Shown here: positions 1-64,000 of the stretch, piece after piece
Layout: each line of letters starts with the position of its first letter
Numbering within the stretch: the first letter of the stretch is position 1
Assembly: GCA_046483495.1 (NCBI GenBank)
Contig: JAWODC010000092.1
Span: 96,001-160,000 of the forward strand
DNA length: 64,000 nt
Reading direction: 5' to 3'
From: Desulfobacterales bacterium
Lineage (GTDB): Bacteria; Desulfobacterota; Desulfobacteria; Desulfobacterales; UBA5616
The notes under the pieces: model-generated
What the model was told of the DNA's origin: nothing
What the model saw: only the letters and a program-made list of their open reading frames with translations
The model's database searches: none
Translations under genes and position numbers: made by a program

Positions 1-592
1 CATCGGTTATCTTCTTTTTTTCATCACCGGACACGTCAAAAGCACTGTAAACGACAGCCGGTCCGGCCCCGTTGTTTCCACTTTTGCGAAGCCGATTTTT
101 CTCCTCGATCGCCAGTTCTTTGATTTTCTGAACAAATATGTTTACCATTCGGCGCTCGAGATCTTCCTGCGCCAATTCGCGCATCAGGCGTTCGGAGAGA
201 GCGAGAACCTGTCGAACGGAAACCCGCCGCAGGTCGTTCATGAAGGCCTTTTTGTCCCGCTCGATTGATCGGCGCCATGCGTTCTGACGCGCGTCCCGAT
301 CACGTTTTGCGGCATGAAGAAGCTCCTCTTTGCGCCGGGCTGCATCTTCCTCCGCTCTTTTGAGAATTCCGGCCCGCTGCTGTTCGATTTCTTCTTGACG
401 CCTGCGGAAACTTTCCGCCTCTTGCCGGCTTTCTTCTTTCTGCTCATCGGCTGCTTTGAGCCGGTCCTTGATGCGCTGTTCGCGTTCGTTCATGGCACGA
501 ATAATGCGGTCGTAAAGGAAGTGTTTCAACAGGGCGACCAGAATTAAAAAATTCAGCACTTGTGCCAATACGGTAAACCAGTCCGTCAGCAT
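1..592 (-). CDS. atpF: N-type ATP synthase F0 subunit b (runs off window edge)
   Basis: Manual translation from ATG at 592: MLTDWFTVLAQVLNFLILVALLKHFLYDRIIRAMNERE, then coiled coil; open to base 1; follows atpE. Confidence 0.92.
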   Translation of the reverse strand, partial: MLTDWFTVLAQVLNFLILVALLKHFLYDRIIRAMNEREQRIKDRLKAADEQKEESRQEAESFRRRQEEIEQQRAGILKRAEEDAARRKEELLHAAKRDRDARQNAWRRSIERDKKAFMNDLRRVSVRQVLALSERLMRELAQEDLERRMVNIFVQKIKELAIEEKNRLRKSGNNGAGPAVVYSAFDVSGDEKKKITD

Positions 593-596
593 GCCG

Positions 597-875
597 CTAT
601 CCTCCTGCCCGGGAGACCACGTAATCCCAGAACGGATTTGCAAACAGCAGGATCATTGAAACGACGAAACAGTAAATGGCGGTGGATTCGATCATGGCAA
701 GTCCGACGAACAAAATGCGGGTGATGCTGTTCGTTTCATCCGGCTGCTGAGCCATGGATGCAAGCGCCTGGGCGACGGCCCGGCCCTCCCCCAGCGCGGG
801 GCCGATGGCTCCTATGCCGATCGTTATTCCGGCGGTAAAAATCGATACCATGCCGATAAATGAAATGCTTTCCAT
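597..875 (-). CDS. atpE: N-type ATP synthase subunit c with Na+-type ligand pattern
   Basis: GIGAIGPALGEG ... QQPD ... MIESTAIY; TGATG overlap with atpB. Confidence 0.96.
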   Translation of the reverse strand: MESISFIGMVSIFTAGITIGIGAIGPALGEGRAVAQALASMAQQPDETNSITRILFVGLAMIESTAIYCFVVSMILLFANPFWDYVVSRAGG

Positions 876-1591
876 CAGCGATCTCCTTTCTGTTCTTCGA
901 AATTTTCATGGTGGACCCTCGTCCCCGATGCGATGTAGACCATAGCCAAAATCGCGAAAATATATGCCTGTATGACCCCGGTGATCAGTCCGAGAAGCTG
1001 CATCAAGACGGGAAACACCAACGGAGAAATCGCCAGAAGGATGGCGGCTATTTTCGTTCCGCTCATGATGTTTCCAAATAAGCGCACGGCTAAAGCGAGT
1101 GTCCGTGACAATTCTCCCATGATGTTGAAGGGCAGCATAAAAACGGTGGGTCGAATGTATTGTTTCAGATAGTCGATAAAACCCCTGCTCTTTACCCCGT
1201 AGATCGGAACGGCCAGAAACACGCAGACGGCCAGTGCCCCTGTGGTGGAAAGAGAAGCGGTCGTGGGGACAAACCCGGGGATAACGGTCAGCAGGTTGGA
1301 TATCAGGATGAAAAGGAACAGCGTGGCGATAAAACCCATGTATTTGTCCGGATCATCCTGGCTCGTTTCCCGAATTTCGTTTCTGATGGCGCTTACCAGC
1401 GCTTCGAGCAGATTCTGCAGGGGCGGTATGTCGACGCCCGAGGACAAACGTCGCGTCACGAGCCATGAAACGCCGACCAAAAACGCCATGACGATCCAGG
1501 CATACACGATCGTTGCGTTGATAACGACAAACCCCTTTTGCCAGAATATGATCTGGTCGGGACTGATTTGCTTCAACCCCATGAGTTCCAT
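875..1591 (-). CDS. atpB: ATP synthase F0 subunit a
   Basis: SRTLALAVRLFGNI and IQAYIF motifs. Confidence 0.97.
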   Translation of the reverse strand: MELMGLKQISPDQIIFWQKGFVVINATIVYAWIVMAFLVGVSWLVTRRLSSGVDIPPLQNLLEALVSAIRNEIRETSQDDPDKYMGFIATLFLFILISNLLTVIPGFVPTTASLSTTGALAVCVFLAVPIYGVKSRGFIDYLKQYIRPTVFMLPFNIMGELSRTLALAVRLFGNIMSGTKIAAILLAISPLVFPVLMQLLGLITGVIQAYIFAILAMVYIASGTRVHHENFEEQKGDR

Positions 1592-1620
1592 AACCGTTTC
1601 TCCCGATTCGTCGATTCGGT

Positions 1621-1905
1621 TTAGGGCGGATTATCCGGTGCCGATTTCCCGGTTTTCGAAACCATCTTTATCATCAGTATTCTCGCCGAAAAGAAACCGG
1701 CGAGTATCCAGAACAGCCGGTTTATTCGACCGTCGAAAATCACGTACACGGCCGCCAGAAATACCGCCAGCCTGAAAAAGAAGCTGGAAATGGAAAAAAA
1801 AACCGCTCGTTTGCTGCCGACCATGCGGCACACGGTCCAATACAGGCCGCCATAGTAAAACAGGCCGATACAAATTCCCCATGTGAATACCAGCAGTTCA
1901 GTCAT
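1621..1905 (-). CDS. atpR: N-ATPase accessory membrane subunit AtpR
   Basis: MTELLVFTWGICIGLFYYGGLYWTV (GLxYxGGLWWTV-like); ATG overlaps the antiporter stop (ATGACTGA). Confidence 0.85.
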   Translation of the reverse strand: MTELLVFTWGICIGLFYYGGLYWTVCRMVGSKRAVFFSISSFFFRLAVFLAAVYVIFDGRINRLFWILAGFFSARILMIKMVSKTGKSAPDNPP

Positions 1906-3130
1906 TTTCCGTTTTGTATCCGGATTTTTCGATTGTGAATTGAACGCCGAACGGACTGATGAGGCATGTTCCGACGGCAACAAAAACCATTGCGTTGAAC
2001 AGTGCCGATGGTACGGCCCAATTCCCCATGCTAAGGCCGGTCTGCATGATGACCATGGTGATTTCCGCCCTGGGAACCATGCTGATGCCGATGAGCGCCG
2101 CACTGACCGAGCCATACATGAAATAAACGGGAAAGCCGTTTGCCGCGAATTTTCCGATTACCGCCGCTGCCAACAATACACCGCCCAATTTCAATCCGGA
2201 GACCATCGTTGCCGGATCTATATCGAGTCCTACGCCGAGGAGAAAAAACGGACTGAAGAATTCATATATGGGAATGAAGGAGGACTCCATCTTAATGCAA
2301 TCCGGATCACGGCTGAATAACAGACCCGCAAAGAATGCCCCGATAGCCAGGGACAGTCCTAAAAGAGCGGCCAGGGCGGCAATTACGAATCCAAAGGAAA
2401 TCACGATGATCATCGCATCCGGCGGCGGTTCATCAAGGTTTTTGAAATAGTTCATCATGCGCTCTTCGACGAAGTGGGCGAAAAGAAAACAAAGAGCGGC
2501 AAATCCAATGAATTTTAAACAGACGACCGCAAGCTGAATAGGGATAAGACGGACAAGGGAGGCGTTTTCGCCGGCATGCAGCACAGGGGCGACTGAAAAC
2601 AGCAGGGCCATGATGAAAATCGCCGAGATGTCATCCATTTCCGCAACATCGATCAACAGTTTTCCATCCGTGGAGTCAAGGATGTTCATTTCTTCCCAAA
2701 TTTTGACGGAAACTCCCACACTCGTGGCCGTAAAAGCTGCTGTGATGAACAGGCTCGGTATGAGGTGGATGCCCAAGGCGTAATATGCGGTGATAAAACC
2801 GACTGCACCGCTGATGACCATATTCGCCGACCAAACCACGCTTGCCCGTCGGACTTGGGCAAGAAGGCTTTTGAGATTACTTTCCAGACCGACCCTGAAC
2901 AGGATCGTGATCAGCCCGAGTTCGCCGAAAAACGAAAATATGTCAAAGGCTTCTTCCGGTATAGGGCCTTCTGTTCCGTTTGCCCAGCGAATGAAAATGC
3001 CGGTGGCAAGGAATCCGACGAGGGCCGGTATCCTGATGCGGGTCAGGATGGATTTGACGAACATAATCCAGATCAGAATTCCGCCAAGTGCGATAATAAC
3101 CTGCACGATGTGGTGATTCGAATCAGTCAC
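1898..3130 (-). CDS. CPA2-family cation/H+ antiporter (NapA-like)
   Basis: Polytopic membrane protein with LFRVGLES, ATSVGV, AEMDD, IGKF and SMVPRAE motifs; GTG start overlaps atpQ stop. Confidence 0.92.
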   Translation of the reverse strand: MTDSNHHIVQVIIALGGILIWIMFVKSILTRIRIPALVGFLATGIFIRWANGTEGPIPEEAFDIFSFFGELGLITILFRVGLESNLKSLLAQVRRASVVWSANMVISGAVGFITAYYALGIHLIPSLFITAAFTATSVGVSVKIWEEMNILDSTDGKLLIDVAEMDDISAIFIMALLFSVAPVLHAGENASLVRLIPIQLAVVCLKFIGFAALCFLFAHFVEERMMNYFKNLDEPPPDAMIIVISFGFVIAALAALLGLSLAIGAFFAGLLFSRDPDCIKMESSFIPIYEFFSPFFLLGVGLDIDPATMVSGLKLGGVLLAAAVIGKFAANGFPVYFMYGSVSAALIGISMVPRAEITMVIMQTGLSMGNWAVPSALFNAMVFVAVGTCLISPFGVQFTIEKSGYKTEND

Positions 3131-3410
3131 TTTTTCCTTCCCGCTGGACCCAAAACCAGGCGTTTAAACACCCGAGCAGTAAACCGACGACAAGCCCCGT
3201 TAGTGTCCACGAATACCGCGACGGCCATGTTTTGTCGATCCATACGCCCAGAGCGATCCCTAAAAGAGTGGGAACGGCCACCGACCATCCCACCAGGCCG
3301 AACATTCCCAGGCTGAACCAGATATTTCGGTCGCTTTCTTTTTTGGCGCGGATCTTGCGCCGTTCCTTTTTCCCAATCTCCTCGGGAAATTTCTTGTTTG
3401 AGCGGTTCAT
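3123..3410 (-). CDS. atpQ: N-ATPase AtpQ (AtpZ/AtpI-family) protein
   Basis: LGMFGLVGWSVAVPTLLGIALGVWID ... GCLNAWFWV signature. Confidence 0.9.
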   Translation of the reverse strand: MNRSNKKFPEEIGKKERRKIRAKKESDRNIWFSLGMFGLVGWSVAVPTLLGIALGVWIDKTWPSRYSWTLTGLVVGLLLGCLNAWFWVQREGKSD

Positions 3411-3416
3411 AAATGT

Positions 3417-5203
<1,787 letters not shown>

Positions 5204-7600
5204 TTAGCCGCTCTTTCGCTTCTTGCGTTCCGCTTTTGCTACATGGTTGATTACATCGATGACACTGTCGGGGTTAAGGGAAATGGAATCGATACCCTCT
5301 TCGACCAAAAATTCTGCGAACTCCGGATGATCGCTGGGCGCCTGGCCGCAGATGCCCACCTTTCGTTTCTTTTTGTGGGCGGTTTTTATCAGCCGTGCGA
5401 TTTCACGCTTCACCGCCTCATTCTGTTCATCAAACAGGTGGGCCAGTTCGGATGAATCCCGGTCAACACCTAAAACCAACTGCGTCAGATCGTTCGAACC
5501 GATCGAAAACCCATCGAACAGGTCGCTGAACCGGTCGGCTAAAATGATATTTGAAGGGATTTCACTCATCATATACACTTCCAGACCGTTCTTTCCCCGT
5601 TTCAGGCCGTTTTCCGCAAGCACCTCGAGAACGCGTTCAGCCTCATCGATCGTTCTGCAGAATGGAATCATAATTAAGGTATTGGTAAGCCCTATTGCTT
5701 CCCGGACCCGGCGAATGGCTTTGCATTCGAGGGAAAATCCGCCGCGATAGCGATCGCTGTAATAGCGGGAAGCACCGCGAAACCCGATCATGGGGTTGCT
5801 CTCTTGCGGTTCGAATGCTTTTCCACCGATGAGGTTGGCATATTCATTGGTTTTGAAGTCGCTCATGCGGACGATAACCGGCTCGGGATGTTGGGAGGCG
5901 GCGATGCGTGCAATGCCCTGGGCCAGAAGATCGATGAAGTACTCTGATTTGTCATCGAATCCGCTCGTCAGTTCATCGATTTTCCGTTTATCATCGCCGG
6001 ACTTCAAATCGTGATAATGGATCAGGGCCATCGGGTGGATTTGAATGATATTGTTGATGATGAATTCCATGCGGGCGAGTCCGATGCCTTTGGCCGGCAG
6101 GGACCACCAGCTGAAAGCGGCTGCCGGGCTGGCGATATTCATCATGATGCGTGTTCGGGTTTCCGGCAGATCTTCCAGTTTGATTTCCTTTTCCTCGAAA
6201 TCGAGGATTCCTTTGTAAATGTAGCCCTCATCTCCCTGGGCACAGCTTAACGTGATTTTATCGCCGTTCGCAATCTTCTCCGTTGCATTTCCGCAACCCA
6301 CCACCGCGGGTATGCCCAACTCCCGGCTGACAATAGCCGCATGACACGTTCGGCCGCCGTGGTCCGTGATGATGCCGATGGATTTTTTCATAATGGGGAC
6401 CCAATCCGGATCCGTCATCTCCGTGACAAGAATGGCCCCCTCTTTAAACCGGCTGATGTGATCGGCGCTTTTGATCAGGCACGCTTCCCCCGCGGCTATG
6501 GCATTGCCGATGCTCAGGCCTTTGACGATCACGGTGCCCGATTCCTTCAGAGAATAGGTGTTTAGAACGCCGGCTTTCTTCCGGGACTGAACCGTTTCAG
6601 GCCGGGCCTGGACAATATACAGCTTGCCGGATTCGCCGTCCCCCGCCCACTCGATATCCATCGGTTTGCCGTAATGCTCTTCGATTTTGACGGCCCATCG
6701 GGCCAGGGTCAGCATGTCCTTTTCATTCAATACAAATGCCCGGCGCTCTTTTTTTGGCGTATCGATATTCTTGGTCGCTTTACTGCCGCCTTTTGCATAA
6801 ATCAGCTTTTTTTCTTTTTCCCCAAGGTTTTTATGGATAATCGGGACCAGCTTTTCATTGGTGAGCAGCGGCTTGAAAACGGTATATTCATCCGGATTGA
6901 CCGTCCCCTGAACGACATTTTCTCCGAGCCCCCAGGCGGCATTGATCACCACGACATCGGGGAAACCGGTTTCCGTGTCCAGGGTAAACATCACGCCGGA
7001 TCCCCATAAATCGGACCGAACCATTTTTTGAACGCCGACGGAGAGAGCGATCTCCTTGGTGTCGAAACCTTTTTCTATTCGATAGCTGATCGCCCGGTCC
7101 GTAAAGAGGGATGCATAGCATTTCCGGCAGGCGTCCAGGAGCTCTTTGTCACCCGTCACATTCAGAAACGTTTCCTGCTGACCGGCAAAACTGGCTTCCG
7201 GAAGGTCTTCGGCCGTAGCGCTGCTGCGCACGGCTACATCTACGTCTTTTTTATTATACTGATCGCAAAGGTCATGATAGGCGGACGTGATTTCAGATGC
7301 GATATCCTCCGGCCACTCGGCGCGATTGAACAGTTTGCGGACCTCACGGCCCGTACTTTCCAGGGATTTACGCTTTTCGCGGTAATCGGCAAGCAAATCG
7401 TCAATTTTCTGCTTTATGCCGTTTTCTTCGATAAACCGCTGATAGGCGTCGGCTGTGGTGGCGAATCCGTCCGGCACGAGAATATTTTCTTCCTTCAGCG
7501 ATTGAATCATTTCTCCTAACGACGCATTTTTCCCCCCCACCCGGGGTGTAGCATTTGCATCGATTTCCTCCAGCCGGAGAACGTATGTGCTTTCAGTCAT
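5204..7600 (-). CDS. ppsA: Phosphoenolpyruvate synthase
   Basis: VGGKNASLGEM, VRSSATAED, GGRTCHAAIVSRE (phospho-His), FSIGSNDLTQ; start chosen by GGAG RBS. Confidence 0.97.
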   Translation of the reverse strand: MTESTYVLRLEEIDANATPRVGGKNASLGEMIQSLKEENILVPDGFATTADAYQRFIEENGIKQKIDDLLADYREKRKSLESTGREVRKLFNRAEWPEDIASEITSAYHDLCDQYNKKDVDVAVRSSATAEDLPEASFAGQQETFLNVTGDKELLDACRKCYASLFTDRAISYRIEKGFDTKEIALSVGVQKMVRSDLWGSGVMFTLDTETGFPDVVVINAAWGLGENVVQGTVNPDEYTVFKPLLTNEKLVPIIHKNLGEKEKKLIYAKGGSKATKNIDTPKKERRAFVLNEKDMLTLARWAVKIEEHYGKPMDIEWAGDGESGKLYIVQARPETVQSRKKAGVLNTYSLKESGTVIVKGLSIGNAIAAGEACLIKSADHISRFKEGAILVTEMTDPDWVPIMKKSIGIITDHGGRTCHAAIVSRELGIPAVVGCGNATEKIANGDKITLSCAQGDEGYIYKGILDFEEKEIKLEDLPETRTRIMMNIASPAAAFSWWSLPAKGIGLARMEFIINNIIQIHPMALIHYHDLKSGDDKRKIDELTSGFDDKSEYFIDLLAQGIARIAASQHPEPVIVRMSDFKTNEYANLIGGKAFEPQESNPMIGFRGASRYYSDRYRGGFSLECKAIRRVREAIGLTNTLIMIPFCRTIDEAERVLEVLAENGLKRGKNGLEVYMMSEIPSNIILADRFSDLFDGFSIGSNDLTQLVLGVDRDSSELAHLFDEQNEAVKREIARLIKTAHKKKRKVGICGQAPSDHPEFAEFLVEEGIDSISLNPDSVIDVINHVAKAERKKRKSG

Positions 7601-7680
7601 GTTTTTCTCCATTTTTTTAAAAGGATAATTCCGTTTGCCGCGGATTCTGTTCCCATCGAGGCTTCCGGTTCTTCACCGGT

Positions 7681-9018
7681 TTATCGTTGTTTATTTTCGG
7701 AATCCGATGTCCGGGGTTCGGCATCGGTGGGGTATCGCAACCACTCGAACGTGCGGGGATCGAGTTTATCCACATGCGGCTGATAAATGGGAGGCTCGTA
7801 AACATCCACAACATCGAGTGCATTGTTCACCGCTGTAACCCCCTTGGTTCGTGAGGCGATATCATCGGCCTGCATTTTTTCAACATAGGTCTGAACTTTG
7901 CCGGTGAGTTCGGCAATGCCGTTTTCCACATCGACGGTAATATCGAAAAGATCGATGCGGGGATCTCTCAGGAAGGCGTCTCTGAGACGCTGTTCTATCT
8001 CATTATCGTTTTGCCCGGCTTGCGGGTTGACCCGGATCGTGTTTTTCACGAACAGAACGCCGGCCGTGTGTGCTGCATTCTGCTGAGCTGCGCGTTTTGC
8101 TTTTAAATGATCGACTTCCCCGTCGAGAGTGACAAATCCTTCCGTGACGGTCACTCCGATATCGAATGGAGACACCCTGGGATCCTGGGCAAGTGCGGTT
8201 CGAAGGGCATTCGTTATTTCCGTATCCGTTCTTTTAGTGATTTTTTTTTCCTTGAGATCGGGATCGCCCACCCGCGGACGAACGAAAAGACCGGAGTGAT
8301 CGACGGAATGGACACCGAGAACATAGGCATTCAGAACGGCTTGTTCCTTTTCCGCTAAACTGCCGACAATTCCGGTCAATGCAACATCGCCGTCCGTGAC
8401 ATCGACGGCGATATCGGCGGCATCCACATATACATCATACTGAAGGCGTTTTTCGATGTCGGCGGCAAGTTCCGCGTCCGGTCGATTCCGGTCATAAGCT
8501 ACGGTGATGCGGTTTTCCATGCCGGCCACCCCGTTCACCCCCTTTGCGATACTTTCGATCAGAAGTTTATCCTTATAGGAAGGGGCCGTTCCCTGCAGCG
8601 TAACGGTATGATGATCGACCGTTACGGTGAGTTCGGCTTCGTCGATGGCCGGATCGGCAGTTAAAGCGGCGAGAACATCCGCTTTGATTTCATGATCCTC
8701 TCGAAGTGCTGTTGGAACCACCTCGATTAAGTTGATGACGGACGTGACCCCGCGAACGGTCTTTGCGATATCGGCCGATCGTTCCCTTGCAAGCATGTCG
8801 CTCACGGTACCGGTAAGCGTCACGACACCATCCGTTACGTCAGCCTGGACGGCCCGCTCCGGAATATGCCGGTCTTCGTTGAACTCATCCGCCACGGCAT
8901 CGGCTATAGCCGTGTCTTCCGAATTCAATTCCACCGCCCGTATCGATGAATTGGAGAGAAATACGCACGTTGACACTATGAAAACCATCATCATGCAGCT
9001 GATATGCACCGATTTCAT
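7681..9018 (-). CDS. Exported protein with five BON domains
   Basis: Signal-like N-terminus; five D..I...V..G.VTL.G.V repeats; AAGGAG RBS. Confidence 0.9.
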   Translation of the reverse strand: MKSVHISCMMMVFIVSTCVFLSNSSIRAVELNSEDTAIADAVADEFNEDRHIPERAVQADVTDGVVTLTGTVSDMLARERSADIAKTVRGVTSVINLIEVVPTALREDHEIKADVLAALTADPAIDEAELTVTVDHHTVTLQGTAPSYKDKLLIESIAKGVNGVAGMENRITVAYDRNRPDAELAADIEKRLQYDVYVDAADIAVDVTDGDVALTGIVGSLAEKEQAVLNAYVLGVHSVDHSGLFVRPRVGDPDLKEKKITKRTDTEITNALRTALAQDPRVSPFDIGVTVTEGFVTLDGEVDHLKAKRAAQQNAAHTAGVLFVKNTIRVNPQAGQNDNEIEQRLRDAFLRDPRIDLFDITVDVENGIAELTGKVQTYVEKMQADDIASRTKGVTAVNNALDVVDVYEPPIYQPHVDKLDPRTFEWLRYPTDAEPRTSDSENKQR

Positions 9019-9314
9019 AATTCTCCTTTTTTTTGGAAATGAATTCAACTTTCGGCTTTCATGTCGAAGGGCAGAGCGGTTCAGGCCGTTCGCAGGCGTT
9101 CGATCAGCGTGAGCCGATTAATCCCTGTTGCCGGAGCGCCTGAATATGCCGCATGCAAAAAAGCGAATGATAATGATTCTCTAAATGGGTGCATTTTTGC
9201 CCTGCGCTGCGGATAGAGGGCCTTTTCGGCGCGTTTATGCGCGCCCAAACGGGGTTAATGAACGTCGAAAGTCGACAAATAAATATAATTTATCCTGATT
9301 AGACAGCCGGTTGA

Positions 9315-9332
9315 ATACGGTGAATCCTGTAT
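9315..9332 (-). promoter_or_regulatory. 18-bp dyad box for the BON-ppsA-atp operon
   Basis: ATACGGTGAATCCTGTAT; TAAATT on the minus strand starting at 9292, 22 nt away. Confidence 0.6.
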
Positions 9333-9391
9333 TTGTCCGACAATGATCATCCACGGATACGACATGGATAGGGTTTCCCAAACGGGAAGAA

Positions 9392-9409
9392 ATACGGGTT
9401 ATTCGGTAT
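9392..9409 (+). promoter_or_regulatory. 18-bp dyad box for the phosphoribosyltransferase operon
   Basis: ATACGGGTTATTCGGTAT; TATGAT at 9433, 23 nt away. Confidence 0.5.
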
Positions 9410-9483
9410 TTATTTATCCTCTCCATTCATCATATGATCTGAAAACGCCGGATATACCGAAAATCAACGCCGGAGGTGAAAGA

Positions 9484-10224
9484 ATGGGAAACGTCCACGA
9501 AATCGAAAAATATCATAATGTAGTCCGTATATTCGCCGATCGGGTGCATGCGGGAAAGCTCCTGGGAGAAATGTTGCAGCCGGTGTATGGCGCCGAAGAC
9601 CTGGTCATGGCCATACCCGCCGGGGGAGTGCCGGTAGGAATGACGGTTGCCCGGATGTTGGGGTGCCCGTTTGACATGGTCATTGTCCGCAAGTTGAAAA
9701 TTCCGGGGAACCCCGAAGCCGGTTTCGGCGCCATGACCACTCAGGGCACCCTTTTTCTGAATGAAGCCCTTTTGCAGCAGCTTGATTTGAGACCTGATCA
9801 AATAGGCCGGGAGGCGGAACGGGTAAAGGCGGAACTTGAGGAGCGGGATAGAAGACTCAGGGGGGGCAGGGCGTTTCCCGACATAAAAGGCAAACGAGTA
9901 ATTATCGTTGATGACGGCCTTGCTTCCGGTTATACCATGTTGGCTGCGGTGTACCTGATTAAGAAAAGCATGGCCAGCGAAGTTGTCGTGGCTGTCCCTA
10001 CCGCACCGCTCACAACCATTGAATCGATAGAATCCGGTGTCGATCGGATTTACTGTGTCAATATACGGGAGGTCGGCCATTTCGCCGTTGCGGATGCGTA
10101 TCGGAACTGGCGCGATTTGACGGAAAACGAGATACTCCACATGCTGTCCGTGCAGCAGAAACCGCGAAGTAGCCACCGATCCGCGGCTGAAGAATATAAA
10201 CGGACGGATACGTCTCCACCATAG
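9484..10224 (+). CDS. Phosphoribosyltransferase (Rv0571c/Rv2030c N-domain-like)
   Basis: FADRVHAG, IPAGGVPV and VIIVDDGLASG PRPP loop; GGAGG RBS. Confidence 0.9.
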   Translation: MGNVHEIEKYHNVVRIFADRVHAGKLLGEMLQPVYGAEDLVMAIPAGGVPVGMTVARMLGCPFDMVIVRKLKIPGNPEAGFGAMTTQGTLFLNEALLQQLDLRPDQIGREAERVKAELEERDRRLRGGRAFPDIKGKRVIIVDDGLASGYTMLAAVYLIKKSMASEVVVAVPTAPLTTIESIESGVDRIYCVNIREVGHFAVADAYRNWRDLTENEILHMLSVQQKPRSSHRSAAEEYKRTDTSPP

Positions 10225-10271
10225 TCGCAAACCTCTAAAATCACCATTCTGCAAGAGAGGAGAGGTACAAG

Positions 10272-11039
10272 GTGTTGCGCAGTTTGAAAGAATTATACAA
10301 CTATGTTCTGTCCGCTGAAGACGGAGATATCGGAAGGTGCAAGGATTTTCTGTTTGATGACCGCTTCTGGACGATTCGGTACATGGTTGCGGACACCGCC
10401 AAATGGCTTCCGGGGAAAAAAGTGCTGATATCCCCTATTTCCCTTGCCTCTCCTGACTGGCGAAGCCGGCGATTGCCGGTCAAATTAACCAAGGACCGTA
10501 TCAAGGGGGCGCCGGAGCTGGATGAAGATGCACCCGTGAGTCGACAGCACGAAATTCGATGGACGAAATACTATGGATGGCCTTTTTACTGGCAGGGTCC
10601 GGGGGCTTGGGGGTATGTCGATTACCCGTATTCCATGTACGTGCAGCGGCAGGTCCAGGAAAATGTGCAACACCGAGAAGAAGAAACGGAAAAACACGAG
10701 CGGGATCAGCACCTGCGGTCGGCCAGGGAGGTCACCGGGTATCATATTCAGGCCGTGGACACCGACATCGGCCATGTGGAGGATTTTATACTGGATGATG
10801 AGACATGGACCATCCGATATATGGTGGTTGATACACGCAATTTTCTTCCCGGCCGCAACGTGTTGATCACGCCGGATTGGATAGAATCCGTGGATTGGGC
10901 CTTGAGCGAAGTCAGTGTCGATGTTCCCGCTGAAGCCGTTAAAAACAGTCCGCCCTACGATCCCAAAATTCCTGTCAATCGCGAATATGAAGTCCGGCTG
11001 TATGATTATTACGGCCGGCCTGTCTACTGGCGGGAGTAG
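10272..11039 (+). CDS. Tandem PRC-barrel domain protein
   Basis: Two G.IG...DF.DD..WTIRY.V.DT repeats; HLRS; YYGRPVYW. Confidence 0.9.
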   Translation: MLRSLKELYNYVLSAEDGDIGRCKDFLFDDRFWTIRYMVADTAKWLPGKKVLISPISLASPDWRSRRLPVKLTKDRIKGAPELDEDAPVSRQHEIRWTKYYGWPFYWQGPGAWGYVDYPYSMYVQRQVQENVQHREEETEKHERDQHLRSAREVTGYHIQAVDTDIGHVEDFILDDETWTIRYMVVDTRNFLPGRNVLITPDWIESVDWALSEVSVDVPAEAVKNSPPYDPKIPVNREYEVRLYDYYGRPVYWRE

Positions 11040-11212
11040 GCATGGGTCAGGGTCGGTGCTGCCGTTTCAACCGCCAGTGCCGATGGGGTTGTTCGGCTTT
11101 GATTCGCTTCACTATCGTTTCGGTAAGATCTCGAAACGGAATAGGCGACCAAGGCCATGGCCAAAATAAAAAGAAGGCCCAGTAAAAGATATAACAGCTT
11201 CCTTTTTGTCAT
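11024..11212 (-). CDS. Small single-TM hypothetical protein
   Basis: MTKRK followed by a hydrophobic helix; AAGGGG RBS; 16-bp convergent overlap. Confidence 0.45.
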   Translation of the reverse strand: MTKRKLLYLLLGLLFILAMALVAYSVSRSYRNDSEANQSRTTPSALAVETAAPTLTHAYSRQ

Positions 11213-11315
11213 AAAACCCCCTTAAACCGCCCTTCCTACGGGCTTTTTATTAACGTTTATAAAAAACGGTTACGCTGAATGGTCCCCTGACATGACGTCA
11301 AGGCCATTGATCGGC

Positions 11316-11341
11316 CCGATCCGCCTTTTACGGCGGATCGG
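11316..11341 (-). terminator. Hairpin downstream of degP
   Basis: CCGATCCGCC-TTTTAC-GGCGGATCGG perfect 10-bp stem 17 nt after the stop. Confidence 0.6.
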
Positions 11342-11357
11342 ACTTCGCGGAAAACGC

Positions 11358-12803
11358 TTATTGGATTTGCAGCGTACGATATTGGGTGTTCCCGTCCCGA
11401 TTCACCAGAAGCAGAATATGTTCTCCGGATTCGAGCTTTTTTACTTTTTCGAGTAGATCATCGACACTCCGAACAGGATCCTGCTCGGCCTCCACGATAA
11501 CGTCCCCGACCCTCAGGCCGGCCTCTGCCGCAGGTGATCCGGGGACCACCTGCAAAACGGCGACCCCCGAGGATACGGGCAAATTGAATCTTGCGGCAAG
11601 TTCCGGAGTGACATCCTGCACCCCCATTCCCAGTCGGGGTGTTTCTCGATCCTTTTGGGTTCGACCGGCTCTTTCGGTTTCCGTCTCGAGTTCGCCGACT
11701 TCCACGGTGACCTGCCGGGACGTGCCGTCTCTGATCATTTCGACCTCGACTCTTTTGCCGACTTCGGTGTTGGCGACGACTTTCGGCAGGTCAGCCATTT
11801 CCTCGATTTCCGTACCGGCAAATGACTTGATCACATCGCCACGTCGGATTCCGGCTTTATCCGCCGGTCCACCCTCCGTAACATCGGAAACCAATGCCCC
11901 CTTACCTGCTTCCAAGTTCAGCTTTTGCCGGATTTCGGGGGTGATTTCTTGAATCAGCACCCCGAGCCATCCCCTGACGACTTTACCCTTTTTTAGCTGG
12001 GGAAGAATACTTTTGGCCGTATCGATGGGGACGGCGAATCCTATGCCGATATTTCCGCCGGATCTGGAAAAAATGGCGGTATTGATGCCGATGACCTCAC
12101 CATCGATATTCAAAAGTGGACCGCCGCTGTTCCCCGGATTGATAGAGGCATCTGTTTGGATGAAATCTTCATACGCACTGGTGCCGATTCGCCGATATTT
12201 CGCGCTCACAATTCCTGCAGTAACCGTATTGCCGAGTCCGAACGGACTTCCGATAGCCACAACCCAATCTCCCACTTCCACTTTTTCCGAATTTCCCAAT
12301 GGCACTTCCGGCAACTTTTCCTCTGCGTTTATCCGGATAAGCGCCAGGTCGGTCAATTCGTCCATTCCCACGATTTCGGCGTCGAAATTGCGGCCGTCGG
12401 AAAGCGTTACCTCGATTTCCGTTGTTTTTCTCACCACGTGGGAATTGGTGATAATCAGCCCTTCAGAATCGATGATAAAACCGCTTCCAAGGCTTCTTTG
12501 TTTGAACTCGCGAGGCATTTGATCTCCAAAAAACCTTTCGAAGAACTCGTTGAACGGATCACCCGGCCCGAAGGGGCTTTCCGGGATATTTTGAGAAGCG
12601 ACGACCTTGACGGCACTGATGTTCACGACGGACTCACCGACCTCCTTTACAAGACTGGAAAAACTGCCGGGATCAGGGCGGACCTGAGCGACAGCAGCGG
12701 TAATGACAACAGGATCTCCTGTCCCCATGGGAATGGCACTGACCGTCATACAAAGGATAAATGCAATGCCGAATGTCAACAGCGGTGTTAATTTATGTTT
12801 CAT
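11358..12803 (-). CDS. degP: Do/DegP/DegQ serine endoprotease with two PDZ domains
   Basis: GSGFII, TNSHVV, DLAL, IQTDASINPGNSGGPL; signal peptide. Confidence 0.95.
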   Translation of the reverse strand: MKHKLTPLLTFGIAFILCMTVSAIPMGTGDPVVITAAVAQVRPDPGSFSSLVKEVGESVVNISAVKVVASQNIPESPFGPGDPFNEFFERFFGDQMPREFKQRSLGSGFIIDSEGLIITNSHVVRKTTEIEVTLSDGRNFDAEIVGMDELTDLALIRINAEEKLPEVPLGNSEKVEVGDWVVAIGSPFGLGNTVTAGIVSAKYRRIGTSAYEDFIQTDASINPGNSGGPLLNIDGEVIGINTAIFSRSGGNIGIGFAVPIDTAKSILPQLKKGKVVRGWLGVLIQEITPEIRQKLNLEAGKGALVSDVTEGGPADKAGIRRGDVIKSFAGTEIEEMADLPKVVANTEVGKRVEVEMIRDGTSRQVTVEVGELETETERAGRTQKDRETPRLGMGVQDVTPELAARFNLPVSSGVAVLQVVPGSPAAEAGLRVGDVIVEAEQDPVRSVDDLLEKVKKLESGEHILLLVNRDGNTQYRTLQIQ

Positions 12804-12890
12804 GATGCTTCCTCCTAACCGGGCGTAATCGGATATAATACGGTATTTCTATAATATTCATAATAAAATCATTTTTTTTCTGTAATGAAC

Positions 12891-12908
12891 ATCGGGTAAA
12901 TCCCGTAT
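12891..12908 (-). promoter_or_regulatory. 18-bp dyad box for degP
   Basis: ATCGGGTAAATCCCGTAT; TG-A-TTTTAT on the minus strand 22 nt away. Confidence 0.55.
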
Positions 12909-13360
12909 TCGACTGAGGTTCATGAAGCATTTATGGTTCTGCACGACCGATCGGGCCGAATAAAAACCGGGTTCCCGATTGAGATATTTCCTAGTGAGGC
13001 CCTCGTTTAAACAGGATGCGAGTAGACAGTGTGGATTCATGCGGTATGAATTACGCTATATGTTGTATTTTATGAACCGGATGCCGATGAAGATGCTTTG
13101 AGAAATAAATCAGTAAATATCCATTTATTCCTGATGTTCAATTTGCCGGATCAATGGTATGTTAATCAAAACATTGAAAACAAGGTATAAAACTGTTGCT
13201 TTTTTCCGTGAATTCAAATGCGTTTTACCGTTCATGGAATGCAGCATATGAGTGCAGGAAAATCAATCGGCAAAAAGTGCATATGAAAACCGCAGTCAAC
13301 GGGAAGACAAATCCCGTATGCGGCGTGTGGAAAGAAACGGAAAAAAACACGGAACCCATC

Positions 13361-14029
13361 ATGAAAAACAAGCATCGGGTAATGATAGCGGAAGATCACG
13401 ATATCGTGCGCCAGGCGCTGCGGTATATGATCACCAACCGATTTAAGGAAGTGGATGTGGTGGCGGAGGCGAAAGACGGCCTGGAAGCTATCAAGTTTAT
13501 CCGGAAATATCATCCGGATATTCTGGTCCTCGATATCAGCATGCCGAAACTTGACGGTTTCTCCGTTATCGATGCGATTCGGCATTTCAGTGAAAACATA
13601 AAAATAATCATTCTGACCATCCATAAAAATGAAGAATATATTCGCACGGCCTTTAAATACGGCATAAATGCGTATTGCCTGAAATCCTCCTCATTCGATG
13701 AACTGGCAATGGCTATACGGATGACGTTGTCCGGGAAACGCTTCATTACACCGGAGATTTCCAAAAATGTATTGAACGGATACTTGGAAAATGCCGACGA
13801 CATCGAAAAGGTAAAAGAGAAGACCATATGGGACAATATTTCACAGCGCGAACGGGAAGTGCTGAAATTGGTCGGAGAAGGGTATAAAAACAGAGAAATC
13901 GCAGATTACCTGTGCATCAGTTTAAAAACGGTTGAAAAGCACAGATCGAACATCATGAAAAAGCTGAATATGCACACCTCCAGCGCTCTGGCAGCTTATG
14001 CCGCAAAAAAGAACCTGGTTACGTTTTAG
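13361..14029 (+). CDS. NarL/FixJ-family response regulator (REC + LuxR HTH)
   Basis: AEDH, LDISMP, SQREREVLKLVGEGYKNREIA..L.IS.KTVEKHR; start uncertain. Confidence 0.95.
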   Translation: MKNKHRVMIAEDHDIVRQALRYMITNRFKEVDVVAEAKDGLEAIKFIRKYHPDILVLDISMPKLDGFSVIDAIRHFSENIKIIILTIHKNEEYIRTAFKYGINAYCLKSSSFDELAMAIRMTLSGKRFITPEISKNVLNGYLENADDIEKVKEKTIWDNISQREREVLKLVGEGYKNREIADYLCISLKTVEKHRSNIMKKLNMHTSSALAAYAAKKNLVTF

Positions 14030-14599
14030 AACCTGGTTACGGTTTTAATTGTTGGCGTTCACAAACCCCCGAAAGCGAATTTTAAATCGAAAAAACGAAC
14101 AATTCGAACAAAAGGAAGCGCTTACACGGGCGATGTGTATAGATATTACTTGCATTTTCAACAATTTTCTGCGATATATTATAAGTATAAAAACGTTAGA
14201 CTCACCAACGTAATCCAATACTGCAGCACCTGAAATAATTATTGAAATTCACCGTTTCGATTTGGGTTGTATTTAAACCCTGATACCCGTTTCGCAATTT
14301 TATGATGAATTCAGCCCGGTGAGGCTCCCATGTGAATCCCGGATGCGAACATGAGGAATTGGGAACCGGCCGATCTTAAAAAAAGGCTGATTCGGGCGTT
14401 CATCGAGCGTCTGTTCTCGAAGCGCTTTTAAGTTTCCTTTCGCACTGCGGCTGTACGGATACTTGCACGGCAAGGCGGAAAGATGAAAAAATCGGATTTC
14501 GAATGCTTCGTGGAAAACCAATGCCCGAGGCTACGGCCACTGCATCGGCCATAAAAAATTCCTTGGTTTTTTTAGAGGAAATAACCGAGGATTATTCAA

Positions 14600-15325
14600 A
14601 TGGGAAATAAACACAAAGCGGACGTCGGAAATGCCGGGTTGAATGCCGCCAAGCAAAAAAAAACGAGGGTGTTTTTGGTCGACGATCATCGTGTCGTGGT
14701 GGAAGGCATTCGCAACTACCTTGCCGATAAAGGGGACTTCGAGGTAATCGGCTATTCCATTGACGGCAGGGATGCTGTCAGACAGGTCAGGGCGCTGAAG
14801 CCCGACATAGTTATCATGGATGTGTTCATGCCGAATTTCAACGGCGTCGAAGCTGCTTATGAAATCACCAAGTCCGGACTGCCGACAAAAATCGTCGCTT
14901 ACACCATGTCTTCCGATAAGGAGCATGTCCTTTCGTTTTTCCGGGCGGGCATTTCCGGATATGTTCTTAAGGAGGATGCCCTCGAAGATTTACTGCGGGC
15001 CCTGGAGGCGGTCAAGAGCGGCGGCACCTATTATTCAAGGATTGTCGACAAGCATATACGAACCCGCATGCAAAGTCTCGAACGGGGGGATGCAGCCGGT
15101 GTTACCGCGCCCGAGGACGGCATCGGACGCTTGAGTTTTCGGGAGAAGGAAATCCTGCCGATGCTGGCCGACGGAAAAAACAGCAGAGAAATCGCCGAAG
15201 TTTTGCACATCAGCCCCAAAACGGTCGAATCCCACAAGTACAATATTATGGAAAAGCTCGGTGTTTCCACAGTTGCCGCTTTAACAAAGATAGCCATTAA
15301 GGAAAAGCTGATCAAAATTGAATAA
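14600..15325 (+). CDS. NarL/FixJ-family response regulator
   Basis: VDDH, MDVFMP, LSFREKEIL...ISPKTVESH. Confidence 0.95.
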   Translation: MGNKHKADVGNAGLNAAKQKKTRVFLVDDHRVVVEGIRNYLADKGDFEVIGYSIDGRDAVRQVRALKPDIVIMDVFMPNFNGVEAAYEITKSGLPTKIVAYTMSSDKEHVLSFFRAGISGYVLKEDALEDLLRALEAVKSGGTYYSRIVDKHIRTRMQSLERGDAAGVTAPEDGIGRLSFREKEILPMLADGKNSREIAEVLHISPKTVESHKYNIMEKLGVSTVAALTKIAIKEKLIKIE

Positions 15326-15405
15326 AATTCCTGCCCGATCTACTGCATTTTACCGACCGAGATGCCTTTTGCGCAGGCCTGATTGCATTTATGTGTTGAT
15401 GATCC

Positions 15406-16170
15406 ATGCATAGACATCTTCCCCTCAGGGTAATGACGTATAACATCCACAGCTGCATCAATATACGGCGGAAAAGCGATATCAATGCCATTGCGGATAT
15501 AATTTCACCGCGATCCCCCGATGTGGTGGCGCTTCAGGAGGTGGATGTTCGAAAGAAGAGGACCGGTCGAATCGATCAGGTCGGCATAATCGCCGAACGC
15601 CTCGGAATGACGCCTGAATTCTATCCTCTGGTCCGGAAGGGAAACGAAGCATACGGATTAGGAATTTTGAGCCGCTTGCCGGTCGAAGTCATTAAATGCG
15701 GTCGCCTGCCTGCGAGGAATCCACAGGGAGGTTCGGAACCCCGGGGGGCGATGTGGATTCGAATTGAAGCGCCCGGCGGGATGGTGAATTTTGTCAACAC
15801 CCATTTAGGGTTGACGCCCAAAGATCGATTTCTTCAAATTCGGGCACTGTTTGGAAAAGAATGGGGCCTGGGCATTCCTGAGAATCAACCCGTGATTTTC
15901 TGCGGTGATTTCAATGCCGGCGTTCGGTCAGCGGTGTACCGAAAAATTACTTCATGCCTGTTGGACGTTCAGAAGCAGGCAAAACAATCCGGGTATCCGA
16001 AGGCAACTTTCTTTTCCATGTACCCGATGGTCCGCATCGATCATATTTTCATTTCCAAGCATCTGCATCCGGTCTTCGTGGAAGTGCCTTCCGCTCTCAA
16101 AGCCAGGACAGCTTCCGATCACCTGCCGGTTTTCGCAGAACTGACGTTTGCAAAAAAAGTTCACCTCTAG
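15406..16170 (+). CDS. Endonuclease/exonuclease/phosphatase family protein
   Basis: TYNIH, ALQEVD, NTHL, GDFN, IDHI, SDHLP. Confidence 0.93.
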   Translation: MHRHLPLRVMTYNIHSCINIRRKSDINAIADIISPRSPDVVALQEVDVRKKRTGRIDQVGIIAERLGMTPEFYPLVRKGNEAYGLGILSRLPVEVIKCGRLPARNPQGGSEPRGAMWIRIEAPGGMVNFVNTHLGLTPKDRFLQIRALFGKEWGLGIPENQPVIFCGDFNAGVRSAVYRKITSCLLDVQKQAKQSGYPKATFFSMYPMVRIDHIFISKHLHPVFVEVPSALKARTASDHLPVFAELTFAKKVHL

Positions 16171-16216
16171 CAGATTAATTCACCCGTGCATACCGGTCCA
16201 ACTGCAAACGATAGGG

Positions 16217-16522
16217 TTAATCACCGATTTTTCTGAAAATTTCCTCGACCTCATCCTGCCCTTTTTTGTAGAAACCGTCCTCGTCGGGCGCCAATGCCTT
16301 TAAGAGCGTCAGAAATTCACCTACATGTTCTTTTTCTTCATTGGCGATGTCGACAAGCACGGCCTTGGCCTTCTTATTGTCCGTTGCTTGGGCCAGCTGC
16401 ATGTAAAGCTGAATGGCTTCAAATTCCGCCGCTATACTGAAGCGAATGGCTCGAATCAGTTCCTGATCCGTTACCTTGCGGTCCAGGTTATTTCCGGCAA
16501 ACGGTTGGGCAAATTCAGGCAT
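16217..16522 (-). CDS. Ferritin-like (rubrerythrin/encapsulated-ferritin-like) protein
   Basis: AEFEAIQLY ... DIANEEKEHVGEF; GGAGGA RBS. Confidence 0.88.
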   Translation of the reverse strand: MPEFAQPFAGNNLDRKVTDQELIRAIRFSIAAEFEAIQLYMQLAQATDNKKAKAVLVDIANEEKEHVGEFLTLLKALAPDEDGFYKKGQDEVEEIFRKIGD

Positions 16523-16628
16523 GTACTCCTCCAATCCGAAAACGAGTTTCAACAAAATTGACTTCCTCGGAGCGGGTTCGTAACCGGTGCTCTTTGGCCA
16601 TTTATAAAGGCGGAATCGATGGTTTTCC

Positions 16629-16646
16629 ATAGGGTTCATCCTGTAT
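16629..16646 (-). promoter_or_regulatory. 18-bp dyad box for the ferritin-like gene
   Basis: ATAGGGTTCATCCTGTAT; TATAAA on the minus strand at 16606, 22 nt away. Confidence 0.65.
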
Positions 16647-16759
16647 TTGCTTCCGGCGGGGTATTCAAAGCTTCTCCACCATGCTGCTGATCACGGTTAA
16701 GCGTTCAAAATGCCGCCAAAAGCGGAAAAGCCCCCGTTACCATGAGGTCGGCAGAGGGA

Positions 16760-16777
16760 ATAGGGGATTTTTGGTAT
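16760..16777 (+). promoter_or_regulatory. Degenerate dyad box for the Mth938-like gene
   Basis: ATAGGGGATTTTTGGTAT; TAAATT at 16800, 22 nt away. Confidence 0.45.
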
Positions 16778-16868
16778 TTATGATGCCCTGATAGTCATGT
16801 AAATTTTTGAAGTCGAATCATTCTGTTTTTGGGCATGAAAGCCTGAAATTGCCTTGCCGGGAGGAGAT

Positions 16869-17210
16869 ATGATCGAAGATTATACACAGGGACGGATTCG
16901 AATCGATGGAAAGAGCTATGATGAGGATATCAAAATCATTGAAAAGAAGGTAAAACCCCACTGGTGGCGGAGAGAGGGGCACCGGCTGGAGAAGGCGGAT
17001 ATCGGTGATGTTTTCAAGGCCCGTCCGGATATTCTTGTTGTCGGAACCGGCTATGCACAGCAAATGAAAGTTTCCGAAGATGTTCTATCGCATGCCCGGG
17101 ATAACGGCATGCGTGTGATTTCCGAGTCCACGCCCTCTGCAGTGAAGACCTTTAATCGCATTTTGGCGGAGGGGGGGGAGGTGGCGGGAGTGTTCCACCT
17201 AACCTGCTAG
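16869..17210 (+). CDS. Mth938-like domain protein
   Basis: I..Y..GRI.IDG..Y..D, WWRREGH, LVVGTG, FHLTC. Confidence 0.9.
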   Translation: MIEDYTQGRIRIDGKSYDEDIKIIEKKVKPHWWRREGHRLEKADIGDVFKARPDILVVGTGYAQQMKVSEDVLSHARDNGMRVISESTPSAVKTFNRILAEGGEVAGVFHLTC

Positions 17211-17352
17211 TGGCCGTCCGGAAGGGGCATCTTTTGATCCGGAGCGGCGTTTTCGCCTTTTTGAAGTCCTCAAAATAGCAGACTATTCCTGCGGCTTCAA
17301 AAAGAGCTCATGCCTTGCTCCGGACCAAAAGCCACCCCTTCCGGACGGCCAC
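17210..17352. repeat. 143-bp palindromic MITE/REP-like element
   Basis: Perfect 18-bp terminal inverted repeats (GTGGCCGTCCGGAAGGGG / CCCCTTCCGGACGGCCAC) with imperfect pairing continuing inward. Confidence 0.8.
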
Positions 17353-17366
17353 CGGACGATTTAATT

Positions 17367-17410
17367 CGGAAGGGGCATCTTTTGATCCGGAGCGGCGTTT
17401 TCGCCTTTTT
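17367..17410 (+). repeat. 44-bp partial second copy of the element's left arm
   Basis: Identical to 17219-17262. Confidence 0.85.
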
Positions 17411-17424
17411 TCCGGGGACACCGC

Positions 17425-18111
17425 TTATCCTTCTGAACTCTCGCGGGTCATTCGATCTCTTAACCAGCGCAAGAGAAGAACCGCAACAATGAGCAGGCCG
17501 AAAAAGGCGCCGATATTCTTTAAGCCGGGGTTTTTTATGGCGGTGACGAGCCGGTCTGCCAGAATCATGGCGGCCGTGATTCCCGGTGCAAGGCCGATAA
17601 GGGTGCCCAAAAAGAAACTTTTAAAATCCAGCCTCATTGCGCCCGCGATGACATTGACAATGCTGTAGGGTGCAACCGGAAGGTTTCGAATGGCTGCGAC
17701 GGTAAGGATGCCCTGGTTTGCCGACAAACGTCGAAGTTTCTCGATTCGATCGCCGGTCATCCGTTGAACGGTTTTATTTCCCAGGAGAATGCCCACCCAA
17801 TACGTGGCGACGGCGTTTAGCAGACTGCCCGCCATGGCGATAACTCCGCCTAAAATCGGTTCGAATACCAGAGCGGTGACACCGATTAGAAACGTGATCG
17901 GTATTACGACAAATCCACCGATAACATATGCGGCCAACGCGATAAGCGGCAAAAAAGGATTTCCGCTGATTTTGCGGGCCCAATAATTCATATTTTCGAC
18001 GCTGATCCATTCCGAAAGTGCGGTCAACTGCCAGGCAGCCGCAAGTGCGATCAAAACAGCGAGTGCGGCGGCTCCCAGCCATAGCGATTTCTTGTCTTGT
18101 TTTTTGGGCAT
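17425..18111 (-). CDS. TVP38/TMEM64 (VTT, DedA-like) membrane protein
   Basis: YVIGG..VIP.T.L; RNLPVAPYSIVN..AG; FFLGTLIGLAPG. Confidence 0.9.
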   Translation of the reverse strand: MPKKQDKKSLWLGAAALAVLIALAAAWQLTALSEWISVENMNYWARKISGNPFLPLIALAAYVIGGFVVIPITFLIGVTALVFEPILGGVIAMAGSLLNAVATYWVGILLGNKTVQRMTGDRIEKLRRLSANQGILTVAAIRNLPVAPYSIVNVIAGAMRLDFKSFFLGTLIGLAPGITAAMILADRLVTAIKNPGLKNIGAFFGLLIVAVLLLRWLRDRMTRESSEG

Positions 18112-18268
18112 CGAGGATTACATTTCCACATTGATCAACATGGTTTCCAAAGGCGGTTTGAACCTCTATCGAGGCCCGACAGCGAATGGACCGGATTATG
18201 TTACATATCGGCGGTATATATGTTCATCGACATGTTTTTAAGTCGGTTCGGGACCGGGAAAAAGCCCT

Positions 18269-19876
18269 TCAGGAAAGCTTCGCACCGATGAGCTTCGTTA
18301 TCTGAGCGTTTTTTAATGCATATGCTTCCGAGAGGATACGATGCAGGGTATCATCCTCTGAAAATCGGGTGTCGATGCTGATATTGTGATCCGGGTCCTG
18401 TTCGGAAACCGGATCGAAATGCGCCATGATATCGTCGAAGTGCATCAGCCGGGCATCGGAATCACCGTTTGGACCGGTTTCGCGTTTCTTCAAGCGATCT
18501 AAAAGCGTCATTCGATTTGCAGAACAATGAACAAAGATCAGGTTGGCATCCAAATCCAACGCAAGCCTTCGGGCGGCATCCCGCCACCGTATCTTGGAAA
18601 AAGTGGCATCGAGAATGGCGGATGCGCCCGATTTAAGTCGCTCCTGGGCCAGGGCGAACAAATGCGTATAGATGTGATCGCGCATGGACTCCCGGTAAAT
18701 ACCGGTGCCGTAAGGAACGGACCGCTTCTCGGATACCGGCATCTCTTGCTTCCGAACGAGGTCGGACCGGAAAACGGGAAAAAGAAGGGAGTCGCCGGTG
18801 CAGCGGGCCATGGTGGATTTGCCCGAAGCGGGCGGTCCGAAAAATACCCATAATGTGGGACGCCCGAACAGAAGGCAATAGTGGAAAGCCTGATCAAAAT
18901 ATCGATGGATCTCGCTAAGCAAGAATCGCCTGCGGTTTTCCGAAGCTCCCCGCAACGAAAGGCAGCAGACCTTTACTCTTACAAGGGCACGGTAGGCGCA
19001 ATAGTAGTCGATCAGGGCATAGAGCATTCGGTCATCCGCATGTGCCGCATAGGTCTTCAAAATCTCCCGCCCGAGTTCGGCGTGCCCGAGGTGATCGAGT
19101 TCCATATAAAGAAATGCGAGGTCCAGTACGGTATCCCCGTAGCGGAACCGATCGTTGAACTCGATGCAGTCGATGATCTGAAGACCCCCGTAAAAATAAA
19201 TATGCTCCGGCCTCAAATCCCCATGCCCGTCCCGAATTCTGCCGGTTTGGATTCTGAGATCGAACAGCGATTCATAATCGTTCAGAAAATTTCGGCTGAT
19301 CTGACATATAAATTGCCATTGTTCCCGCTCCATGTAGTCATCGACAAACGGTTCGATTTCATCGATGTTTTCTTCCAGATTATACGAGAGTGTTTCTTTT
19401 TTGCCGAATCCATCGATTTCACGGCTTCTGTCCGCGTTCTGATAAAAGCGGGACAAGCGCTGTCCGATAAAGCGGCACTTTTCACCAATGTCCGGATCAT
19501 CCGATTCCAACATGTGCTTCAGACAGCATTCATCGGGAAGCCTGCGCATTTTTACGGCATATTCCACGGGCGTTTTAGAGGGGGTCAGCGAATACTGCCC
19601 GGGGCTGATCTCATAAATGGGCACCACTTCCATATAGATGCCATGGCTGAGGCGCTGATTGAGAATGATTTCCCGGCTGCAGAAATAATGCCGGTCCGTC
19701 AGCCGGGTAAAATCCAAAAAATCGAAACGCACCGGCTTCTTGAGCTTGTAGACCCATTTTTCCGTTAAGAACACCACCGAAATATGCGTCTCGATTTGCT
19801 TTATGCTTGATTCCCCATCGGGATAAAAACCCGGTTCGGCCATGGCATTGCATATGTGTTCAAATCGCCGCGCCAT
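18269..19876 (-). CDS. Aminoglycoside-phosphotransferase-like domain fused to P-loop AAA kinase (Rv2004c-like)
   Basis: ETHISVVFLT..VYKLKKPV, HGDLRPEHI, DCIEFN; GPPASGKST; SDA. Confidence 0.92.
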   Translation of the reverse strand: MARRFEHICNAMAEPGFYPDGESSIKQIETHISVVFLTEKWVYKLKKPVRFDFLDFTRLTDRHYFCSREIILNQRLSHGIYMEVVPIYEISPGQYSLTPSKTPVEYAVKMRRLPDECCLKHMLESDDPDIGEKCRFIGQRLSRFYQNADRSREIDGFGKKETLSYNLEENIDEIEPFVDDYMEREQWQFICQISRNFLNDYESLFDLRIQTGRIRDGHGDLRPEHIYFYGGLQIIDCIEFNDRFRYGDTVLDLAFLYMELDHLGHAELGREILKTYAAHADDRMLYALIDYYCAYRALVRVKVCCLSLRGASENRRRFLLSEIHRYFDQAFHYCLLFGRPTLWVFFGPPASGKSTMARCTGDSLLFPVFRSDLVRKQEMPVSEKRSVPYGTGIYRESMRDHIYTHLFALAQERLKSGASAILDATFSKIRWRDAARRLALDLDANLIFVHCSANRMTLLDRLKKRETGPNGDSDARLMHFDDIMAHFDPVSEQDPDHNISIDTRFSEDDTLHRILSEAYALKNAQITKLIGAKLS

Positions 19877-20160
19877 ATCTTTTGTTCCAAAAATATAAAG
19901 TATTGCGCCTGAGGCGGCATTGCTGAAAAATTCATATTATTATACCATTTTCAACGTGAAGATTGAAAGAAATTTCCTGCCCGGCGGAAGCCAGGTTCAT
20001 AGCGTTCGAAAAGCCGACGGCAGATGTCACCTACCACGATGCCGACAAAAAAATACATTTCATCCTTTATTCAACCAGCATTTCATACATGTAAAATTGA
20101 TTACAGAGCATGTGAACCGGTGTAACGGTGAAAATATAAACGAGAGGAGGCCGTCGATTC

Positions 20161-21159
20161 ATGTGGATAGTCGTGTTTTTCGGTTTGCTGATCGCCGTTT
20201 TTTCTGCGCTTGAGCGGCACGTTCAATGGATTGCCGCCTTTTGTGCGTTTTTTGGTGAAGGTTGTCTCAGAACCGAGAAATTCACCTTATTTAAAATCCC
20301 CATTTCGTGGTGGGGAATCGGGTATTATTGTGCGCTCGGTGTTTTATTGTACTTTTACCAGCCGCTGGTATTCTGGTTTGTCATGATAGGAGCCGGTTTC
20401 GAATTGAGTTTCTTGTGGATTATGGTGGCTATTCGTGCATTCTGTATATTTTGCCTGTTTAATGCGCTTGCTGTTTTCGTGTTGGTGTGGATGGTCTACA
20501 CCCCGGATAAAATCCTGACGGGCGCCGTTGTGGCGCTGCTCTTTTTCATTGTCTCCAAGTTTCTCATTTCATCGGAAAACAAGCCGGAAGCACCCGGAAG
20601 TTCAGGTGACGTCACGAAGGCGAATGCCGGTGACGAACCCACGTTGGGTTCACCTGCCGCCGGTGTAACGGTCGTTGAATTTTCCGATCCCTTTTGCCCG
20701 GCGTGCCGCAAAATGCATCAGGTCGCCAAAAAAATCAGGGCATACTACGGTAATAAAATCCATTGGATTTTTCGGGATTTTCCACTTGAGATACATGAGG
20801 GAGCCCACCTGGCTTCTCAGGCCTCTCACTGCGCCGGAGAGCAGGATGATGCTAAATTTTGGCAATACCAGGACTTCTTGTATGAAACCGACATTGTCTC
20901 CGGTCTTCCCGATTTGTACCGAGGTGCTGAAAGACTCGGTTTGAAGCCGTCACGATTTAAAAAATGCCTGAAAAGCGGGCGATATCGTCATCACGTGGAC
21001 AGAAACATCGAGTCTGGAAAAAAAACGGGAATTTCTGCAGTTCCCGCCTATGTCATCAATGGAGAAATATTTCAAGGCTTTTTCTCATTCGAGGAATTCA
21101 GAAAAAAAGTTGATGACGCATTGAATGCTTCCAACCCAAACCCCGGCACACCGGGGTGA
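20161..21159 (+). CDS. VKOR-like membrane domain fused to DsbA/thioredoxin domain
   Basis: CAFFGEGC loop and CIFC in the TM region; EFSDPFCPAC, RDFPL and cis-Pro AVPAY. Confidence 0.88.
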   Translation: MWIVVFFGLLIAVFSALERHVQWIAAFCAFFGEGCLRTEKFTLFKIPISWWGIGYYCALGVLLYFYQPLVFWFVMIGAGFELSFLWIMVAIRAFCIFCLFNALAVFVLVWMVYTPDKILTGAVVALLFFIVSKFLISSENKPEAPGSSGDVTKANAGDEPTLGSPAAGVTVVEFSDPFCPACRKMHQVAKKIRAYYGNKIHWIFRDFPLEIHEGAHLASQASHCAGEQDDAKFWQYQDFLYETDIVSGLPDLYRGAERLGLKPSRFKKCLKSGRYRHHVDRNIESGKKTGISAVPAYVINGEIFQGFFSFEEFRKKVDDALNASNPNPGTPG

Positions 21160-21167
21160 TAAAGCGG

Positions 21168-21623
21168 TCATATATTCCGCCGTCTCATTCGTTTGCGGAG
21201 GTCCTCCATGTCCCTTTCGAATCTTTGGTTTGCGTTTGGAAAGCGCATGGCCGCTGCGGGATGATAGGTCTGAATATATTCAATTGATTCGAATCGAGGG
21301 GTTTCCCAGGCCACCCGGCCCATCAGAACAATGATCTCCGGCTTTATTTCCCGTATTTCGTCGATTAGACAGGGCATCCACTGCGCAATTTCTTTCGGTG
21401 TGGGTTTTCGGTTGCCGGGGGTGGGGGCTTTGACGACGCTGGTAATGTAAAGCTTATTCCGATCGATTCCCTTTTTGTGAAGGATTTTGTCAAGATATGC
21501 ACCGGCTCGTCCAACGAACGGTCGATTTTGACGGATCTCCTCTTTTCCGGGATTCTGGCCTATCATCATAACCCTGGCCTTATTCGGCCCTTCTGAAAAT
21601 GGTCTCTTTTTTGGAGTCATCAT
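21168..21623 (-). CDS. Uracil-DNA glycosylase (family 4-like, short)
   Basis: IGQNPG..E....PFVGRAG, GNRKP, TYHPAA; ATGA overlap with the CPBP stop. Confidence 0.88.
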   Translation of the reverse strand: MMTPKKRPFSEGPNKARVMMIGQNPGKEEIRQNRPFVGRAGAYLDKILHKKGIDRNKLYITSVVKAPTPGNRKPTPKEIAQWMPCLIDEIREIKPEIIVLMGRVAWETPRFESIEYIQTYHPAAAMRFPNANQRFERDMEDLRKRMRRRNI

Positions 21624-22363
21624 GAAGGCAGGCCGAAGGGGAGGGCTATAATACCCAAAAAATTCTGAATAAAATGCATCACGATCGGTGCTGTCAGACT
21701 TCTTCTCCATAGATACACCACGCCGAAAATGAGGCCCAGAACGCCGACCCCCAGCATTCCTCCGGTTCTTTGATACCCGTGTCCGACTGCAAAAATCGCA
21801 GATGAGATGAAAAGGGCGATGATCGGGCTGTTTGAAAACGAAGCGAACCGTTTGATGAGATATCCGCGAAAAATAACTTCCTCTGAAACGGCGACGACGA
21901 TCAGAAACACGACGGCAAGGCCGATTTGGAAGGTCCCCGACGGAACCAGGAAAGTCGGGGCGGTTTGTGGAACCGAAAGTCCTCCAGCACGAAGAGCCGC
22001 TTCGACAGCAGCCATGATCAACATGATCGGAATAAAAAGTACGACTCCAAGAGCAGCTTCACGCCAAATGTTTTTAAAGGTGAAGCCGATGGACAAGAAA
22101 GGCTCGCCGTTGCGCCATATAAAGAAGAGGACAAGGCTCAACAGCGGAAGATCACTTAGTATCACAGACCCCGCAACCACCGGAAAAGTAAGGTTTTCCG
22201 GATCGAAAATCAAACCCGAAAAGATCATCGATGGCAAGATAAGGGAAAGAAAAACGGCTGTTTCTACGGCCCCTATTTTTTTTGGAACGGGGTGTCCGCT
22301 GTTCAGGAAACGTTCCGCGTTATGCATTAAAGGAAAAGCATTTCGGTCCATGATTCGATTCAC
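21620..22363 (-). CDS. CPBP (CAAX/Abi) intramembrane metalloprotease
   Basis: EEVIFRGY, FAVGH, MHFIQN. Confidence 0.92.
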   Translation of the reverse strand: MNRIMDRNAFPLMHNAERFLNSGHPVPKKIGAVETAVFLSLILPSMIFSGLIFDPENLTFPVVAGSVILSDLPLLSLVLFFIWRNGEPFLSIGFTFKNIWREAALGVVLFIPIMLIMAAVEAALRAGGLSVPQTAPTFLVPSGTFQIGLAVVFLIVVAVSEEVIFRGYLIKRFASFSNSPIIALFISSAIFAVGHGYQRTGGMLGVGVLGLIFGVVYLWRRSLTAPIVMHFIQNFLGIIALPFGLPS

Positions 22364-22777
22364 GCTCCACTTCTTTTCACATCTCGTTCATCCCTCAAAA
22401 TCGGCTGATTCGGGAAGTTGTACAATTGCTGGTTCGCTGAAACCGACGCTAAAAACGTCTGACATGCAAGGACCGGGATTCTGATTTTTGTAATGCAGGC
22501 TGCCGCGCCGGTAAATGAGGTCAATCACTTATATGCATCTCGATCGGCCCGTATCCGGCGACGGCTAAGCTTTCAGATATCGTTTGCGAAGCGTGTGGTG
22601 TTACGATGCCGATCTGAAAGTACAAGGGCTGGTTACAAGCGATACGTGCTTTCCCCCATTGCCTCGAAAAGAAACGGTTTGTAGAGTTTGTGCCGGCACT
22701 ATTTAGAAATATCCGGATGGATAGCGGCCGAAAATCAGCTGCTCGACCGGCCTACCCGTTTACATGGAATTGCGAAC

Positions 22778-23137
22778 ATGAGACGAACCTTATTATGTGC
22801 GGCGGCATTCATGAGCTTTTGTATTTTGTCCGAGCCGAACGCCGATTATAAAAAGCTGCGCAGACTCGATCACTATTTCGAGGTCGAGAATTATGAGCGG
22901 CAAGGAAACGGCTTTATCATCGAGGTTTCGAATAAGAGCAAACAGGGCTTTGCCGATTTCACCGTAATTTTCAATGGCTACAATGTCAACCGCGTCCATA
23001 TTTACCGACGCGAAACCATTGTCGACTTCATGGAGGGAAAAAGCGAACGAACCTTCTTCCTGCCGGGATATGATAAGCGGGTGTTCAGGATAGAAATCGA
23101 AGTCTATGATAAAAGTCCGGTACCGAAAGGCTATTGA
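22778..23137 (+). CDS. Hypothetical exported protein
   Basis: Signal-peptide-like MRRTLLCAAAF; beta-rich body; family not recognised. Confidence 0.55.
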   Translation: MRRTLLCAAAFMSFCILSEPNADYKKLRRLDHYFEVENYERQGNGFIIEVSNKSKQGFADFTVIFNGYNVNRVHIYRRETIVDFMEGKSERTFFLPGYDKRVFRIEIEVYDKSPVPKGY

Positions 23138-23180
23138 AAACGGATTGATGCGATCAAAAACGGATAATCATTTCATTAAA

Positions 23181-23198
23181 GTACAGGGAAACCCCCAT
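23181..23198 (+). promoter_or_regulatory. 18-bp dyad box for dodecin
   Basis: GTACAGGGAAACCCCCAT; TATGGT at 23220, 21 nt away. Confidence 0.6.
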
Positions 23199-23255
23199 TT
23201 TTAATGAGTTCGAACCATTTATGGTGGAATAAACACACAACAAGGAGGTGCGGCT

Positions 23256-23468
23256 ATGAGTGACAGCGTATACAAGGTGATAACGCTGGTAGGGTCCAGC
23301 TCGGAAAGCTGGGAAAAGGCGGCGGCAAAAGCGGTTGAGGTTGCCGCCGGTTCCCTGCGCGATTTGAGAATCGCGGAAGTCGAAGAATTCGATTTGCAGA
23401 TCGAAAACGGCAAAATTCTCAGTTACCGCGTAAAAGTAAGGGTCTCCTTCAAATATCAGAAAGAGTAA
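23256..23468 (+). CDS. Dodecin family flavin-binding protein
   Basis: SVYKVITLVGSS.ESWEKAA ... YRVKVRVSFKY; AGGAGG RBS. Confidence 0.93.
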   Translation: MSDSVYKVITLVGSSSESWEKAAAKAVEVAAGSLRDLRIAEVEEFDLQIENGKILSYRVKVRVSFKYQKE

Positions 23469-23482
23469 ACTTTCCAAGCCGA

Positions 23483-23511
23483 GGGGTAGCATCTCGGTCG
23501 AATGCTACCCC
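23483..23511. terminator. Hairpin between convergent dodecin and YbhB genes
   Basis: GGGGTAGCAT-N9-ATGCTACCCC 10-bp stem. Confidence 0.6.
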
Positions 23512-23957
23512 CTTTCATAGCGGCCCATCAATTCTGTTTTTTCGATGATGTGGCCGGACATGGCATTTTCCAGTTGCGCTTTGGTCGATTTTTCGGGCAG
23601 GTCCAAATCATCATCGAGGGCGAACAGTTTAAAAAAATACCGGTGCTCCCGGTCAGGCGGACAGGGGCCGAAATAACCCGGTTGCCCGTTTGTCCCGAGC
23701 CCTGCGGCTCCTTTGGGTTCTTCTCCTTCTGGGATGGCGCGTGTAGCCGCCGGTATATTGAAAACAACCCAGTGGTCCCACATTCCATCCTCTTTTAAAT
23801 TCTTTGGGACATCGGGATCTTCCATGATCAGAGCGAGACTTTTCGCCGCTGCCGGAACATCTTCCACGCTTAAAGGCGGACTGATATTTTCACCGTCACA
23901 GGTGTATTTGGATGGAATTTTCCCGTCATGTTCAAACGCCGAACTGGTGAGTTTCAT
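23505..23957 (-). CDS. YbhB/YbcL Raf kinase inhibitor-like protein
   Basis: MKLTSSAF, YTCDGENISPPL, DPD, HWVVFNIP, GPCPP, HRYFF. Confidence 0.95.
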   Translation of the reverse strand: MKLTSSAFEHDGKIPSKYTCDGENISPPLSVEDVPAAAKSLALIMEDPDVPKNLKEDGMWDHWVVFNIPAATRAIPEGEEPKGAAGLGTNGQPGYFGPCPPDREHRYFFKLFALDDDLDLPEKSTKAQLENAMSGHIIEKTELMGRYERG

Positions 23958-24099
23958 GGCATTCTCCTCTTCCTGGTGTTTGCAGCAAGCCATTCACTAT
24001 ACCGGAGTGTGATTATGGCTTACAGTAATTGAAAATTAAAATCAATGCGGCTGTTTACTTGAACAGGAATTTTCATAACATTGGGTTCGCCCAAAAAAA

Positions 24100-24117
24100 A
24101 TAGGGTTAATCCTGTAT
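24100..24117 (-). promoter_or_regulatory. 18-bp dyad box in the ybhB/polX divergent region
   Basis: ATAGGGTTAATCCTGTAT; TG-T-TATGAA on the minus strand at 24077, 22 nt away. Confidence 0.65.
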
Positions 24118-24246
24118 ATTATCGCAACAAACGTTATGGATAATAGGATAATGAATTATCGTTTTGACCCATTCATTTTTTCAGAAGATAGAAGTAATGT
24201 AACCGTATAAAAATGGGTCGGCGAAGATAGAAAGGACCTGTAACCC

Positions 24247-25968
24247 ATGCCTGTTCAGAACAAAGATGTCGCGGATATGTTAAAAAAGATGGGGGACCTG
24301 CTGGATATCAAAGGGGATAATCCATTTCGGGTGCGTGCATACCGGAACGCCGCCAGGATGATTTCAAGCCTGCCGCAGGATCTATCCGAGATGGTCGAAC
24401 AGGGCGCCGATCTGACCCGTCTCAGCGGCATTGGAAAAGACCTTGCCGTTAAAATCACAGAGATCCTCGCAACGGGAAAACTGCCGCAGCTCGAAAAGCT
24501 GGAAAAATCGATGCGGCCGGAGCTCCTTGAACTGTTAAAGATCAATACCCTGGGACCGAAGCGGATCAAGGCTCTTTACCGCGAACTGGGCATTGCCGAT
24601 TTGGCGGATCTCGAACGCGCGGCACGGGAAGAAAAAATCAGGGAGATTAACGGATTCGGTGAAAAGACGGAGAAAACCATTCTGAAGGTTTTGCAGGCGG
24701 CACCCGGACCGCAGCCGCTCACGAAGTTTATCGACGCAGAACAGCGGGCCCGCCCCCTGTGCAGGCATTTAAGCGCCGCCCGCGGCGTAAAGGACATCGT
24801 GATTGCCGGCAGCTTTCGCCGCCGCAAAGAGACGGTCGGCGATTTGGATATCCTGGTCACCTGCGAGGATGGGACCGAGGTAATGTCCCGGTTCAAGGGC
24901 TATGAAGATGTTCAAACCGTTCTTGCCTGGGGAAAAACAAAATCATCGGTGGTTCTTCGGTGCGGACTCCAGGTGGATTTGCGGGTTGTTCCCGAGGTGG
25001 TTTACGGTGCGGCACTCCATTATTTTACCGGATCGAAAGCCCACAATATCGCCGTACGCACAAAGGCTGTCAAAAAAAGATTGAAGATCAACGAGTACGG
25101 CGTTTTCAGGGGAAACGAACGTGTCGCCGGCCGTACCGAAGAGGAGGTCTACGCCGCCGTAGGCTTGCCATATATCGAACCCGAACTGAGAGAAGATCAG
25201 GGGGAAATTCAAGCTGCTGGAAAAAGCCGATTGCCCCGACTGGTGACATTGGCGGATATGAAAGGCGATTTGCACGCGCATACGAACCGAACGGACGGCC
25301 GTGCAACACTTGAAGAAATGGCATCGGCGGCCGCAGCCCTGGGATACAATTATCTCGCCGTTACAGAGCATTCGAAGCGCGTTTCCGTTGCTGGAGGACT
25401 CGATGAAAAAGAGCTTGCCCGGCAGATGGATGAAATCGACCGACTCAATGAAAAGCTTTCCCGAATCCGCCTGCTCAAAAGCATCGAGGTGGATATTCTG
25501 AAAAACGGAGATCTGGATTTACCTGACGACATTTTAAAGCAACTCGATCTGACGGTTTGCTCGGCCCATTACTACCGGAATCTGTCCCGGGAAAAGCAAA
25601 CCGATCGCATTATACGTGCCATGGATAACCCTTGCTTCAATATTCTGGCCCATCCGACCGGGCGCATTATCAACGAACGCAGTCCATTGGAACTGGACAT
25701 GGAGAAAATCCTGATAGCGGCAAAGCAGAGGAACTGCATCCTTGAAATCAATGCCCATCCGGACCGACTGGATTTGACCGACCGCTATTGCCGTGCGGCC
25801 AAGGAAATGGGCGTCAAAATGGCGATCGCAACGGATGCGCATTGCGAGGAGGATTTGAATCTCATGAGATACGGCGTTTACCAGGCTCGAAGGGGCTGGC
25901 TCGAGGCCGGAGATGTCGTTAATACGCGTAGTCTGGAAGACTTGATGTGCGTGATACGAAGAATTTAG
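24247..25968 (+). CDS. polX: DNA polymerase X with PHP domain
   Basis: NPFRVRAY, GSFRR..ETVGDLD, YFTGSKAHN, GDLHAHT, AHPTGR, TDAH. Confidence 0.97.
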   Translation: MPVQNKDVADMLKKMGDLLDIKGDNPFRVRAYRNAARMISSLPQDLSEMVEQGADLTRLSGIGKDLAVKITEILATGKLPQLEKLEKSMRPELLELLKINTLGPKRIKALYRELGIADLADLERAAREEKIREINGFGEKTEKTILKVLQAAPGPQPLTKFIDAEQRARPLCRHLSAARGVKDIVIAGSFRRRKETVGDLDILVTCEDGTEVMSRFKGYEDVQTVLAWGKTKSSVVLRCGLQVDLRVVPEVVYGAALHYFTGSKAHNIAVRTKAVKKRLKINEYGVFRGNERVAGRTEEEVYAAVGLPYIEPELREDQGEIQAAGKSRLPRLVTLADMKGDLHAHTNRTDGRATLEEMASAAAALGYNYLAVTEHSKRVSVAGGLDEKELARQMDEIDRLNEKLSRIRLLKSIEVDILKNGDLDLPDDILKQLDLTVCSAHYYRNLSREKQTDRIIRAMDNPCFNILAHPTGRIINERSPLELDMEKILIAAKQRNCILEINAHPDRLDLTDRYCRAAKEMGVKMAIATDAHCEEDLNLMRYGVYQARRGWLEAGDVVNTRSLEDLMCVIRRI

Positions 25969-26176
25969 AATGTATCTGATCCCCGGCGGATGCGAATCGT
26001 TTTGCAATTCGATCGGATTTTGGTTAAACTGGAATTTCAAATGTCAGGGTTCATGTCTACGCGATTTGGGCCATCCGCCGGCATCGACTGATCCGCCGGA
26101 AAGGCCAGAACCGCAGCGCCGGGCAAGGCCGCGACCAGCTTGGAGAAACGATCTGTCAAGCCAAGGAGACGAAGAA

Positions 26177-27301
26177 ATGGAAGAAAAAAGCAATCCAATG
26201 GAACTGGAAAACATATCCGATATTCAGATAGTCATGGATCTGGTTTCTGACTTGATCTGCATTATCGATAAAGACGGCTGCTTTACTTTTCTCAATATGG
26301 CCTGGGAAGAAACGGTGGGCTATGCAGTACACACCTTAAAAGGTAAACCGTATCTTGATTTCGTCCATCCGGAGGACCGTGAAAAAACGGAGACGGAATT
26401 TAAGAAGCACTTGACGGGGTATCCCACACCGACGTTCGAAAGCCGGTTTAAATGCAGTGACGGCACCTTTACGGTTCTTGAAGTACGAATGTTATCGCCT
26501 GATCAAAACCGCATTTTGGCCGTTGCAAGGGATATGACAAAAGAGAAGAAGAATGAAGAAGCCATCCGATACAACGAAACCCGGTTCAGGACTTTATTTG
26601 AAAATGCCTTGAACCCGATATTCGAGATTGATGGGGATGGGAGGTTTCTCAACGCCAATACGGCCGCCCTCGATTTTTTGGAGTGCAGTCGCGGTGAAAT
26701 CTTTTCTAAACGGTTGTCTGATTTTTCGACGCAAAAAGATTCGGGTCGGGCGCTTAAACCCGGTGCATCTCTGGAGACCGGCATTTTTGAAGAAGATTAT
26801 GTCGTTAACGGGAACCTCAAAACACTGATTCTGCGCATGGCCCCATTGGACGTTGAAGACGTGAAAACGTTTTGCGCCATTGGATATGATGTCACAGCAT
26901 TCAGAAAAGAGGCCGAAGAAATCCGCGAAGAAGCCGCACCCGCCAAGATCCGTGTCCTGTTGGCCGATGATCATCCGGTTATGCGGGATGGGTTGTCCCA
27001 ACTGCTTTCTTTGCAGCCGGATATCGAGGTTGTCGGTGAAGCATCGGATGGGAAAGAAGCGGTGGAGAAAACCCGTGAAATGTCACCGGATGTCGTATTA
27101 ATGGATGTCAACATGCCCAACATGAACGGCGTTGAAGCGACACGATTGATTCATTCGGAATATCCCGATATTCGAATCATCGGGTTGTCCATGTTCGGGG
27201 TTGACTCAAAAGCCTCGGAAATGATTTATGCAGGCGCATCCGCCTATCGGTCTAAAAGCGGCAATACCGATTTGCTCGTCGCATCGATTCGCGGAACCTG
27301 A
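26177..27301 (+). CDS. PAS-PAS-receiver protein (no kinase or output domain)
   Basis: Two PAS domains (FVHPEDR; FRTLFENA) then VLLADDH...MDVNMP REC ending at the stop; AAGGAG RBS. Confidence 0.85.
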   Translation: MEEKSNPMELENISDIQIVMDLVSDLICIIDKDGCFTFLNMAWEETVGYAVHTLKGKPYLDFVHPEDREKTETEFKKHLTGYPTPTFESRFKCSDGTFTVLEVRMLSPDQNRILAVARDMTKEKKNEEAIRYNETRFRTLFENALNPIFEIDGDGRFLNANTAALDFLECSRGEIFSKRLSDFSTQKDSGRALKPGASLETGIFEEDYVVNGNLKTLILRMAPLDVEDVKTFCAIGYDVTAFRKEAEEIREEAAPAKIRVLLADDHPVMRDGLSQLLSLQPDIEVVGEASDGKEAVEKTREMSPDVVLMDVNMPNMNGVEATRLIHSEYPDIRIIGLSMFGVDSKASEMIYAGASAYRSKSGNTDLLVASIRGT

Positions 27302-27372
27302 TGCGGCATGCCGATTTCAGGAGGCGTTAAGAGCGGATCTGCTTGCAGATTACGAGTAGAAAGGATCGAAAA

Positions 27373-28473
27373 ATGGCAAAAGACCCGGTATGCGGCATGG
27401 AAGTCGATGAACGGCGGAGCCATTCGCATAAAGCGGTTTACATGGGAAAAACATACTATTTCTGCTCGAATGACTGCAAGGCGACGTTTCAGCGCAATCC
27501 CGAAAAACACATCAAAGCCTCCCGATCACCCGTTACGGCCAAGCGAAAAGTCGTGGTGGTCGGAACAGGAGAAGTGGGAGCCACCTTATGCTTCGCCCTG
27601 CTGATAAGCGGTCTCGCCTCGGATATCGTTCTCATTGACAAAGACTTCGAGAGAGCCGAAGGCCATGCGATGGATTTGAATCATGGTCTTTCATTCGTGC
27701 AGCCCACCCGTATTTTCGCCGGTAATTATCCGGACTGCAGGGACGCTGATGTCGTCATCGTAACCGCGGGTGCCGCGCAGAAGAAAGGGGAAACACGCCT
27801 GGACCTCGTTCGAAAGAATACGGAAATTTTCAGAGACATCATACCTAAGACAACCGAATACGATCCAGGAATTATTCTGATCGTTTCCAATCCGGTGGAC
27901 ATTCTGACCTATGCAGCCTATAAATTTTCCGGATATCCCATGAACCGTGTCATCGGGTCCGGAACCACCCTGGACACCGCCCGCTTTCGATTTTTACTGA
28001 GCCGTCACTGCCGAGTCGATCCGCGAAACGTCCACGCGTACATCATCGGGGAGCATGGGGACAGCGAAGTCCCGGTGTGGAGCCAGGTGAACATCGCCGG
28101 AGTGCCGTTGAGGGATTACTGCCCTGTGTGCAGCCGTAATTGTGGCCCGGAGGAGCAGAACGAAATCTTTCAACAGGTCAAGCATTCGGCCTATGAAATC
28201 ATCAATCGCAAAGGGTACACCAATTTTGCCATAGCGCTTGCCCTCGTCCGCATTCTGAACAGCATACTTCGCGATGAAAACAGCGTCCTGACCGTCTCAA
28301 GCCTGATTGACAATTACTACGGTGTAAAAGATGTCTGCCTCAGCATTCCATGCATTTTGAATGTCAACGGCGTCTTTCAACACATTTATATCAACCTGAA
28401 TGAGGCGGAGCGCAGCTTGTTTCGGGATTCCGCCGATACGCTGAAATCAATTATCAAAGAACTCCGTTTATAA
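27373..28473 (+). CDS. ldh: L-lactate dehydrogenase with N-terminal YHS domain
   Basis: DPVCGM...YYFCS..C YHS; VVGTGEVG, AGAAQKKGETRLDL (Gln = LDH type), GEHGDS. Confidence 0.93.
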   Translation: MAKDPVCGMEVDERRSHSHKAVYMGKTYYFCSNDCKATFQRNPEKHIKASRSPVTAKRKVVVVGTGEVGATLCFALLISGLASDIVLIDKDFERAEGHAMDLNHGLSFVQPTRIFAGNYPDCRDADVVIVTAGAAQKKGETRLDLVRKNTEIFRDIIPKTTEYDPGIILIVSNPVDILTYAAYKFSGYPMNRVIGSGTTLDTARFRFLLSRHCRVDPRNVHAYIIGEHGDSEVPVWSQVNIAGVPLRDYCPVCSRNCGPEEQNEIFQQVKHSAYEIINRKGYTNFAIALALVRILNSILRDENSVLTVSSLIDNYYGVKDVCLSIPCILNVNGVFQHIYINLNEAERSLFRDSADTLKSIIKELRL

Positions 28474-28529
28474 TTTCCGGCTGGTGAGCGGGCTGAAAAG
28501 CATTCATTACCTGCAACAAGGAGAAAAAA

Positions 28530-29576
28530 ATGCTTAACATCATAAAAGAATATTTAGGGGATGAAACGGATTCCCTGTTGACCTATGCGGCAAAATTTCC
28601 AAAAGAGCAGCTGCATCTGCCGGGCCCGGACTTTGTGGATCGCGTTTTTTACCATTCAGACCGTTCGATCAACGTGATGAAAAACCTCCAGCGTATTTTT
28701 CAGACCGGCAGGCTGGGGGGAACGGGATACCTGTCTGTTTTGCCGGTCGATCAGGGCGTTGAACACTCTGCAGGCGCATCTTTCGCTCCGAATGCGATCT
28801 ATTTCGATCCTGAAAACATCGTCAAGCTGGCGGTGGAAGGCGGATGCAATGCCGTTGCGTCAACACTCGGAGTGCTGGGAATGGTTTCCCGCAAGTATGC
28901 CCACAAGATTCCATTTATCATGAAAATAAATCACAACGAATTGTTGACGTATCCCAATACATACGACCAGATATGCTTTGGAAGCGTCGATCAGGCGTTC
29001 GACATGGGGGCGGCCGCCGTCGGCGCCACCATTTATTTTGGATCTGTGGAAAGCGACAGGCAGATCATGGAAGTCAGCGAATCATTTCGGTATGCGCACG
29101 CACGGGGCTTGGCAACCGTTTTATGGTGCTATACAAGAAATGCCGAATTCAACCGGGATAAGGATTACCATGTCTCCGCCGATTTAACCGGCCAGGCCAA
29201 TCATCTCGGCGTTACCCTTCAAGCCGATATCATAAAGCAAAAACTGCCGAAGAATACGGGGGGGTTCAAAGCCCTCGAATTCGGCAAATACGACGAGCGA
29301 ATGTATACGGAATTATCGTCGGACCACCCGATCGACTTGACCCGTTACCAGGTGATCAACAACTATGTGGGGCGGGCCGGGTTGATCAACAGCGGCGGTG
29401 CGTCAGGGAAAGACGATTTCAAAGACGCCGTTAGAACCGCCGTCATCAACAAGCGCGCGGGTGGAATGGGACTGATCACGGGCAGAAAGGCATTTCAGCG
29501 GCCCATGAAAGAGGGCATCGAACTGCTTCACCTGATTCAGGACGTTTATTTGGAAAAGCGTATCGAAGTCGCATAG
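28530..29576 (+). CDS. fbaB: Class I fructose-bisphosphate aldolase
   Basis: [40 protein letters not shown]. Confidence 0.97.
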
Positions 29577-29745
29577 CCTCCATACAAGCTATCTCAAAAT
29601 AATCTTTTGCCCCAATATCTTCGTTGGAACCGCATGTTACGTCCTCAACATACATGAGTATGCCTGCGGCTTAACATGCGGTTTTGCCTTGATCTTGAAC
29701 CAAAATATTTATTTTGAGGCAGCTTGTAGGCACTTATCTGCGCAT

Positions 29746-31317
29746 CTAACCTGCCCGATAGAGGTTTTCAATGTACATGGAAGCGGTTTCGTCCCAGGAA
29801 AATCGTTTTTCGGCCGCCCGGCTACACAAGTGATCCCATCGATCCGGGGCGTCTTTCTTCATCATCAGGGCATCACGGATGGCGATGACAAAATGATCCA
29901 CCTGTTCGCACAGGGTGGCCCCGGTAAAGGCGAATCCATCGATACCGGGCTCTATCGTATCCTTCAATCCCCCCACGTGGTGAACGAGACACGGTTGACC
30001 GTCCCGCATGGCCAGCATCTGGCTGATCCCGCAGGGTTCGAACGAACTGGGCATCAGAAAGAGATCGCCGTTTGCATACAAGAGATCTGCACACGTGCCG
30101 GAAAACCCGTTTAGAAAGATGAATCGTTCAAACCGGGCGCTCATATCGGAGAAAAATCGCTCATATTCGGGGTCTCCTGTTCCTAAAAGGATATACAAAC
30201 CGTTGTGCGATTCCAAAAGGCGCAGAATTTCCAGAAATCCGGTGTTTCCGGTCGAGCCGCGGGATTTCATCAGGAGCATTTTTTGGTCCGTTAGGCGGCT
30301 GACACTGGTGGCCAGAATGAAGGGGCGTTCTGTCCGCATGCATTCGGAAAGCCTGGCGAATGCCAAAAAGTGGGAAGTCGCCGTTGTCTGTTTTCCCTCG
30401 GTCCAATTCAGAACGGCAGACTTGAATACGCCGATCATATCGTGAAAATCGAGCTTCGGGGGGCGCCGGCTTCCCGGATACGGACAACCGTTCAGAATGC
30501 CGAAAAGCCGGTTGTTGTGCTTTGCGAGTCTGAGATCCGTCTCCAGGCATTCGCCACCGGAAAATACATCGGGTTTGCGGCACGGTGCCAGGAGTTCCTC
30601 GGCATAAGAGGGAGAAACGGTGTGAACGGCTTCGGCAAACCGGATGCCCGCAGCCATCGGATTTACGCAATTCGTCCAGGTGGGATCGGAAATTTCCATG
30701 GGGTTGTAAACCATTTCCGGCCACCAGGCATTCAATGATGATTCATCCCCTGCCATTGGACGGGTCCCCTGAAGGGCGAGATTGTGAATGGTAAAGACGG
30801 TACGGATGGTTTTCAGCGAGGAAAAATCGGTGTGGAAACGGCGCAGTATGAGGAAAAAAGCACAGTGCCAGTCGTGCAGATGGATGCAGTCCGGACATTC
30901 GATCCGGCCTTTTACGATGGCGGCTGCCAGTGCCGTGCAGAACAATGAGAACCGGTCGGCATCCGTGGCGAAAGGGCGGTCTGAAGGGTCATTCATGTAG
31001 ATCCGATATTTCCCCGCCGCCGGTGCCGCAAACAGCGGATGATCGAAAACCAGGTGCAGGACGGGGTCCTCCGGGATACGGGCGTTCACTCGGTGGATAT
31101 CCGCCTTTTGGCTCAAACCCCGAAAATGAAAATCAACCGAGCCGATATATTCGGCGGGATTTTCAAGGTGAATAAAACCATATGAAGGGATAACCGTGGT
31201 CAGCCGGCATGACTGTTTCGCCAGGGCAGGTCCGATTTCACCGATGACATCGGCCAGTCCTCCGGCCTTTGCATACCGCAGCGCATTGTTTTCCGCGGCC
31301 GCCATCAGAATGTTCAT
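29746..31317 (-). CDS. glgA: Glycogen synthase (GT5)
   Basis: KAGGLADV, HLHDWH, FTIHNLA, MPSSFEPCGISQM, GGLKDT. Confidence 0.93.
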   Translation of the reverse strand: MNILMAAAENNALRYAKAGGLADVIGEIGPALAKQSCRLTTVIPSYGFIHLENPAEYIGSVDFHFRGLSQKADIHRVNARIPEDPVLHLVFDHPLFAAPAAGKYRIYMNDPSDRPFATDADRFSLFCTALAAAIVKGRIECPDCIHLHDWHCAFFLILRRFHTDFSSLKTIRTVFTIHNLALQGTRPMAGDESSLNAWWPEMVYNPMEISDPTWTNCVNPMAAGIRFAEAVHTVSPSYAEELLAPCRKPDVFSGGECLETDLRLAKHNNRLFGILNGCPYPGSRRPPKLDFHDMIGVFKSAVLNWTEGKQTTATSHFLAFARLSECMRTERPFILATSVSRLTDQKMLLMKSRGSTGNTGFLEILRLLESHNGLYILLGTGDPEYERFFSDMSARFERFIFLNGFSGTCADLLYANGDLFLMPSSFEPCGISQMLAMRDGQPCLVHHVGGLKDTIEPGIDGFAFTGATLCEQVDHFVIAIRDALMMKKDAPDRWDHLCSRAAEKRFSWDETASMYIENLYRAG

Positions 31318-31385
31318 TGCCGTCTCCGTTTCAAAGGTGAATGCGTTTGAATTGTCACTTATATAACAAGATACAATGCATTGAA

Positions 31386-31403
31386 ATACATTCATTGCCC
31401 CAT
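31386..31403. promoter_or_regulatory. 18-bp dyad box serving divergent glgA/glgM
   Basis: ATACATTCATTGCCCCAT; TG-T-TAGACA at 31426 (+) and TATAAG at 31363 (-), each 22 nt away. Confidence 0.55.
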
Positions 31404-31477
31404 TTCCATTGTGCTTACCTCATGTTAGACATGATCTTCATAGCCCGTCTCGAACGAAAGATCCGAAGGAGGAGCCG

Positions 31478-32698
31478 ATGAAAATCGCCATGCTGACCAG
31501 GGAATATCCCCCTCATATCTATGGCGGCGCCGGCGTTCATGTGGACAATCTGACCCGTGAACTGAGCAGACTCGACAACAGGGCTCACGAGTTTCATGTA
31601 TGGTGTTTTGGTGAACAGGACGGCGTTGAAAAAAACATTCGCATTCGAGGAATTCAACAGCAGCCCCAAATGGGGAACGGCATCTATAATCATCCGGTTA
31701 TCGTGGATGCCCTGACCCGTAACACGGTAATGGCGGATACGGTGCAGCAGGCCGATCTCGTCCATTGTCATACGTGGTACACCCATTTTGCCGGCTGCCT
31801 GCTGAAAGAACTTTTAAGTGTGCCCCTGGTGATAACCACCCACTCGCTGGAACCTCACCGGCCGTGGAAGGAAGAGCAGCTGAAGAGAGGGTATTCGGCC
31901 GCATCCTGGCTGGAGAAAACCGCCTATGAAAACGCGGACGGCGTCATTGCCGTATCCGCAGCGATGAAACAAGACGTTCAGGCGCTTTACCATGTTCCGG
32001 AAAACAGGATCCAAGTGATTCCCAACGGCATCGATGAAAACAGATTCAAATCCACCCGACATCCTGAGCGGGTGAGGGCTTACGGCATCAACCCGAACCA
32101 GCCTTTTATACTGATGGTGGCTCGAATCACCCGGCAAAAGGGCATTTTTCACTTCCTGAGGGCGGCACGTCACCTGAAATCCGATGTCCAGGTGGTTTTA
32201 TGCGCCAGTTCGCCGGATACGCCGGAGTTGATGAGTGACGTTTCGGACAGCGTGTCCCGGACCGAAATGAAAAACGGCAATCCGATTATTTGGATCAAGG
32301 AAAGCGTTCCTGTTGACGACCTGATCGTGCTGTACAGTCATGCCGACGTGTTTGTCTGTCCATCGGTCTATGAACCGTTCGGCATTACACTCCTGGAAGC
32401 GATGGCGTGCGGTTTGCCGGTTGTGGCATCGGCCGTCGGCGGCATCCCGAGCGTCGTTGCAAACGGCAAAACCGGTCGGCTGGTGTCATTTGAAACCGCA
32501 GGCGATAACGGCTTCGAGCCGTCCGATCCGGGACGGTTTGCTCGGGATTTGGCCGAGCAGATCGATGAACTGTTGAATTCTCCGGTACTGCTGTCCCAAA
32601 TGGGAGTCGCCGCCCGGCAGCGGGTGATGAAATACTTTACGTGGAAAAGTATCGCCGAAAAGACATTCATCTTCTACAGCCGGTTAATCGAAGCATAA
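31478..32698 (+). CDS. glgM: Actinobacterial-type GlgA/GlgM (GT4, maltose-1-phosphate synthase-like)
   Basis: LTREYPPHIYGGAGVHV, HCHTWY, HSLEPHRPWKEEQL, RITRQKG, CPSVYEPFG. Confidence 0.88.
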   Translation: MKIAMLTREYPPHIYGGAGVHVDNLTRELSRLDNRAHEFHVWCFGEQDGVEKNIRIRGIQQQPQMGNGIYNHPVIVDALTRNTVMADTVQQADLVHCHTWYTHFAGCLLKELLSVPLVITTHSLEPHRPWKEEQLKRGYSAASWLEKTAYENADGVIAVSAAMKQDVQALYHVPENRIQVIPNGIDENRFKSTRHPERVRAYGINPNQPFILMVARITRQKGIFHFLRAARHLKSDVQVVLCASSPDTPELMSDVSDSVSRTEMKNGNPIIWIKESVPVDDLIVLYSHADVFVCPSVYEPFGITLLEAMACGLPVVASAVGGIPSVVANGKTGRLVSFETAGDNGFEPSDPGRFARDLAEQIDELLNSPVLLSQMGVAARQRVMKYFTWKSIAEKTFIFYSRLIEA

Positions 32699-32720
32699 CC
32701 GGTTATGTGAGACCCATGAC

Positions 32721-35267
32721 ATGAATCCGCCGATTGCCACTTATCGAATACAATTCAACAAAGATTTCGGTTTTGAACAAGCCGCCGAACAGGTGAGCTA
32801 TCTCAAGGAATTGGGCATTTCGCATCTCTATGCATCGCCCTGCCTGGAGGCGGTAAGCGGAAGCGGGCATGGGTATGATGTCGTAAATTTTTCCCGGGTG
32901 AATCCGGAGCTGGGGGGAAGGGCGCAATGGGAGCGGCTGTGCGGTGAATTGAAGAAAGCCGGAATGGGGCTGATTCTGGACATCGTTCCCAATCACATGG
33001 CGGCTCACAGCCGACAGAATTCGATGTGGCGGGATGTGCTGGCGTTCGGAGGGGTAAGTCCCTATGCGGGGTTTTTCGACATTGACTGGGAGACGCCGGA
33101 CGCAAAAACGCGGCATAAAATTCTCCTTCCCATTCTCGGAGATCACTATGACACCTGCCTGAATGAGGGGCTTCTCCAGTTTAAGCGGCGGGACTCGGAA
33201 ATCGTTTTGGCCTATTACGAGCATGACCTGCCGCTTTCGGCACAAACGAAAAACAGGCTCCATGCGTCCGCCGTCAGGCAAAATCGCTCGAAGGAGGGTG
33301 CGGATCGAAACATAGGGGAAACCCCGGAGCCGATGGACGAGCTGCTGCATGCGATCAACCGGAATCCGGATCATATTCACGAACTGCTGGAGCAGCAGCA
33401 TTATGTTCCGGCCTTTTGGCGAACCGCCGCCCACGATATCAACTATCGCCGCTTTTTCGATATCAATGATCTCATCGGTATTCGAATGGAAAAGGAAGCG
33501 GTGTTCAATAAATCCCATCGCCTGATTTTGAAATGGTACACCTGCGGTATGATAGACGGTTTTCGAATCGATCATCCCGACGGGCTCAGTGATCCGGAAG
33601 AATACCTGAATCGTTTGGCAGCATGTGCACCCAACGCTTGGGTGGTGGTTGAAAAAATTCTGTCCGAAAACGAACGCCTTCCGGATAAATGGCCCGTGAA
33701 CGGTACGACAGGATACGATTTTATTCACCATGTAAACGGGCTTTTTGTAGATCCGGACGGGGAGAAGCCTCTGAGCCGTTTATACGAAGCGTTTACCGGT
33801 GAGTCGGTCGATTATACGGCGGTGGTCCGTGAAAAAAAACGACTCGTTCTCCAAAAGCGTTTTTCCGGTGACGTGGCGTCCCTTTCCCGCCGGTTGACGG
33901 CGATTCGGTGCCGGCACCGGCAATTTCGGGACCTGGTGTTTTCGGATCTTCATGACGCGCTTCAGGAAATCATCGCGTGTTTTCCGGTGTACCGCACCTA
34001 TTGCCGGCCCGCCTTGGGGGAGATTTCGCCGGATGATGTCCGGTGGATTGAAACAGCCGTGTCCCGGGCGCGGGAACATCAGCCCCGCATCGATCCGGCA
34101 ACGTGGGAATTTATCGAAAAGCTGCTGATGCTCGATCTGAAAGGCCCCTGCGAAGCGGATTTCGTGACGCGGTTTCAACAGCTTACCGGTCCGGCAATGG
34201 CAAAAGGCGTCGAGGATACCACTTTTTACTGCTACAACCGGTTGGTGTCTTTGAACGAAGTCGGAGGGTACCCCGGCGTGTTCGGAACTGCGGTGGACGA
34301 GTTTCATGACTTCTGCCGGTATATTCAGGCGCAGTTCCCGAAAGGGCTTTCGACCACGGCTACGCATGATACGAAGCGGGGAGAGGATACCCGCCTCCGC
34401 ATAAACATGCTCTCGGAAATTCCCGAGAAGTGGTCTGACGCCGTTCTGCGATGGCACGACATGACGACCGGGTACGATTCCGACCAACGGGTGGACGCCA
34501 ATACGCTGTACTTTCTTTTTCAAACCTTGGTGGGAACCTGGCCGATCGAACTCGAACGGATCACCGCTTATATGCAAAAGGCCGTGCGGGAAGCGAAAGT
34601 GCACACCTCCTGGACAGAAATCGATGACAATTACGAATCCGCCCTTTTGGCATTCATTCGGCAAATCCTGCAGGATAAGGATTTCACCGATGATCTGGAA
34701 GCGTTCGTATCGGGGCTGCTGAAGACCGCCCGAATCGGCTCCCTTTCACAGATACTGATTAAATGCACGGCGCCCGGAGTGCCTGACATTTACCAGGGAA
34801 CCGAATTGTGGGATTTGTCCCTGGTGGACCCGGATAACCGGCGTCCTGTCGATTACGGCCGCCTCCGGCGGTTATTGTCGGAAATCGATCATGTTCCGTC
34901 GGCCGATATCCTTTCCGGCTTCGAAACGGGGCTGGTCAAGCAGTATGTCCTCCGGTCCGCACTGGCGGTCAGGCGGTCGCTTCCGGCCTGCTTCAATGAA
35001 GAAGGCGACTATCACCCCCTGCGGGCGACCGGCGGAAAGGCCGGGCATGTTGTGGCCTTCATTCGCGGCGGATGCTGCATTACCATCGTTCCGAGGCTGC
35101 TTTTCGGCTTAAACGGTGATTGGGATACCACCGTTATCGATCTGCCCCAAGGTACGTGGAAAGATGTGTTTACGCAGCAGAATTATTCAGGGGGTGAAAA
35201 CCGGCTGTCGGATATGACGGCCCGCTTTCCGGTGATGCTTTTGGTGCGTCATCAGGCCCTTCCGTAA
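32721..35267 (+). CDS. treY: Malto-oligosyltrehalose synthase
   Basis: PIATYRIQF, HGYDV, DIVPNHM, RIDHPDGL, ATHDTKRGED, LVDPDNRRPVDY. Confidence 0.97.
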   Translation: MNPPIATYRIQFNKDFGFEQAAEQVSYLKELGISHLYASPCLEAVSGSGHGYDVVNFSRVNPELGGRAQWERLCGELKKAGMGLILDIVPNHMAAHSRQNSMWRDVLAFGGVSPYAGFFDIDWETPDAKTRHKILLPILGDHYDTCLNEGLLQFKRRDSEIVLAYYEHDLPLSAQTKNRLHASAVRQNRSKEGADRNIGETPEPMDELLHAINRNPDHIHELLEQQHYVPAFWRTAAHDINYRRFFDINDLIGIRMEKEAVFNKSHRLILKWYTCGMIDGFRIDHPDGLSDPEEYLNRLAACAPNAWVVVEKILSENERLPDKWPVNGTTGYDFIHHVNGLFVDPDGEKPLSRLYEAFTGESVDYTAVVREKKRLVLQKRFSGDVASLSRRLTAIRCRHRQFRDLVFSDLHDALQEIIACFPVYRTYCRPALGEISPDDVRWIETAVSRAREHQPRIDPATWEFIEKLLMLDLKGPCEADFVTRFQQLTGPAMAKGVEDTTFYCYNRLVSLNEVGGYPGVFGTAVDEFHDFCRYIQAQFPKGLSTTATHDTKRGEDTRLRINMLSEIPEKWSDAVLRWHDMTTGYDSDQRVDANTLYFLFQTLVGTWPIELERITAYMQKAVREAKVHTSWTEIDDNYESALLAFIRQILQDKDFTDDLEAFVSGLLKTARIGSLSQILIKCTAPGVPDIYQGTELWDLSLVDPDNRRPVDYGRLRRLLSEIDHVPSADILSGFETGLVKQYVLRSALAVRRSLPACFNEEGDYHPLRATGGKAGHVVAFIRGGCCITIVPRLLFGLNGDWDTTVIDLPQGTWKDVFTQQNYSGGENRLSDMTARFPVMLLVRHQALP

Positions 35268-36748
35268 ATGACGGCGATTTCCTTCAGCCGATTTCGTGTA
35301 AAAGAGGCCATCTGCGTTTTCGATAACCGCCACTGCCAGTTCGACCTGCTTTTCGCCGGCCGATTCAACCGGGCGTCCTCGCCCAGGCCCAGAAGATCCT
35401 GCATGGGAATGACGGTCAGATTCGCCCGGGACATCATCGCGAGACGAACCAATTCCCAGGACACATCTTTTTCCGTCGTGCGCCGTCCGATATAGGTAAA
35501 GAGCCTTTCTTTATCCTTTTTCGACAACTCCGTTTTGAACCAGCCCCGAACCGTATTGGTATCATGGGTCCCGGTGTAGGCTACCGCATTCTGCGGAATA
35601 TTATGGAACGCATTGGGATTTTCGGAAAGGTCGTTTGAAAAGCCGAAAACGAGAAGCCGCATGCCGGCAAAGGAGTAATTATGCATGATTTCCCGAACGT
35701 CGGGTGTAATGACACCCAAATCTTCCGCAATAATGGGCGGAGCAATGAAGCGCCGCATCAGATGGTCGAAAAACGTCCGGACCGGCAGCGAAACCCAATG
35801 GCCGTTTACGGCCGTTTTTTCGTTTGCCGGTATTTCCCAGCATGCGACCAGCCCGCGAAAATGGTCGATGCGCACCAGATCGAACAGCGAAAGGTTGTGG
35901 GCCATCCGGTCCAGCCACCAAGAGAAGCCGCTCTTTTTCAGGGCATCCCACCGGTACACCGGATGGCCCCAGCGCTGGCCGGTTTTGCTGAAATAATCTG
36001 GCGGAACCCCTGAAACCACGTAAGGGCGGTTTTCCGAGTCGAGTTTGAAAATGTCCGTATTGGACCAGACATCGGCGCTTTCATAGGGGACATAAATAGG
36101 GATATCGCCGAAAATGTGAACGAGACGTTTATTTCCATATGCTTTAAGACGGCGCCATTGAGTAAATGCAACGAACTGCAGAAACTTGATGCCGTCGATT
36201 TCCTCTGCGAATTGCGCTGTATTCCGTTTCAGGGCTTTTGAGTCCCGTTTACGAAGGTCTTCGGACCATGTGTTCCAGTCGTCGTTGTTGAATCGATTTT
36301 TCAGCACCGTAAACAAGGCGAAATCATCGAGCCATGCCGCGTTTTCGGTTATGAACGTGTCGTATTCGGGCTGCCGTCCTGAACGTTTAAATGCCGCGAA
36401 GGCGGATTTGAACAATTTTTCCTTATATTTCAGCACGCGGGAGTAAACGACGCGATCCGTCCTGAACAGGGGCGGATTTGCAATGAGCTTTTTCTCGAGG
36501 AGGCCGTCGTCAACCATGATTTCAGGGCTGATGAGAAGCGGATTCAACGCGTAGGCGGATGCACTGTGATAAGGGGAATGCCCGTGGGCGGGCGATGTGG
36601 GATTCAACGGCAGCATTTGCCACACCCGCTGTCCGGTTTCTTTCAAAAAATCGACGAATGCATAGGCACCCGGTCCCATGTCACCGATGCCGAAATCGGA
36701 TGGGAGGCTGAATACGGGGAGCAGGATGCCGCTGCTGCGGATTTTCAT
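35252..36748 (-). CDS. malQ: 4-alpha-glucanotransferase (amylomaltase)
   Basis: RSSGILL..FSLP, GVPPDYFS.TGQ.WG.P, RIDHFRG, AEDLG, YTGTHD. Confidence 0.97.
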   Translation of the reverse strand: MKIRSSGILLPVFSLPSDFGIGDMGPGAYAFVDFLKETGQRVWQMLPLNPTSPAHGHSPYHSASAYALNPLLISPEIMVDDGLLEKKLIANPPLFRTDRVVYSRVLKYKEKLFKSAFAAFKRSGRQPEYDTFITENAAWLDDFALFTVLKNRFNNDDWNTWSEDLRKRDSKALKRNTAQFAEEIDGIKFLQFVAFTQWRRLKAYGNKRLVHIFGDIPIYVPYESADVWSNTDIFKLDSENRPYVVSGVPPDYFSKTGQRWGHPVYRWDALKKSGFSWWLDRMAHNLSLFDLVRIDHFRGLVACWEIPANEKTAVNGHWVSLPVRTFFDHLMRRFIAPPIIAEDLGVITPDVREIMHNYSFAGMRLLVFGFSNDLSENPNAFHNIPQNAVAYTGTHDTNTVRGWFKTELSKKDKERLFTYIGRRTTEKDVSWELVRLAMMSRANLTVIPMQDLLGLGEDARLNRPAKSRSNWQWRLSKTQMASFTRNRLKEIAVIYGRA

Positions 36749-36758
36749 GACGGATTCC

Positions 36759-39191
36759 TTAGGTTTCGTCCGGTATTTCGATCGCCAGTTTTCGGCAAAC
36801 CGATTGAAACAATTCGATCCAGGTGCGGTTTTTTTCGTCGGTTTCGGGTTTTTGCTTCACTTCCGGATACACCCGTGTCAACAGGTCATACACCGTGTTC
36901 TGAACACGCCGTAAATTCGTCTCGAATGGAAAATAGGATAAAATGGTCAGTAAAGCATCCAATTCCTGCAGCTGTTCGAGATCATCCGGTGCTCCATACA
37001 GGTGGATCGACATGTCTTCCAGGCGGCGACGGATCGCCATCTCCAGTGTGGGCGCATCCAGGGAGATGCCGGAGAGGTACGCCTCTTCGACGGCCTGATG
37101 AATCCGTTCCGGATCAACACCTTCCTGTTCGATCATGGTTTTAAGGTCGAGATTGGATATGTATTCCGCGGCCGCCAAAAGGGATTTGGGCGCCGGCATT
37201 CCCGCATCCTTCAAAAATCGCAGCAAGGGGGCATTTGCCTCGTATATTTGCCGGTAAATGCCTTCCGTGGTCTCCAGTGTGGCGCTCAGAATTTGACCGG
37301 TTATCCGGCGCTGCTGATCCCGGAACAGGGTTCTTAGTGAATAGCCGGATACATCCAGCATTTTTTCAAGCAGTTGGAGGGTTTCCGGAAAAGCGGCCAG
37401 GTTGAAGGTTTCGAAAAGGCGGTGGGTGTCCTCTTCCTTGGGCTCGTCGGGCAGGCATATTCGAACACAGCCGCTGATGTTGTGATCGCCCCAATGGAGC
37501 ACGCCGAAGCAGAACCGGTCATGTTCCAGAGTGGTGTCCGAACAGATTACCGCCCGCCCGAGCGCCAGTTTGGTGTTGCCGACTTCCGCCTTGGTGTAGG
37601 ATTCCTGATCGACGGTATAGCAAAAAAGTTTTTCCGAACCGGGATTTTCATAAAACAGGGAGCTGATGGCGTAATGGGCGCAGACCGTTTTTAAATCCAC
37701 CATTGCCGGTTTGACGAATTTTTCGTAGATGTACCGCCCGTTCTTATATTCGGGAATATTGGAAGGGACTTTTTGCATCAGCCTCAGAAAACCCGCCTCC
37801 AGTTCTTTGGTTACCATATCTTTTGCAATTTGAATCACCCTTCCGGCATACTGAATCACCTGCACGGTTTCGATCCCCGAAAGTTCGTCGAAAAACCAGC
37901 CGCAGCTCGTGTACATGAGCATGGCATGCCGCTGAAGTTCGAGCAGTTTGAGGGCGTGCCGCGTGTCCGCCTCAGTCATTTCGCAGGCGGCGTGCTTTCG
38001 CATGAAGGCGTCGATCGTTTCCGGCGTGCGGTTCAGGATAATGTCGATGTAGTCGTTTCGAGCCGCCCAGGCGTTTTTCAGGTTTCGTTCGATGCGGTGC
38101 TCATAAATCGGAGTCAACGTATCCCGGAGCCAGTCCAGGGCATCCCTCAATGGTTTGCGCCAGGACTGGTTCCAACCGGGATGGCCGCCGGAACTGCAGC
38201 CGCAATCCGCCCGCCACCGATCCACACCGTGGGGGCAGCTCCACGAGCTGTTCTCGAAAATCTCTACCTCATGCACCGGCGGGTGCTTTTCAAGGAATTC
38301 GCCGTAATTGGTCAGCTGGGCGAGTTTTTGAGATTCGATGTAGTGGAGCGCGTAAGCCAGTGCCATATCCCCGTGGTAGTGATGATGGCCGTAGCTTTCG
38401 CCGTCCGTGGCGATATGCAGCATCTGGGAATCCTCGCGCTCTTCTGAAAATCCGGACATGAGGCGTTCGGCAAACCACTCCCCCTTGCCCAGTATGCCCT
38501 CGAACGCAACGGCACGGGAAATGGCGCCGTCATAGAAAAACAGGCTGAATTCCCTGCCTGAGGGCAATGCAACTTTATAGGCGGTCGTGGGATCGATGCG
38601 TCCGCCGCTGACATCTTCCCAGTCATCCGCATCCTCCTTTTTCACCTGGTGCGCCTGAAAGGGTGAGAGAATGGTGAAGGCAATGCCGTAGTCGGCCATC
38701 AGATCCAGGGTGGCCAGGTCGACTGCAGTCTCGGGCAGCCACATGCCTTCGGGGAGTCGACCGAAGCGGTGCTTGAAATCCGCGATTCCCCACAAAATCT
38801 GGGTGGTCTTGTCGTTGTCGGAGGCCAGCGGCATGATCATGTGGTTGAATGCCTGCGCAAGAGCCGAACCGTGTCCTGAAAAACGTTCGCGGCTTTCCAA
38901 ATCCGCCTCGAGGATTTTCCGGTAAACGCTCGGCGCATGATATTCCAGCCAGCTCAGAAGGGTCGGGCCGAAATTGAAGCTGATCCGGCTGTAATTGTTG
39001 ACGATGTCGACGATGTTGCCGCTGTCGTTCAATATGCGGCTTGCGGCATTTGCAGCGTAGCATTCCGCTGAAATGCGTTCATTCCAGTCATGATACGGAT
39101 AGGCGCTGTCCTGGACCTCGACTTCCTCGAGCCACGCATTTTCCCTCGGCGGCTGATAAAAATGTCCGTGAATGCATATGTATCGGTTCAT
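36759..39191 (-). CDS. GH57 glycoside hydrolase with DUF3536 domain
   Basis: IHGHFYQPPREN, GMWLPETAVD, ATDGESYGHH, MYTSCGWFFDE. Confidence 0.93.
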   Translation of the reverse strand: MNRYICIHGHFYQPPRENAWLEEVEVQDSAYPYHDWNERISAECYAANAASRILNDSGNIVDIVNNYSRISFNFGPTLLSWLEYHAPSVYRKILEADLESRERFSGHGSALAQAFNHMIMPLASDNDKTTQILWGIADFKHRFGRLPEGMWLPETAVDLATLDLMADYGIAFTILSPFQAHQVKKEDADDWEDVSGGRIDPTTAYKVALPSGREFSLFFYDGAISRAVAFEGILGKGEWFAERLMSGFSEEREDSQMLHIATDGESYGHHHYHGDMALAYALHYIESQKLAQLTNYGEFLEKHPPVHEVEIFENSSWSCPHGVDRWRADCGCSSGGHPGWNQSWRKPLRDALDWLRDTLTPIYEHRIERNLKNAWAARNDYIDIILNRTPETIDAFMRKHAACEMTEADTRHALKLLELQRHAMLMYTSCGWFFDELSGIETVQVIQYAGRVIQIAKDMVTKELEAGFLRLMQKVPSNIPEYKNGRYIYEKFVKPAMVDLKTVCAHYAISSLFYENPGSEKLFCYTVDQESYTKAEVGNTKLALGRAVICSDTTLEHDRFCFGVLHWGDHNISGCVRICLPDEPKEEDTHRLFETFNLAAFPETLQLLEKMLDVSGYSLRTLFRDQQRRITGQILSATLETTEGIYRQIYEANAPLLRFLKDAGMPAPKSLLAAAEYISNLDLKTMIEQEGVDPERIHQAVEEAYLSGISLDAPTLEMAIRRRLEDMSIHLYGAPDDLEQLQELDALLTILSYFPFETNLRRVQNTVYDLLTRVYPEVKQKPETDEKNRTWIELFQSVCRKLAIEIPDET

Positions 39192-41047
39192 GCGGGTATC
39201 CCCTGTGTTTCTAAAAATACGAGACAGGCGTAAGCGCCCAAATTCATCCGCACGCTTCCGTCCGAGGTCAGTTCATGGTTTTTGCCGGTATCTTTTGCAT
39301 TTGCCGGGGTGATGGAATCCATCCTTTTTTGCCAATTACCGGCGGGTACGGGTATGCCGAGGCTTATGGGCCGGTCTGAAAGGTTGAAAATCATAAAGGC
39401 GCGGCCGGTCTGCCCCCGGACGGTGAGGCATATCACGGGGTGGGGGGAAATGAGTTCGCCCATTTTGCCGATTTTTACAGGTCCGGCCGGACCGTAAATG
39501 TCGCTTCTCAAGCGGATTAAATCCCGGTAATAGAAAAAGAGATGTTGGTGGTTTTCGGATGATTGCCGAAGGGTTTGGTTCAGAACGGCGCTGTCAAATG
39601 TGGCCCTGTCCTGGGGATCCGGCGGTTCCTCCCCCCATTTGAAGGATTCGAATTCCCGTTTCCGGCCTTCCCTCACCGCTTGAACCAGATCGGGATCGGT
39701 ATGGCTGACAAAATATGGAAAAGGTGCGGTTTCACCGTATTCTTCGCCCATAAACAGCAGCGGCAGGTAGGGGGACAGCAGAACCATGGCCGCAGCCGTT
39801 TTGACGGCGTTTTCCGGAACTAAACGGGTTAGGCGGTCTCCCTTTAAACGGTTGCCGATTTGATCGTGATTCTGAATAAACACCACGAATTTTTCGGAAG
39901 GCATCGATCGGGAGGAATTGCCGTGGCGGCGTTTTCGAAATTCGGAATAGACGCCGTCGTATACGAACCCGTCATTCAATGACTTCACCATCTGCTCCGG
40001 ACGGCCGAAATCCTGGTAATATCCCGCACGTTCACCGGTCAAAAGCGTATGCAGGGCGTGATGAAAGTCGTCGTTCCACTGAGCGTCCAATCCGTATCCG
40101 CCGGCTTCGGGCGGGCGCAGCAGGCGGACGTCGTTCAAGGCGCTTTCGGGAATCAGGAAAATGCGGCGGTCGAGATGTTCTGCCAACGTGCCGATCGCAT
40201 CTCCGAGTTCGTGCAGAAAGGGATAGGCGGAAAAATCGAGAATGGCATGCACCGCATCGAGTCGAAGTGCATCCATGTGAAATTCGCTGAACCAGTAAAC
40301 CGCATTCTCGATAAAATAGCGGCGGACTTCGTCGCTGTAAGCGCCATCGAAGTTGATGTGCTCCCCCCAGGGCGTTTTGTACCGGTCCGAGAAATAAGAT
40401 CCGAAATCGCGAAGGTAGTTGCCTTCCGGACCAAGGTGATTGTAAACCACATCCAGTACAACGGCCAGGCCTTTCCCGTGGCATGCGTTTACCAGGCGTT
40501 TCAAGCCGTTCGGCCCGCCGTAGGTATTTTGAACGGCAAACGGGTAGACCCCGTCATAGCCCCAGTTCCGGTCTCCGGGAAATTGGGCTACGGGCATCAA
40601 TTCAACCGCTGTGACCCCCAGGTCCGCGATTTCATCCAGATGAGGAATAACGGCATCGAAAGTCCCCTCACGGGTAAAGGTGCCCACATGGAGTTCGTAG
40701 AAGATGTATCGGGACAACTCCGGTCCGCACCATGCCCCGTCCGTCCAGTCGAACCGGGGATCGGTTACCTCGGAAGGGTCGTGTATGCCGTCGGGCTGAC
40801 TGCCTGAAGCCGGGTCCGGCCTTTCGATGCGCTTGTCCAGGCGGTAGAGGTACCGGGTGCCGGGTGAGATCCCGTCGAACTCTCCGGAGAAATAGCCCCG
40901 ATCTTCCGGTTGAAGAGCGCGGATATCCTCGACGGGGCCGGTAATGTGCACCTCCGCCGTTTCGGCCGCCGGCGCCCAGACGCGAAATCGGGTTTTGCCG
41001 CTTTTAAGGCGAACGGCGCCCAAGGTCCTTGGGGAATACGTTTTCAT
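39188..41047 (-). CDS. treZ: Malto-oligosyltrehalose trehalohydrolase
   Basis: FRVWAP, YELHVGTF, NWGYDGV, LRLDAVHAI, QNHDQIGNR. Confidence 0.96.
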   Translation of the reverse strand: MKTYSPRTLGAVRLKSGKTRFRVWAPAAETAEVHITGPVEDIRALQPEDRGYFSGEFDGISPGTRYLYRLDKRIERPDPASGSQPDGIHDPSEVTDPRFDWTDGAWCGPELSRYIFYELHVGTFTREGTFDAVIPHLDEIADLGVTAVELMPVAQFPGDRNWGYDGVYPFAVQNTYGGPNGLKRLVNACHGKGLAVVLDVVYNHLGPEGNYLRDFGSYFSDRYKTPWGEHINFDGAYSDEVRRYFIENAVYWFSEFHMDALRLDAVHAILDFSAYPFLHELGDAIGTLAEHLDRRIFLIPESALNDVRLLRPPEAGGYGLDAQWNDDFHHALHTLLTGERAGYYQDFGRPEQMVKSLNDGFVYDGVYSEFRKRRHGNSSRSMPSEKFVVFIQNHDQIGNRLKGDRLTRLVPENAVKTAAAMVLLSPYLPLLFMGEEYGETAPFPYFVSHTDPDLVQAVREGRKREFESFKWGEEPPDPQDRATFDSAVLNQTLRQSSENHQHLFFYYRDLIRLRSDIYGPAGPVKIGKMGELISPHPVICLTVRGQTGRAFMIFNLSDRPISLGIPVPAGNWQKRMDSITPANAKDTGKNHELTSDGSVRMNLGAYACLVFLETQGIPA

Positions 41048-41051
41048 GATG

Positions 41052-42995
41052 CTACTCTCTTTTAAAGAAAACAGCGGCCAGCGGCGGCAGAACAAGGCTC
41101 AGGGAATAGGGATGACCGTGGTAGGGAACGGGCGTGGCGGAAACACCCCCCAGGCTGCCCTGTCCGCTTCCGCCGTATAGGCCGGCATCGCTGTTCAGCA
41201 GTTCTTTCCAGAAACCCGATTTCGGCGCCCCCACACGGTAATTATGCCGGGGTATGGGCGTGAAATTAAAAATGCCGATAATCGCTTCGCCGCCCGCTCC
41301 GGCTTTTCGAAGCAGACTGACGGTGCTTTGAATGTTGTCATTGCAGTCGATCCAGCTGAATCCCTCAGGGCTGAAATCCCTGTCGTGCATGGCCGGTTCG
41401 GTTATGTAGAACCGGTTCAAATCTTCCACCCACCGCTTCAGGCATGCATGCATGGGGTATTCCAATAGGTGCCAGTGGATACTGCCGTCATGGTGCCATT
41501 CATCCCACTGTCCGATTTCATCGCCCATGAACAGCAGTTTTTTTCCGGGCTGGGCGGCCATGTATCCATAAAGAAGCCTCAGGTTGGCAAATCTCCGCCA
41601 GTCGTCCCCGGGCATTTTGCCGATCAGGGAGGATTTTCCGTGGACCACCTCATCGTGGGAGAGGGGAAGCATGAAATTTTCACTGAACGCGTAAAGCATG
41701 CGGAAATTCAATTTGTTGTGATGGTAACTCCTGTGTATCGGATCCTTGGACATGTACTCCAGCGTGTCGTGCATCCATCCCATGTCCCATTTCATCGAAA
41801 AACCGAGCCCCCCCACATAGGCGGGACGCGAAACCATGGGCCATGAGGTGGACTCCTCGGCGATGGTCTGGACACCGGGATAATGTTGGTGAAGCACTTC
41901 GTTCAATTCGCGGAGAAAATCGATGGCGTCCAGGTTCTCCCGTCCGCCGTGAATGTTGGGGACCCATTCCCCCTCCTCGCGCGAATAGTCCAGGTACAGC
42001 ATCGATGCCACCGCATCCATTCTCAGGCCGTCCACGTGATACTTGTCAAGCCAGAACACGGCGCTGCTGATGAGAAAACTTCGAATTTCATTTCGGCCGT
42101 AGTTGAAAATGAAGCTCTTCCAGTCCGGATGGAAGCCCTGGCGGGGATCTTCGTGTTCAAAAAGATGCGTGCCGTCAAAATATCCGAGCCCGTGTTCATC
42201 CGATGGGAAGTGGGAAGGGACCCAGTCCAGTATTACCCCGATGCCGGCCTGGTGAAGTGTGTCCACCAAAAACATGAAATCCTGGGGTGTGCCGTAGCGG
42301 CTGGTCGGTGCGAAATACCCAAGGGTCTGATACCCCCAGGAGCCGTAAAACGGATGTTCCATTATCGGCAGAAATTCGACATGAGTAAAGTTCATCTGCT
42401 GAAGATACGCCGCCAGCTTCGGTGCCGCCTCCCGATAGGTCAGGAAGCGGTTGTTTTCTTCAGGCACCCGCATCCATGAGCCCAAATGAAGTTCATAAAC
42501 GGCGATGGGCGATCGGGATGCATCGAAACGGGTTCTCTGCGCCATCCATTCGCCGTCATGCCATTCATAGGAAAGGTCCCATGTGACTGAAGCCGTTTTA
42601 GGGGAAATTTCGTAGAAAAAGCCGTAGGGGTCTGTTTTATCCACCTGATAATTCCTTGCATGCGATACGATATGGTACTTGTACAGGGTCCCTTGTTCCA
42701 TACCGCTGATAAAGCATTCCCAAATGCCGGAATGCCCCCGCTGCTGCAGGGGATCGGCATCGTGGCGCCAGTTGTTGAAATCTCCGATTACCGAAACACT
42801 TCGAGCATTGGGCGCCCAAACGGCAAAATACATTCCCCGGCGGGCGCCGTCGGAAATCGGATGGGCACCGAGCTTTTCGTACAGCCGGAAATGGCTGCCC
42901 TCATTGAAGAGGTATAGATCGTCCTCCGAGAGCAACGAAAAATATTGCCCCTTTTCATCTTGTGCGGCTGCTTCCATCGGCGTTTCGTCTGACAT
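41052..42995 (-). CDS. glgB: 1,4-alpha-glucan branching enzyme
   Basis: LYEKLGAH, SWGYQ, DWVPSHF, RMDAVASMLYLDYSR, LSHDEVVHGK. Confidence 0.97.
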   Translation of the reverse strand: MSDETPMEAAAQDEKGQYFSLLSEDDLYLFNEGSHFRLYEKLGAHPISDGARRGMYFAVWAPNARSVSVIGDFNNWRHDADPLQQRGHSGIWECFISGMEQGTLYKYHIVSHARNYQVDKTDPYGFFYEISPKTASVTWDLSYEWHDGEWMAQRTRFDASRSPIAVYELHLGSWMRVPEENNRFLTYREAAPKLAAYLQQMNFTHVEFLPIMEHPFYGSWGYQTLGYFAPTSRYGTPQDFMFLVDTLHQAGIGVILDWVPSHFPSDEHGLGYFDGTHLFEHEDPRQGFHPDWKSFIFNYGRNEIRSFLISSAVFWLDKYHVDGLRMDAVASMLYLDYSREEGEWVPNIHGGRENLDAIDFLRELNEVLHQHYPGVQTIAEESTSWPMVSRPAYVGGLGFSMKWDMGWMHDTLEYMSKDPIHRSYHHNKLNFRMLYAFSENFMLPLSHDEVVHGKSSLIGKMPGDDWRRFANLRLLYGYMAAQPGKKLLFMGDEIGQWDEWHHDGSIHWHLLEYPMHACLKRWVEDLNRFYITEPAMHDRDFSPEGFSWIDCNDNIQSTVSLLRKAGAGGEAIIGIFNFTPIPRHNYRVGAPKSGFWKELLNSDAGLYGGSGQGSLGGVSATPVPYHGHPYSLSLVLPPLAAVFFKRE

Positions 42996-43075
42996 ATGCA
43001 CGTCCTTTATCTTTCTTCCCTTTTCGGGAAAATCAAGTGGTCAATCACCGCAAACACGGGCTTGACTCATGGCAT

Positions 43076-46000
43076 TTACTCCGTATGCTCCCGCATCAAT
43101 TCGAGGAGACCTTTTAACGGGATTCTCAACCACTCCGGTCGATTGTTTAATTCGTAGGCCAGTTCGTAGAGGGCTTTATCCAGCAGATAAATTTCAAGCA
43201 GAATTCTGAATTCGCCGATATTTTCAGGCAGAAATGCTTCCTCCCCGGCTTCGGACAAATAGGCCTGGAGAAACAGGATGCGAACCCATTGGTACCATCG
43301 CATTGCACAGGATTTCAAAAATGCTTCATTTTCGGCGCCATCCGTAATTCCCCGGCTTTTGATTGAAAAAAGCGCCGCATATGCCGCGTAGTGAAAGGAA
43401 CGAAGCATACCGGCCACATCCCGAAGGGCGCTTCGCTTGATTCTTCTTTCCGATACCGGCCGGGCCGGCTCGCCTTCGAAATCGATAATCTGGAAGTCCT
43501 TGCCGGTGTACAAGACCTGGCCCAGGTGGTAGTCGCCGTGGCAGCGGATGCGCATGGCCGTAAATTTTCGGGTCAGCAGGAGTTGATACCGTTTAAAGAT
43601 ATCCGCTTCGAGACGCACCACGGCATTTGCGTCTTCCTGAAGATCGGCAGGAAGTTTACCCATGGTTTTCTTTAAAAGCGGCAGCGTTTTTAATGCAAGG
43701 GAACGAACGGACTGGTAGAGGCTCCGTTGATAGAGTTTTGTAAACGGCTCCGGCGAGAAGACGGATCCCTTCGATGCCGATGCCAGCGTGATGTGCAGCT
43801 GCGCCGTTCGAATGCCGATCAAGCGGGCCGAGTCCATATACGATCCGATCAATTCCAGGGGTTCGGGAGGAAGTGATTCGGATATCAAACTCAATGAGGG
43901 CGACTCTGACGATATAAAGGTCAAAAAACGCTCTTTTTCGGCAAGCGCATTTTCGAACATGGCATTGAGCCGGCTCAGCGTATGGCGCCATGCATCTCCC
44001 TGATTTGCGACGTATTCATGAAGGGTCGACAAGGTCATGGGTTCTTCTTTTTCAGGGTAAAATGCAATGGCCCCCGCCAGGTGCGGCGTGTGGGGAAAAT
44101 TTTTGCGTGTTAAAAACTGCCCGATTTCGAAGTCCGGATTTATTCCGGGAGTAAGCCGCCGGATCAGTTTAAGAATCAGCTGATTTCCGAATATGACGGA
44201 TGTATTGCTTTGTTCCGAAGCGCTGACCATCGTGATCACCGTTTCGGGCAATTGCTTTTTCAAATGTGCAAATGCCGAAGTCTTCACCGCCGCGACGGCG
44301 CCTTTGCCGACTTTAATGCGTTTGCGCCGTTCGATCATCCGCAGCAACAGAACACATACCCGGGTTGCCGCCATACCGTCATGGAGAAGACAAACCGTCT
44401 TCTTGCTTTTGTGCTTCAGCCAGGCAATGGCCGCCCATCTGTTCTGCTGGAGAATTTCGTCGGATTCGGGGGCTTCCGAAAAGGTGACCGGCAGGACGTA
44501 AGTCTCGGAGTCGCCTTGCGTATAATCCACCTCTACGAACAAGACGGCAATCGGCGTTTCCGACCTCCCGACGGGAAAAACATCCCGGATGGTCGTCTGC
44601 TTTATGACACGCGCCTTTCCGCCGAACCATCGGGCTTTTTTGATGTATTGTGAAAGCACTTCTTCCAGCATGGCCTTTTGTGGACCGGAGAAAATGCTGT
44701 TGAGTTTTCCACTGATCGTCAACTCCGGTATTGCTGAAGCCGGGGGCTCGGCGGCAGCCGCTTCGGCCGGTTGTCGGGTTAAATAAAACCAAAAAAAACT
44801 ATGAGGCCCCAACGACAGAAAATAGGGGGCGGGGCCTATGAATGGAAAAGCGGTACGGCCGAAAAGTTCCACCGGCACAGCTCCTTGATACGCGGACAGA
44901 TCGAGTTCCACATATTGCACGAAGCGTGACAGGTTGACTACCACCAGAATGTTTTCTTCTTCATAGCTTCTGATAAAGGCCAGAATATGATTATTTTCCG
45001 GGCGCAAGAACGTAATGGTTCCCCTGCTGAATGCCTTGAATCGCTTCCGCAGCGTGATAATTCGCTTCATCCACCATAGAACGGAGTGGGGGTTTTGCTG
45101 TTGAACTTCTACATTGATGACTTCGAAATGGTATTCCGGTGAAATATTGACCGGCAGATACAGGGCTTGGGGGTTTGCACGGGAAAAGCCGGCATTCCGG
45201 TCACCGGACCACTGCATGGGGGTGCGGACTCCGCCCCTGTCGCCGAGGTGGATATTGTCTCCCATGGCGATTTCATCCCCGTAGTAAATAATGGGTGTTC
45301 CGGGCATCGAAAACAGCAGCGCATTCATTAATTCGATGCGGCGGCGATGATTGCCCAGAAGTGGGGCAAGGCGCCTGCGGATTCCCAGGTTCAGCCGCAT
45401 TTTCCGATCATGCGCATACACCCGGTACATGTAATCGCGCTCTTCGTCGGTAACCATTTCAAGGGTCAATTCATCGTGATTGCGAAGAAAAATCGCCCAC
45501 TGGCAGGAACTGCAGATTGCCGGAGTTTGTTCCAGAATGTCCAGAATGGGAAAACTGTCTTCCATCTGCAGCGCCATGTAAAGCCGGGGCATAAGGGGAA
45601 AATGAAAGGCCATTTGAAATTCATCGCCCTCGCCGAAATAGGCGGCGGCATCTTCCGGCCACTGGTTGGCTTCCGCCAACAGCATGCGGTTTTTGTATTT
45701 TTCATCGACATGCGCCCTGATTTCTTTTACAAATGCATGGGTTTCCGGCAGGTTTTCGCAGTTGGTCCCTTCACGTTCATATAGATAGGGAACAGCGTCC
45801 ATTCGAAAACCATCCACGCCCTGGTTCAGCCAAAATTCCAGCGCGTTCAAGATGGCTTTGCGGACTTGCGGGTGATCATAGTTGAGATCGGGCTGATGGG
45901 AGTAAAAGCGATGCCAGAAGTAGGCCTTTGCAACCGGGTCCCATGTCCAATTCGATGATTCAAAATCCTGGAAAATGATTCGGGTTTCCGTATAGCGATC

Positions 46001-46432
46001 CGGTGTCTCGCTCCAGACGTACCATTTCCGGTATTTGCTGTGGGGGGGGCTTTGCCGGGCCCTTTGAAACCAAGGGTGCTGATCGGAGGTGTGGTTCACC
46101 ACCAGTTCTGTGATCACCCGAATGCCCCGTTGGTGGGCGCTTCGAAGAAACAACCTGAAATCGGAAAGCGAACCGTAATCCGGGTGGATATCCTTGTAGT
46201 CGGAAATGTCGTACCCGTCGTCTTTTTGGGGGGAGGGATAAAACGGCAGCAGCCAAATGGCCGTTATGCCGAGGTCCTGAAGATAATCGAGCTTTTGAGA
46301 AAGCCCTTTGAAATCACCGATTCCGTCGGCATCGCCGTCGAAATAGCTTTTGACGTGAAGTTGGTAAATAACGGCATCCTTGTACCAGTATGGATCATTG
46401 CTCAATAGCGATTCGCTTTTAGCTGTCTGCAT
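43076..46432 (-). CDS. treS: Trehalose synthase / maltokinase fusion (TreS-Mak)
   Basis: WYKDAVIY, FLRNHDELTLE; C-terminal EQSNTS, HGDYHLGQV, IDFEGEP, YELNNRP. Confidence 0.96.
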   Translation of the reverse strand: MQTAKSESLLSNDPYWYKDAVIYQLHVKSYFDGDADGIGDFKGLSQKLDYLQDLGITAIWLLPFYPSPQKDDGYDISDYKDIHPDYGSLSDFRLFLRSAHQRGIRVITELVVNHTSDQHPWFQRARQSPPHSKYRKWYVWSETPDRYTETRIIFQDFESSNWTWDPVAKAYFWHRFYSHQPDLNYDHPQVRKAILNALEFWLNQGVDGFRMDAVPYLYEREGTNCENLPETHAFVKEIRAHVDEKYKNRMLLAEANQWPEDAAAYFGEGDEFQMAFHFPLMPRLYMALQMEDSFPILDILEQTPAICSSCQWAIFLRNHDELTLEMVTDEERDYMYRVYAHDRKMRLNLGIRRRLAPLLGNHRRRIELMNALLFSMPGTPIIYYGDEIAMGDNIHLGDRGGVRTPMQWSGDRNAGFSRANPQALYLPVNISPEYHFEVINVEVQQQNPHSVLWWMKRIITLRKRFKAFSRGTITFLRPENNHILAFIRSYEEENILVVVNLSRFVQYVELDLSAYQGAVPVELFGRTAFPFIGPAPYFLSLGPHSFFWFYLTRQPAEAAAAEPPASAIPELTISGKLNSIFSGPQKAMLEEVLSQYIKKARWFGGKARVIKQTTIRDVFPVGRSETPIAVLFVEVDYTQGDSETYVLPVTFSEAPESDEILQQNRWAAIAWLKHKSKKTVCLLHDGMAATRVCVLLLRMIERRKRIKVGKGAVAAVKTSAFAHLKKQLPETVITMVSASEQSNTSVIFGNQLILKLIRRLTPGINPDFEIGQFLTRKNFPHTPHLAGAIAFYPEKEEPMTLSTLHEYVANQGDAWRHTLSRLNAMFENALAEKERFLTFISSESPSLSLISESLPPEPLELIGSYMDSARLIGIRTAQLHITLASASKGSVFSPEPFTKLYQRSLYQSVRSLALKTLPLLKKTMGKLPADLQEDANAVVRLEADIFKRYQLLLTRKFTAMRIRCHGDYHLGQVLYTGKDFQIIDFEGEPARPVSERRIKRSALRDVAGMLRSFHYAAYAALFSIKSRGITDGAENEAFLKSCAMRWYQWVRILFLQAYLSEAGEEAFLPENIGEFRILLEIYLLDKALYELAYELNNRPEWLRIPLKGLLELMREHTE

Positions 46433-46446
46433 ACTCCGATTTCCGT

Positions 46447-48447
46447 TTAGAGGTAGTAATCAAAATCTTTCTCCGTTCTGACTTTTCGTCGAATCGCAAA
46501 AATATGAGCCGGTATAATCCGGGGATCGAGTTCCACATAATTGCGGTCACCGTACCAGAGGAAGCGTGCGTCACTCAAAAGATCGTGCATTTGAAAGGAT
46601 TTTGCCGGATCCAGATGCATTGCGGAAAGCGGGAGATCCACCCAACCGGCATGCGTGTGGTGGGGGTCTAAATTAACCACGACAAGGATGGTATTGGACC
46701 GGTCGTCGGAACGTTTGCTATAGCAGATCATTTGTTCATTATCCACCGGAAGAAAGGCCAGACTTCGGTTGTTGTGCAGGGCAGGGTTTTCCTTCCGGAT
46801 GTGGTTTACCCGGGCGATGAGCTCCTTTAAGCTCATCGGAGAGGAAATATCCCACGTTTTGGTTTCGTATTTTTCCGAATCGAGGTACTCCTCGCTGCCC
46901 GGCTCCTTGGGTTCATTCATGCACAACTCGAAAGCGGGTCCGTAAATGCCGTAGCTTGCACCCAGTGTGGCGGCCAATACCAGACGGACGATAAAGGCCG
47001 CTCTTCCCCCCGTCTGCAGGTATTCGGTCAGAATGTCCGGCGTGTTCGGCCAGAGATTGGGTCTGAAATAGTCACGAACCTCTGTCCGGGTCAATTCCGT
47101 GAAATACTTTTGGATATCATAAGCGGTGTTTCGCCATGTAAAGTAGGTGTAGGATTGGCTGAATCCAGCCTTCGCCAACCGGTACATGACCTTGGGCCGG
47201 GTGAATGCTTCGGACAAAAAGATCGTTTCCGGATACCTGGACCTGACGTTTCCGATCAGCCATTCCCAAAACGCGAAAGGTTTGGTATGCGGGTTATCCA
47301 CACGGAAAATCCGTATCCCCTGCTCTATCCAATAGAACGTAACCCGCATCAGTTCCCGGGCCAGTTCCCGCCATCGGTCCGATTCGAAATCCAATGGATA
47401 AATATCCTCATATTTTTTTGGGGGATTTTCCGCGTATTGAATGGAGCCGTCCGGCCGATGACGAAACCACTCGGGATGTTCACTTACGTAAGGATGATCC
47501 GGGGAGCATTGGAATGCCAGGTCCATGGCGATTTCGATCCCGTATTCTTCAGCCTTTTTGACCAAATTTCTAAAATCCGCCAATGTCCCCAACAAGGGGT
47601 GTATTTCCGTGTGGCCGCCCTCACGGACTCCGATGGCCCAGGGGCTCCCCGGGTCTTCCGGGCCGGCAACAGGAGTGTTGTTTTTCCCTTTCCGATGGGT
47701 TCGGCCGATGGGATGGATCGGAGGCAGGTATAAAATGTCGAATCCCATATCCGCAATATAGGGGAGCCGTTTTTCGCAATCGTCAAAGGTCCCGTGTCGC
47801 CGTTCTTCCCCGGCACAGGAACGCGGAAACATTTCATACCAACTGCCGTACAACGCCCGTTTGCGCTCGGCCAGGACCAACAGTTCTTTTTCATAAAAGG
47901 AGGCTTTTTTTCTGTCGGTGTGTTTTTGCATCAGGTGCAGCAGGCCTTTACCGAGCGCAAGTGCAATTCGTCCTTTTTGGGGCTTGTCTGAGCGGATATC
48001 GCTTGCCCGGCTTCGCAGCCAATCGCCGTCGGATTTGGGTGCCGGATCCGCCGTTTTTTCGATCAGTGCGGCACCTGTGAGAAGATCGATTTCCACATCC
48101 TGGCCGGCGGCTGTTTTTTTGGCCAGATCCCGGCGCCAGGTTTTGAATTCGTCAATCCATGCGCACAGGGTGTAGACGTAACCCCCGATCTCCTCGATCG
48201 AAAAAGCGGCATACCAGCGGTCGTTCAGGAGAAGCCGCAAGGGGGTTTCTTCCCATTGAACACCGTCTTTCGGGCGATGCATTAAAACGCCGGAAATCAA
48301 GTCATGGCCGTCGGTAAAAATATCGGCCGACACCGCCAGTTTTTCACCGAGGGTTCGCTTAACGGGAAACCGGCCGCCGTCGATTTCGGGTGACACCCTT
48401 TCAATGATGACGCGGGGCAAGAAGGTCTCGGTTTGGATGTCAATCAT
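46447..48447 (-). CDS. glgE: Alpha-1,4-glucan:maltose-1-phosphate maltosyltransferase
   Basis: WYEMFPRS, LPPIHPIG, AENPPKKYEDIYP, FRVDNPHTKP, NTPDIL. Confidence 0.97.
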   Translation of the reverse strand: MIDIQTETFLPRVIIERVSPEIDGGRFPVKRTLGEKLAVSADIFTDGHDLISGVLMHRPKDGVQWEETPLRLLLNDRWYAAFSIEEIGGYVYTLCAWIDEFKTWRRDLAKKTAAGQDVEIDLLTGAALIEKTADPAPKSDGDWLRSRASDIRSDKPQKGRIALALGKGLLHLMQKHTDRKKASFYEKELLVLAERKRALYGSWYEMFPRSCAGEERRHGTFDDCEKRLPYIADMGFDILYLPPIHPIGRTHRKGKNNTPVAGPEDPGSPWAIGVREGGHTEIHPLLGTLADFRNLVKKAEEYGIEIAMDLAFQCSPDHPYVSEHPEWFRHRPDGSIQYAENPPKKYEDIYPLDFESDRWRELARELMRVTFYWIEQGIRIFRVDNPHTKPFAFWEWLIGNVRSRYPETIFLSEAFTRPKVMYRLAKAGFSQSYTYFTWRNTAYDIQKYFTELTRTEVRDYFRPNLWPNTPDILTEYLQTGGRAAFIVRLVLAATLGASYGIYGPAFELCMNEPKEPGSEEYLDSEKYETKTWDISSPMSLKELIARVNHIRKENPALHNNRSLAFLPVDNEQMICYSKRSDDRSNTILVVVNLDPHHTHAGWVDLPLSAMHLDPAKSFQMHDLLSDARFLWYGDRNYVELDPRIIPAHIFAIRRKVRTEKDFDYYL

Positions 48448-48511
48448 AAATCCGCCCTATTGGATGTGTCGGCGTTGGCATTGTATTGTGTGCGATGGAC
48501 AACCTCCCGTT

Positions 48512-50056
48512 TCAGACGTAGGGTGAAGCCGGGTAGTTTTGGATGGGCGGCCGGGGTGCGGCCGGAGCCTTCGTTGCCGGTTTATATTCGACCAGAGGGA
48601 AATCCTTTACTTCGTGTATGAATACGGAATTCAGAAAAGCTTCCACCCAATAGTAAATGTCCTGTCTGCGAATGGCTTTTCTCATCATTTTCATGCGGTA
48701 TTGGCGCTGGGCCGGCTCCATTTGCGTGGCGGTAAAAAGGGTTTGGGCCACCGATTCGACATGGTAGGGATTGACCAGCAGCGCGCCCCGTTGAAGCTGG
48801 GCGCTGGCGCCTGCGAATTCGCTCAAGATAAGCACCCCGTTTTCTTCCACGTTTGAGGCGCAGTATTCTTTTGCCACAAGGTTCATACCGTCCTTCAACG
48901 GTGTGATGAATGCGACATCCGAAGCGCGGTAAAATGCCAACAGCTCTTGCCGGTCAATGGAGCGGAACATGTAATGGATCGGCGTCCACCCGGGGCGTCC
49001 GTATCGCCCGTTTATTTCACTGATCTTGCGTTCGAGCTGTTCTTTCAGCTCCAGGTACTTGGGAATCGTAACCCGGCTGGGAACGACGAGCTGAAGCAGT
49101 GACATGTTGCCCCGAAGTTGCGGGTACCTGTCGAGGGCCATTTCAAAAGCCGCCAGTCTTTCCGGAATTCCCTTGGTGTAATCCAGACGATCGATTCCCA
49201 GAACGATGTGTTCGACATCGAGTTCTTCTTGAACTTCCCTGACCCTGTCTTCCACTTCCCGCTTTTCCGCGTTTCTGGCAAATTCATCGAAATCGATGCT
49301 GATGGGGAAATTGCCGATGCGGATTTCCCGATCGTTCACCTGGGCGGTGATCACCTTGCCCCGCTCCCGGATGACGACATCCCGAAAAAGGGCGCGGATG
49401 CACCGAATAAAATTCCTCCGGTCCCGCATGGTCTGAAATCCGACCAAATCGTAGGACAGCAGGCCTTCCATGACTTCGTACCGCCAGGGCAGTTTGAAAA
49501 AGAGATCCGGAGAAGGGAAGGGGATGTGAAGGAAAAATCCGATTTTGGAGGTCACTCCCATCTCCCGAAGGTTTTTGCCGGCCATCATCAAATGATAGTC
49601 ATGGATCCAGATATGGTCGCCGTTGATGATGCTTTCATGCGTGCTTTGTGCAAATTTACGGTTTACCGCCTGATAAGCCTTCCAGTAGGAGGGGTCGAAA
49701 TTGCAGCGGGTCTGAAGATCATGAAACAGGGGCCATATAATTTCATTGGCGAATCCATAATAAAAACTGTCCACTTCCTCGGGCGTGAGCATCACCGGTT
49801 CGAAGCTGTACCCGGTGCCGTCCGTCGTTTCATTGAGCAGTTTTTTAATGAGGTGTTTTTTGCCTTTGGTCGTTCCCGGCCATCCGATCCATAATCCTCC
49901 CCGGTTCCGAAGAACCGGCACCATGGCTGTCACCAATCCGCCGGAGCCGTCTTTTACCTCAAATCTTCCCGAGTCATCCTGCGATATTGTCGAAGGCAGC
50001 CTGTTCGATATGATGATGAGACGATTTTTTGCCGTTTTTTCAGTGATTAGACTCAT
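48512..50056 (-). CDS. otsA: Trehalose-6-phosphate synthase (GT20)
   Basis: [41 protein letters not shown]. Confidence 0.95.
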
Positions 50057-50383
50057 TTGTTCCTTTCCAATTCAAAAATAAACGCATTCATCCCGGGCGC
50101 GATATCAACCGGGAAAAACGATTCGGGTCTTCCGGAACAATGCCTCGGCTCAGTGGCGGTCATCATAATCTCGATCAAGCCGTTTCCGGGTAGACCTTGT
50201 CAAACCTGTCGGCGTGAAAAAAGGGCCCGACCTTTGAAAACATCCATTCCGGGTGCGTCTGTTGCTTAGGTTGTAACCTCGTGAAGACGGGAGCCCCACC
50301 GAAAAAAATAAATTTTCAAATCCCTGCCGCTTTTTTCAACGCGATTTTGAAGGCAACTATAGCAAACAGGTATTTATCCGGTA

Positions 50384-50401
50384 ATGGGGTCAATTATGTA
50401 T
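50384..50401 (-). promoter_or_regulatory. 18-bp dyad box for the otsA-glgE-treS-glgB-treZ-GH57-malQ operon
   Basis: ATGGGGTCAATTATGTAT; extended -10 TG-C-TATAGT on the minus strand at 50361, 22 nt away. Confidence 0.6.
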
Positions 50402-50428
50402 TTTTTGCCGGTGAAATCCCCCTGAGTC

Positions 50429-50498
50429 GGGATCGCTGGGATCGTTGGGTACGATCAAAACAATCAAAACGATCAAAACGCTCTAAACGATCAAAACG
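50429..50498. repeat. 9-bp-period tandem repeats
   Basis: GGGATCGCT GGGATCGTT, then ACGATCAAA ACAATCAAA ACGATCAAA ACGCTCTAA ACGATCAAA ACG. Confidence 0.8.
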
Positions 50499-50501
50499 CG
50501 T

Positions 50502-51218
50502 TCAGGTGTGAGTTGTCAGATGGAGGATGGCGCCCAGGAGTATACCTGCAAAAAAGGTTGTGATTTTTCCGGTCGTTTGTTGCCTGATGACCATCGGGAG
50601 CAGGTGGACGGCTCCAAGGTAAATAAGAAATCCTGCGGAAACGGCCAGAAGCCGGCCTAATACCGCCGAGGACAGGCGGGAAATGAATGGAAATGAAAAT
50701 AAAGCCCCCGCGGGGGTGGTCAGGGCCGTGGCCAAAAAGGCGAATACAATCGATTTTTTGCGGCTATACCCTCCTTCCTCAAGCAGGGTGAAGATAATCA
50801 CGCCCTCGGGAAATTCATGCAAGACCATACCGAGAGCGGTCAACGTGCCCGTAAGCATATCTATGGTAAATGTGATCGAATAAATGGTTCCGTCGATCAG
50901 TGAATGAAAGCCCATGGCGGTGATGACCAGTATTCCGATGGGCTGCTGACGTTTCTCTCCTTTGTCGGCGATCAGTTCGAGCACGAAAAGACCGATAAAT
51001 CCCCCCAGAAAAAACGCCCCGGCTGAATGGTCCATGGTCAAGGCCTTTGGGACGAGGTGAAGAAAGGAAATGCCGATCAGCACACCCGCCGCAAATGCGA
51101 TGAAATAGGGAGACCATAAACGGGATTTCACTTCGAACCGGCTGATGGTCAGAATCCCTGCGGTGGTGGCGGCGCACGCTGCTATACCGGCAATAAGTAT
51201 GGCGGAAAAAAGGCTCAT
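50502..51218 (-). CDS. ZIP family metal transporter
   Basis: FAAGVLI..SF.HL.P, FHSLIDG, VLHEFPEG; TGATG overlap with the CDF gene. Confidence 0.92.
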   Translation of the reverse strand: MSLFSAILIAGIAACAATTAGILTISRFEVKSRLWSPYFIAFAAGVLIGISFLHLVPKALTMDHSAGAFFLGGFIGLFVLELIADKGEKRQQPIGILVITAMGFHSLIDGTIYSITFTIDMLTGTLTALGMVLHEFPEGVIIFTLLEEGGYSRKKSIVFAFLATALTTPAGALFSFPFISRLSSAVLGRLLAVSAGFLIYLGAVHLLPMVIRQQTTGKITTFFAGILLGAILHLTTHT

Positions 51219-52126
51219 CAGGGGTTTTTTTCCGGTTCGAATTGACACCCCGTTGCCGGGCACATGGTTTCGCAGTTTTCGATTTCAATGGTCGTATGGC
51301 TGATGCCGAAGCGCTCCCGGATAAGTGTTTTTGCACGCTCGAGGCAGAACGCCCAATGATTTCGTCGGCAGCATTCATCGGAAAGGCCGATATGGACGGT
51401 CAAAACCGGCATCCCCGACGTGATGGTCCAGATATGCAGGTCGTGAACATGTTCGACATGGTCAATGGACAACAGGGAGTCCCTCACTTCATTGTAATCG
51501 ATATCCTCCGGTGTCGACTCGAGGAGAATGGCGATAGAGCGCTTGATGAAATTCCATGTATTCCATAATATGATTACACCCACACAGACGGAGGCCACCA
51601 GGTCGGCGATATACCAGCCGGTAAACCAGATGATGATTCCGGCGGCAATAACCCCCACGGAACCGAAAGAATCCGCCAGCATGTGCAAGAAGGCCCCCTG
51701 AATATTGATGTTTTCCTTCCGGCTTTTCCACAGAACCATAGTGCTGCCCAGGTTGGCGGCCAAGCCGAGCAGTGCGATGATCAGCATCATGGGCCCGTCG
51801 ATCGGCTGTTCGGTTCCCAGCCGTTCCCATGCTTCCTTGAAAATAAAAATCGTTATAACCAGGAGTCCGGCGCCGTTTACAAATGCACCCAGTACTTCGG
51901 CGCGGAGCAGGCCGTACGTCCGTTGTTCGGAGGGTGACTTGACGGCCAGTCGGCCGACCACCAGGGCAAGGCCCAAGGCGGCCACATCACCGGTCATATG
52001 CCCGGCATCCGCCAGAAGCGCCAATGAATTGGCCAGGATGCCGCCGATGAGTTCAACGACCAGAAATGTCAGATTGATGACCAGCGCCCATATGAGTCGA
52101 TTCTGAGATGTTTTTCGATCGAGCAT
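51218..52126 (-). CDS. Cation diffusion facilitator (CzcD/ZitB-like)
   Basis: SLALLADAGHM..D, TYGLLRAE, AFLHMLAD, HDLHIWTI. Confidence 0.95.
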   Translation of the reverse strand: MLDRKTSQNRLIWALVINLTFLVVELIGGILANSLALLADAGHMTGDVAALGLALVVGRLAVKSPSEQRTYGLLRAEVLGAFVNGAGLLVITIFIFKEAWERLGTEQPIDGPMMLIIALLGLAANLGSTMVLWKSRKENINIQGAFLHMLADSFGSVGVIAAGIIIWFTGWYIADLVASVCVGVIILWNTWNFIKRSIAILLESTPEDIDYNEVRDSLLSIDHVEHVHDLHIWTITSGMPVLTVHIGLSDECCRRNHWAFCLERAKTLIRERFGISHTTIEIENCETMCPATGCQFEPEKNP

Positions 52127-52190
52127 AACACGCTGCTATGAAAAAATGACGGCTTAAGGCACCTCGATATGAGTAAAAAGGTGAAAGCGG

Positions 52191-52412
52191 CTATCGGACG
52201 GCGGAAAGCGGGATATCCGGCAGAATCGCCTCGATTGACCGGACCATGCCGGCGGCGGTTTCTTCCACGCGGTCAAAATCCTTCTCCCTGCCGGAAAAAT
52301 GCGACCATTCCCAGAAGTGCTCTTTTCCGTCCGCTTCCTTGTAAAACACATAATTGCCTCGGGAAATCTGAATCTCCCGACCGTCGTCACATTTGATCTC
52401 TATTTTTGCCAT
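52191..52412 (-). CDS. Hypothetical protein (73 aa)
   Basis: Fills the gap between gap and the CDF gene in the same orientation; GGAG upstream. Confidence 0.55.
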   Translation of the reverse strand: MAKIEIKCDDGREIQISRGNYVFYKEADGKEHFWEWSHFSGREKDFDRVEETAAGMVRSIEAILPDIPLSAVR

Positions 52413-52486
52413 ACGAAAATGTGCTCCGTTTTTTGTTCTTCATGCCCCGGATTCCGAAGTTTTCGTCATCCCATCTTTTGTTTTTT

Positions 52487-53491
52487 TTACAATTGGCTTC
52501 CCATCATGGCGGCGAGGTCGACCATTCGGCAGGCATATCCGAATTCGTTGTCATACCATGAAAGCACTTTTACCATATCATTGATGACATCCGTGCTGGG
52601 CCCGTCCACAATCGAGGACAGCCGGTTGCCTTTGAAATCCATGGAAACCAGAGGTTGATCGCAATACCCCAGAATGGCCGGAATCTTGTTTTGTGCGGCT
52701 TCCTTGAGTGCTTCATTCACATCGGTCACGCTGATGCCGGATTTTTCCACTACGGCAACGAAATCCACGACCGAAACCGTTGGCGTGGGGACCCGAATAG
52801 CCATGCCGTTCAGCTTTCCGGTAAGCTCGGGCAGCACGAGAGAAACGGCCTTTGCCGCCCCCGTCGAGGTGGGCACAAGTGAAAGCGCCGCCGCTCTAGC
52901 CCGCCGGTAGTCTTTATGCGGAAAATCGAGGAGGCGCTGATCGCTGGTGTAAGAATGAATGGTCGTCATCAGACCGCTTTTTATCCCGAAATTTTCAAGC
53001 AGGACTTTGGCAACCGGCGCCAGGCAGTTGGTGGTGCAGGAGGCGTTTGACACGATATGGTGCTTTACCGGGTCATATTGATTGTCATTAACACCTAAAA
53101 CGATCGTGATATCCGGGTTTTTAGCCGGAGCGGAAATGATGACTTTTCGGGCTCCGGCCGTCAGATGTCCCGACGCCTTTTCGGCCTCCCGAAAGATTCC
53201 GGTGCATTCACAGACAATCGTCACACCGTGGTTCTTCCATGGAATCCGTTCCGGCTCTCTCTCATTATACAGTGCGATCGAATTTCGATCCACGCGTATC
53301 GCATTCTGGTCGGATTCCACCTCCCGGTCCAGAATGCCGTATGTTGAGTCATATTTCAGCAAATGGCCCATCATGGCGCTGTCGGAAAGGTCGTTTATCG
53401 CCACGATGTTTACCTCGGGGTGATCCAGTGCCGCCCGCATGATCATCCGCCCGATCCGGCCGAACCCGTTAATACCGACGTTTATACTCAT
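52487..53491 (-). CDS. gap: Type I glyceraldehyde-3-phosphate dehydrogenase
   Basis: GINGFGRIGR, SNASCTTNCLAP, WYDNE. Confidence 0.98.
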   Translation of the reverse strand: MSINVGINGFGRIGRMIMRAALDHPEVNIVAINDLSDSAMMGHLLKYDSTYGILDREVESDQNAIRVDRNSIALYNEREPERIPWKNHGVTIVCECTGIFREAEKASGHLTAGARKVIISAPAKNPDITIVLGVNDNQYDPVKHHIVSNASCTTNCLAPVAKVLLENFGIKSGLMTTIHSYTSDQRLLDFPHKDYRRARAAALSLVPTSTGAAKAVSLVLPELTGKLNGMAIRVPTPTVSVVDFVAVVEKSGISVTDVNEALKEAAQNKIPAILGYCDQPLVSMDFKGNRLSSIVDGPSTDVINDMVKVLSWYDNEFGYACRMVDLAAMMGSQL

Positions 53492-53962
53492 AGGTGCTCC
53501 TTTTCATTTTCTTGGCAAGCGGTATAGGAATTCACCCGAAAACCGCAGCGCCGTTCATGCAGTCCGGATTTGAGGGACAGGCATTCGATTCCAGCCGTAT
53601 CCGTCACATTTCCTTTTAGAACTACGGCAACGGGTTGTCATTTTCAATGGATCAAATCGGGTATCCATCGTGAAAAAGCTATGTATAAACCATTACAAGC
53701 GGTGGGGCTGCGGCATGGCCGTCGGCTGAAAAGATAAAACATACATGTGGACGGCCGCGGGAATGCATGAATAAGCGTATTGTTTCGATTTTGACGCTGT
53801 GACAGCATTGCAGTAAATTGCGCTATCGGAAATTATATTTTTTTATGCCGGCAATCCTGGTGGAAATTGTAAAGACCGGTGAGCGGCAATCATCGGCGGC
53901 CGAACTTCGGAAAGACAGGCACCGGGATCGAGGATTTAACCGAAAACAGACGGGAAAACGAT

Positions 53963-55330
53963 ATGCCGACAAAAAGACTAGTCGTAATCGGAGGCAATGC
54001 GGCCGGAATGGGGGCTGCCTCCCAGGCGAGGCGTCAGCAGAACGATTTGATCATAAAGGCATTCGAAAAGACGCCCTATCCGTCCTATTCACCATGAGGC
54101 ATTCCGTACCTGATCGGCCGGGTAGTCGATAATCCTGAAAAATTGATCGTCCGAACCCCCAGAGTTTTCAGGGAAAAACAAAATATTGAAACCTACGTAT
54201 CCCATGAGGTCCGGGAAATCGATATCGAGCGTCAGCGAATCCGCGTCCAGCGCAAGGAGGATGGAAAAACCTGGTGGGAGCCTTACGATCACCTGATGAT
54301 CGCAACGGGGTCCGTTCCCATACGCATTCCGGTGCAAGGATCGGATTCAGAAGGCATTTTCGGCGTCAACACCTATGAAAGCGGAATTAAGCTGAATCGG
54401 TTCCTGGATGACGCGTCGGCTAAGAACGCCGTGGTGATCGGCGGCGGTTATATCGGACTGGAAATGGCCGAGAATCTGATCAAAAGGGGACTGAGCGTTT
54501 CATTGGTCGAATTGAACAAAGAGGTGATGTCAACGCTGGATCCGGACATGGGAAAACTCGTATCCGATGCGCTGATCGAGATCGGTGTGAAACTTTTTCG
54601 GGAGGAACGGTTCGAGGGTTTTGAAACGGACAACGGGCGCGTCAGGGCGGTGGTCACCGATAAACGGACATTGCCCGCCGATGTTGTTGTACTGGGTATG
54701 GGGGTTCGGCCGAATACGGAACTCGCCCAAAAGGCCGGTATCCCCATCGGTCCGTCAAAGGGGATCAGGGTGAATCCGCTCCTGCAGACGGACGTGGAAA
54801 ACGTATGGGCGGGAGGGGATTGCGCGGAGTCCATTCACCTGGTCAGCGGCAAACCTGTTCATATCCCCCTTGGGACGGTGGCGAACAAACATGGCCGGGT
54901 GGCGGGGATCAACATCGGCGGCGGGTATGCCACCTTTCCCGGCGTAGTCGGGACGGCTATGAGCAAAATATGTGCGGTCGAGGTCGCCCGAACGGGTCTT
55001 GGAGAAAAAGAGGTGCAACGTATCGGGCTGCACTATATCACCTCGGTTACACGGACCAGGACACGTGCGGGTTACTACCCGAATGCGGATTCTATTTCAG
55101 TAAAATTGATTGCCGAAAAAAACACCGGCAGATTACTCGGTGCCCAAATCGTCGGCAGAGAAGGGGCTGCCAAACGAATCGATATTCTGGCAACCGCCCT
55201 GCATCGAAGAATGAACCTCCAGGAAATTATGGATTTGGACCTGAGTTATGCGCCTCCGTATTCACCTGTTTGGGACCCGGTGGCATTGGCGGCACGGGTG
55301 GCCTTGAAAAAACTTCAGCCCGATACATAA
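53963..55330 (+). CDS. cdr: CoA-disulfide reductase/NADH oxidase family selenoprotein (Sec45)
   Basis: ORFs 53879-54097 and 54143-55330 share a frame, separated by one TGA (54095) in SYSP-U-GIPY, the catalytic Cys position (SFxxCGxPY); GGNAAG FAD motif; GGGYIGLE; DLSYAPP. Confidence 0.88.
54107..54124 (+). promoter_or_regulatory. Candidate bacterial SECIS hairpin
   Basis: TACCTG-ATCGGC-CGGGTA stem-loop starting 10 nt after the UGA, with G in the loop. Confidence 0.5.
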
Positions 55331-55413
55331 GGCAACCCGCACCGAGCACCGAAGCGGGGTCCGGAAATCATCGCGCTTTTGGAAATATCCCCGAAAGCTG
55401 AGGGAGGGTATGG

Positions 55414-56022
55414 ATGAGAATATGTTGGGCTATTGCCGCCGTCCTGATCGTAACGGCCCTTGCGGGTACGGCATATATCTGGTCGGGAGCATACAATATA
55501 TCGGCAAACGTGCCTCATTACCGGGTCACCTTTCGGCTGATGGAAGCACTCAAGAATCGATCCGTAAAATATCATGCCTCGGATATTCCGAATGTGCTGT
55601 TCGCCGGTCCGCTCGACGGTGCGCATAATGCCGCAATCACTTATTATCACGACATGTGCCGTCGGTGCCATGGCGGTCCCGGTATATTGCGGGATACCTA
55701 TGCCTTTGGACTGAATCCTGTTCCGCCGGACTTGACCACGGGAGAAGAACAAAAGCGATGGACGGATATTCAGCTCTTCTGGATCGTGGTCAACGGAATT
55801 AAATTGACCGGTATGCCGTCGTTCGGAGAAACGCATACCGAAGCTGAAATCTGCGATATCATCAATTTTCTCAACAGGCTGCCGCAGATGAGCGCCGCAG
55901 AATACCTGGCTCTTTCGGGAGCGTTGGAAAAAGAAAAACCCGAACCCCGCGATCACCATGAATTCAGGCCGTTTCCACTGGAGCCGGAAATCGGCAGAAG
56001 TATCGATTACTTTATTCTATAG
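55414..56022 (+). CDS. Membrane-anchored monoheme cytochrome c
   Basis: N-terminal TM helix, SGAYNISA, CRRCHG.PG, P.PPDL, NGIKLTGMPSF. Confidence 0.9.
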   Translation: MRICWAIAAVLIVTALAGTAYIWSGAYNISANVPHYRVTFRLMEALKNRSVKYHASDIPNVLFAGPLDGAHNAAITYYHDMCRRCHGGPGILRDTYAFGLNPVPPDLTTGEEQKRWTDIQLFWIVVNGIKLTGMPSFGETHTEAEICDIINFLNRLPQMSAAEYLALSGALEKEKPEPRDHHEFRPFPLEPEIGRSIDYFIL

Positions 56023-56174
56023 AGAAGGAGAGCCGGCTGTCGAGGCTGTTGCAGACTCCCCGCCGATACGTTAAAATGGCAATACGAAAAGACAAGCCAT
56101 TGTTTTGATTGATAGAGCTATTCGGCAAAATAATGATTCACGGGTGAAGACAAAAAGCAAGGAGAAGAGAAGCT

Positions 56175-57083
56175 ATGAAGGAACAGGCATTCGATGTCAT
56201 CATATTGGGAGCCGGACCGGCGGGATTTCAGGCGGCGCTGCATGCGGTGCGCAGGAAAGCATCGGTTCTTCTGCTTGGCAAGGCCGCAAAAAGCAGCGCC
56301 CACGGTTCTCATATCGAAAATTTTTGCTGCATCCACGGCACGTCCGGTACCGAAATGCTGAAGCTCGCGAGTGAGCAGGCCCGGAAGGCGGGAGCCGTCG
56401 TTTCGGATGAGGATGTCATCGATGTGGAAACCGTCGACGGACGATATGCCGTTTATGGAGAACGCGGCGGAAAATATACGGCCGCGGCAATCGTTCTGGC
56501 GATGGGCATTTCACGCAACAGCTTGAAACTTCCCGGAGAAAAGAAGCTGATCGGCCGCGGTATCAGCTACTGTGTCGATTGCGATGGGCCGCTGTTTAAA
56601 AACGAGCCGGTGGCGGTTGTCGGATGCGAAAGTGCAGCAGGGAGCGGCGCGTTGACTTTGATGTTTTTCACTCCTGAAGTGCACCTGATCTGCGAGGCGC
56701 TTCACATGGATGACTATTTGGCGGAGAAAATCAAAAGCAGCGATATCCGGTTGCACGAAGGCCGAAAAGTGACGCATATCACCGGTGAAACGGAACTCGC
56801 CGGGATCGCATTGGATGATGGGACAAAATTGGACATCAAAGGAATGTTCATCGAACTCGGGGCAAAGGGCGCCGTCGGATTGGCCGGAAAGCTGGGCGTC
56901 AGGATGGATGAAGAAAATATGAAGTATGTAGCCGTCACGAGAAAGCAGGAAACGAATCTTCCCGGCGTATATGCCGCCGGTGATATATGCGGGCCGCCAT
57001 GGCAGGTAGCCAAAGCTGTAGGGGAGGGGTGCGTTGCCGGGCTTGAAGCGGCGGCGTATGCACGAAAGCCTAAATCCGGATAA
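56175..57083 (+). CDS. Thioredoxin-reductase-like FAD/NAD(P) oxidoreductase
   Basis: GAGPAG, GISYCVDCDG, TNLPGVYAAGD, AVGEG. Confidence 0.92.
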   Translation: MKEQAFDVIILGAGPAGFQAALHAVRRKASVLLLGKAAKSSAHGSHIENFCCIHGTSGTEMLKLASEQARKAGAVVSDEDVIDVETVDGRYAVYGERGGKYTAAAIVLAMGISRNSLKLPGEKKLIGRGISYCVDCDGPLFKNEPVAVVGCESAAGSGALTLMFFTPEVHLICEALHMDDYLAEKIKSSDIRLHEGRKVTHITGETELAGIALDDGTKLDIKGMFIELGAKGAVGLAGKLGVRMDEENMKYVAVTRKQETNLPGVYAAGDICGPPWQVAKAVGEGCVAGLEAAAYARKPKSG

Positions 57084-57218
57084 ACGGAACAGGCGAAGGA
57101 ATCAAGTTTGGTCAAAAAGTGGACATAAACGCATGGCAAGCAGATGGATTTTTCCGGTTTTTCAAACGATATATGAAAAAAACCGGCTTGCATCGAAATA
57201 CGATGGGGTATTTGGCGT

Positions 57219-57620
57219 ATGAGAGAATCACTCGAAGGGGCGGTCAGACTGGGGCGCCGCATGGGACATATCTTTGTGGCGACGGCCGATGCCCGTGGCG
57301 TTCCACACATGGCCTCCTCTGCAAATATCAGAATTGAAGGGGAAGGACTTATCGGCATTTCCGAATGGTTTTGCCCTGTAACGCTTTCAAATGTGAGGGT
57401 AAATCCCAAAATCGCCCTGCTGGCATGGGACCCCGAGACCGATATAGGGTATCAGATGATCGGCACTTGCCGGGAAGTGCAGGAAACATCCATGATGAAC
57501 GGTTTTTCAGAAGAATTGGATGAAGAGCAGCCGATTCCCCAGGCGGAAAACACGCTCCTCGTCTCCATAGAAAAAATCATTCAGTTCAGCCATGCGCCTC
57601 ACAGTGATGCGGGAACATGA
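57219..57620 (+). CDS. Pyridoxamine 5'-phosphate oxidase-like FMN-binding protein
   Basis: FVATAD..G.PH, EWFCP.T..N...NP.IAL..WD..GYQ. Confidence 0.85.
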   Translation: MRESLEGAVRLGRRMGHIFVATADARGVPHMASSANIRIEGEGLIGISEWFCPVTLSNVRVNPKIALLAWDPETDIGYQMIGTCREVQETSMMNGFSEELDEEQPIPQAENTLLVSIEKIIQFSHAPHSDAGT

Positions 57621-57704
57621 TAACCCGCTTCCAATGGATGTTGTATCCTGTGGTTCAATTCCCTCCCTGGGTCGAGTGATTTTGCCGCGCTATAACGCAG
57701 ATAT

Positions 57705-58490
57705 TCAGGATTTCTGGCACGCGGGGCAATAGTAGGCGGACCTGCCTGAAATTTTTATACGATGAACCTTACCATTGCATCCGGGGCAGTCGGCATCTTC
57801 CTTCCGATGGGAAATCAGAAATTTTTCAGGCATTTTTTCCGGATCGGCACGGCGCTCGATCGCCGTTTCCAGAACCGATTTCATGGACTCGTACAGCTTT
57901 CGGGATTCTTTTTTATCGAGGCCGTTTGTTTCCTTTTGGGGGTGTATCCGTGCCTGAAAGCAAACCTCGTCCGAATACACATTTCCAATTCCGCACAACG
58001 TATTCTGCTTCATTAAAAACGATTTGACCCCTGAGCGGTTTTCGGCCAACATTTTTTGAAAAGCATCGTATGTCACGTCCAGTGCATCGACACCCAGTTT
58101 CTTTTTTTTCACGAACGTGTCGATGTCTTTTGTCCACCCGATTTTCCCCAATTTCCGGGTACAGTCATAGGCCAGGTGGTTTTCGCCGTCAAAATCAATC
58201 AGCAGCCGTACGTGCTTGGGCATGCCGTCTTCCGCTTGAACAAACGTGACAAACCCGGTCATGCCGAAATGAAGGGTCATCCACTCCCCTTTTTTCAACC
58301 GCGCCAGGGCATATTTCCCATAGCGGGCGGTTTCCTCGAATGCGTTGCCCTTCAATTCGGATTGAATTTTGGTTTTGGAAACGGACTCGAGAATTCCCGC
58401 ATCGAGTACTCGGCACCGTTCGATGGTCCTGTTAAGGGAGGTGTCGTCGATGATTCGTCTGAAGATCTCAACGTCCGGCAGTTCAGGCAT
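57705..58490 (-). CDS. mutM: Fpg/Nei family DNA glycosylase
   Basis: MPELPDV, RYGKY, HFGMTG, GIGNVYSDE, CPGC...CPAC zinc finger. Confidence 0.92.
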   Translation of the reverse strand: MPELPDVEIFRRIIDDTSLNRTIERCRVLDAGILESVSKTKIQSELKGNAFEETARYGKYALARLKKGEWMTLHFGMTGFVTFVQAEDGMPKHVRLLIDFDGENHLAYDCTRKLGKIGWTKDIDTFVKKKKLGVDALDVTYDAFQKMLAENRSGVKSFLMKQNTLCGIGNVYSDEVCFQARIHPQKETNGLDKKESRKLYESMKSVLETAIERRADPEKMPEKFLISHRKEDADCPGCNGKVHRIKISGRSAYYCPACQKS

Positions 58491-58597
58491 TTTTACTTCC
58501 TTTCGTCACCATCAGTTCGTGGGCTTCGTTTTCGGCTTTTGTATCGCCGATAGAGAAGTTCTGCCCGTAGTCGGCGCCGGGAAATACATTTCCCGTT

Positions 58598-59095
58598 TTA
58601 CCCTTTTTCGGACAGCATCTGTTTCAGTTTTTGCTCATCGGTGTGGGCCAAGGATGCTTTCATGACCTTTCCATCGAATTTTTCGAGCTCCCCGAGAATG
58701 TCTGATGCATGTTCGCCGTGAAAAATGAGAAACAGCGCCGATGTGCCGGGCCGAAGCTCGTCGGCCAGCCTGCGCATGAATCCCTCATCCAGGCCGATGT
58801 CCTCGGTCGCCCCGACAGCCGCTCCTGCTATGCCGCCGACGATTCCCCCGAACAATGCGAGCAGCGGATTGATAATGATCAAACCGGCCAGAAAACCCAA
58901 AAACCCGCCACTCAAAGCGCCGGGGAAGGTGAACTGATGCGAATGATGAAAATGAACGCGGTGTTTATTGTCGATTTCCACAATAACGGATTCCTCGAGG
59001 TCGACCCCTTTTTCTTCCATGACCCGGTTGATATGCTTTCGAATGTTTTCTGCTCTTTCCAAGGATTGCGACGTCTTGATGATAAGATCGGGCAT
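58598..59095 (-). CDS. DUF1269 family membrane protein
   Basis: GALSGGFLG.LAGLI..NP, DIGLDEGF...LADELRPGTSALF. Confidence 0.85.
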   Translation of the reverse strand: MPDLIIKTSQSLERAENIRKHINRVMEEKGVDLEESVIVEIDNKHRVHFHHSHQFTFPGALSGGFLGFLAGLIIINPLLALFGGIVGGIAGAAVGATEDIGLDEGFMRRLADELRPGTSALFLIFHGEHASDILGELEKFDGKVMKASLAHTDEQKLKQMLSEKG

Positions 59096-59190
59096 ACTTC
59101 ACCTGTTTTTTTTCGCTTCAGATTCAACTTGAGAACCAATGATAATTATTTCTTTAAAATACTTCGTATCTGTACTCGAAGCATTTGGAA

Positions 59191-59208
59191 ATGGGGTGAA
59201 TACGTTAT
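59191..59208 (-). promoter_or_regulatory. Dyad box for DUF1269-fpg
   Basis: ATGGGGTGAATACGTTAT; TACGAA on the minus strand at 59168, 22 nt away. Confidence 0.45.
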
Positions 59209-59473
59209 TTTGAAAGCGGCCGGCATGTAAATCACGGTGAGAAGACCGGTTGACGCGTTTCGCTGTGCTTTACCCATCATGGGATGCCTGTTTTTAAATC
59301 GCGATCAGGTTCGATGGCGACACCTATGTCGACACCGATATCGATATTGAAACGTCAAAGCGCCGATGGTTCGACGTTCACTGATTCAAAGGATTTCAAA
59401 AAAGCGAAAACCTTGCTCTCAGCCGCAAAATGTTTCTGAATGGACACCGAAATAATCGGAGTTCGACCACGCC

Positions 59474-59491
59474 TTACATGGTTTCCCCCAT
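59474..59491 (+). promoter_or_regulatory. Dyad box for the cytochrome P460-family gene
   Basis: TTACATGGTTTCCCCCAT; TAATAA(T) at 59514, 22 nt away. Confidence 0.55.
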
Positions 59492-59768
59492 TGTCCGTTT
59501 TCAACATCGCAGGTAATAATTACAGCAAGATGTTCGGGACCGGACCGATGACGTTTTTTGCCCGGCGGCATTGGGGAAAAGAAATGACGGAAAGAAACCC
59601 AACGTAATGCATTACGGTGAGGAGGTGATTCGAAACCCGGATGGGAAAACGGCAGACAAGCTTTAATGATATGCAGGTGCAGCGGTCATCCGCCAATGGT
59701 TTACTTCGAGCGGTCGCCGCGATTTCCAAGCGTCACCAACCCAAAACTCGAAAGGGAGGAATTTTATC

Positions 59769-60338
59769 ATGAAAACGACATTAATGGGTCTGATTGGCGG
59801 CCTTGCAGTGATTTTTTTGGTGACCATTGCAGTGCACTTCGATGGTCCGGCCATATCCGCAGAAAACTACCCCGCTCCGGATGCTCAGGAAGTTTGGGAA
59901 TACATGCAGGAGAAAAATTACACGGAGTGGCAGTCCATACCGGGTTATCCGGGCATTTTCGGGAAAACAAATGCGGAGAGCCCTCACGGCGCTTTCTTGA
60001 AGCTGCATCTCAATGATGTCGCAATATTTTCCCTGCAGAAAGATTTTGAGGAAATGATCCACCGTTCCATGTTTGTCATGGAGAATTTCTCGAAAGATGA
60101 TGATGAAACCCCGGAGTTCGTCACGGTACAATATAAATACGAAGGGTACAGCCCGGATGGCGGAGACTGGTTTTGGGCACAATATGAACCCGATGGCACG
60201 GTGATCAATGCCGGAAAAGTAGAAAGCTGCATCCAATGCCATTCCCAGACCGATTACAAAGACTATCTGCTTGTCGTGCCGGACCAGAAAATCTGGGAAC
60301 CGAGTCCTCCTGTCGGCGCTACGGGCGGCGGCCTGTAA
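59769..60338 (+). CDS. Cytochrome P460/c'-beta family protein
   Basis: Signal peptide, SPHG, FVMEN, YK..GY.P.GGDWFWA.Y, C-terminal CIQCH. Confidence 0.85.
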   Translation: MKTTLMGLIGGLAVIFLVTIAVHFDGPAISAENYPAPDAQEVWEYMQEKNYTEWQSIPGYPGIFGKTNAESPHGAFLKLHLNDVAIFSLQKDFEEMIHRSMFVMENFSKDDDETPEFVTVQYKYEGYSPDGGDWFWAQYEPDGTVINAGKVESCIQCHSQTDYKDYLLVVPDQKIWEPSPPVGATGGGL

Positions 60339-60518
60339 AAGGCATATATAACGCGAACACGGCATTCTCGAATACATCGGAACGCCGGACTGAAGGGGCG
60401 CCTTTTATTCCGGCACGCCTGCAGGTGACCGAAAATAGGGATGCGGCGACTGCATGGACGCCGAACGTGCACGGCACAGCGGAAAGGAAAACCGGATGCT
60501 CAAAAAGGAATGAATGAA

Positions 60519-61262
60519 ATGAAAGCGGATATCGGTGCAAAAACAGGTGACGCACTGCTGATTATCGATGTTCAAGTTGATTTCTGCCCGGGTGGAGCGC
60601 TGGCGATTCAAGAAGGGGACCAGGTGGTGCCGGTCATCAATGAGTGGATTCAAACGGCTCTGGAAAGGCGTGTACCCATATGTGCATCCCGCGACTGGCA
60701 CCCCGGGCAGCACATCAGCTTTCAGGACGAGGGTGGAAACCGTCCCCCGCACTGTTTGCAGGACAGCAAGGGCGCATTTTTTCATGAAGATTTGGCCCTT
60801 ACCGACCAGACCGTGATCATTACAAAGGGCGTTCGGTTCGACAAAGATCAACATTCGGTCTTCGACGAAACCGGTTTCGATGCTTTTCTGAAGCGGCAAG
60901 GCATCGAGCGGCTGCTTATATGCGGCCTCGCCTTGGATGAATGCGTCCTTGCTACGGCCATGGATGCCCGGAAGCTTGGGTTTGGGGTCCATCTCATCCT
61001 GGACGGAACCCGTCCCGTGGATTATCACAACGGGTTTGAGGCGGTGGAAAAAATGAAATCCGCAGGAGTCGTCATGCACGGATCCTTTCATGCCCCAAAG
61101 CCGGAAGAAAAGGGGTATGGATCTACGGAAACGGCCTTGGACATATCCGAGGAAATCCCCGTCTGTACAAAGGCGCCCGAATGGGCGGAGCATGAGCGGT
61201 TGGAGGATGATGATCAACCTTGCGATGACGGGCGCACCGGCAAACTTGACAGGGACGGGTAG
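60519..61262 (+). CDS. pncA: Nicotinamidase/isochorismatase with acidic C-terminal extension
   Basis: IDVQ.DFCPGGAL, SRDWHP..H.SF, PPHC, ITKG, GLALDECV. Confidence 0.88.
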   Translation: MKADIGAKTGDALLIIDVQVDFCPGGALAIQEGDQVVPVINEWIQTALERRVPICASRDWHPGQHISFQDEGGNRPPHCLQDSKGAFFHEDLALTDQTVIITKGVRFDKDQHSVFDETGFDAFLKRQGIERLLICGLALDECVLATAMDARKLGFGVHLILDGTRPVDYHNGFEAVEKMKSAGVVMHGSFHAPKPEEKGYGSTETALDISEEIPVCTKAPEWAEHERLEDDDQPCDDGRTGKLDRDG

Positions 61263-61740
61263 CGGTTCATCATGTGGACCGGGGCAGAAGACGACCGGCG
61301 AGATTCTTATCCGGTGCTCTATTACCTCCCAATTGCGGCCTGATGGCGAAATACCTGAAATGCTCGCCGGATCGAAAAGAGGCCGCACCGGGCACAGCTT
61401 TGCGTCGCTAAAGTGTTTGGGGGTCACCGTAAATTCCAATAACCCGATTCGGCCGAAGGTAAGCCGGCCCGTCGGGTTAACCTATTCCATATCGGAATCC
61501 TCCGAAGCTTGGTCGATATCCTTCCAAGAATCATCCTTCCAGTCGGCTTTTCGGCTCGAGCCTGTATGGTTCGATCGAGCCGATGCATAAAAGATCGCTT
61601 TACCCGGGAACGAATAGCCGTTAAAATTAAGAGTTATTCAAATTTCAACGTTGATGTCGAAAGGCGGAACGTTTTGGCCCATCCGCCGGCGTTGGATGCT
61701 GTCTGAGCTGAATGGGCTCTAACCGGAGCGCATTAAGGGG

Positions 61741-63600
61741 ATGAATATTTTCCACAAAGGAGCCGATCTGTATAACAAGTGTAAAGCGGGTTGCGGCATG
61801 AGCATGCCGTCCGTCCTATTCATGACCGGATATGTCTTGGGGATCGTATGCATGATGGCGGGTTTTCCCGGATTCGGAGCGGCCCAGGATGGCATGATTC
61901 GTTACGAGGTTCTGTTTAAAGGGCTTCCCACCGATGATATCAGAGACATTCTGCGCCAGGTCTCCGATACCGCCGGTCGACAGGATGAGCCGGCATTGTC
62001 CCTGGGATTTCTGAAACGGCGCATGCAGCAGGACCTTCCGGCAATAGAAAAGGTTTTTCGATCCAAGGGGTATTACGGAGTCCGGATCGATACCGAAGTC
62101 GACACCGAAGAACGACCGGCGCGTGCCGTTTTCCGGATTGCGCCAGGACCCGTCTACAGGCTGAAAAAGGTCGAAATCGATCTTGCCGGCCCGCCGGATG
62201 AACCATTGCCAGCGCCGCCCGATGTCGACAGGCCGGCGCTTCAACCCGGCCGTCCGGCGGAGGCCGAATCCATCATCGCGTTCCGCTCTTCGATTACCCG
62301 GTATTTCCAAAATCGGGGTTTTCCCCTGGCAAAAACGGCTGAACCGGACGTGGTCGTCGATCATCAGGACCATGCCGTCTCAGTGACGTATGCGGTCACT
62401 ACCGGGCCGCGGGCCGTTTTCGGAGCGACTGAAATCACGGGGGCGGAAACGGTCGAATCCTCGTTTATTCGGGAAAAATTCCCCTGGAAGCCGAGAGATC
62501 CCTTCAAAGCCGATCTTCTGGACAGGGTCAGGGCCGACCTTCTTGAAACCGGTCTCTTCAGTGTCGTGGTGTTCAGCACCGGAGACCGCGTCGATGCACA
62601 AGGCCGTTTGCCGCTCACACTGCGGGTGAGGGAACGGAAGCACAGAACCCTCAAGCTCGGACTCGGATATACGACGGACGAGGATTTCATTGCCCGGGTC
62701 AATTGGGAGCACCGCAATTTACTTCACCGGGGAGAATCACTGAGTTTCCGCAGCCATGTATCGGGAATACGCCTGACACTCCAAGGGGCTTTTGAAAAGC
62801 CGAACGTCTTTCGGCCGGATCAGTCCTTTATTTTTGATCTGCGCCTGTCGGATGAATATCCCGAGGCTTATACCAGCCGCAGTTTGACCGGATCGGCCGT
62901 TCTTAAGCGGAAGCTTGGATCCGGTATGGAGGCCGGCCTTGGTGTGGCGCTTACCTACTCGGAAATCGAACAGTTTGACCAGACCGACACCTTTCAGTTG
63001 GTTTCCCTGCCGGCCACCTTTAACCGGGATCGGCGAGACAGCATTCTCGATCCCGCTTCGGGAGGAAACCTCGCGCTTCGAGCCGCCCCGTTCTATGACT
63101 TTATCGGCGGGGAAACCGGATTTGTAAAGGGCTCGGGTCTTTACAGCCATTATTTGAGGATCTTTTCAAAACCGCGGGCTGTCCTTGCCCTGAAGGGGGT
63201 GGCCGGATTTATCGGCGGGAGCCCCTTGGAGGATGTTCCGGCGGATATCCGGTTTTATGCCGGAGGGGGGGGCTCCATCCGGGGATATGCATATCAATCC
63301 GCTGGAAACGTCATGGGAGAAGACAATGATCCGGTGGGCGGGCGATCCCTGCTCACCCTGTCTTCCGAGTTGAGAATCCGCATCACCGAGAGCATTGGTT
63401 TGGTTCCCTTCCTGGACGGGGGGAACGTTTTCGAATCGGCGTACCCGGATTTCGACCGCAGCCTGCTCTGGGGGGCCGGTCTGGGCCTGCGCTATATAAC
63501 CGCTGTCGGCCCGCTGCGCCTCGATTTGGCGTTCCCAATAAACGAGCGTTCATTTGATGATCCGTTTCAACTGTACATCAGTATCGGTCAGGCATTTTAA
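61741..63600 (+). CDS. tamA: TamA / Omp85-family outer membrane assembly protein
   Basis: POTRA-like GYY/RGFP motifs, RFYAGGGGSIRGY, GPLRLDLAFP, terminal YISIGQAF; start uncertain. Confidence 0.93.
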   Translation: MNIFHKGADLYNKCKAGCGMSMPSVLFMTGYVLGIVCMMAGFPGFGAAQDGMIRYEVLFKGLPTDDIRDILRQVSDTAGRQDEPALSLGFLKRRMQQDLPAIEKVFRSKGYYGVRIDTEVDTEERPARAVFRIAPGPVYRLKKVEIDLAGPPDEPLPAPPDVDRPALQPGRPAEAESIIAFRSSITRYFQNRGFPLAKTAEPDVVVDHQDHAVSVTYAVTTGPRAVFGATEITGAETVESSFIREKFPWKPRDPFKADLLDRVRADLLETGLFSVVVFSTGDRVDAQGRLPLTLRVRERKHRTLKLGLGYTTDEDFIARVNWEHRNLLHRGESLSFRSHVSGIRLTLQGAFEKPNVFRPDQSFIFDLRLSDEYPEAYTSRSLTGSAVLKRKLGSGMEAGLGVALTYSEIEQFDQTDTFQLVSLPATFNRDRRDSILDPASGGNLALRAAPFYDFIGGETGFVKGSGLYSHYLRIFSKPRAVLALKGVAGFIGGSPLEDVPADIRFYAGGGGSIRGYAYQSAGNVMGEDNDPVGGRSLLTLSSELRIRITESIGLVPFLDGGNVFESAYPDFDRSLLWGAGLGLRYITAVGPLRLDLAFPINERSFDDPFQLYISIGQAF

Positions 63601-63636
63601 GGCGATGCTTAAAACAGGAGGATGCAAATATTTCAT

Positions 63637-64000
63637 ATGGCTCCACGTCCGGGTTTTTATTTGAAAAAAAGTGCAAAATGGCTGGGCGTGGGGCTTTTGA
63701 TAATCATGATCCTGATGTCCATTCTCTTTTTCCTGGTGCAAACGGATACGGCCAAGAACACCCTCGCCCGGATGATTTCTGAAAGCCTCAGCAGTGACGA
63801 AATCGCCATTCACATCCGTGGGTTGGACGGATGGATTCCCTTCAGCATCACCGTGGATCATCTGACGGTGGCCGACTCTGGAAAAGAAGCGGTCAGCGCG
63901 AGGGATGTGCGGCTGCACTGGGATCCCTTTTCGCTGATTGACCGCCCCCTGCGTATTACCGAAGTAAGCGCCTCATCGGTCCGGGTGGAAAGAATCCCCG
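63637..64000 (+). CDS. tamB: TamB N-terminal part (runs off window edge)
   Basis: Manual translation MAPRPGFYLKKSAKWLGVGLLIIMILMSILFFLVQTDTAK...GLDGWIPF..TVDHLTVAD; follows tamA. Confidence 0.8.
   Translation, partial: MAPRPGFYLKKSAKWLGVGLLIIMILMSILFFLVQTDTAKNTLARMISESLSSDEIAIHIRGLDGWIPFSITVDHLTVADSGKEAVSARDVRLHWDPFSLIDRPLRITEVSASSVRVERIP

Follow-up and report, generated by a model that had tools for sequence, protein, structure and literature searches.

An oriented 18-bp box precedes about 90 genes of a Desulfobacterales genome, in about half of the cases at a fixed distance from a promoter-like element

Boxes and genes of the window

The window, a stretch of 64,000 nt from a Desulfobacterales genome, carries stress, storage and redox genes next to two NarL-type regulator genes, and copies of an 18-bp box lie in its intergenic spacers. 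All 14 of the 18-mers quoted in a preliminary description of this DNA were found in place; coordinates refer to the left end of each 18-mer on the plus strand, and the gap is the distance between the box and the following -10-like hexamer.

9315..9332, minus: primary box, BON-ppsA-N-ATPase operon; -10 TAAATT at 9287-9292; 23.8 bits
9392..9409, plus: weaker, near-symmetric box toward a phosphoribosyltransferase gene; p_region 0.003
12891..12908, minus: primary box, degP, divergent from the regulator at 13361; TTTTAT at gap 22; 23.8 bits
13361..14029, plus: RR1, NarL/FixJ-type response regulator (REC + GerE), candidate activator; paralogues on contigs C77 and C88
14600..15325, plus: RR2, second NarL-type regulator of a separate clade, possible alternative binder
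16629..16646, minus: primary box, encapsulin-type ferritin-like gene; TATAAA at gap 22; ATAC half-site 22 bp upstream
16760..16777, plus: weak box with reverse half order toward DUF498; TAAATT at gap 22; p_region 0.008
20053..20070, plus: weak box in the AAA_33/DsbA spacer; on the DsbA side, TAAAAT at gap 21; p_region 0.002 toward DsbA, 0.013 toward AAA_33
22515..22532, minus: new box toward a CAAX protease gene; TACAAA at gap 22; ATACGG 22 bp upstream; 19.6 bits
22642..22659, plus: new box toward the ORF ending at 23137; TAGAGT at gap 22; 21.2 bits
23181..23198, plus: weakest main box, dodecin; TATGGT at gap 21; 8.5 bits; p_region 0.003
24100..24117, minus: primary box, ybhB; TGtTATGAA at gap 22; 25.5 bits
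24155..24172, plus: weak new box toward polX; TAATGT at gap 22; p_region 0.004
31386..31403, plus: primary box, GT4 glycosyltransferase-treY unit; TGtTAGACA at gap 22; 17.1 bits
50384..50401, minus: primary box, otsA-glgE-treS/mak-glgB-treZ-GH57-malQ gene run; TGcTATAGT at gap 22; 22.3 bits
53647..53664, minus: weak box toward the gene gap; TAGTTC at gap 22; perfect ATACAT 22 bp upstream; p_region 0.001
53763..53780, plus: new weak box toward a pyridine-nucleotide oxidoreductase unit; ATACAT 22 bp upstream; p_region <0.001
59191..59208, minus: primary box, DUF1269-fpg; TACGAA at gap 22; TTACAT 22 bp upstream; 15.9 bits
59474..59491, plus: primary box toward cytochrome P460; TAATAA at gap 22; 18.4 bits

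A significant composite site was present at 17 of the 30 transcription-unit heads, in agreement with the earlier statement that the box stands before most transcription units of the window. The -10-like hexamer, described as following a 22-nt gap (21-23 nt at three sites), was recovered with TA at gap 22 in seven of the nine main sites and at gap 21 in 23181, but not at 12891, where the hexamer lacks TA. Four of the five weak copies (9392, 16760, 20053 and 53647) passed the composite test, whereas 13118 failed it with -13 bits. Autoregulation of the regulator at 13361 through the latter copy was therefore dismissed, and no supported box of its own was found for this gene. Likewise, the quoted TATAAG proved to belong to 31386 read toward glgA, a two-way use of this box that is not significant (p_region 0.2).

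The box recurs throughout the genome and in relatives

Across the genome, the box precedes about 90 genes, and about half of the sites lie 22 nt ahead of a promoter-like element. A matrix built from the nine main sites and run over the intergenic DNA of the genome gave 67 matches beyond the window, versus 4-7 in shuffled sequence. In 23 of these 67 matches, TAnnnT followed after a gap of exactly 22 nt, compared with 0-5 at other gaps, and in spacers with a single reading direction 26 of 29 boxes were oriented toward the gene. Conversely, a second matrix, trained without the window on 87 sites from the rest of the genome, assigned 15.9-25.5 bits (p ≤ 2e-6) to eight of the nine main sites and 8.5 bits to 23181.

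The box was also recovered de novo. An initial EM search against an order-0 background returned only GC-rich terminator-like motifs; with an order-3 background, the box was the best motif in the 32 intergenic regions of the window (7.4 kb) at k = 8, 12 and 16, and at k = 16 it took in all nine main sites. The corresponding scores of 32 control sets (85-246, versus 141 for the window) are uninformative because a genomic repeat family dominates the controls, one of which (contig C70) yielded the same box. An orientation-blind matrix, apparently contaminated by this repeat, was left out of the logo.

The designation of the motif as island-wide was not supported, because about 87 further sites lie elsewhere in the genome and contigs C70, C77 and C57 (18-20 boxes per 100 kb) are as dense as the window (15.6 per 100 kb). 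GC content did not support a horizontally acquired island either (51.7% in the window, about 49-53% in other large contigs). The layout of box, 22-nt gap and -10-like element is kept in many relatives, and the box was not described in the literature searched.

Promoter architecture

The box is asymmetric, with the consensus ATACRK-NN-WT-N-MCCBYAT. In this genome, 48 sites had the left-right order of halves, while two were left-left and two right-right, which is at odds with the simple palindromic dimer site suggested before; a separate class of palindromic homodimer sites was not found in this genome. Upstream of the box lies a second ATAC half-site, of which only the outer half is conserved: TAC occurred at exactly 22 bp in 23 of the 97 own sites (0-4 at other distances) and in 22 of 45 sites from relatives (0-1 at other distances). 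Both the asymmetry and the upstream half-site recur in relatives, and these two features are what is new here. Read in sequence, the promoter has a three-part layout: first an ATAC half-site, then, 22 bp downstream, the full box (about -52 to -35), and finally TAnnnT 22 nt further on.

If the T of TAnnnT is taken as -12, the box centre falls at about -43.5, which lies in the -41 to -44 range of class II activator sites. The shared activator-type box with a centre near -43.5 and a fixed 22-nt gap held out of sample. The transcription start is predicted about 35 nt past the box, near 9280, 16594, 22694, 24065, 31438, 50349, 59156 and 59526. A conserved -35 hexamer is absent (TTGACA within one mismatch at 3 of 97 sites). 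An extended -10 TG is not general, being seen at only 4 of 49 sites.

The right half, CCCCAT, resembles the -10 element of sigma-32, and an RpoH-like sigma factor is present in the genome. We considered whether the box is itself an alternative-sigma promoter rather than an operator. Sigma-32 promoters carry TTGAAA 13-15 nt before CCCCAT; TTGAA at this spacing occurred in none of the 97 sites. Moreover, the right half varies as CCBYAT, and the TAnnnT peak 22 nt further downstream would be left unexplained, making this reading hardly credible.

RNA contigs from runs labelled as salt lake metagenome cover several targets with pieces at least 99% identical. Among the matches listed, pieces end 7-19 nt inside the predicted +1 of ferritin, ybhB, the 22642 ORF and two C77 promoters, contigs of three studies begin 13-16 nt inside the predicted +1 at C77:18695, and one dodecin piece begins 9 nt upstream of the predicted +1. 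Since assembled contigs cannot reveal start sites, their ends are a weak hint only.

Target genes

Genes behind boxes encode USP, CBS, BON, Ku and Hsp20 proteins, catalase, and enzymes of trehalose and glycogen metabolism, as well as PolX, Fpg and the N-ATPase; stress-type genes follow boxes in relatives, too. RpoS and SigB were not found in the genome, nor was an EcfG-type sigma factor.

Candidate regulators

RR1 combines a PF00072 receiver with a PF00196 GerE/LuxR helix-turn-helix, both over cut-off. Its residues D12, D58, T86 and K108 are conserved in the alignment, in keeping with a phosphorylatable receiver (acidic pocket, Asp, Thr, Lys). In samples of related and thus not independent genomes, the RR1 clade was present in 21 of 24 class-sample genomes with at least three motif matches versus 72 of 200 overall; in the phylum sample, all 10 genomes with at least three matches and 19 of 20 with at least two had it, versus 48 of 250 overall. 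Within genus g141, RR1 copy numbers (3/3/3/1/0/0/0) paralleled motif matches (12/9/13/2/0/0/0). Furthermore, 9 of 28 RR1-clade genes had a box in the 500 bp before them, as opposed to 0 of 35 other NarL-type genes in the same genomes. No strict match was found in 26 of the 48 RR1-positive phylum genomes. These data point to a binder that is probably of the NarL/LuxR type, as had been proposed. Regarding the two local regulators, only the 13361 clade follows the motif from genome to genome, and the motif does not require the 14600 type.

Co-occurrence and adjacency are also expected of a co-regulated target. An activator of another family might bind the box, with RR1 merely travelling along as a conserved member of the regulon; the boxes pointing at the RR1 genes L178, L181 and L184 would fit, as would three motif-rich, fragmented assemblies without an RR1-clade gene, namely G176 (5 matches, 91% complete), G478 (8) and G479 (16). 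However, most boxes adjoining RR1 point away from it, the usual layout of a regulator beside its target, and both the tandem phasing of 22 bp and the distance of 34 nt agree with the NarL-family protein DevR. Crp/Fnr is a poor binder candidate, with a single over-cutoff protein in the genome and a box lacking the TGA-N6-TCA core described in PMC3721108. Overall, we regard a binder from another family as decidedly improbable.

A second alternative is that two different proteins read the box, RR1 and a partner as heterodimer, or that either of two regulator clades does so, with RR2 as an alternative binder. The halves differ and their order is fixed, as reported for BldM-WhiI and BglJ-RcsB, and such strict asymmetry is more typical of heterodimers (PMC4125116 and PMC3950696). 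Yet no second NarL/GerE clade was common to the 15 motif-rich genomes (G364, G416, G003, G015, G106 and G204 being judged among the matches listed), and in G206, which carries one RR1, a symmetric left-left box is flanked on each side by TA at gap 22. Symmetric right-right sites of G189 carry a different upstream palindrome; they are probably another regulator's and were left uncounted as support. As for RR2, it adjoins RR1 here and in G029, all three RR1-lacking assemblies have RR2-type genes, and 5-19 motif matches occurred in 9 of 13 Desulfobacterota or unclassified deltaproteobacterial genomes chosen via RR2 relatives, and also in one Syntrophobacteraceae genome. The strict pattern gave no match in Solidesulfovibrio alcoholivorans, three Candidatus Marinacidobacterales genomes and Marine bacterium AO1-C. 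On the other hand, RR2 is absent from the full GerE lists of motif-rich genomes such as G206, G022, G197, G392 and G396, and the six of 250 phylum genomes with an RR2-like match contained no strict motif match. Both of these readings, taken together, appear unlikely. On this comparative evidence, the RR1 clade is the best candidate activator.

Discussion

We consider it likely that the oriented 18-bp promoter element is bound by the RR1 clade, which would activate about 90 housekeeping-sigma promoters of a general-stress and dormancy programme. PAS/GAF HisKA_3 kinases would phosphorylate RR1. No HisKA_3 kinase was found within 5 kb of the three RR1 genes of this genome; neighbouring kinases are of the PAS/GAF/MASE3-HisKA_3 type. 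An RR1 dimer on the strong box beside RNA polymerase could replace the missing -35 contact (class II activation), and a second dimer, two helical turns further upstream, might bind in cooperation with it, in the manner of DevR at primary and secondary boxes. The fixed left-right difference would reflect a homodimer that is itself asymmetric and faces the polymerase in a defined orientation. A box-preceded single-domain receiver gene adjoins RR1 and may act as a feedback element.

More tentatively, Desulfobacterota may possess a general stress response of their own, without an alternative sigma factor, in which many soluble PAS/GAF HisKA_3 kinases would converge on one NarL-type master activator with single-domain receiver feedback, and an oriented head-to-tail array on the three-part promoter would turn on oxidative, osmotic and dormancy promoters, up to about 100 in number. 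In sediments and wetlands, Desulfobacterota are major anaerobes; the coordination of oxygen, salt and starvation survival in the sampled lineages was not described in the literature searched. The results offer a promoter signature for scanning any genome, a candidate master regulator and a list of about 90 targets, of which many have unknown functions. They also provide a natural example of an asymmetric and strongly oriented box that apparently serves a single NarL-type protein.

Comparison with known systems

The NreC regulon has a TAGGG-type palindrome and an Fe-S PAS kinase. Some homologues are automatically named NreC; a CxxC..CxxC pattern was found in none of five adjacent kinases. The general stress responses of RpoS, SigB and EcfG cover similar target classes (trehalose/glycogen, catalase, ferritin-like protein, Ku, DegP, YbhB) and also employ several sensor kinases and a single-domain receiver protein, but control here is apparently exerted by an activator at housekeeping-type -10 elements.

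In the lxa locus of Burkholderia cenocepacia, as portrayed in PMC3721108, genes for USP, alpha-crystallin, phospholipid-binding proteins, a cation ATPase and a Zn protease form a similar stress cluster, and a single motif recurs at many intergenic positions as well as at loci outside the cluster; that motif is an Fnr/Anr-type TGA-N6-TCA dissimilar to our box. BldM-WhiI and BglJ-RcsB heterodimers are described with non-palindromic boxes of two different halves, that of BglJ-RcsB being oriented toward the promoter (PMC4125116, PMC3950696). Unlike these pairs, no partner clade was common to the motif-rich genomes here.

Enterobacterial RcsB is, like our candidate, a FixJ/NarL-type regulator, and its large regulon overlaps general-stress genes (PMC7913699, PMC5829831). 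Its homodimer is reported to bind a pseudo-palindrome at -33 to -53 of rprA (PMC7913699) and to be asymmetric on DNA (PMC5829831). In contrast, the RcsB consensus TN(G/A)GAN4TC(T/C)NA matches none of the 97 sites, and RR1 reaches 82 bits against the RcsB NCBIfam model (cut-off 235).

The targets overlap the DevR regulon in type (USP, CBS, Hsp20, cation ATPase, trehalose genes), and extend beyond it with Ku, PolX, Fpg, catalase, glycogen and N-ATPase genes. In the account of PMC3177182, DevR/DosR of Mycobacterium tuberculosis resembles the present candidate as a NarL-family activator with an 18-bp box, a similar proximal-box distance (33-34 nt from the start), and a strong primary plus a poorly conserved, helically phased secondary site. 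Unlike in DevR, the box is oriented, asymmetric and found at about 90 promoters, and the Dev half-site GGGAC, whose G5 and C7 are described as essential, occurs in none of the 97 sites. DevR/DosR is described as induced by hypoxia and NO via heme-GAF kinases; the neighbouring kinases here have the PAS/GAF/MASE3 architecture given above. The system is neither DevR nor RcsB, but would work in the manner of DevR/DosR.

Recognition and architecture of the box

All 14 of the 18-mers quoted in the preliminary description were present, and their motif was the top de novo result in the window's 32 intergenic regions with an order-3 background; with an order-0 background the search did not recover it. 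Comparison of the de novo scores with 32 control sets proves nothing, because a repeat family dominated the controls; the decisive tests are those out of sample. For these we used the assembly (4.19 Mb, 94 contigs, 96.7% complete), in which the window occupies positions 96001-160000 of contig C11, with 3646 genes called by a simple hexamer gene finder, so that some start codons are uncertain. Scanning the 482 kb of intergenic DNA that lie outside the window with a matrix built from the nine main sites alone yielded 67 matches of at least 14 bits; three dinucleotide-shuffled versions gave 7, 5 and 4 (43 versus 1, 2 and 2 at 16 bits), and 3.27 Mb of coding DNA gave 36. In single-direction spacers, 26 of 29 matches were oriented toward the downstream gene. 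Exactly 22 nt after the box, TAnnnT was found in 23 and TA in 35 of the 67 outside matches; at other gaps from 12 to 33, TAnnnT occurred 0–5 times. Conversely, a matrix from 87 outside sites assigned 15.9–25.5 bits to eight of the nine main sites and 8.5 bits to the dodecin box (23181), and the weaker copy proposed at 13118 failed it. The feature is real and its reported geometry holds. Under a composite model, 17 of the window's 30 transcription-unit heads carry a significant site; among the heads that lack one are those of both regulators, glgA, trxB and Omp85.

Matrix iteration converged at 97 sites in the genome, 10 of them within the window and 91 oriented toward a gene; the shuffle counts suggest that several are chance matches. 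The consensus, (AA)ATACRK-NN-WT-N-MCCBYAT(TT), is not the palindrome that had been assumed: at 8 bits per half, 48 sites were left-right, against two each of the left-left and right-right types. Upstream of the box, at a distance of exactly 22 bp, stands another left half, with T in 61 of 97 sites and TAC in 23 (0–4 at other offsets). The upstream TAC recurred in 22 of 45 distinct sites taken from loci of relatives (0–1 at other offsets), and TA followed the 22-nt gap in 28, a count biased by a few loci chosen for having TA, which leaves the TAC count unbiased. A -35 hexamer is not conserved (3 of the 97 sites come within one mismatch of TTGACA), and the extended -10 noted previously turned out to be rare (4/49 sites).

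Other repeated elements were also seen. An intergenic repeat (consensus about TGNCCATCCNGAAATGG) is abundant on many contigs of this genome, e.g. C17, C18, C33 and C46, and ATGGGTT repeats stand in tandem on C56 and C69. Genome G189 carries a distinct conserved element at L214:1616, L215:931 and L216:987, namely GTAGGAATTTCCTAC followed by ATGGGGG-N4-CCCCCAT and, after a 22-nt gap, TA. One copy adjoins another NarL-type gene, and the element probably marks a sister regulon.

Genes of the window and putative targets of the box

The gene labels proposed for the window were borne out by Pfam and NCBIfam: N-ATPase, ppsA, BON, degP, two REC-GerE regulators (13361 and 14600), an encapsulin-type ferritin-like protein, dodecin, YbhB, PolX, glycogen and trehalose genes (TreY and TreZ over cut-off), Fpg, DUF1269 and cytochrome P460. 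Further features of the window and of other loci are as follows.

Window 1-9048 (-), L081:7804-16593: N-ATPase operon in which a Na+/H+ exchanger separates atpQ from atpR; past it, beyond the window, a 14600-type regulator and a trehalose-phosphatase/GH65 fusion
Window 25970-27301 (+): PAS-PAS-receiver protein without kinase core
Window 27343-28473 (+): lactate/malate dehydrogenase with fused YHS domain
L071:10622-14124 (contig C70): strong box ahead of the genes for cytochrome c oxidase subunits I and II
L072:9696-10547 (contig C77): box ahead of two small uncharacterized ORFs (90 and 100 aa)
L074:12146-12454 (-): box-preceded 102-aa ORF; holin family match below cut-off

The oxidase genes of this presumed anaerobe suggest oxygen scavenging. 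RNA contigs covered the C77 pair in 4/4 runs examined and began at 9761-9764 in three; RNA contigs as a whole hint only weakly at start positions.

Of the 53 genes that directly follow outside sites, 33 could be assigned a Pfam family at 1e-8 and 20 could not. Families included USP (2), CBS (2), BON, Ku, Hsp20, catalase, rubrerythrin, cytochrome oxidase subunit II, FtsH, NAPRTase, PFOR, PDH E1, GAPDH and a receiver-only protein. In relatives' loci, a scan of 33 of the 48 ORFs that follow a box turned up, among others, OtsA, BON, USP, GT4 glycosyltransferase, Ni-SOD, desulfoferrodoxin, Ku, NAPRTase, receiver-only proteins and HisKA_3 kinases. Four sigma-70-family matches were present, RpoD, two ECF factors and an RpoH-like protein, so classed from its RpoH box; neither RpoS nor SigB was found.

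Distribution across genomes

An exact (strict) pattern that also demands the 22-nt gap and TA captures only about 20 of the 97 sites; it had 28 matches in this genome versus 0.5 expected, the highest count among all genomes examined. Numerous families of the same order had it too, with as many as 7 matches per genome among 200 genomes, as did further classes of the phylum (G416, 13; G364, 12; G392 and G396, 9 each; G322, 7), with 0–1 matches in backward controls. Among 20 further genomes reached via named loci, two Desulfatiglandaceae MAGs had 13 and 8 matches and a Syntrophobacteraceae MAG 5; Solidesulfovibrio alcoholivorans and four non-Desulfobacterota genomes had 0. The proposed regulon is wider in scope than one island and spans the phylum. 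In G463 (genome of L033), six of nine matches are copies of a single repeat, an identical 42-mer of box plus spacer, perhaps carried by a mobile element.

Candidate regulator

Ten GerE-domain proteins are encoded in the genome. The response regulator at 13361 (RR1) groups with its paralogues on C77 and C88 in a single clade (support 100/100), and we consider this clade the likely source of the regulator. With only 11–14 candidates scored per genome, it was found in 72/200 class-sample genomes, including 21/24 with at least 3 strict matches, and in 48/250 phylum-sample genomes, including 19/20 with at least 2 and 10/10 with at least 3, although kin are not independent and significance is overstated. 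In genus g141, RR1 copy number and strict matches rise in step. Of 28 clade members, 9 have a box no more than 500 bp upstream, versus 0/35 NarL-type genes outside the clade in these genomes; the boxes are mostly oriented away, toward a receiver-only gene. Counting against RR1, 26 of the 48 positive phylum genomes have no strict match, and the fragmented assemblies G176, G478 and G479 lack a clade gene despite 5, 8 and 16 matches; all three carry 14600-type genes. The receiver-only neighbour is absent from G478 and G479, and equally from RR1-positive G464. The named records nearest to the 14600 protein are from Desulfobacteraceae, Desulfobacterales and Desulfatiglandales, from which a Desulfobacterota host is inferred. 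The 14600 type occurred in 6/250 phylum genomes, all six with 0 strict matches, and was absent from several motif-rich genomes with complete regulator lists. For 13361 itself, the nearest solved relatives are generic (VraR, DesR, NarL), and no NCBIfam equivalog cut-off was reached among the 25 matches listed.

Histidine kinases lie near RR1 in 17/27 loci, and most of 12 scanned were of PAS/GAF HisKA_3 type. None of the 13 HisKA_3 kinases of our genome adjoins an RR1 gene. Nine of them (C7, C12, C17, C18 (2), C28, C48, C49, C50; L204-L211, L169) form a related orphan set, a lineage expansion without adjacent regulator; they are mostly PAS-rich with a C-terminal receiver, and have LHDxLQQL wherever the H-box was seen. 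The receiver of the 25970-27301 protein resembles those of the orphan hybrid kinases, and the protein could thus belong to the set as a truncated or decoy version.

Proposed mode of binding and comparison with known systems

Sequence, spacing, orientation, conservation and gene linkage of the box are direct observations. RR1 would depend on kinases for its phosphorylation and would act as a class II activator from about -43.5, a second dimer binding cooperatively two turns upstream, while the receiver-only protein may provide feedback. The asymmetric box could by analogy be read by a heterodimer, as for BldM-WhiI (PMC4125116) or BglJ-RcsB (PMC3950696). However, no partner clade is common to the 15 motif-rich genomes examined, and in G206, where RR1 is single, one box is symmetric (left-left) and flanked on either side by TA at gap 22; we therefore favour an asymmetric homodimer.

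The paper titles and abstract openings searched described no such regulon; a related motif could be present in the supplements of PMC3333781 or in motif databases, RegPrecise among them. DVU2577 and DVU2675 are presumably NarL/LuxR-type regulators of Desulfovibrio vulgaris. DAP-chip in that species gave no motif for either (PMC3333781). The lxa motif (PMC3721108) is Fnr-type and differs from our box, and the sigma-32 promoter matched 0/97 sites. The DevR regulon, by contrast, works alike, and its geometry matches, the proximal box lying 33–34 nt from the start and the secondary boxes, in tandem, being poorly conserved (PMC3177182), but the Dev-box matched 0/97 sites. Similarly, the RcsB box was found at 0/97 sites, yet the RcsB homodimer sits at -33 to -53 of rprA (PMC7913699), matching the geometry here, and binds DNA as an asymmetric dimer (PMC5829831).
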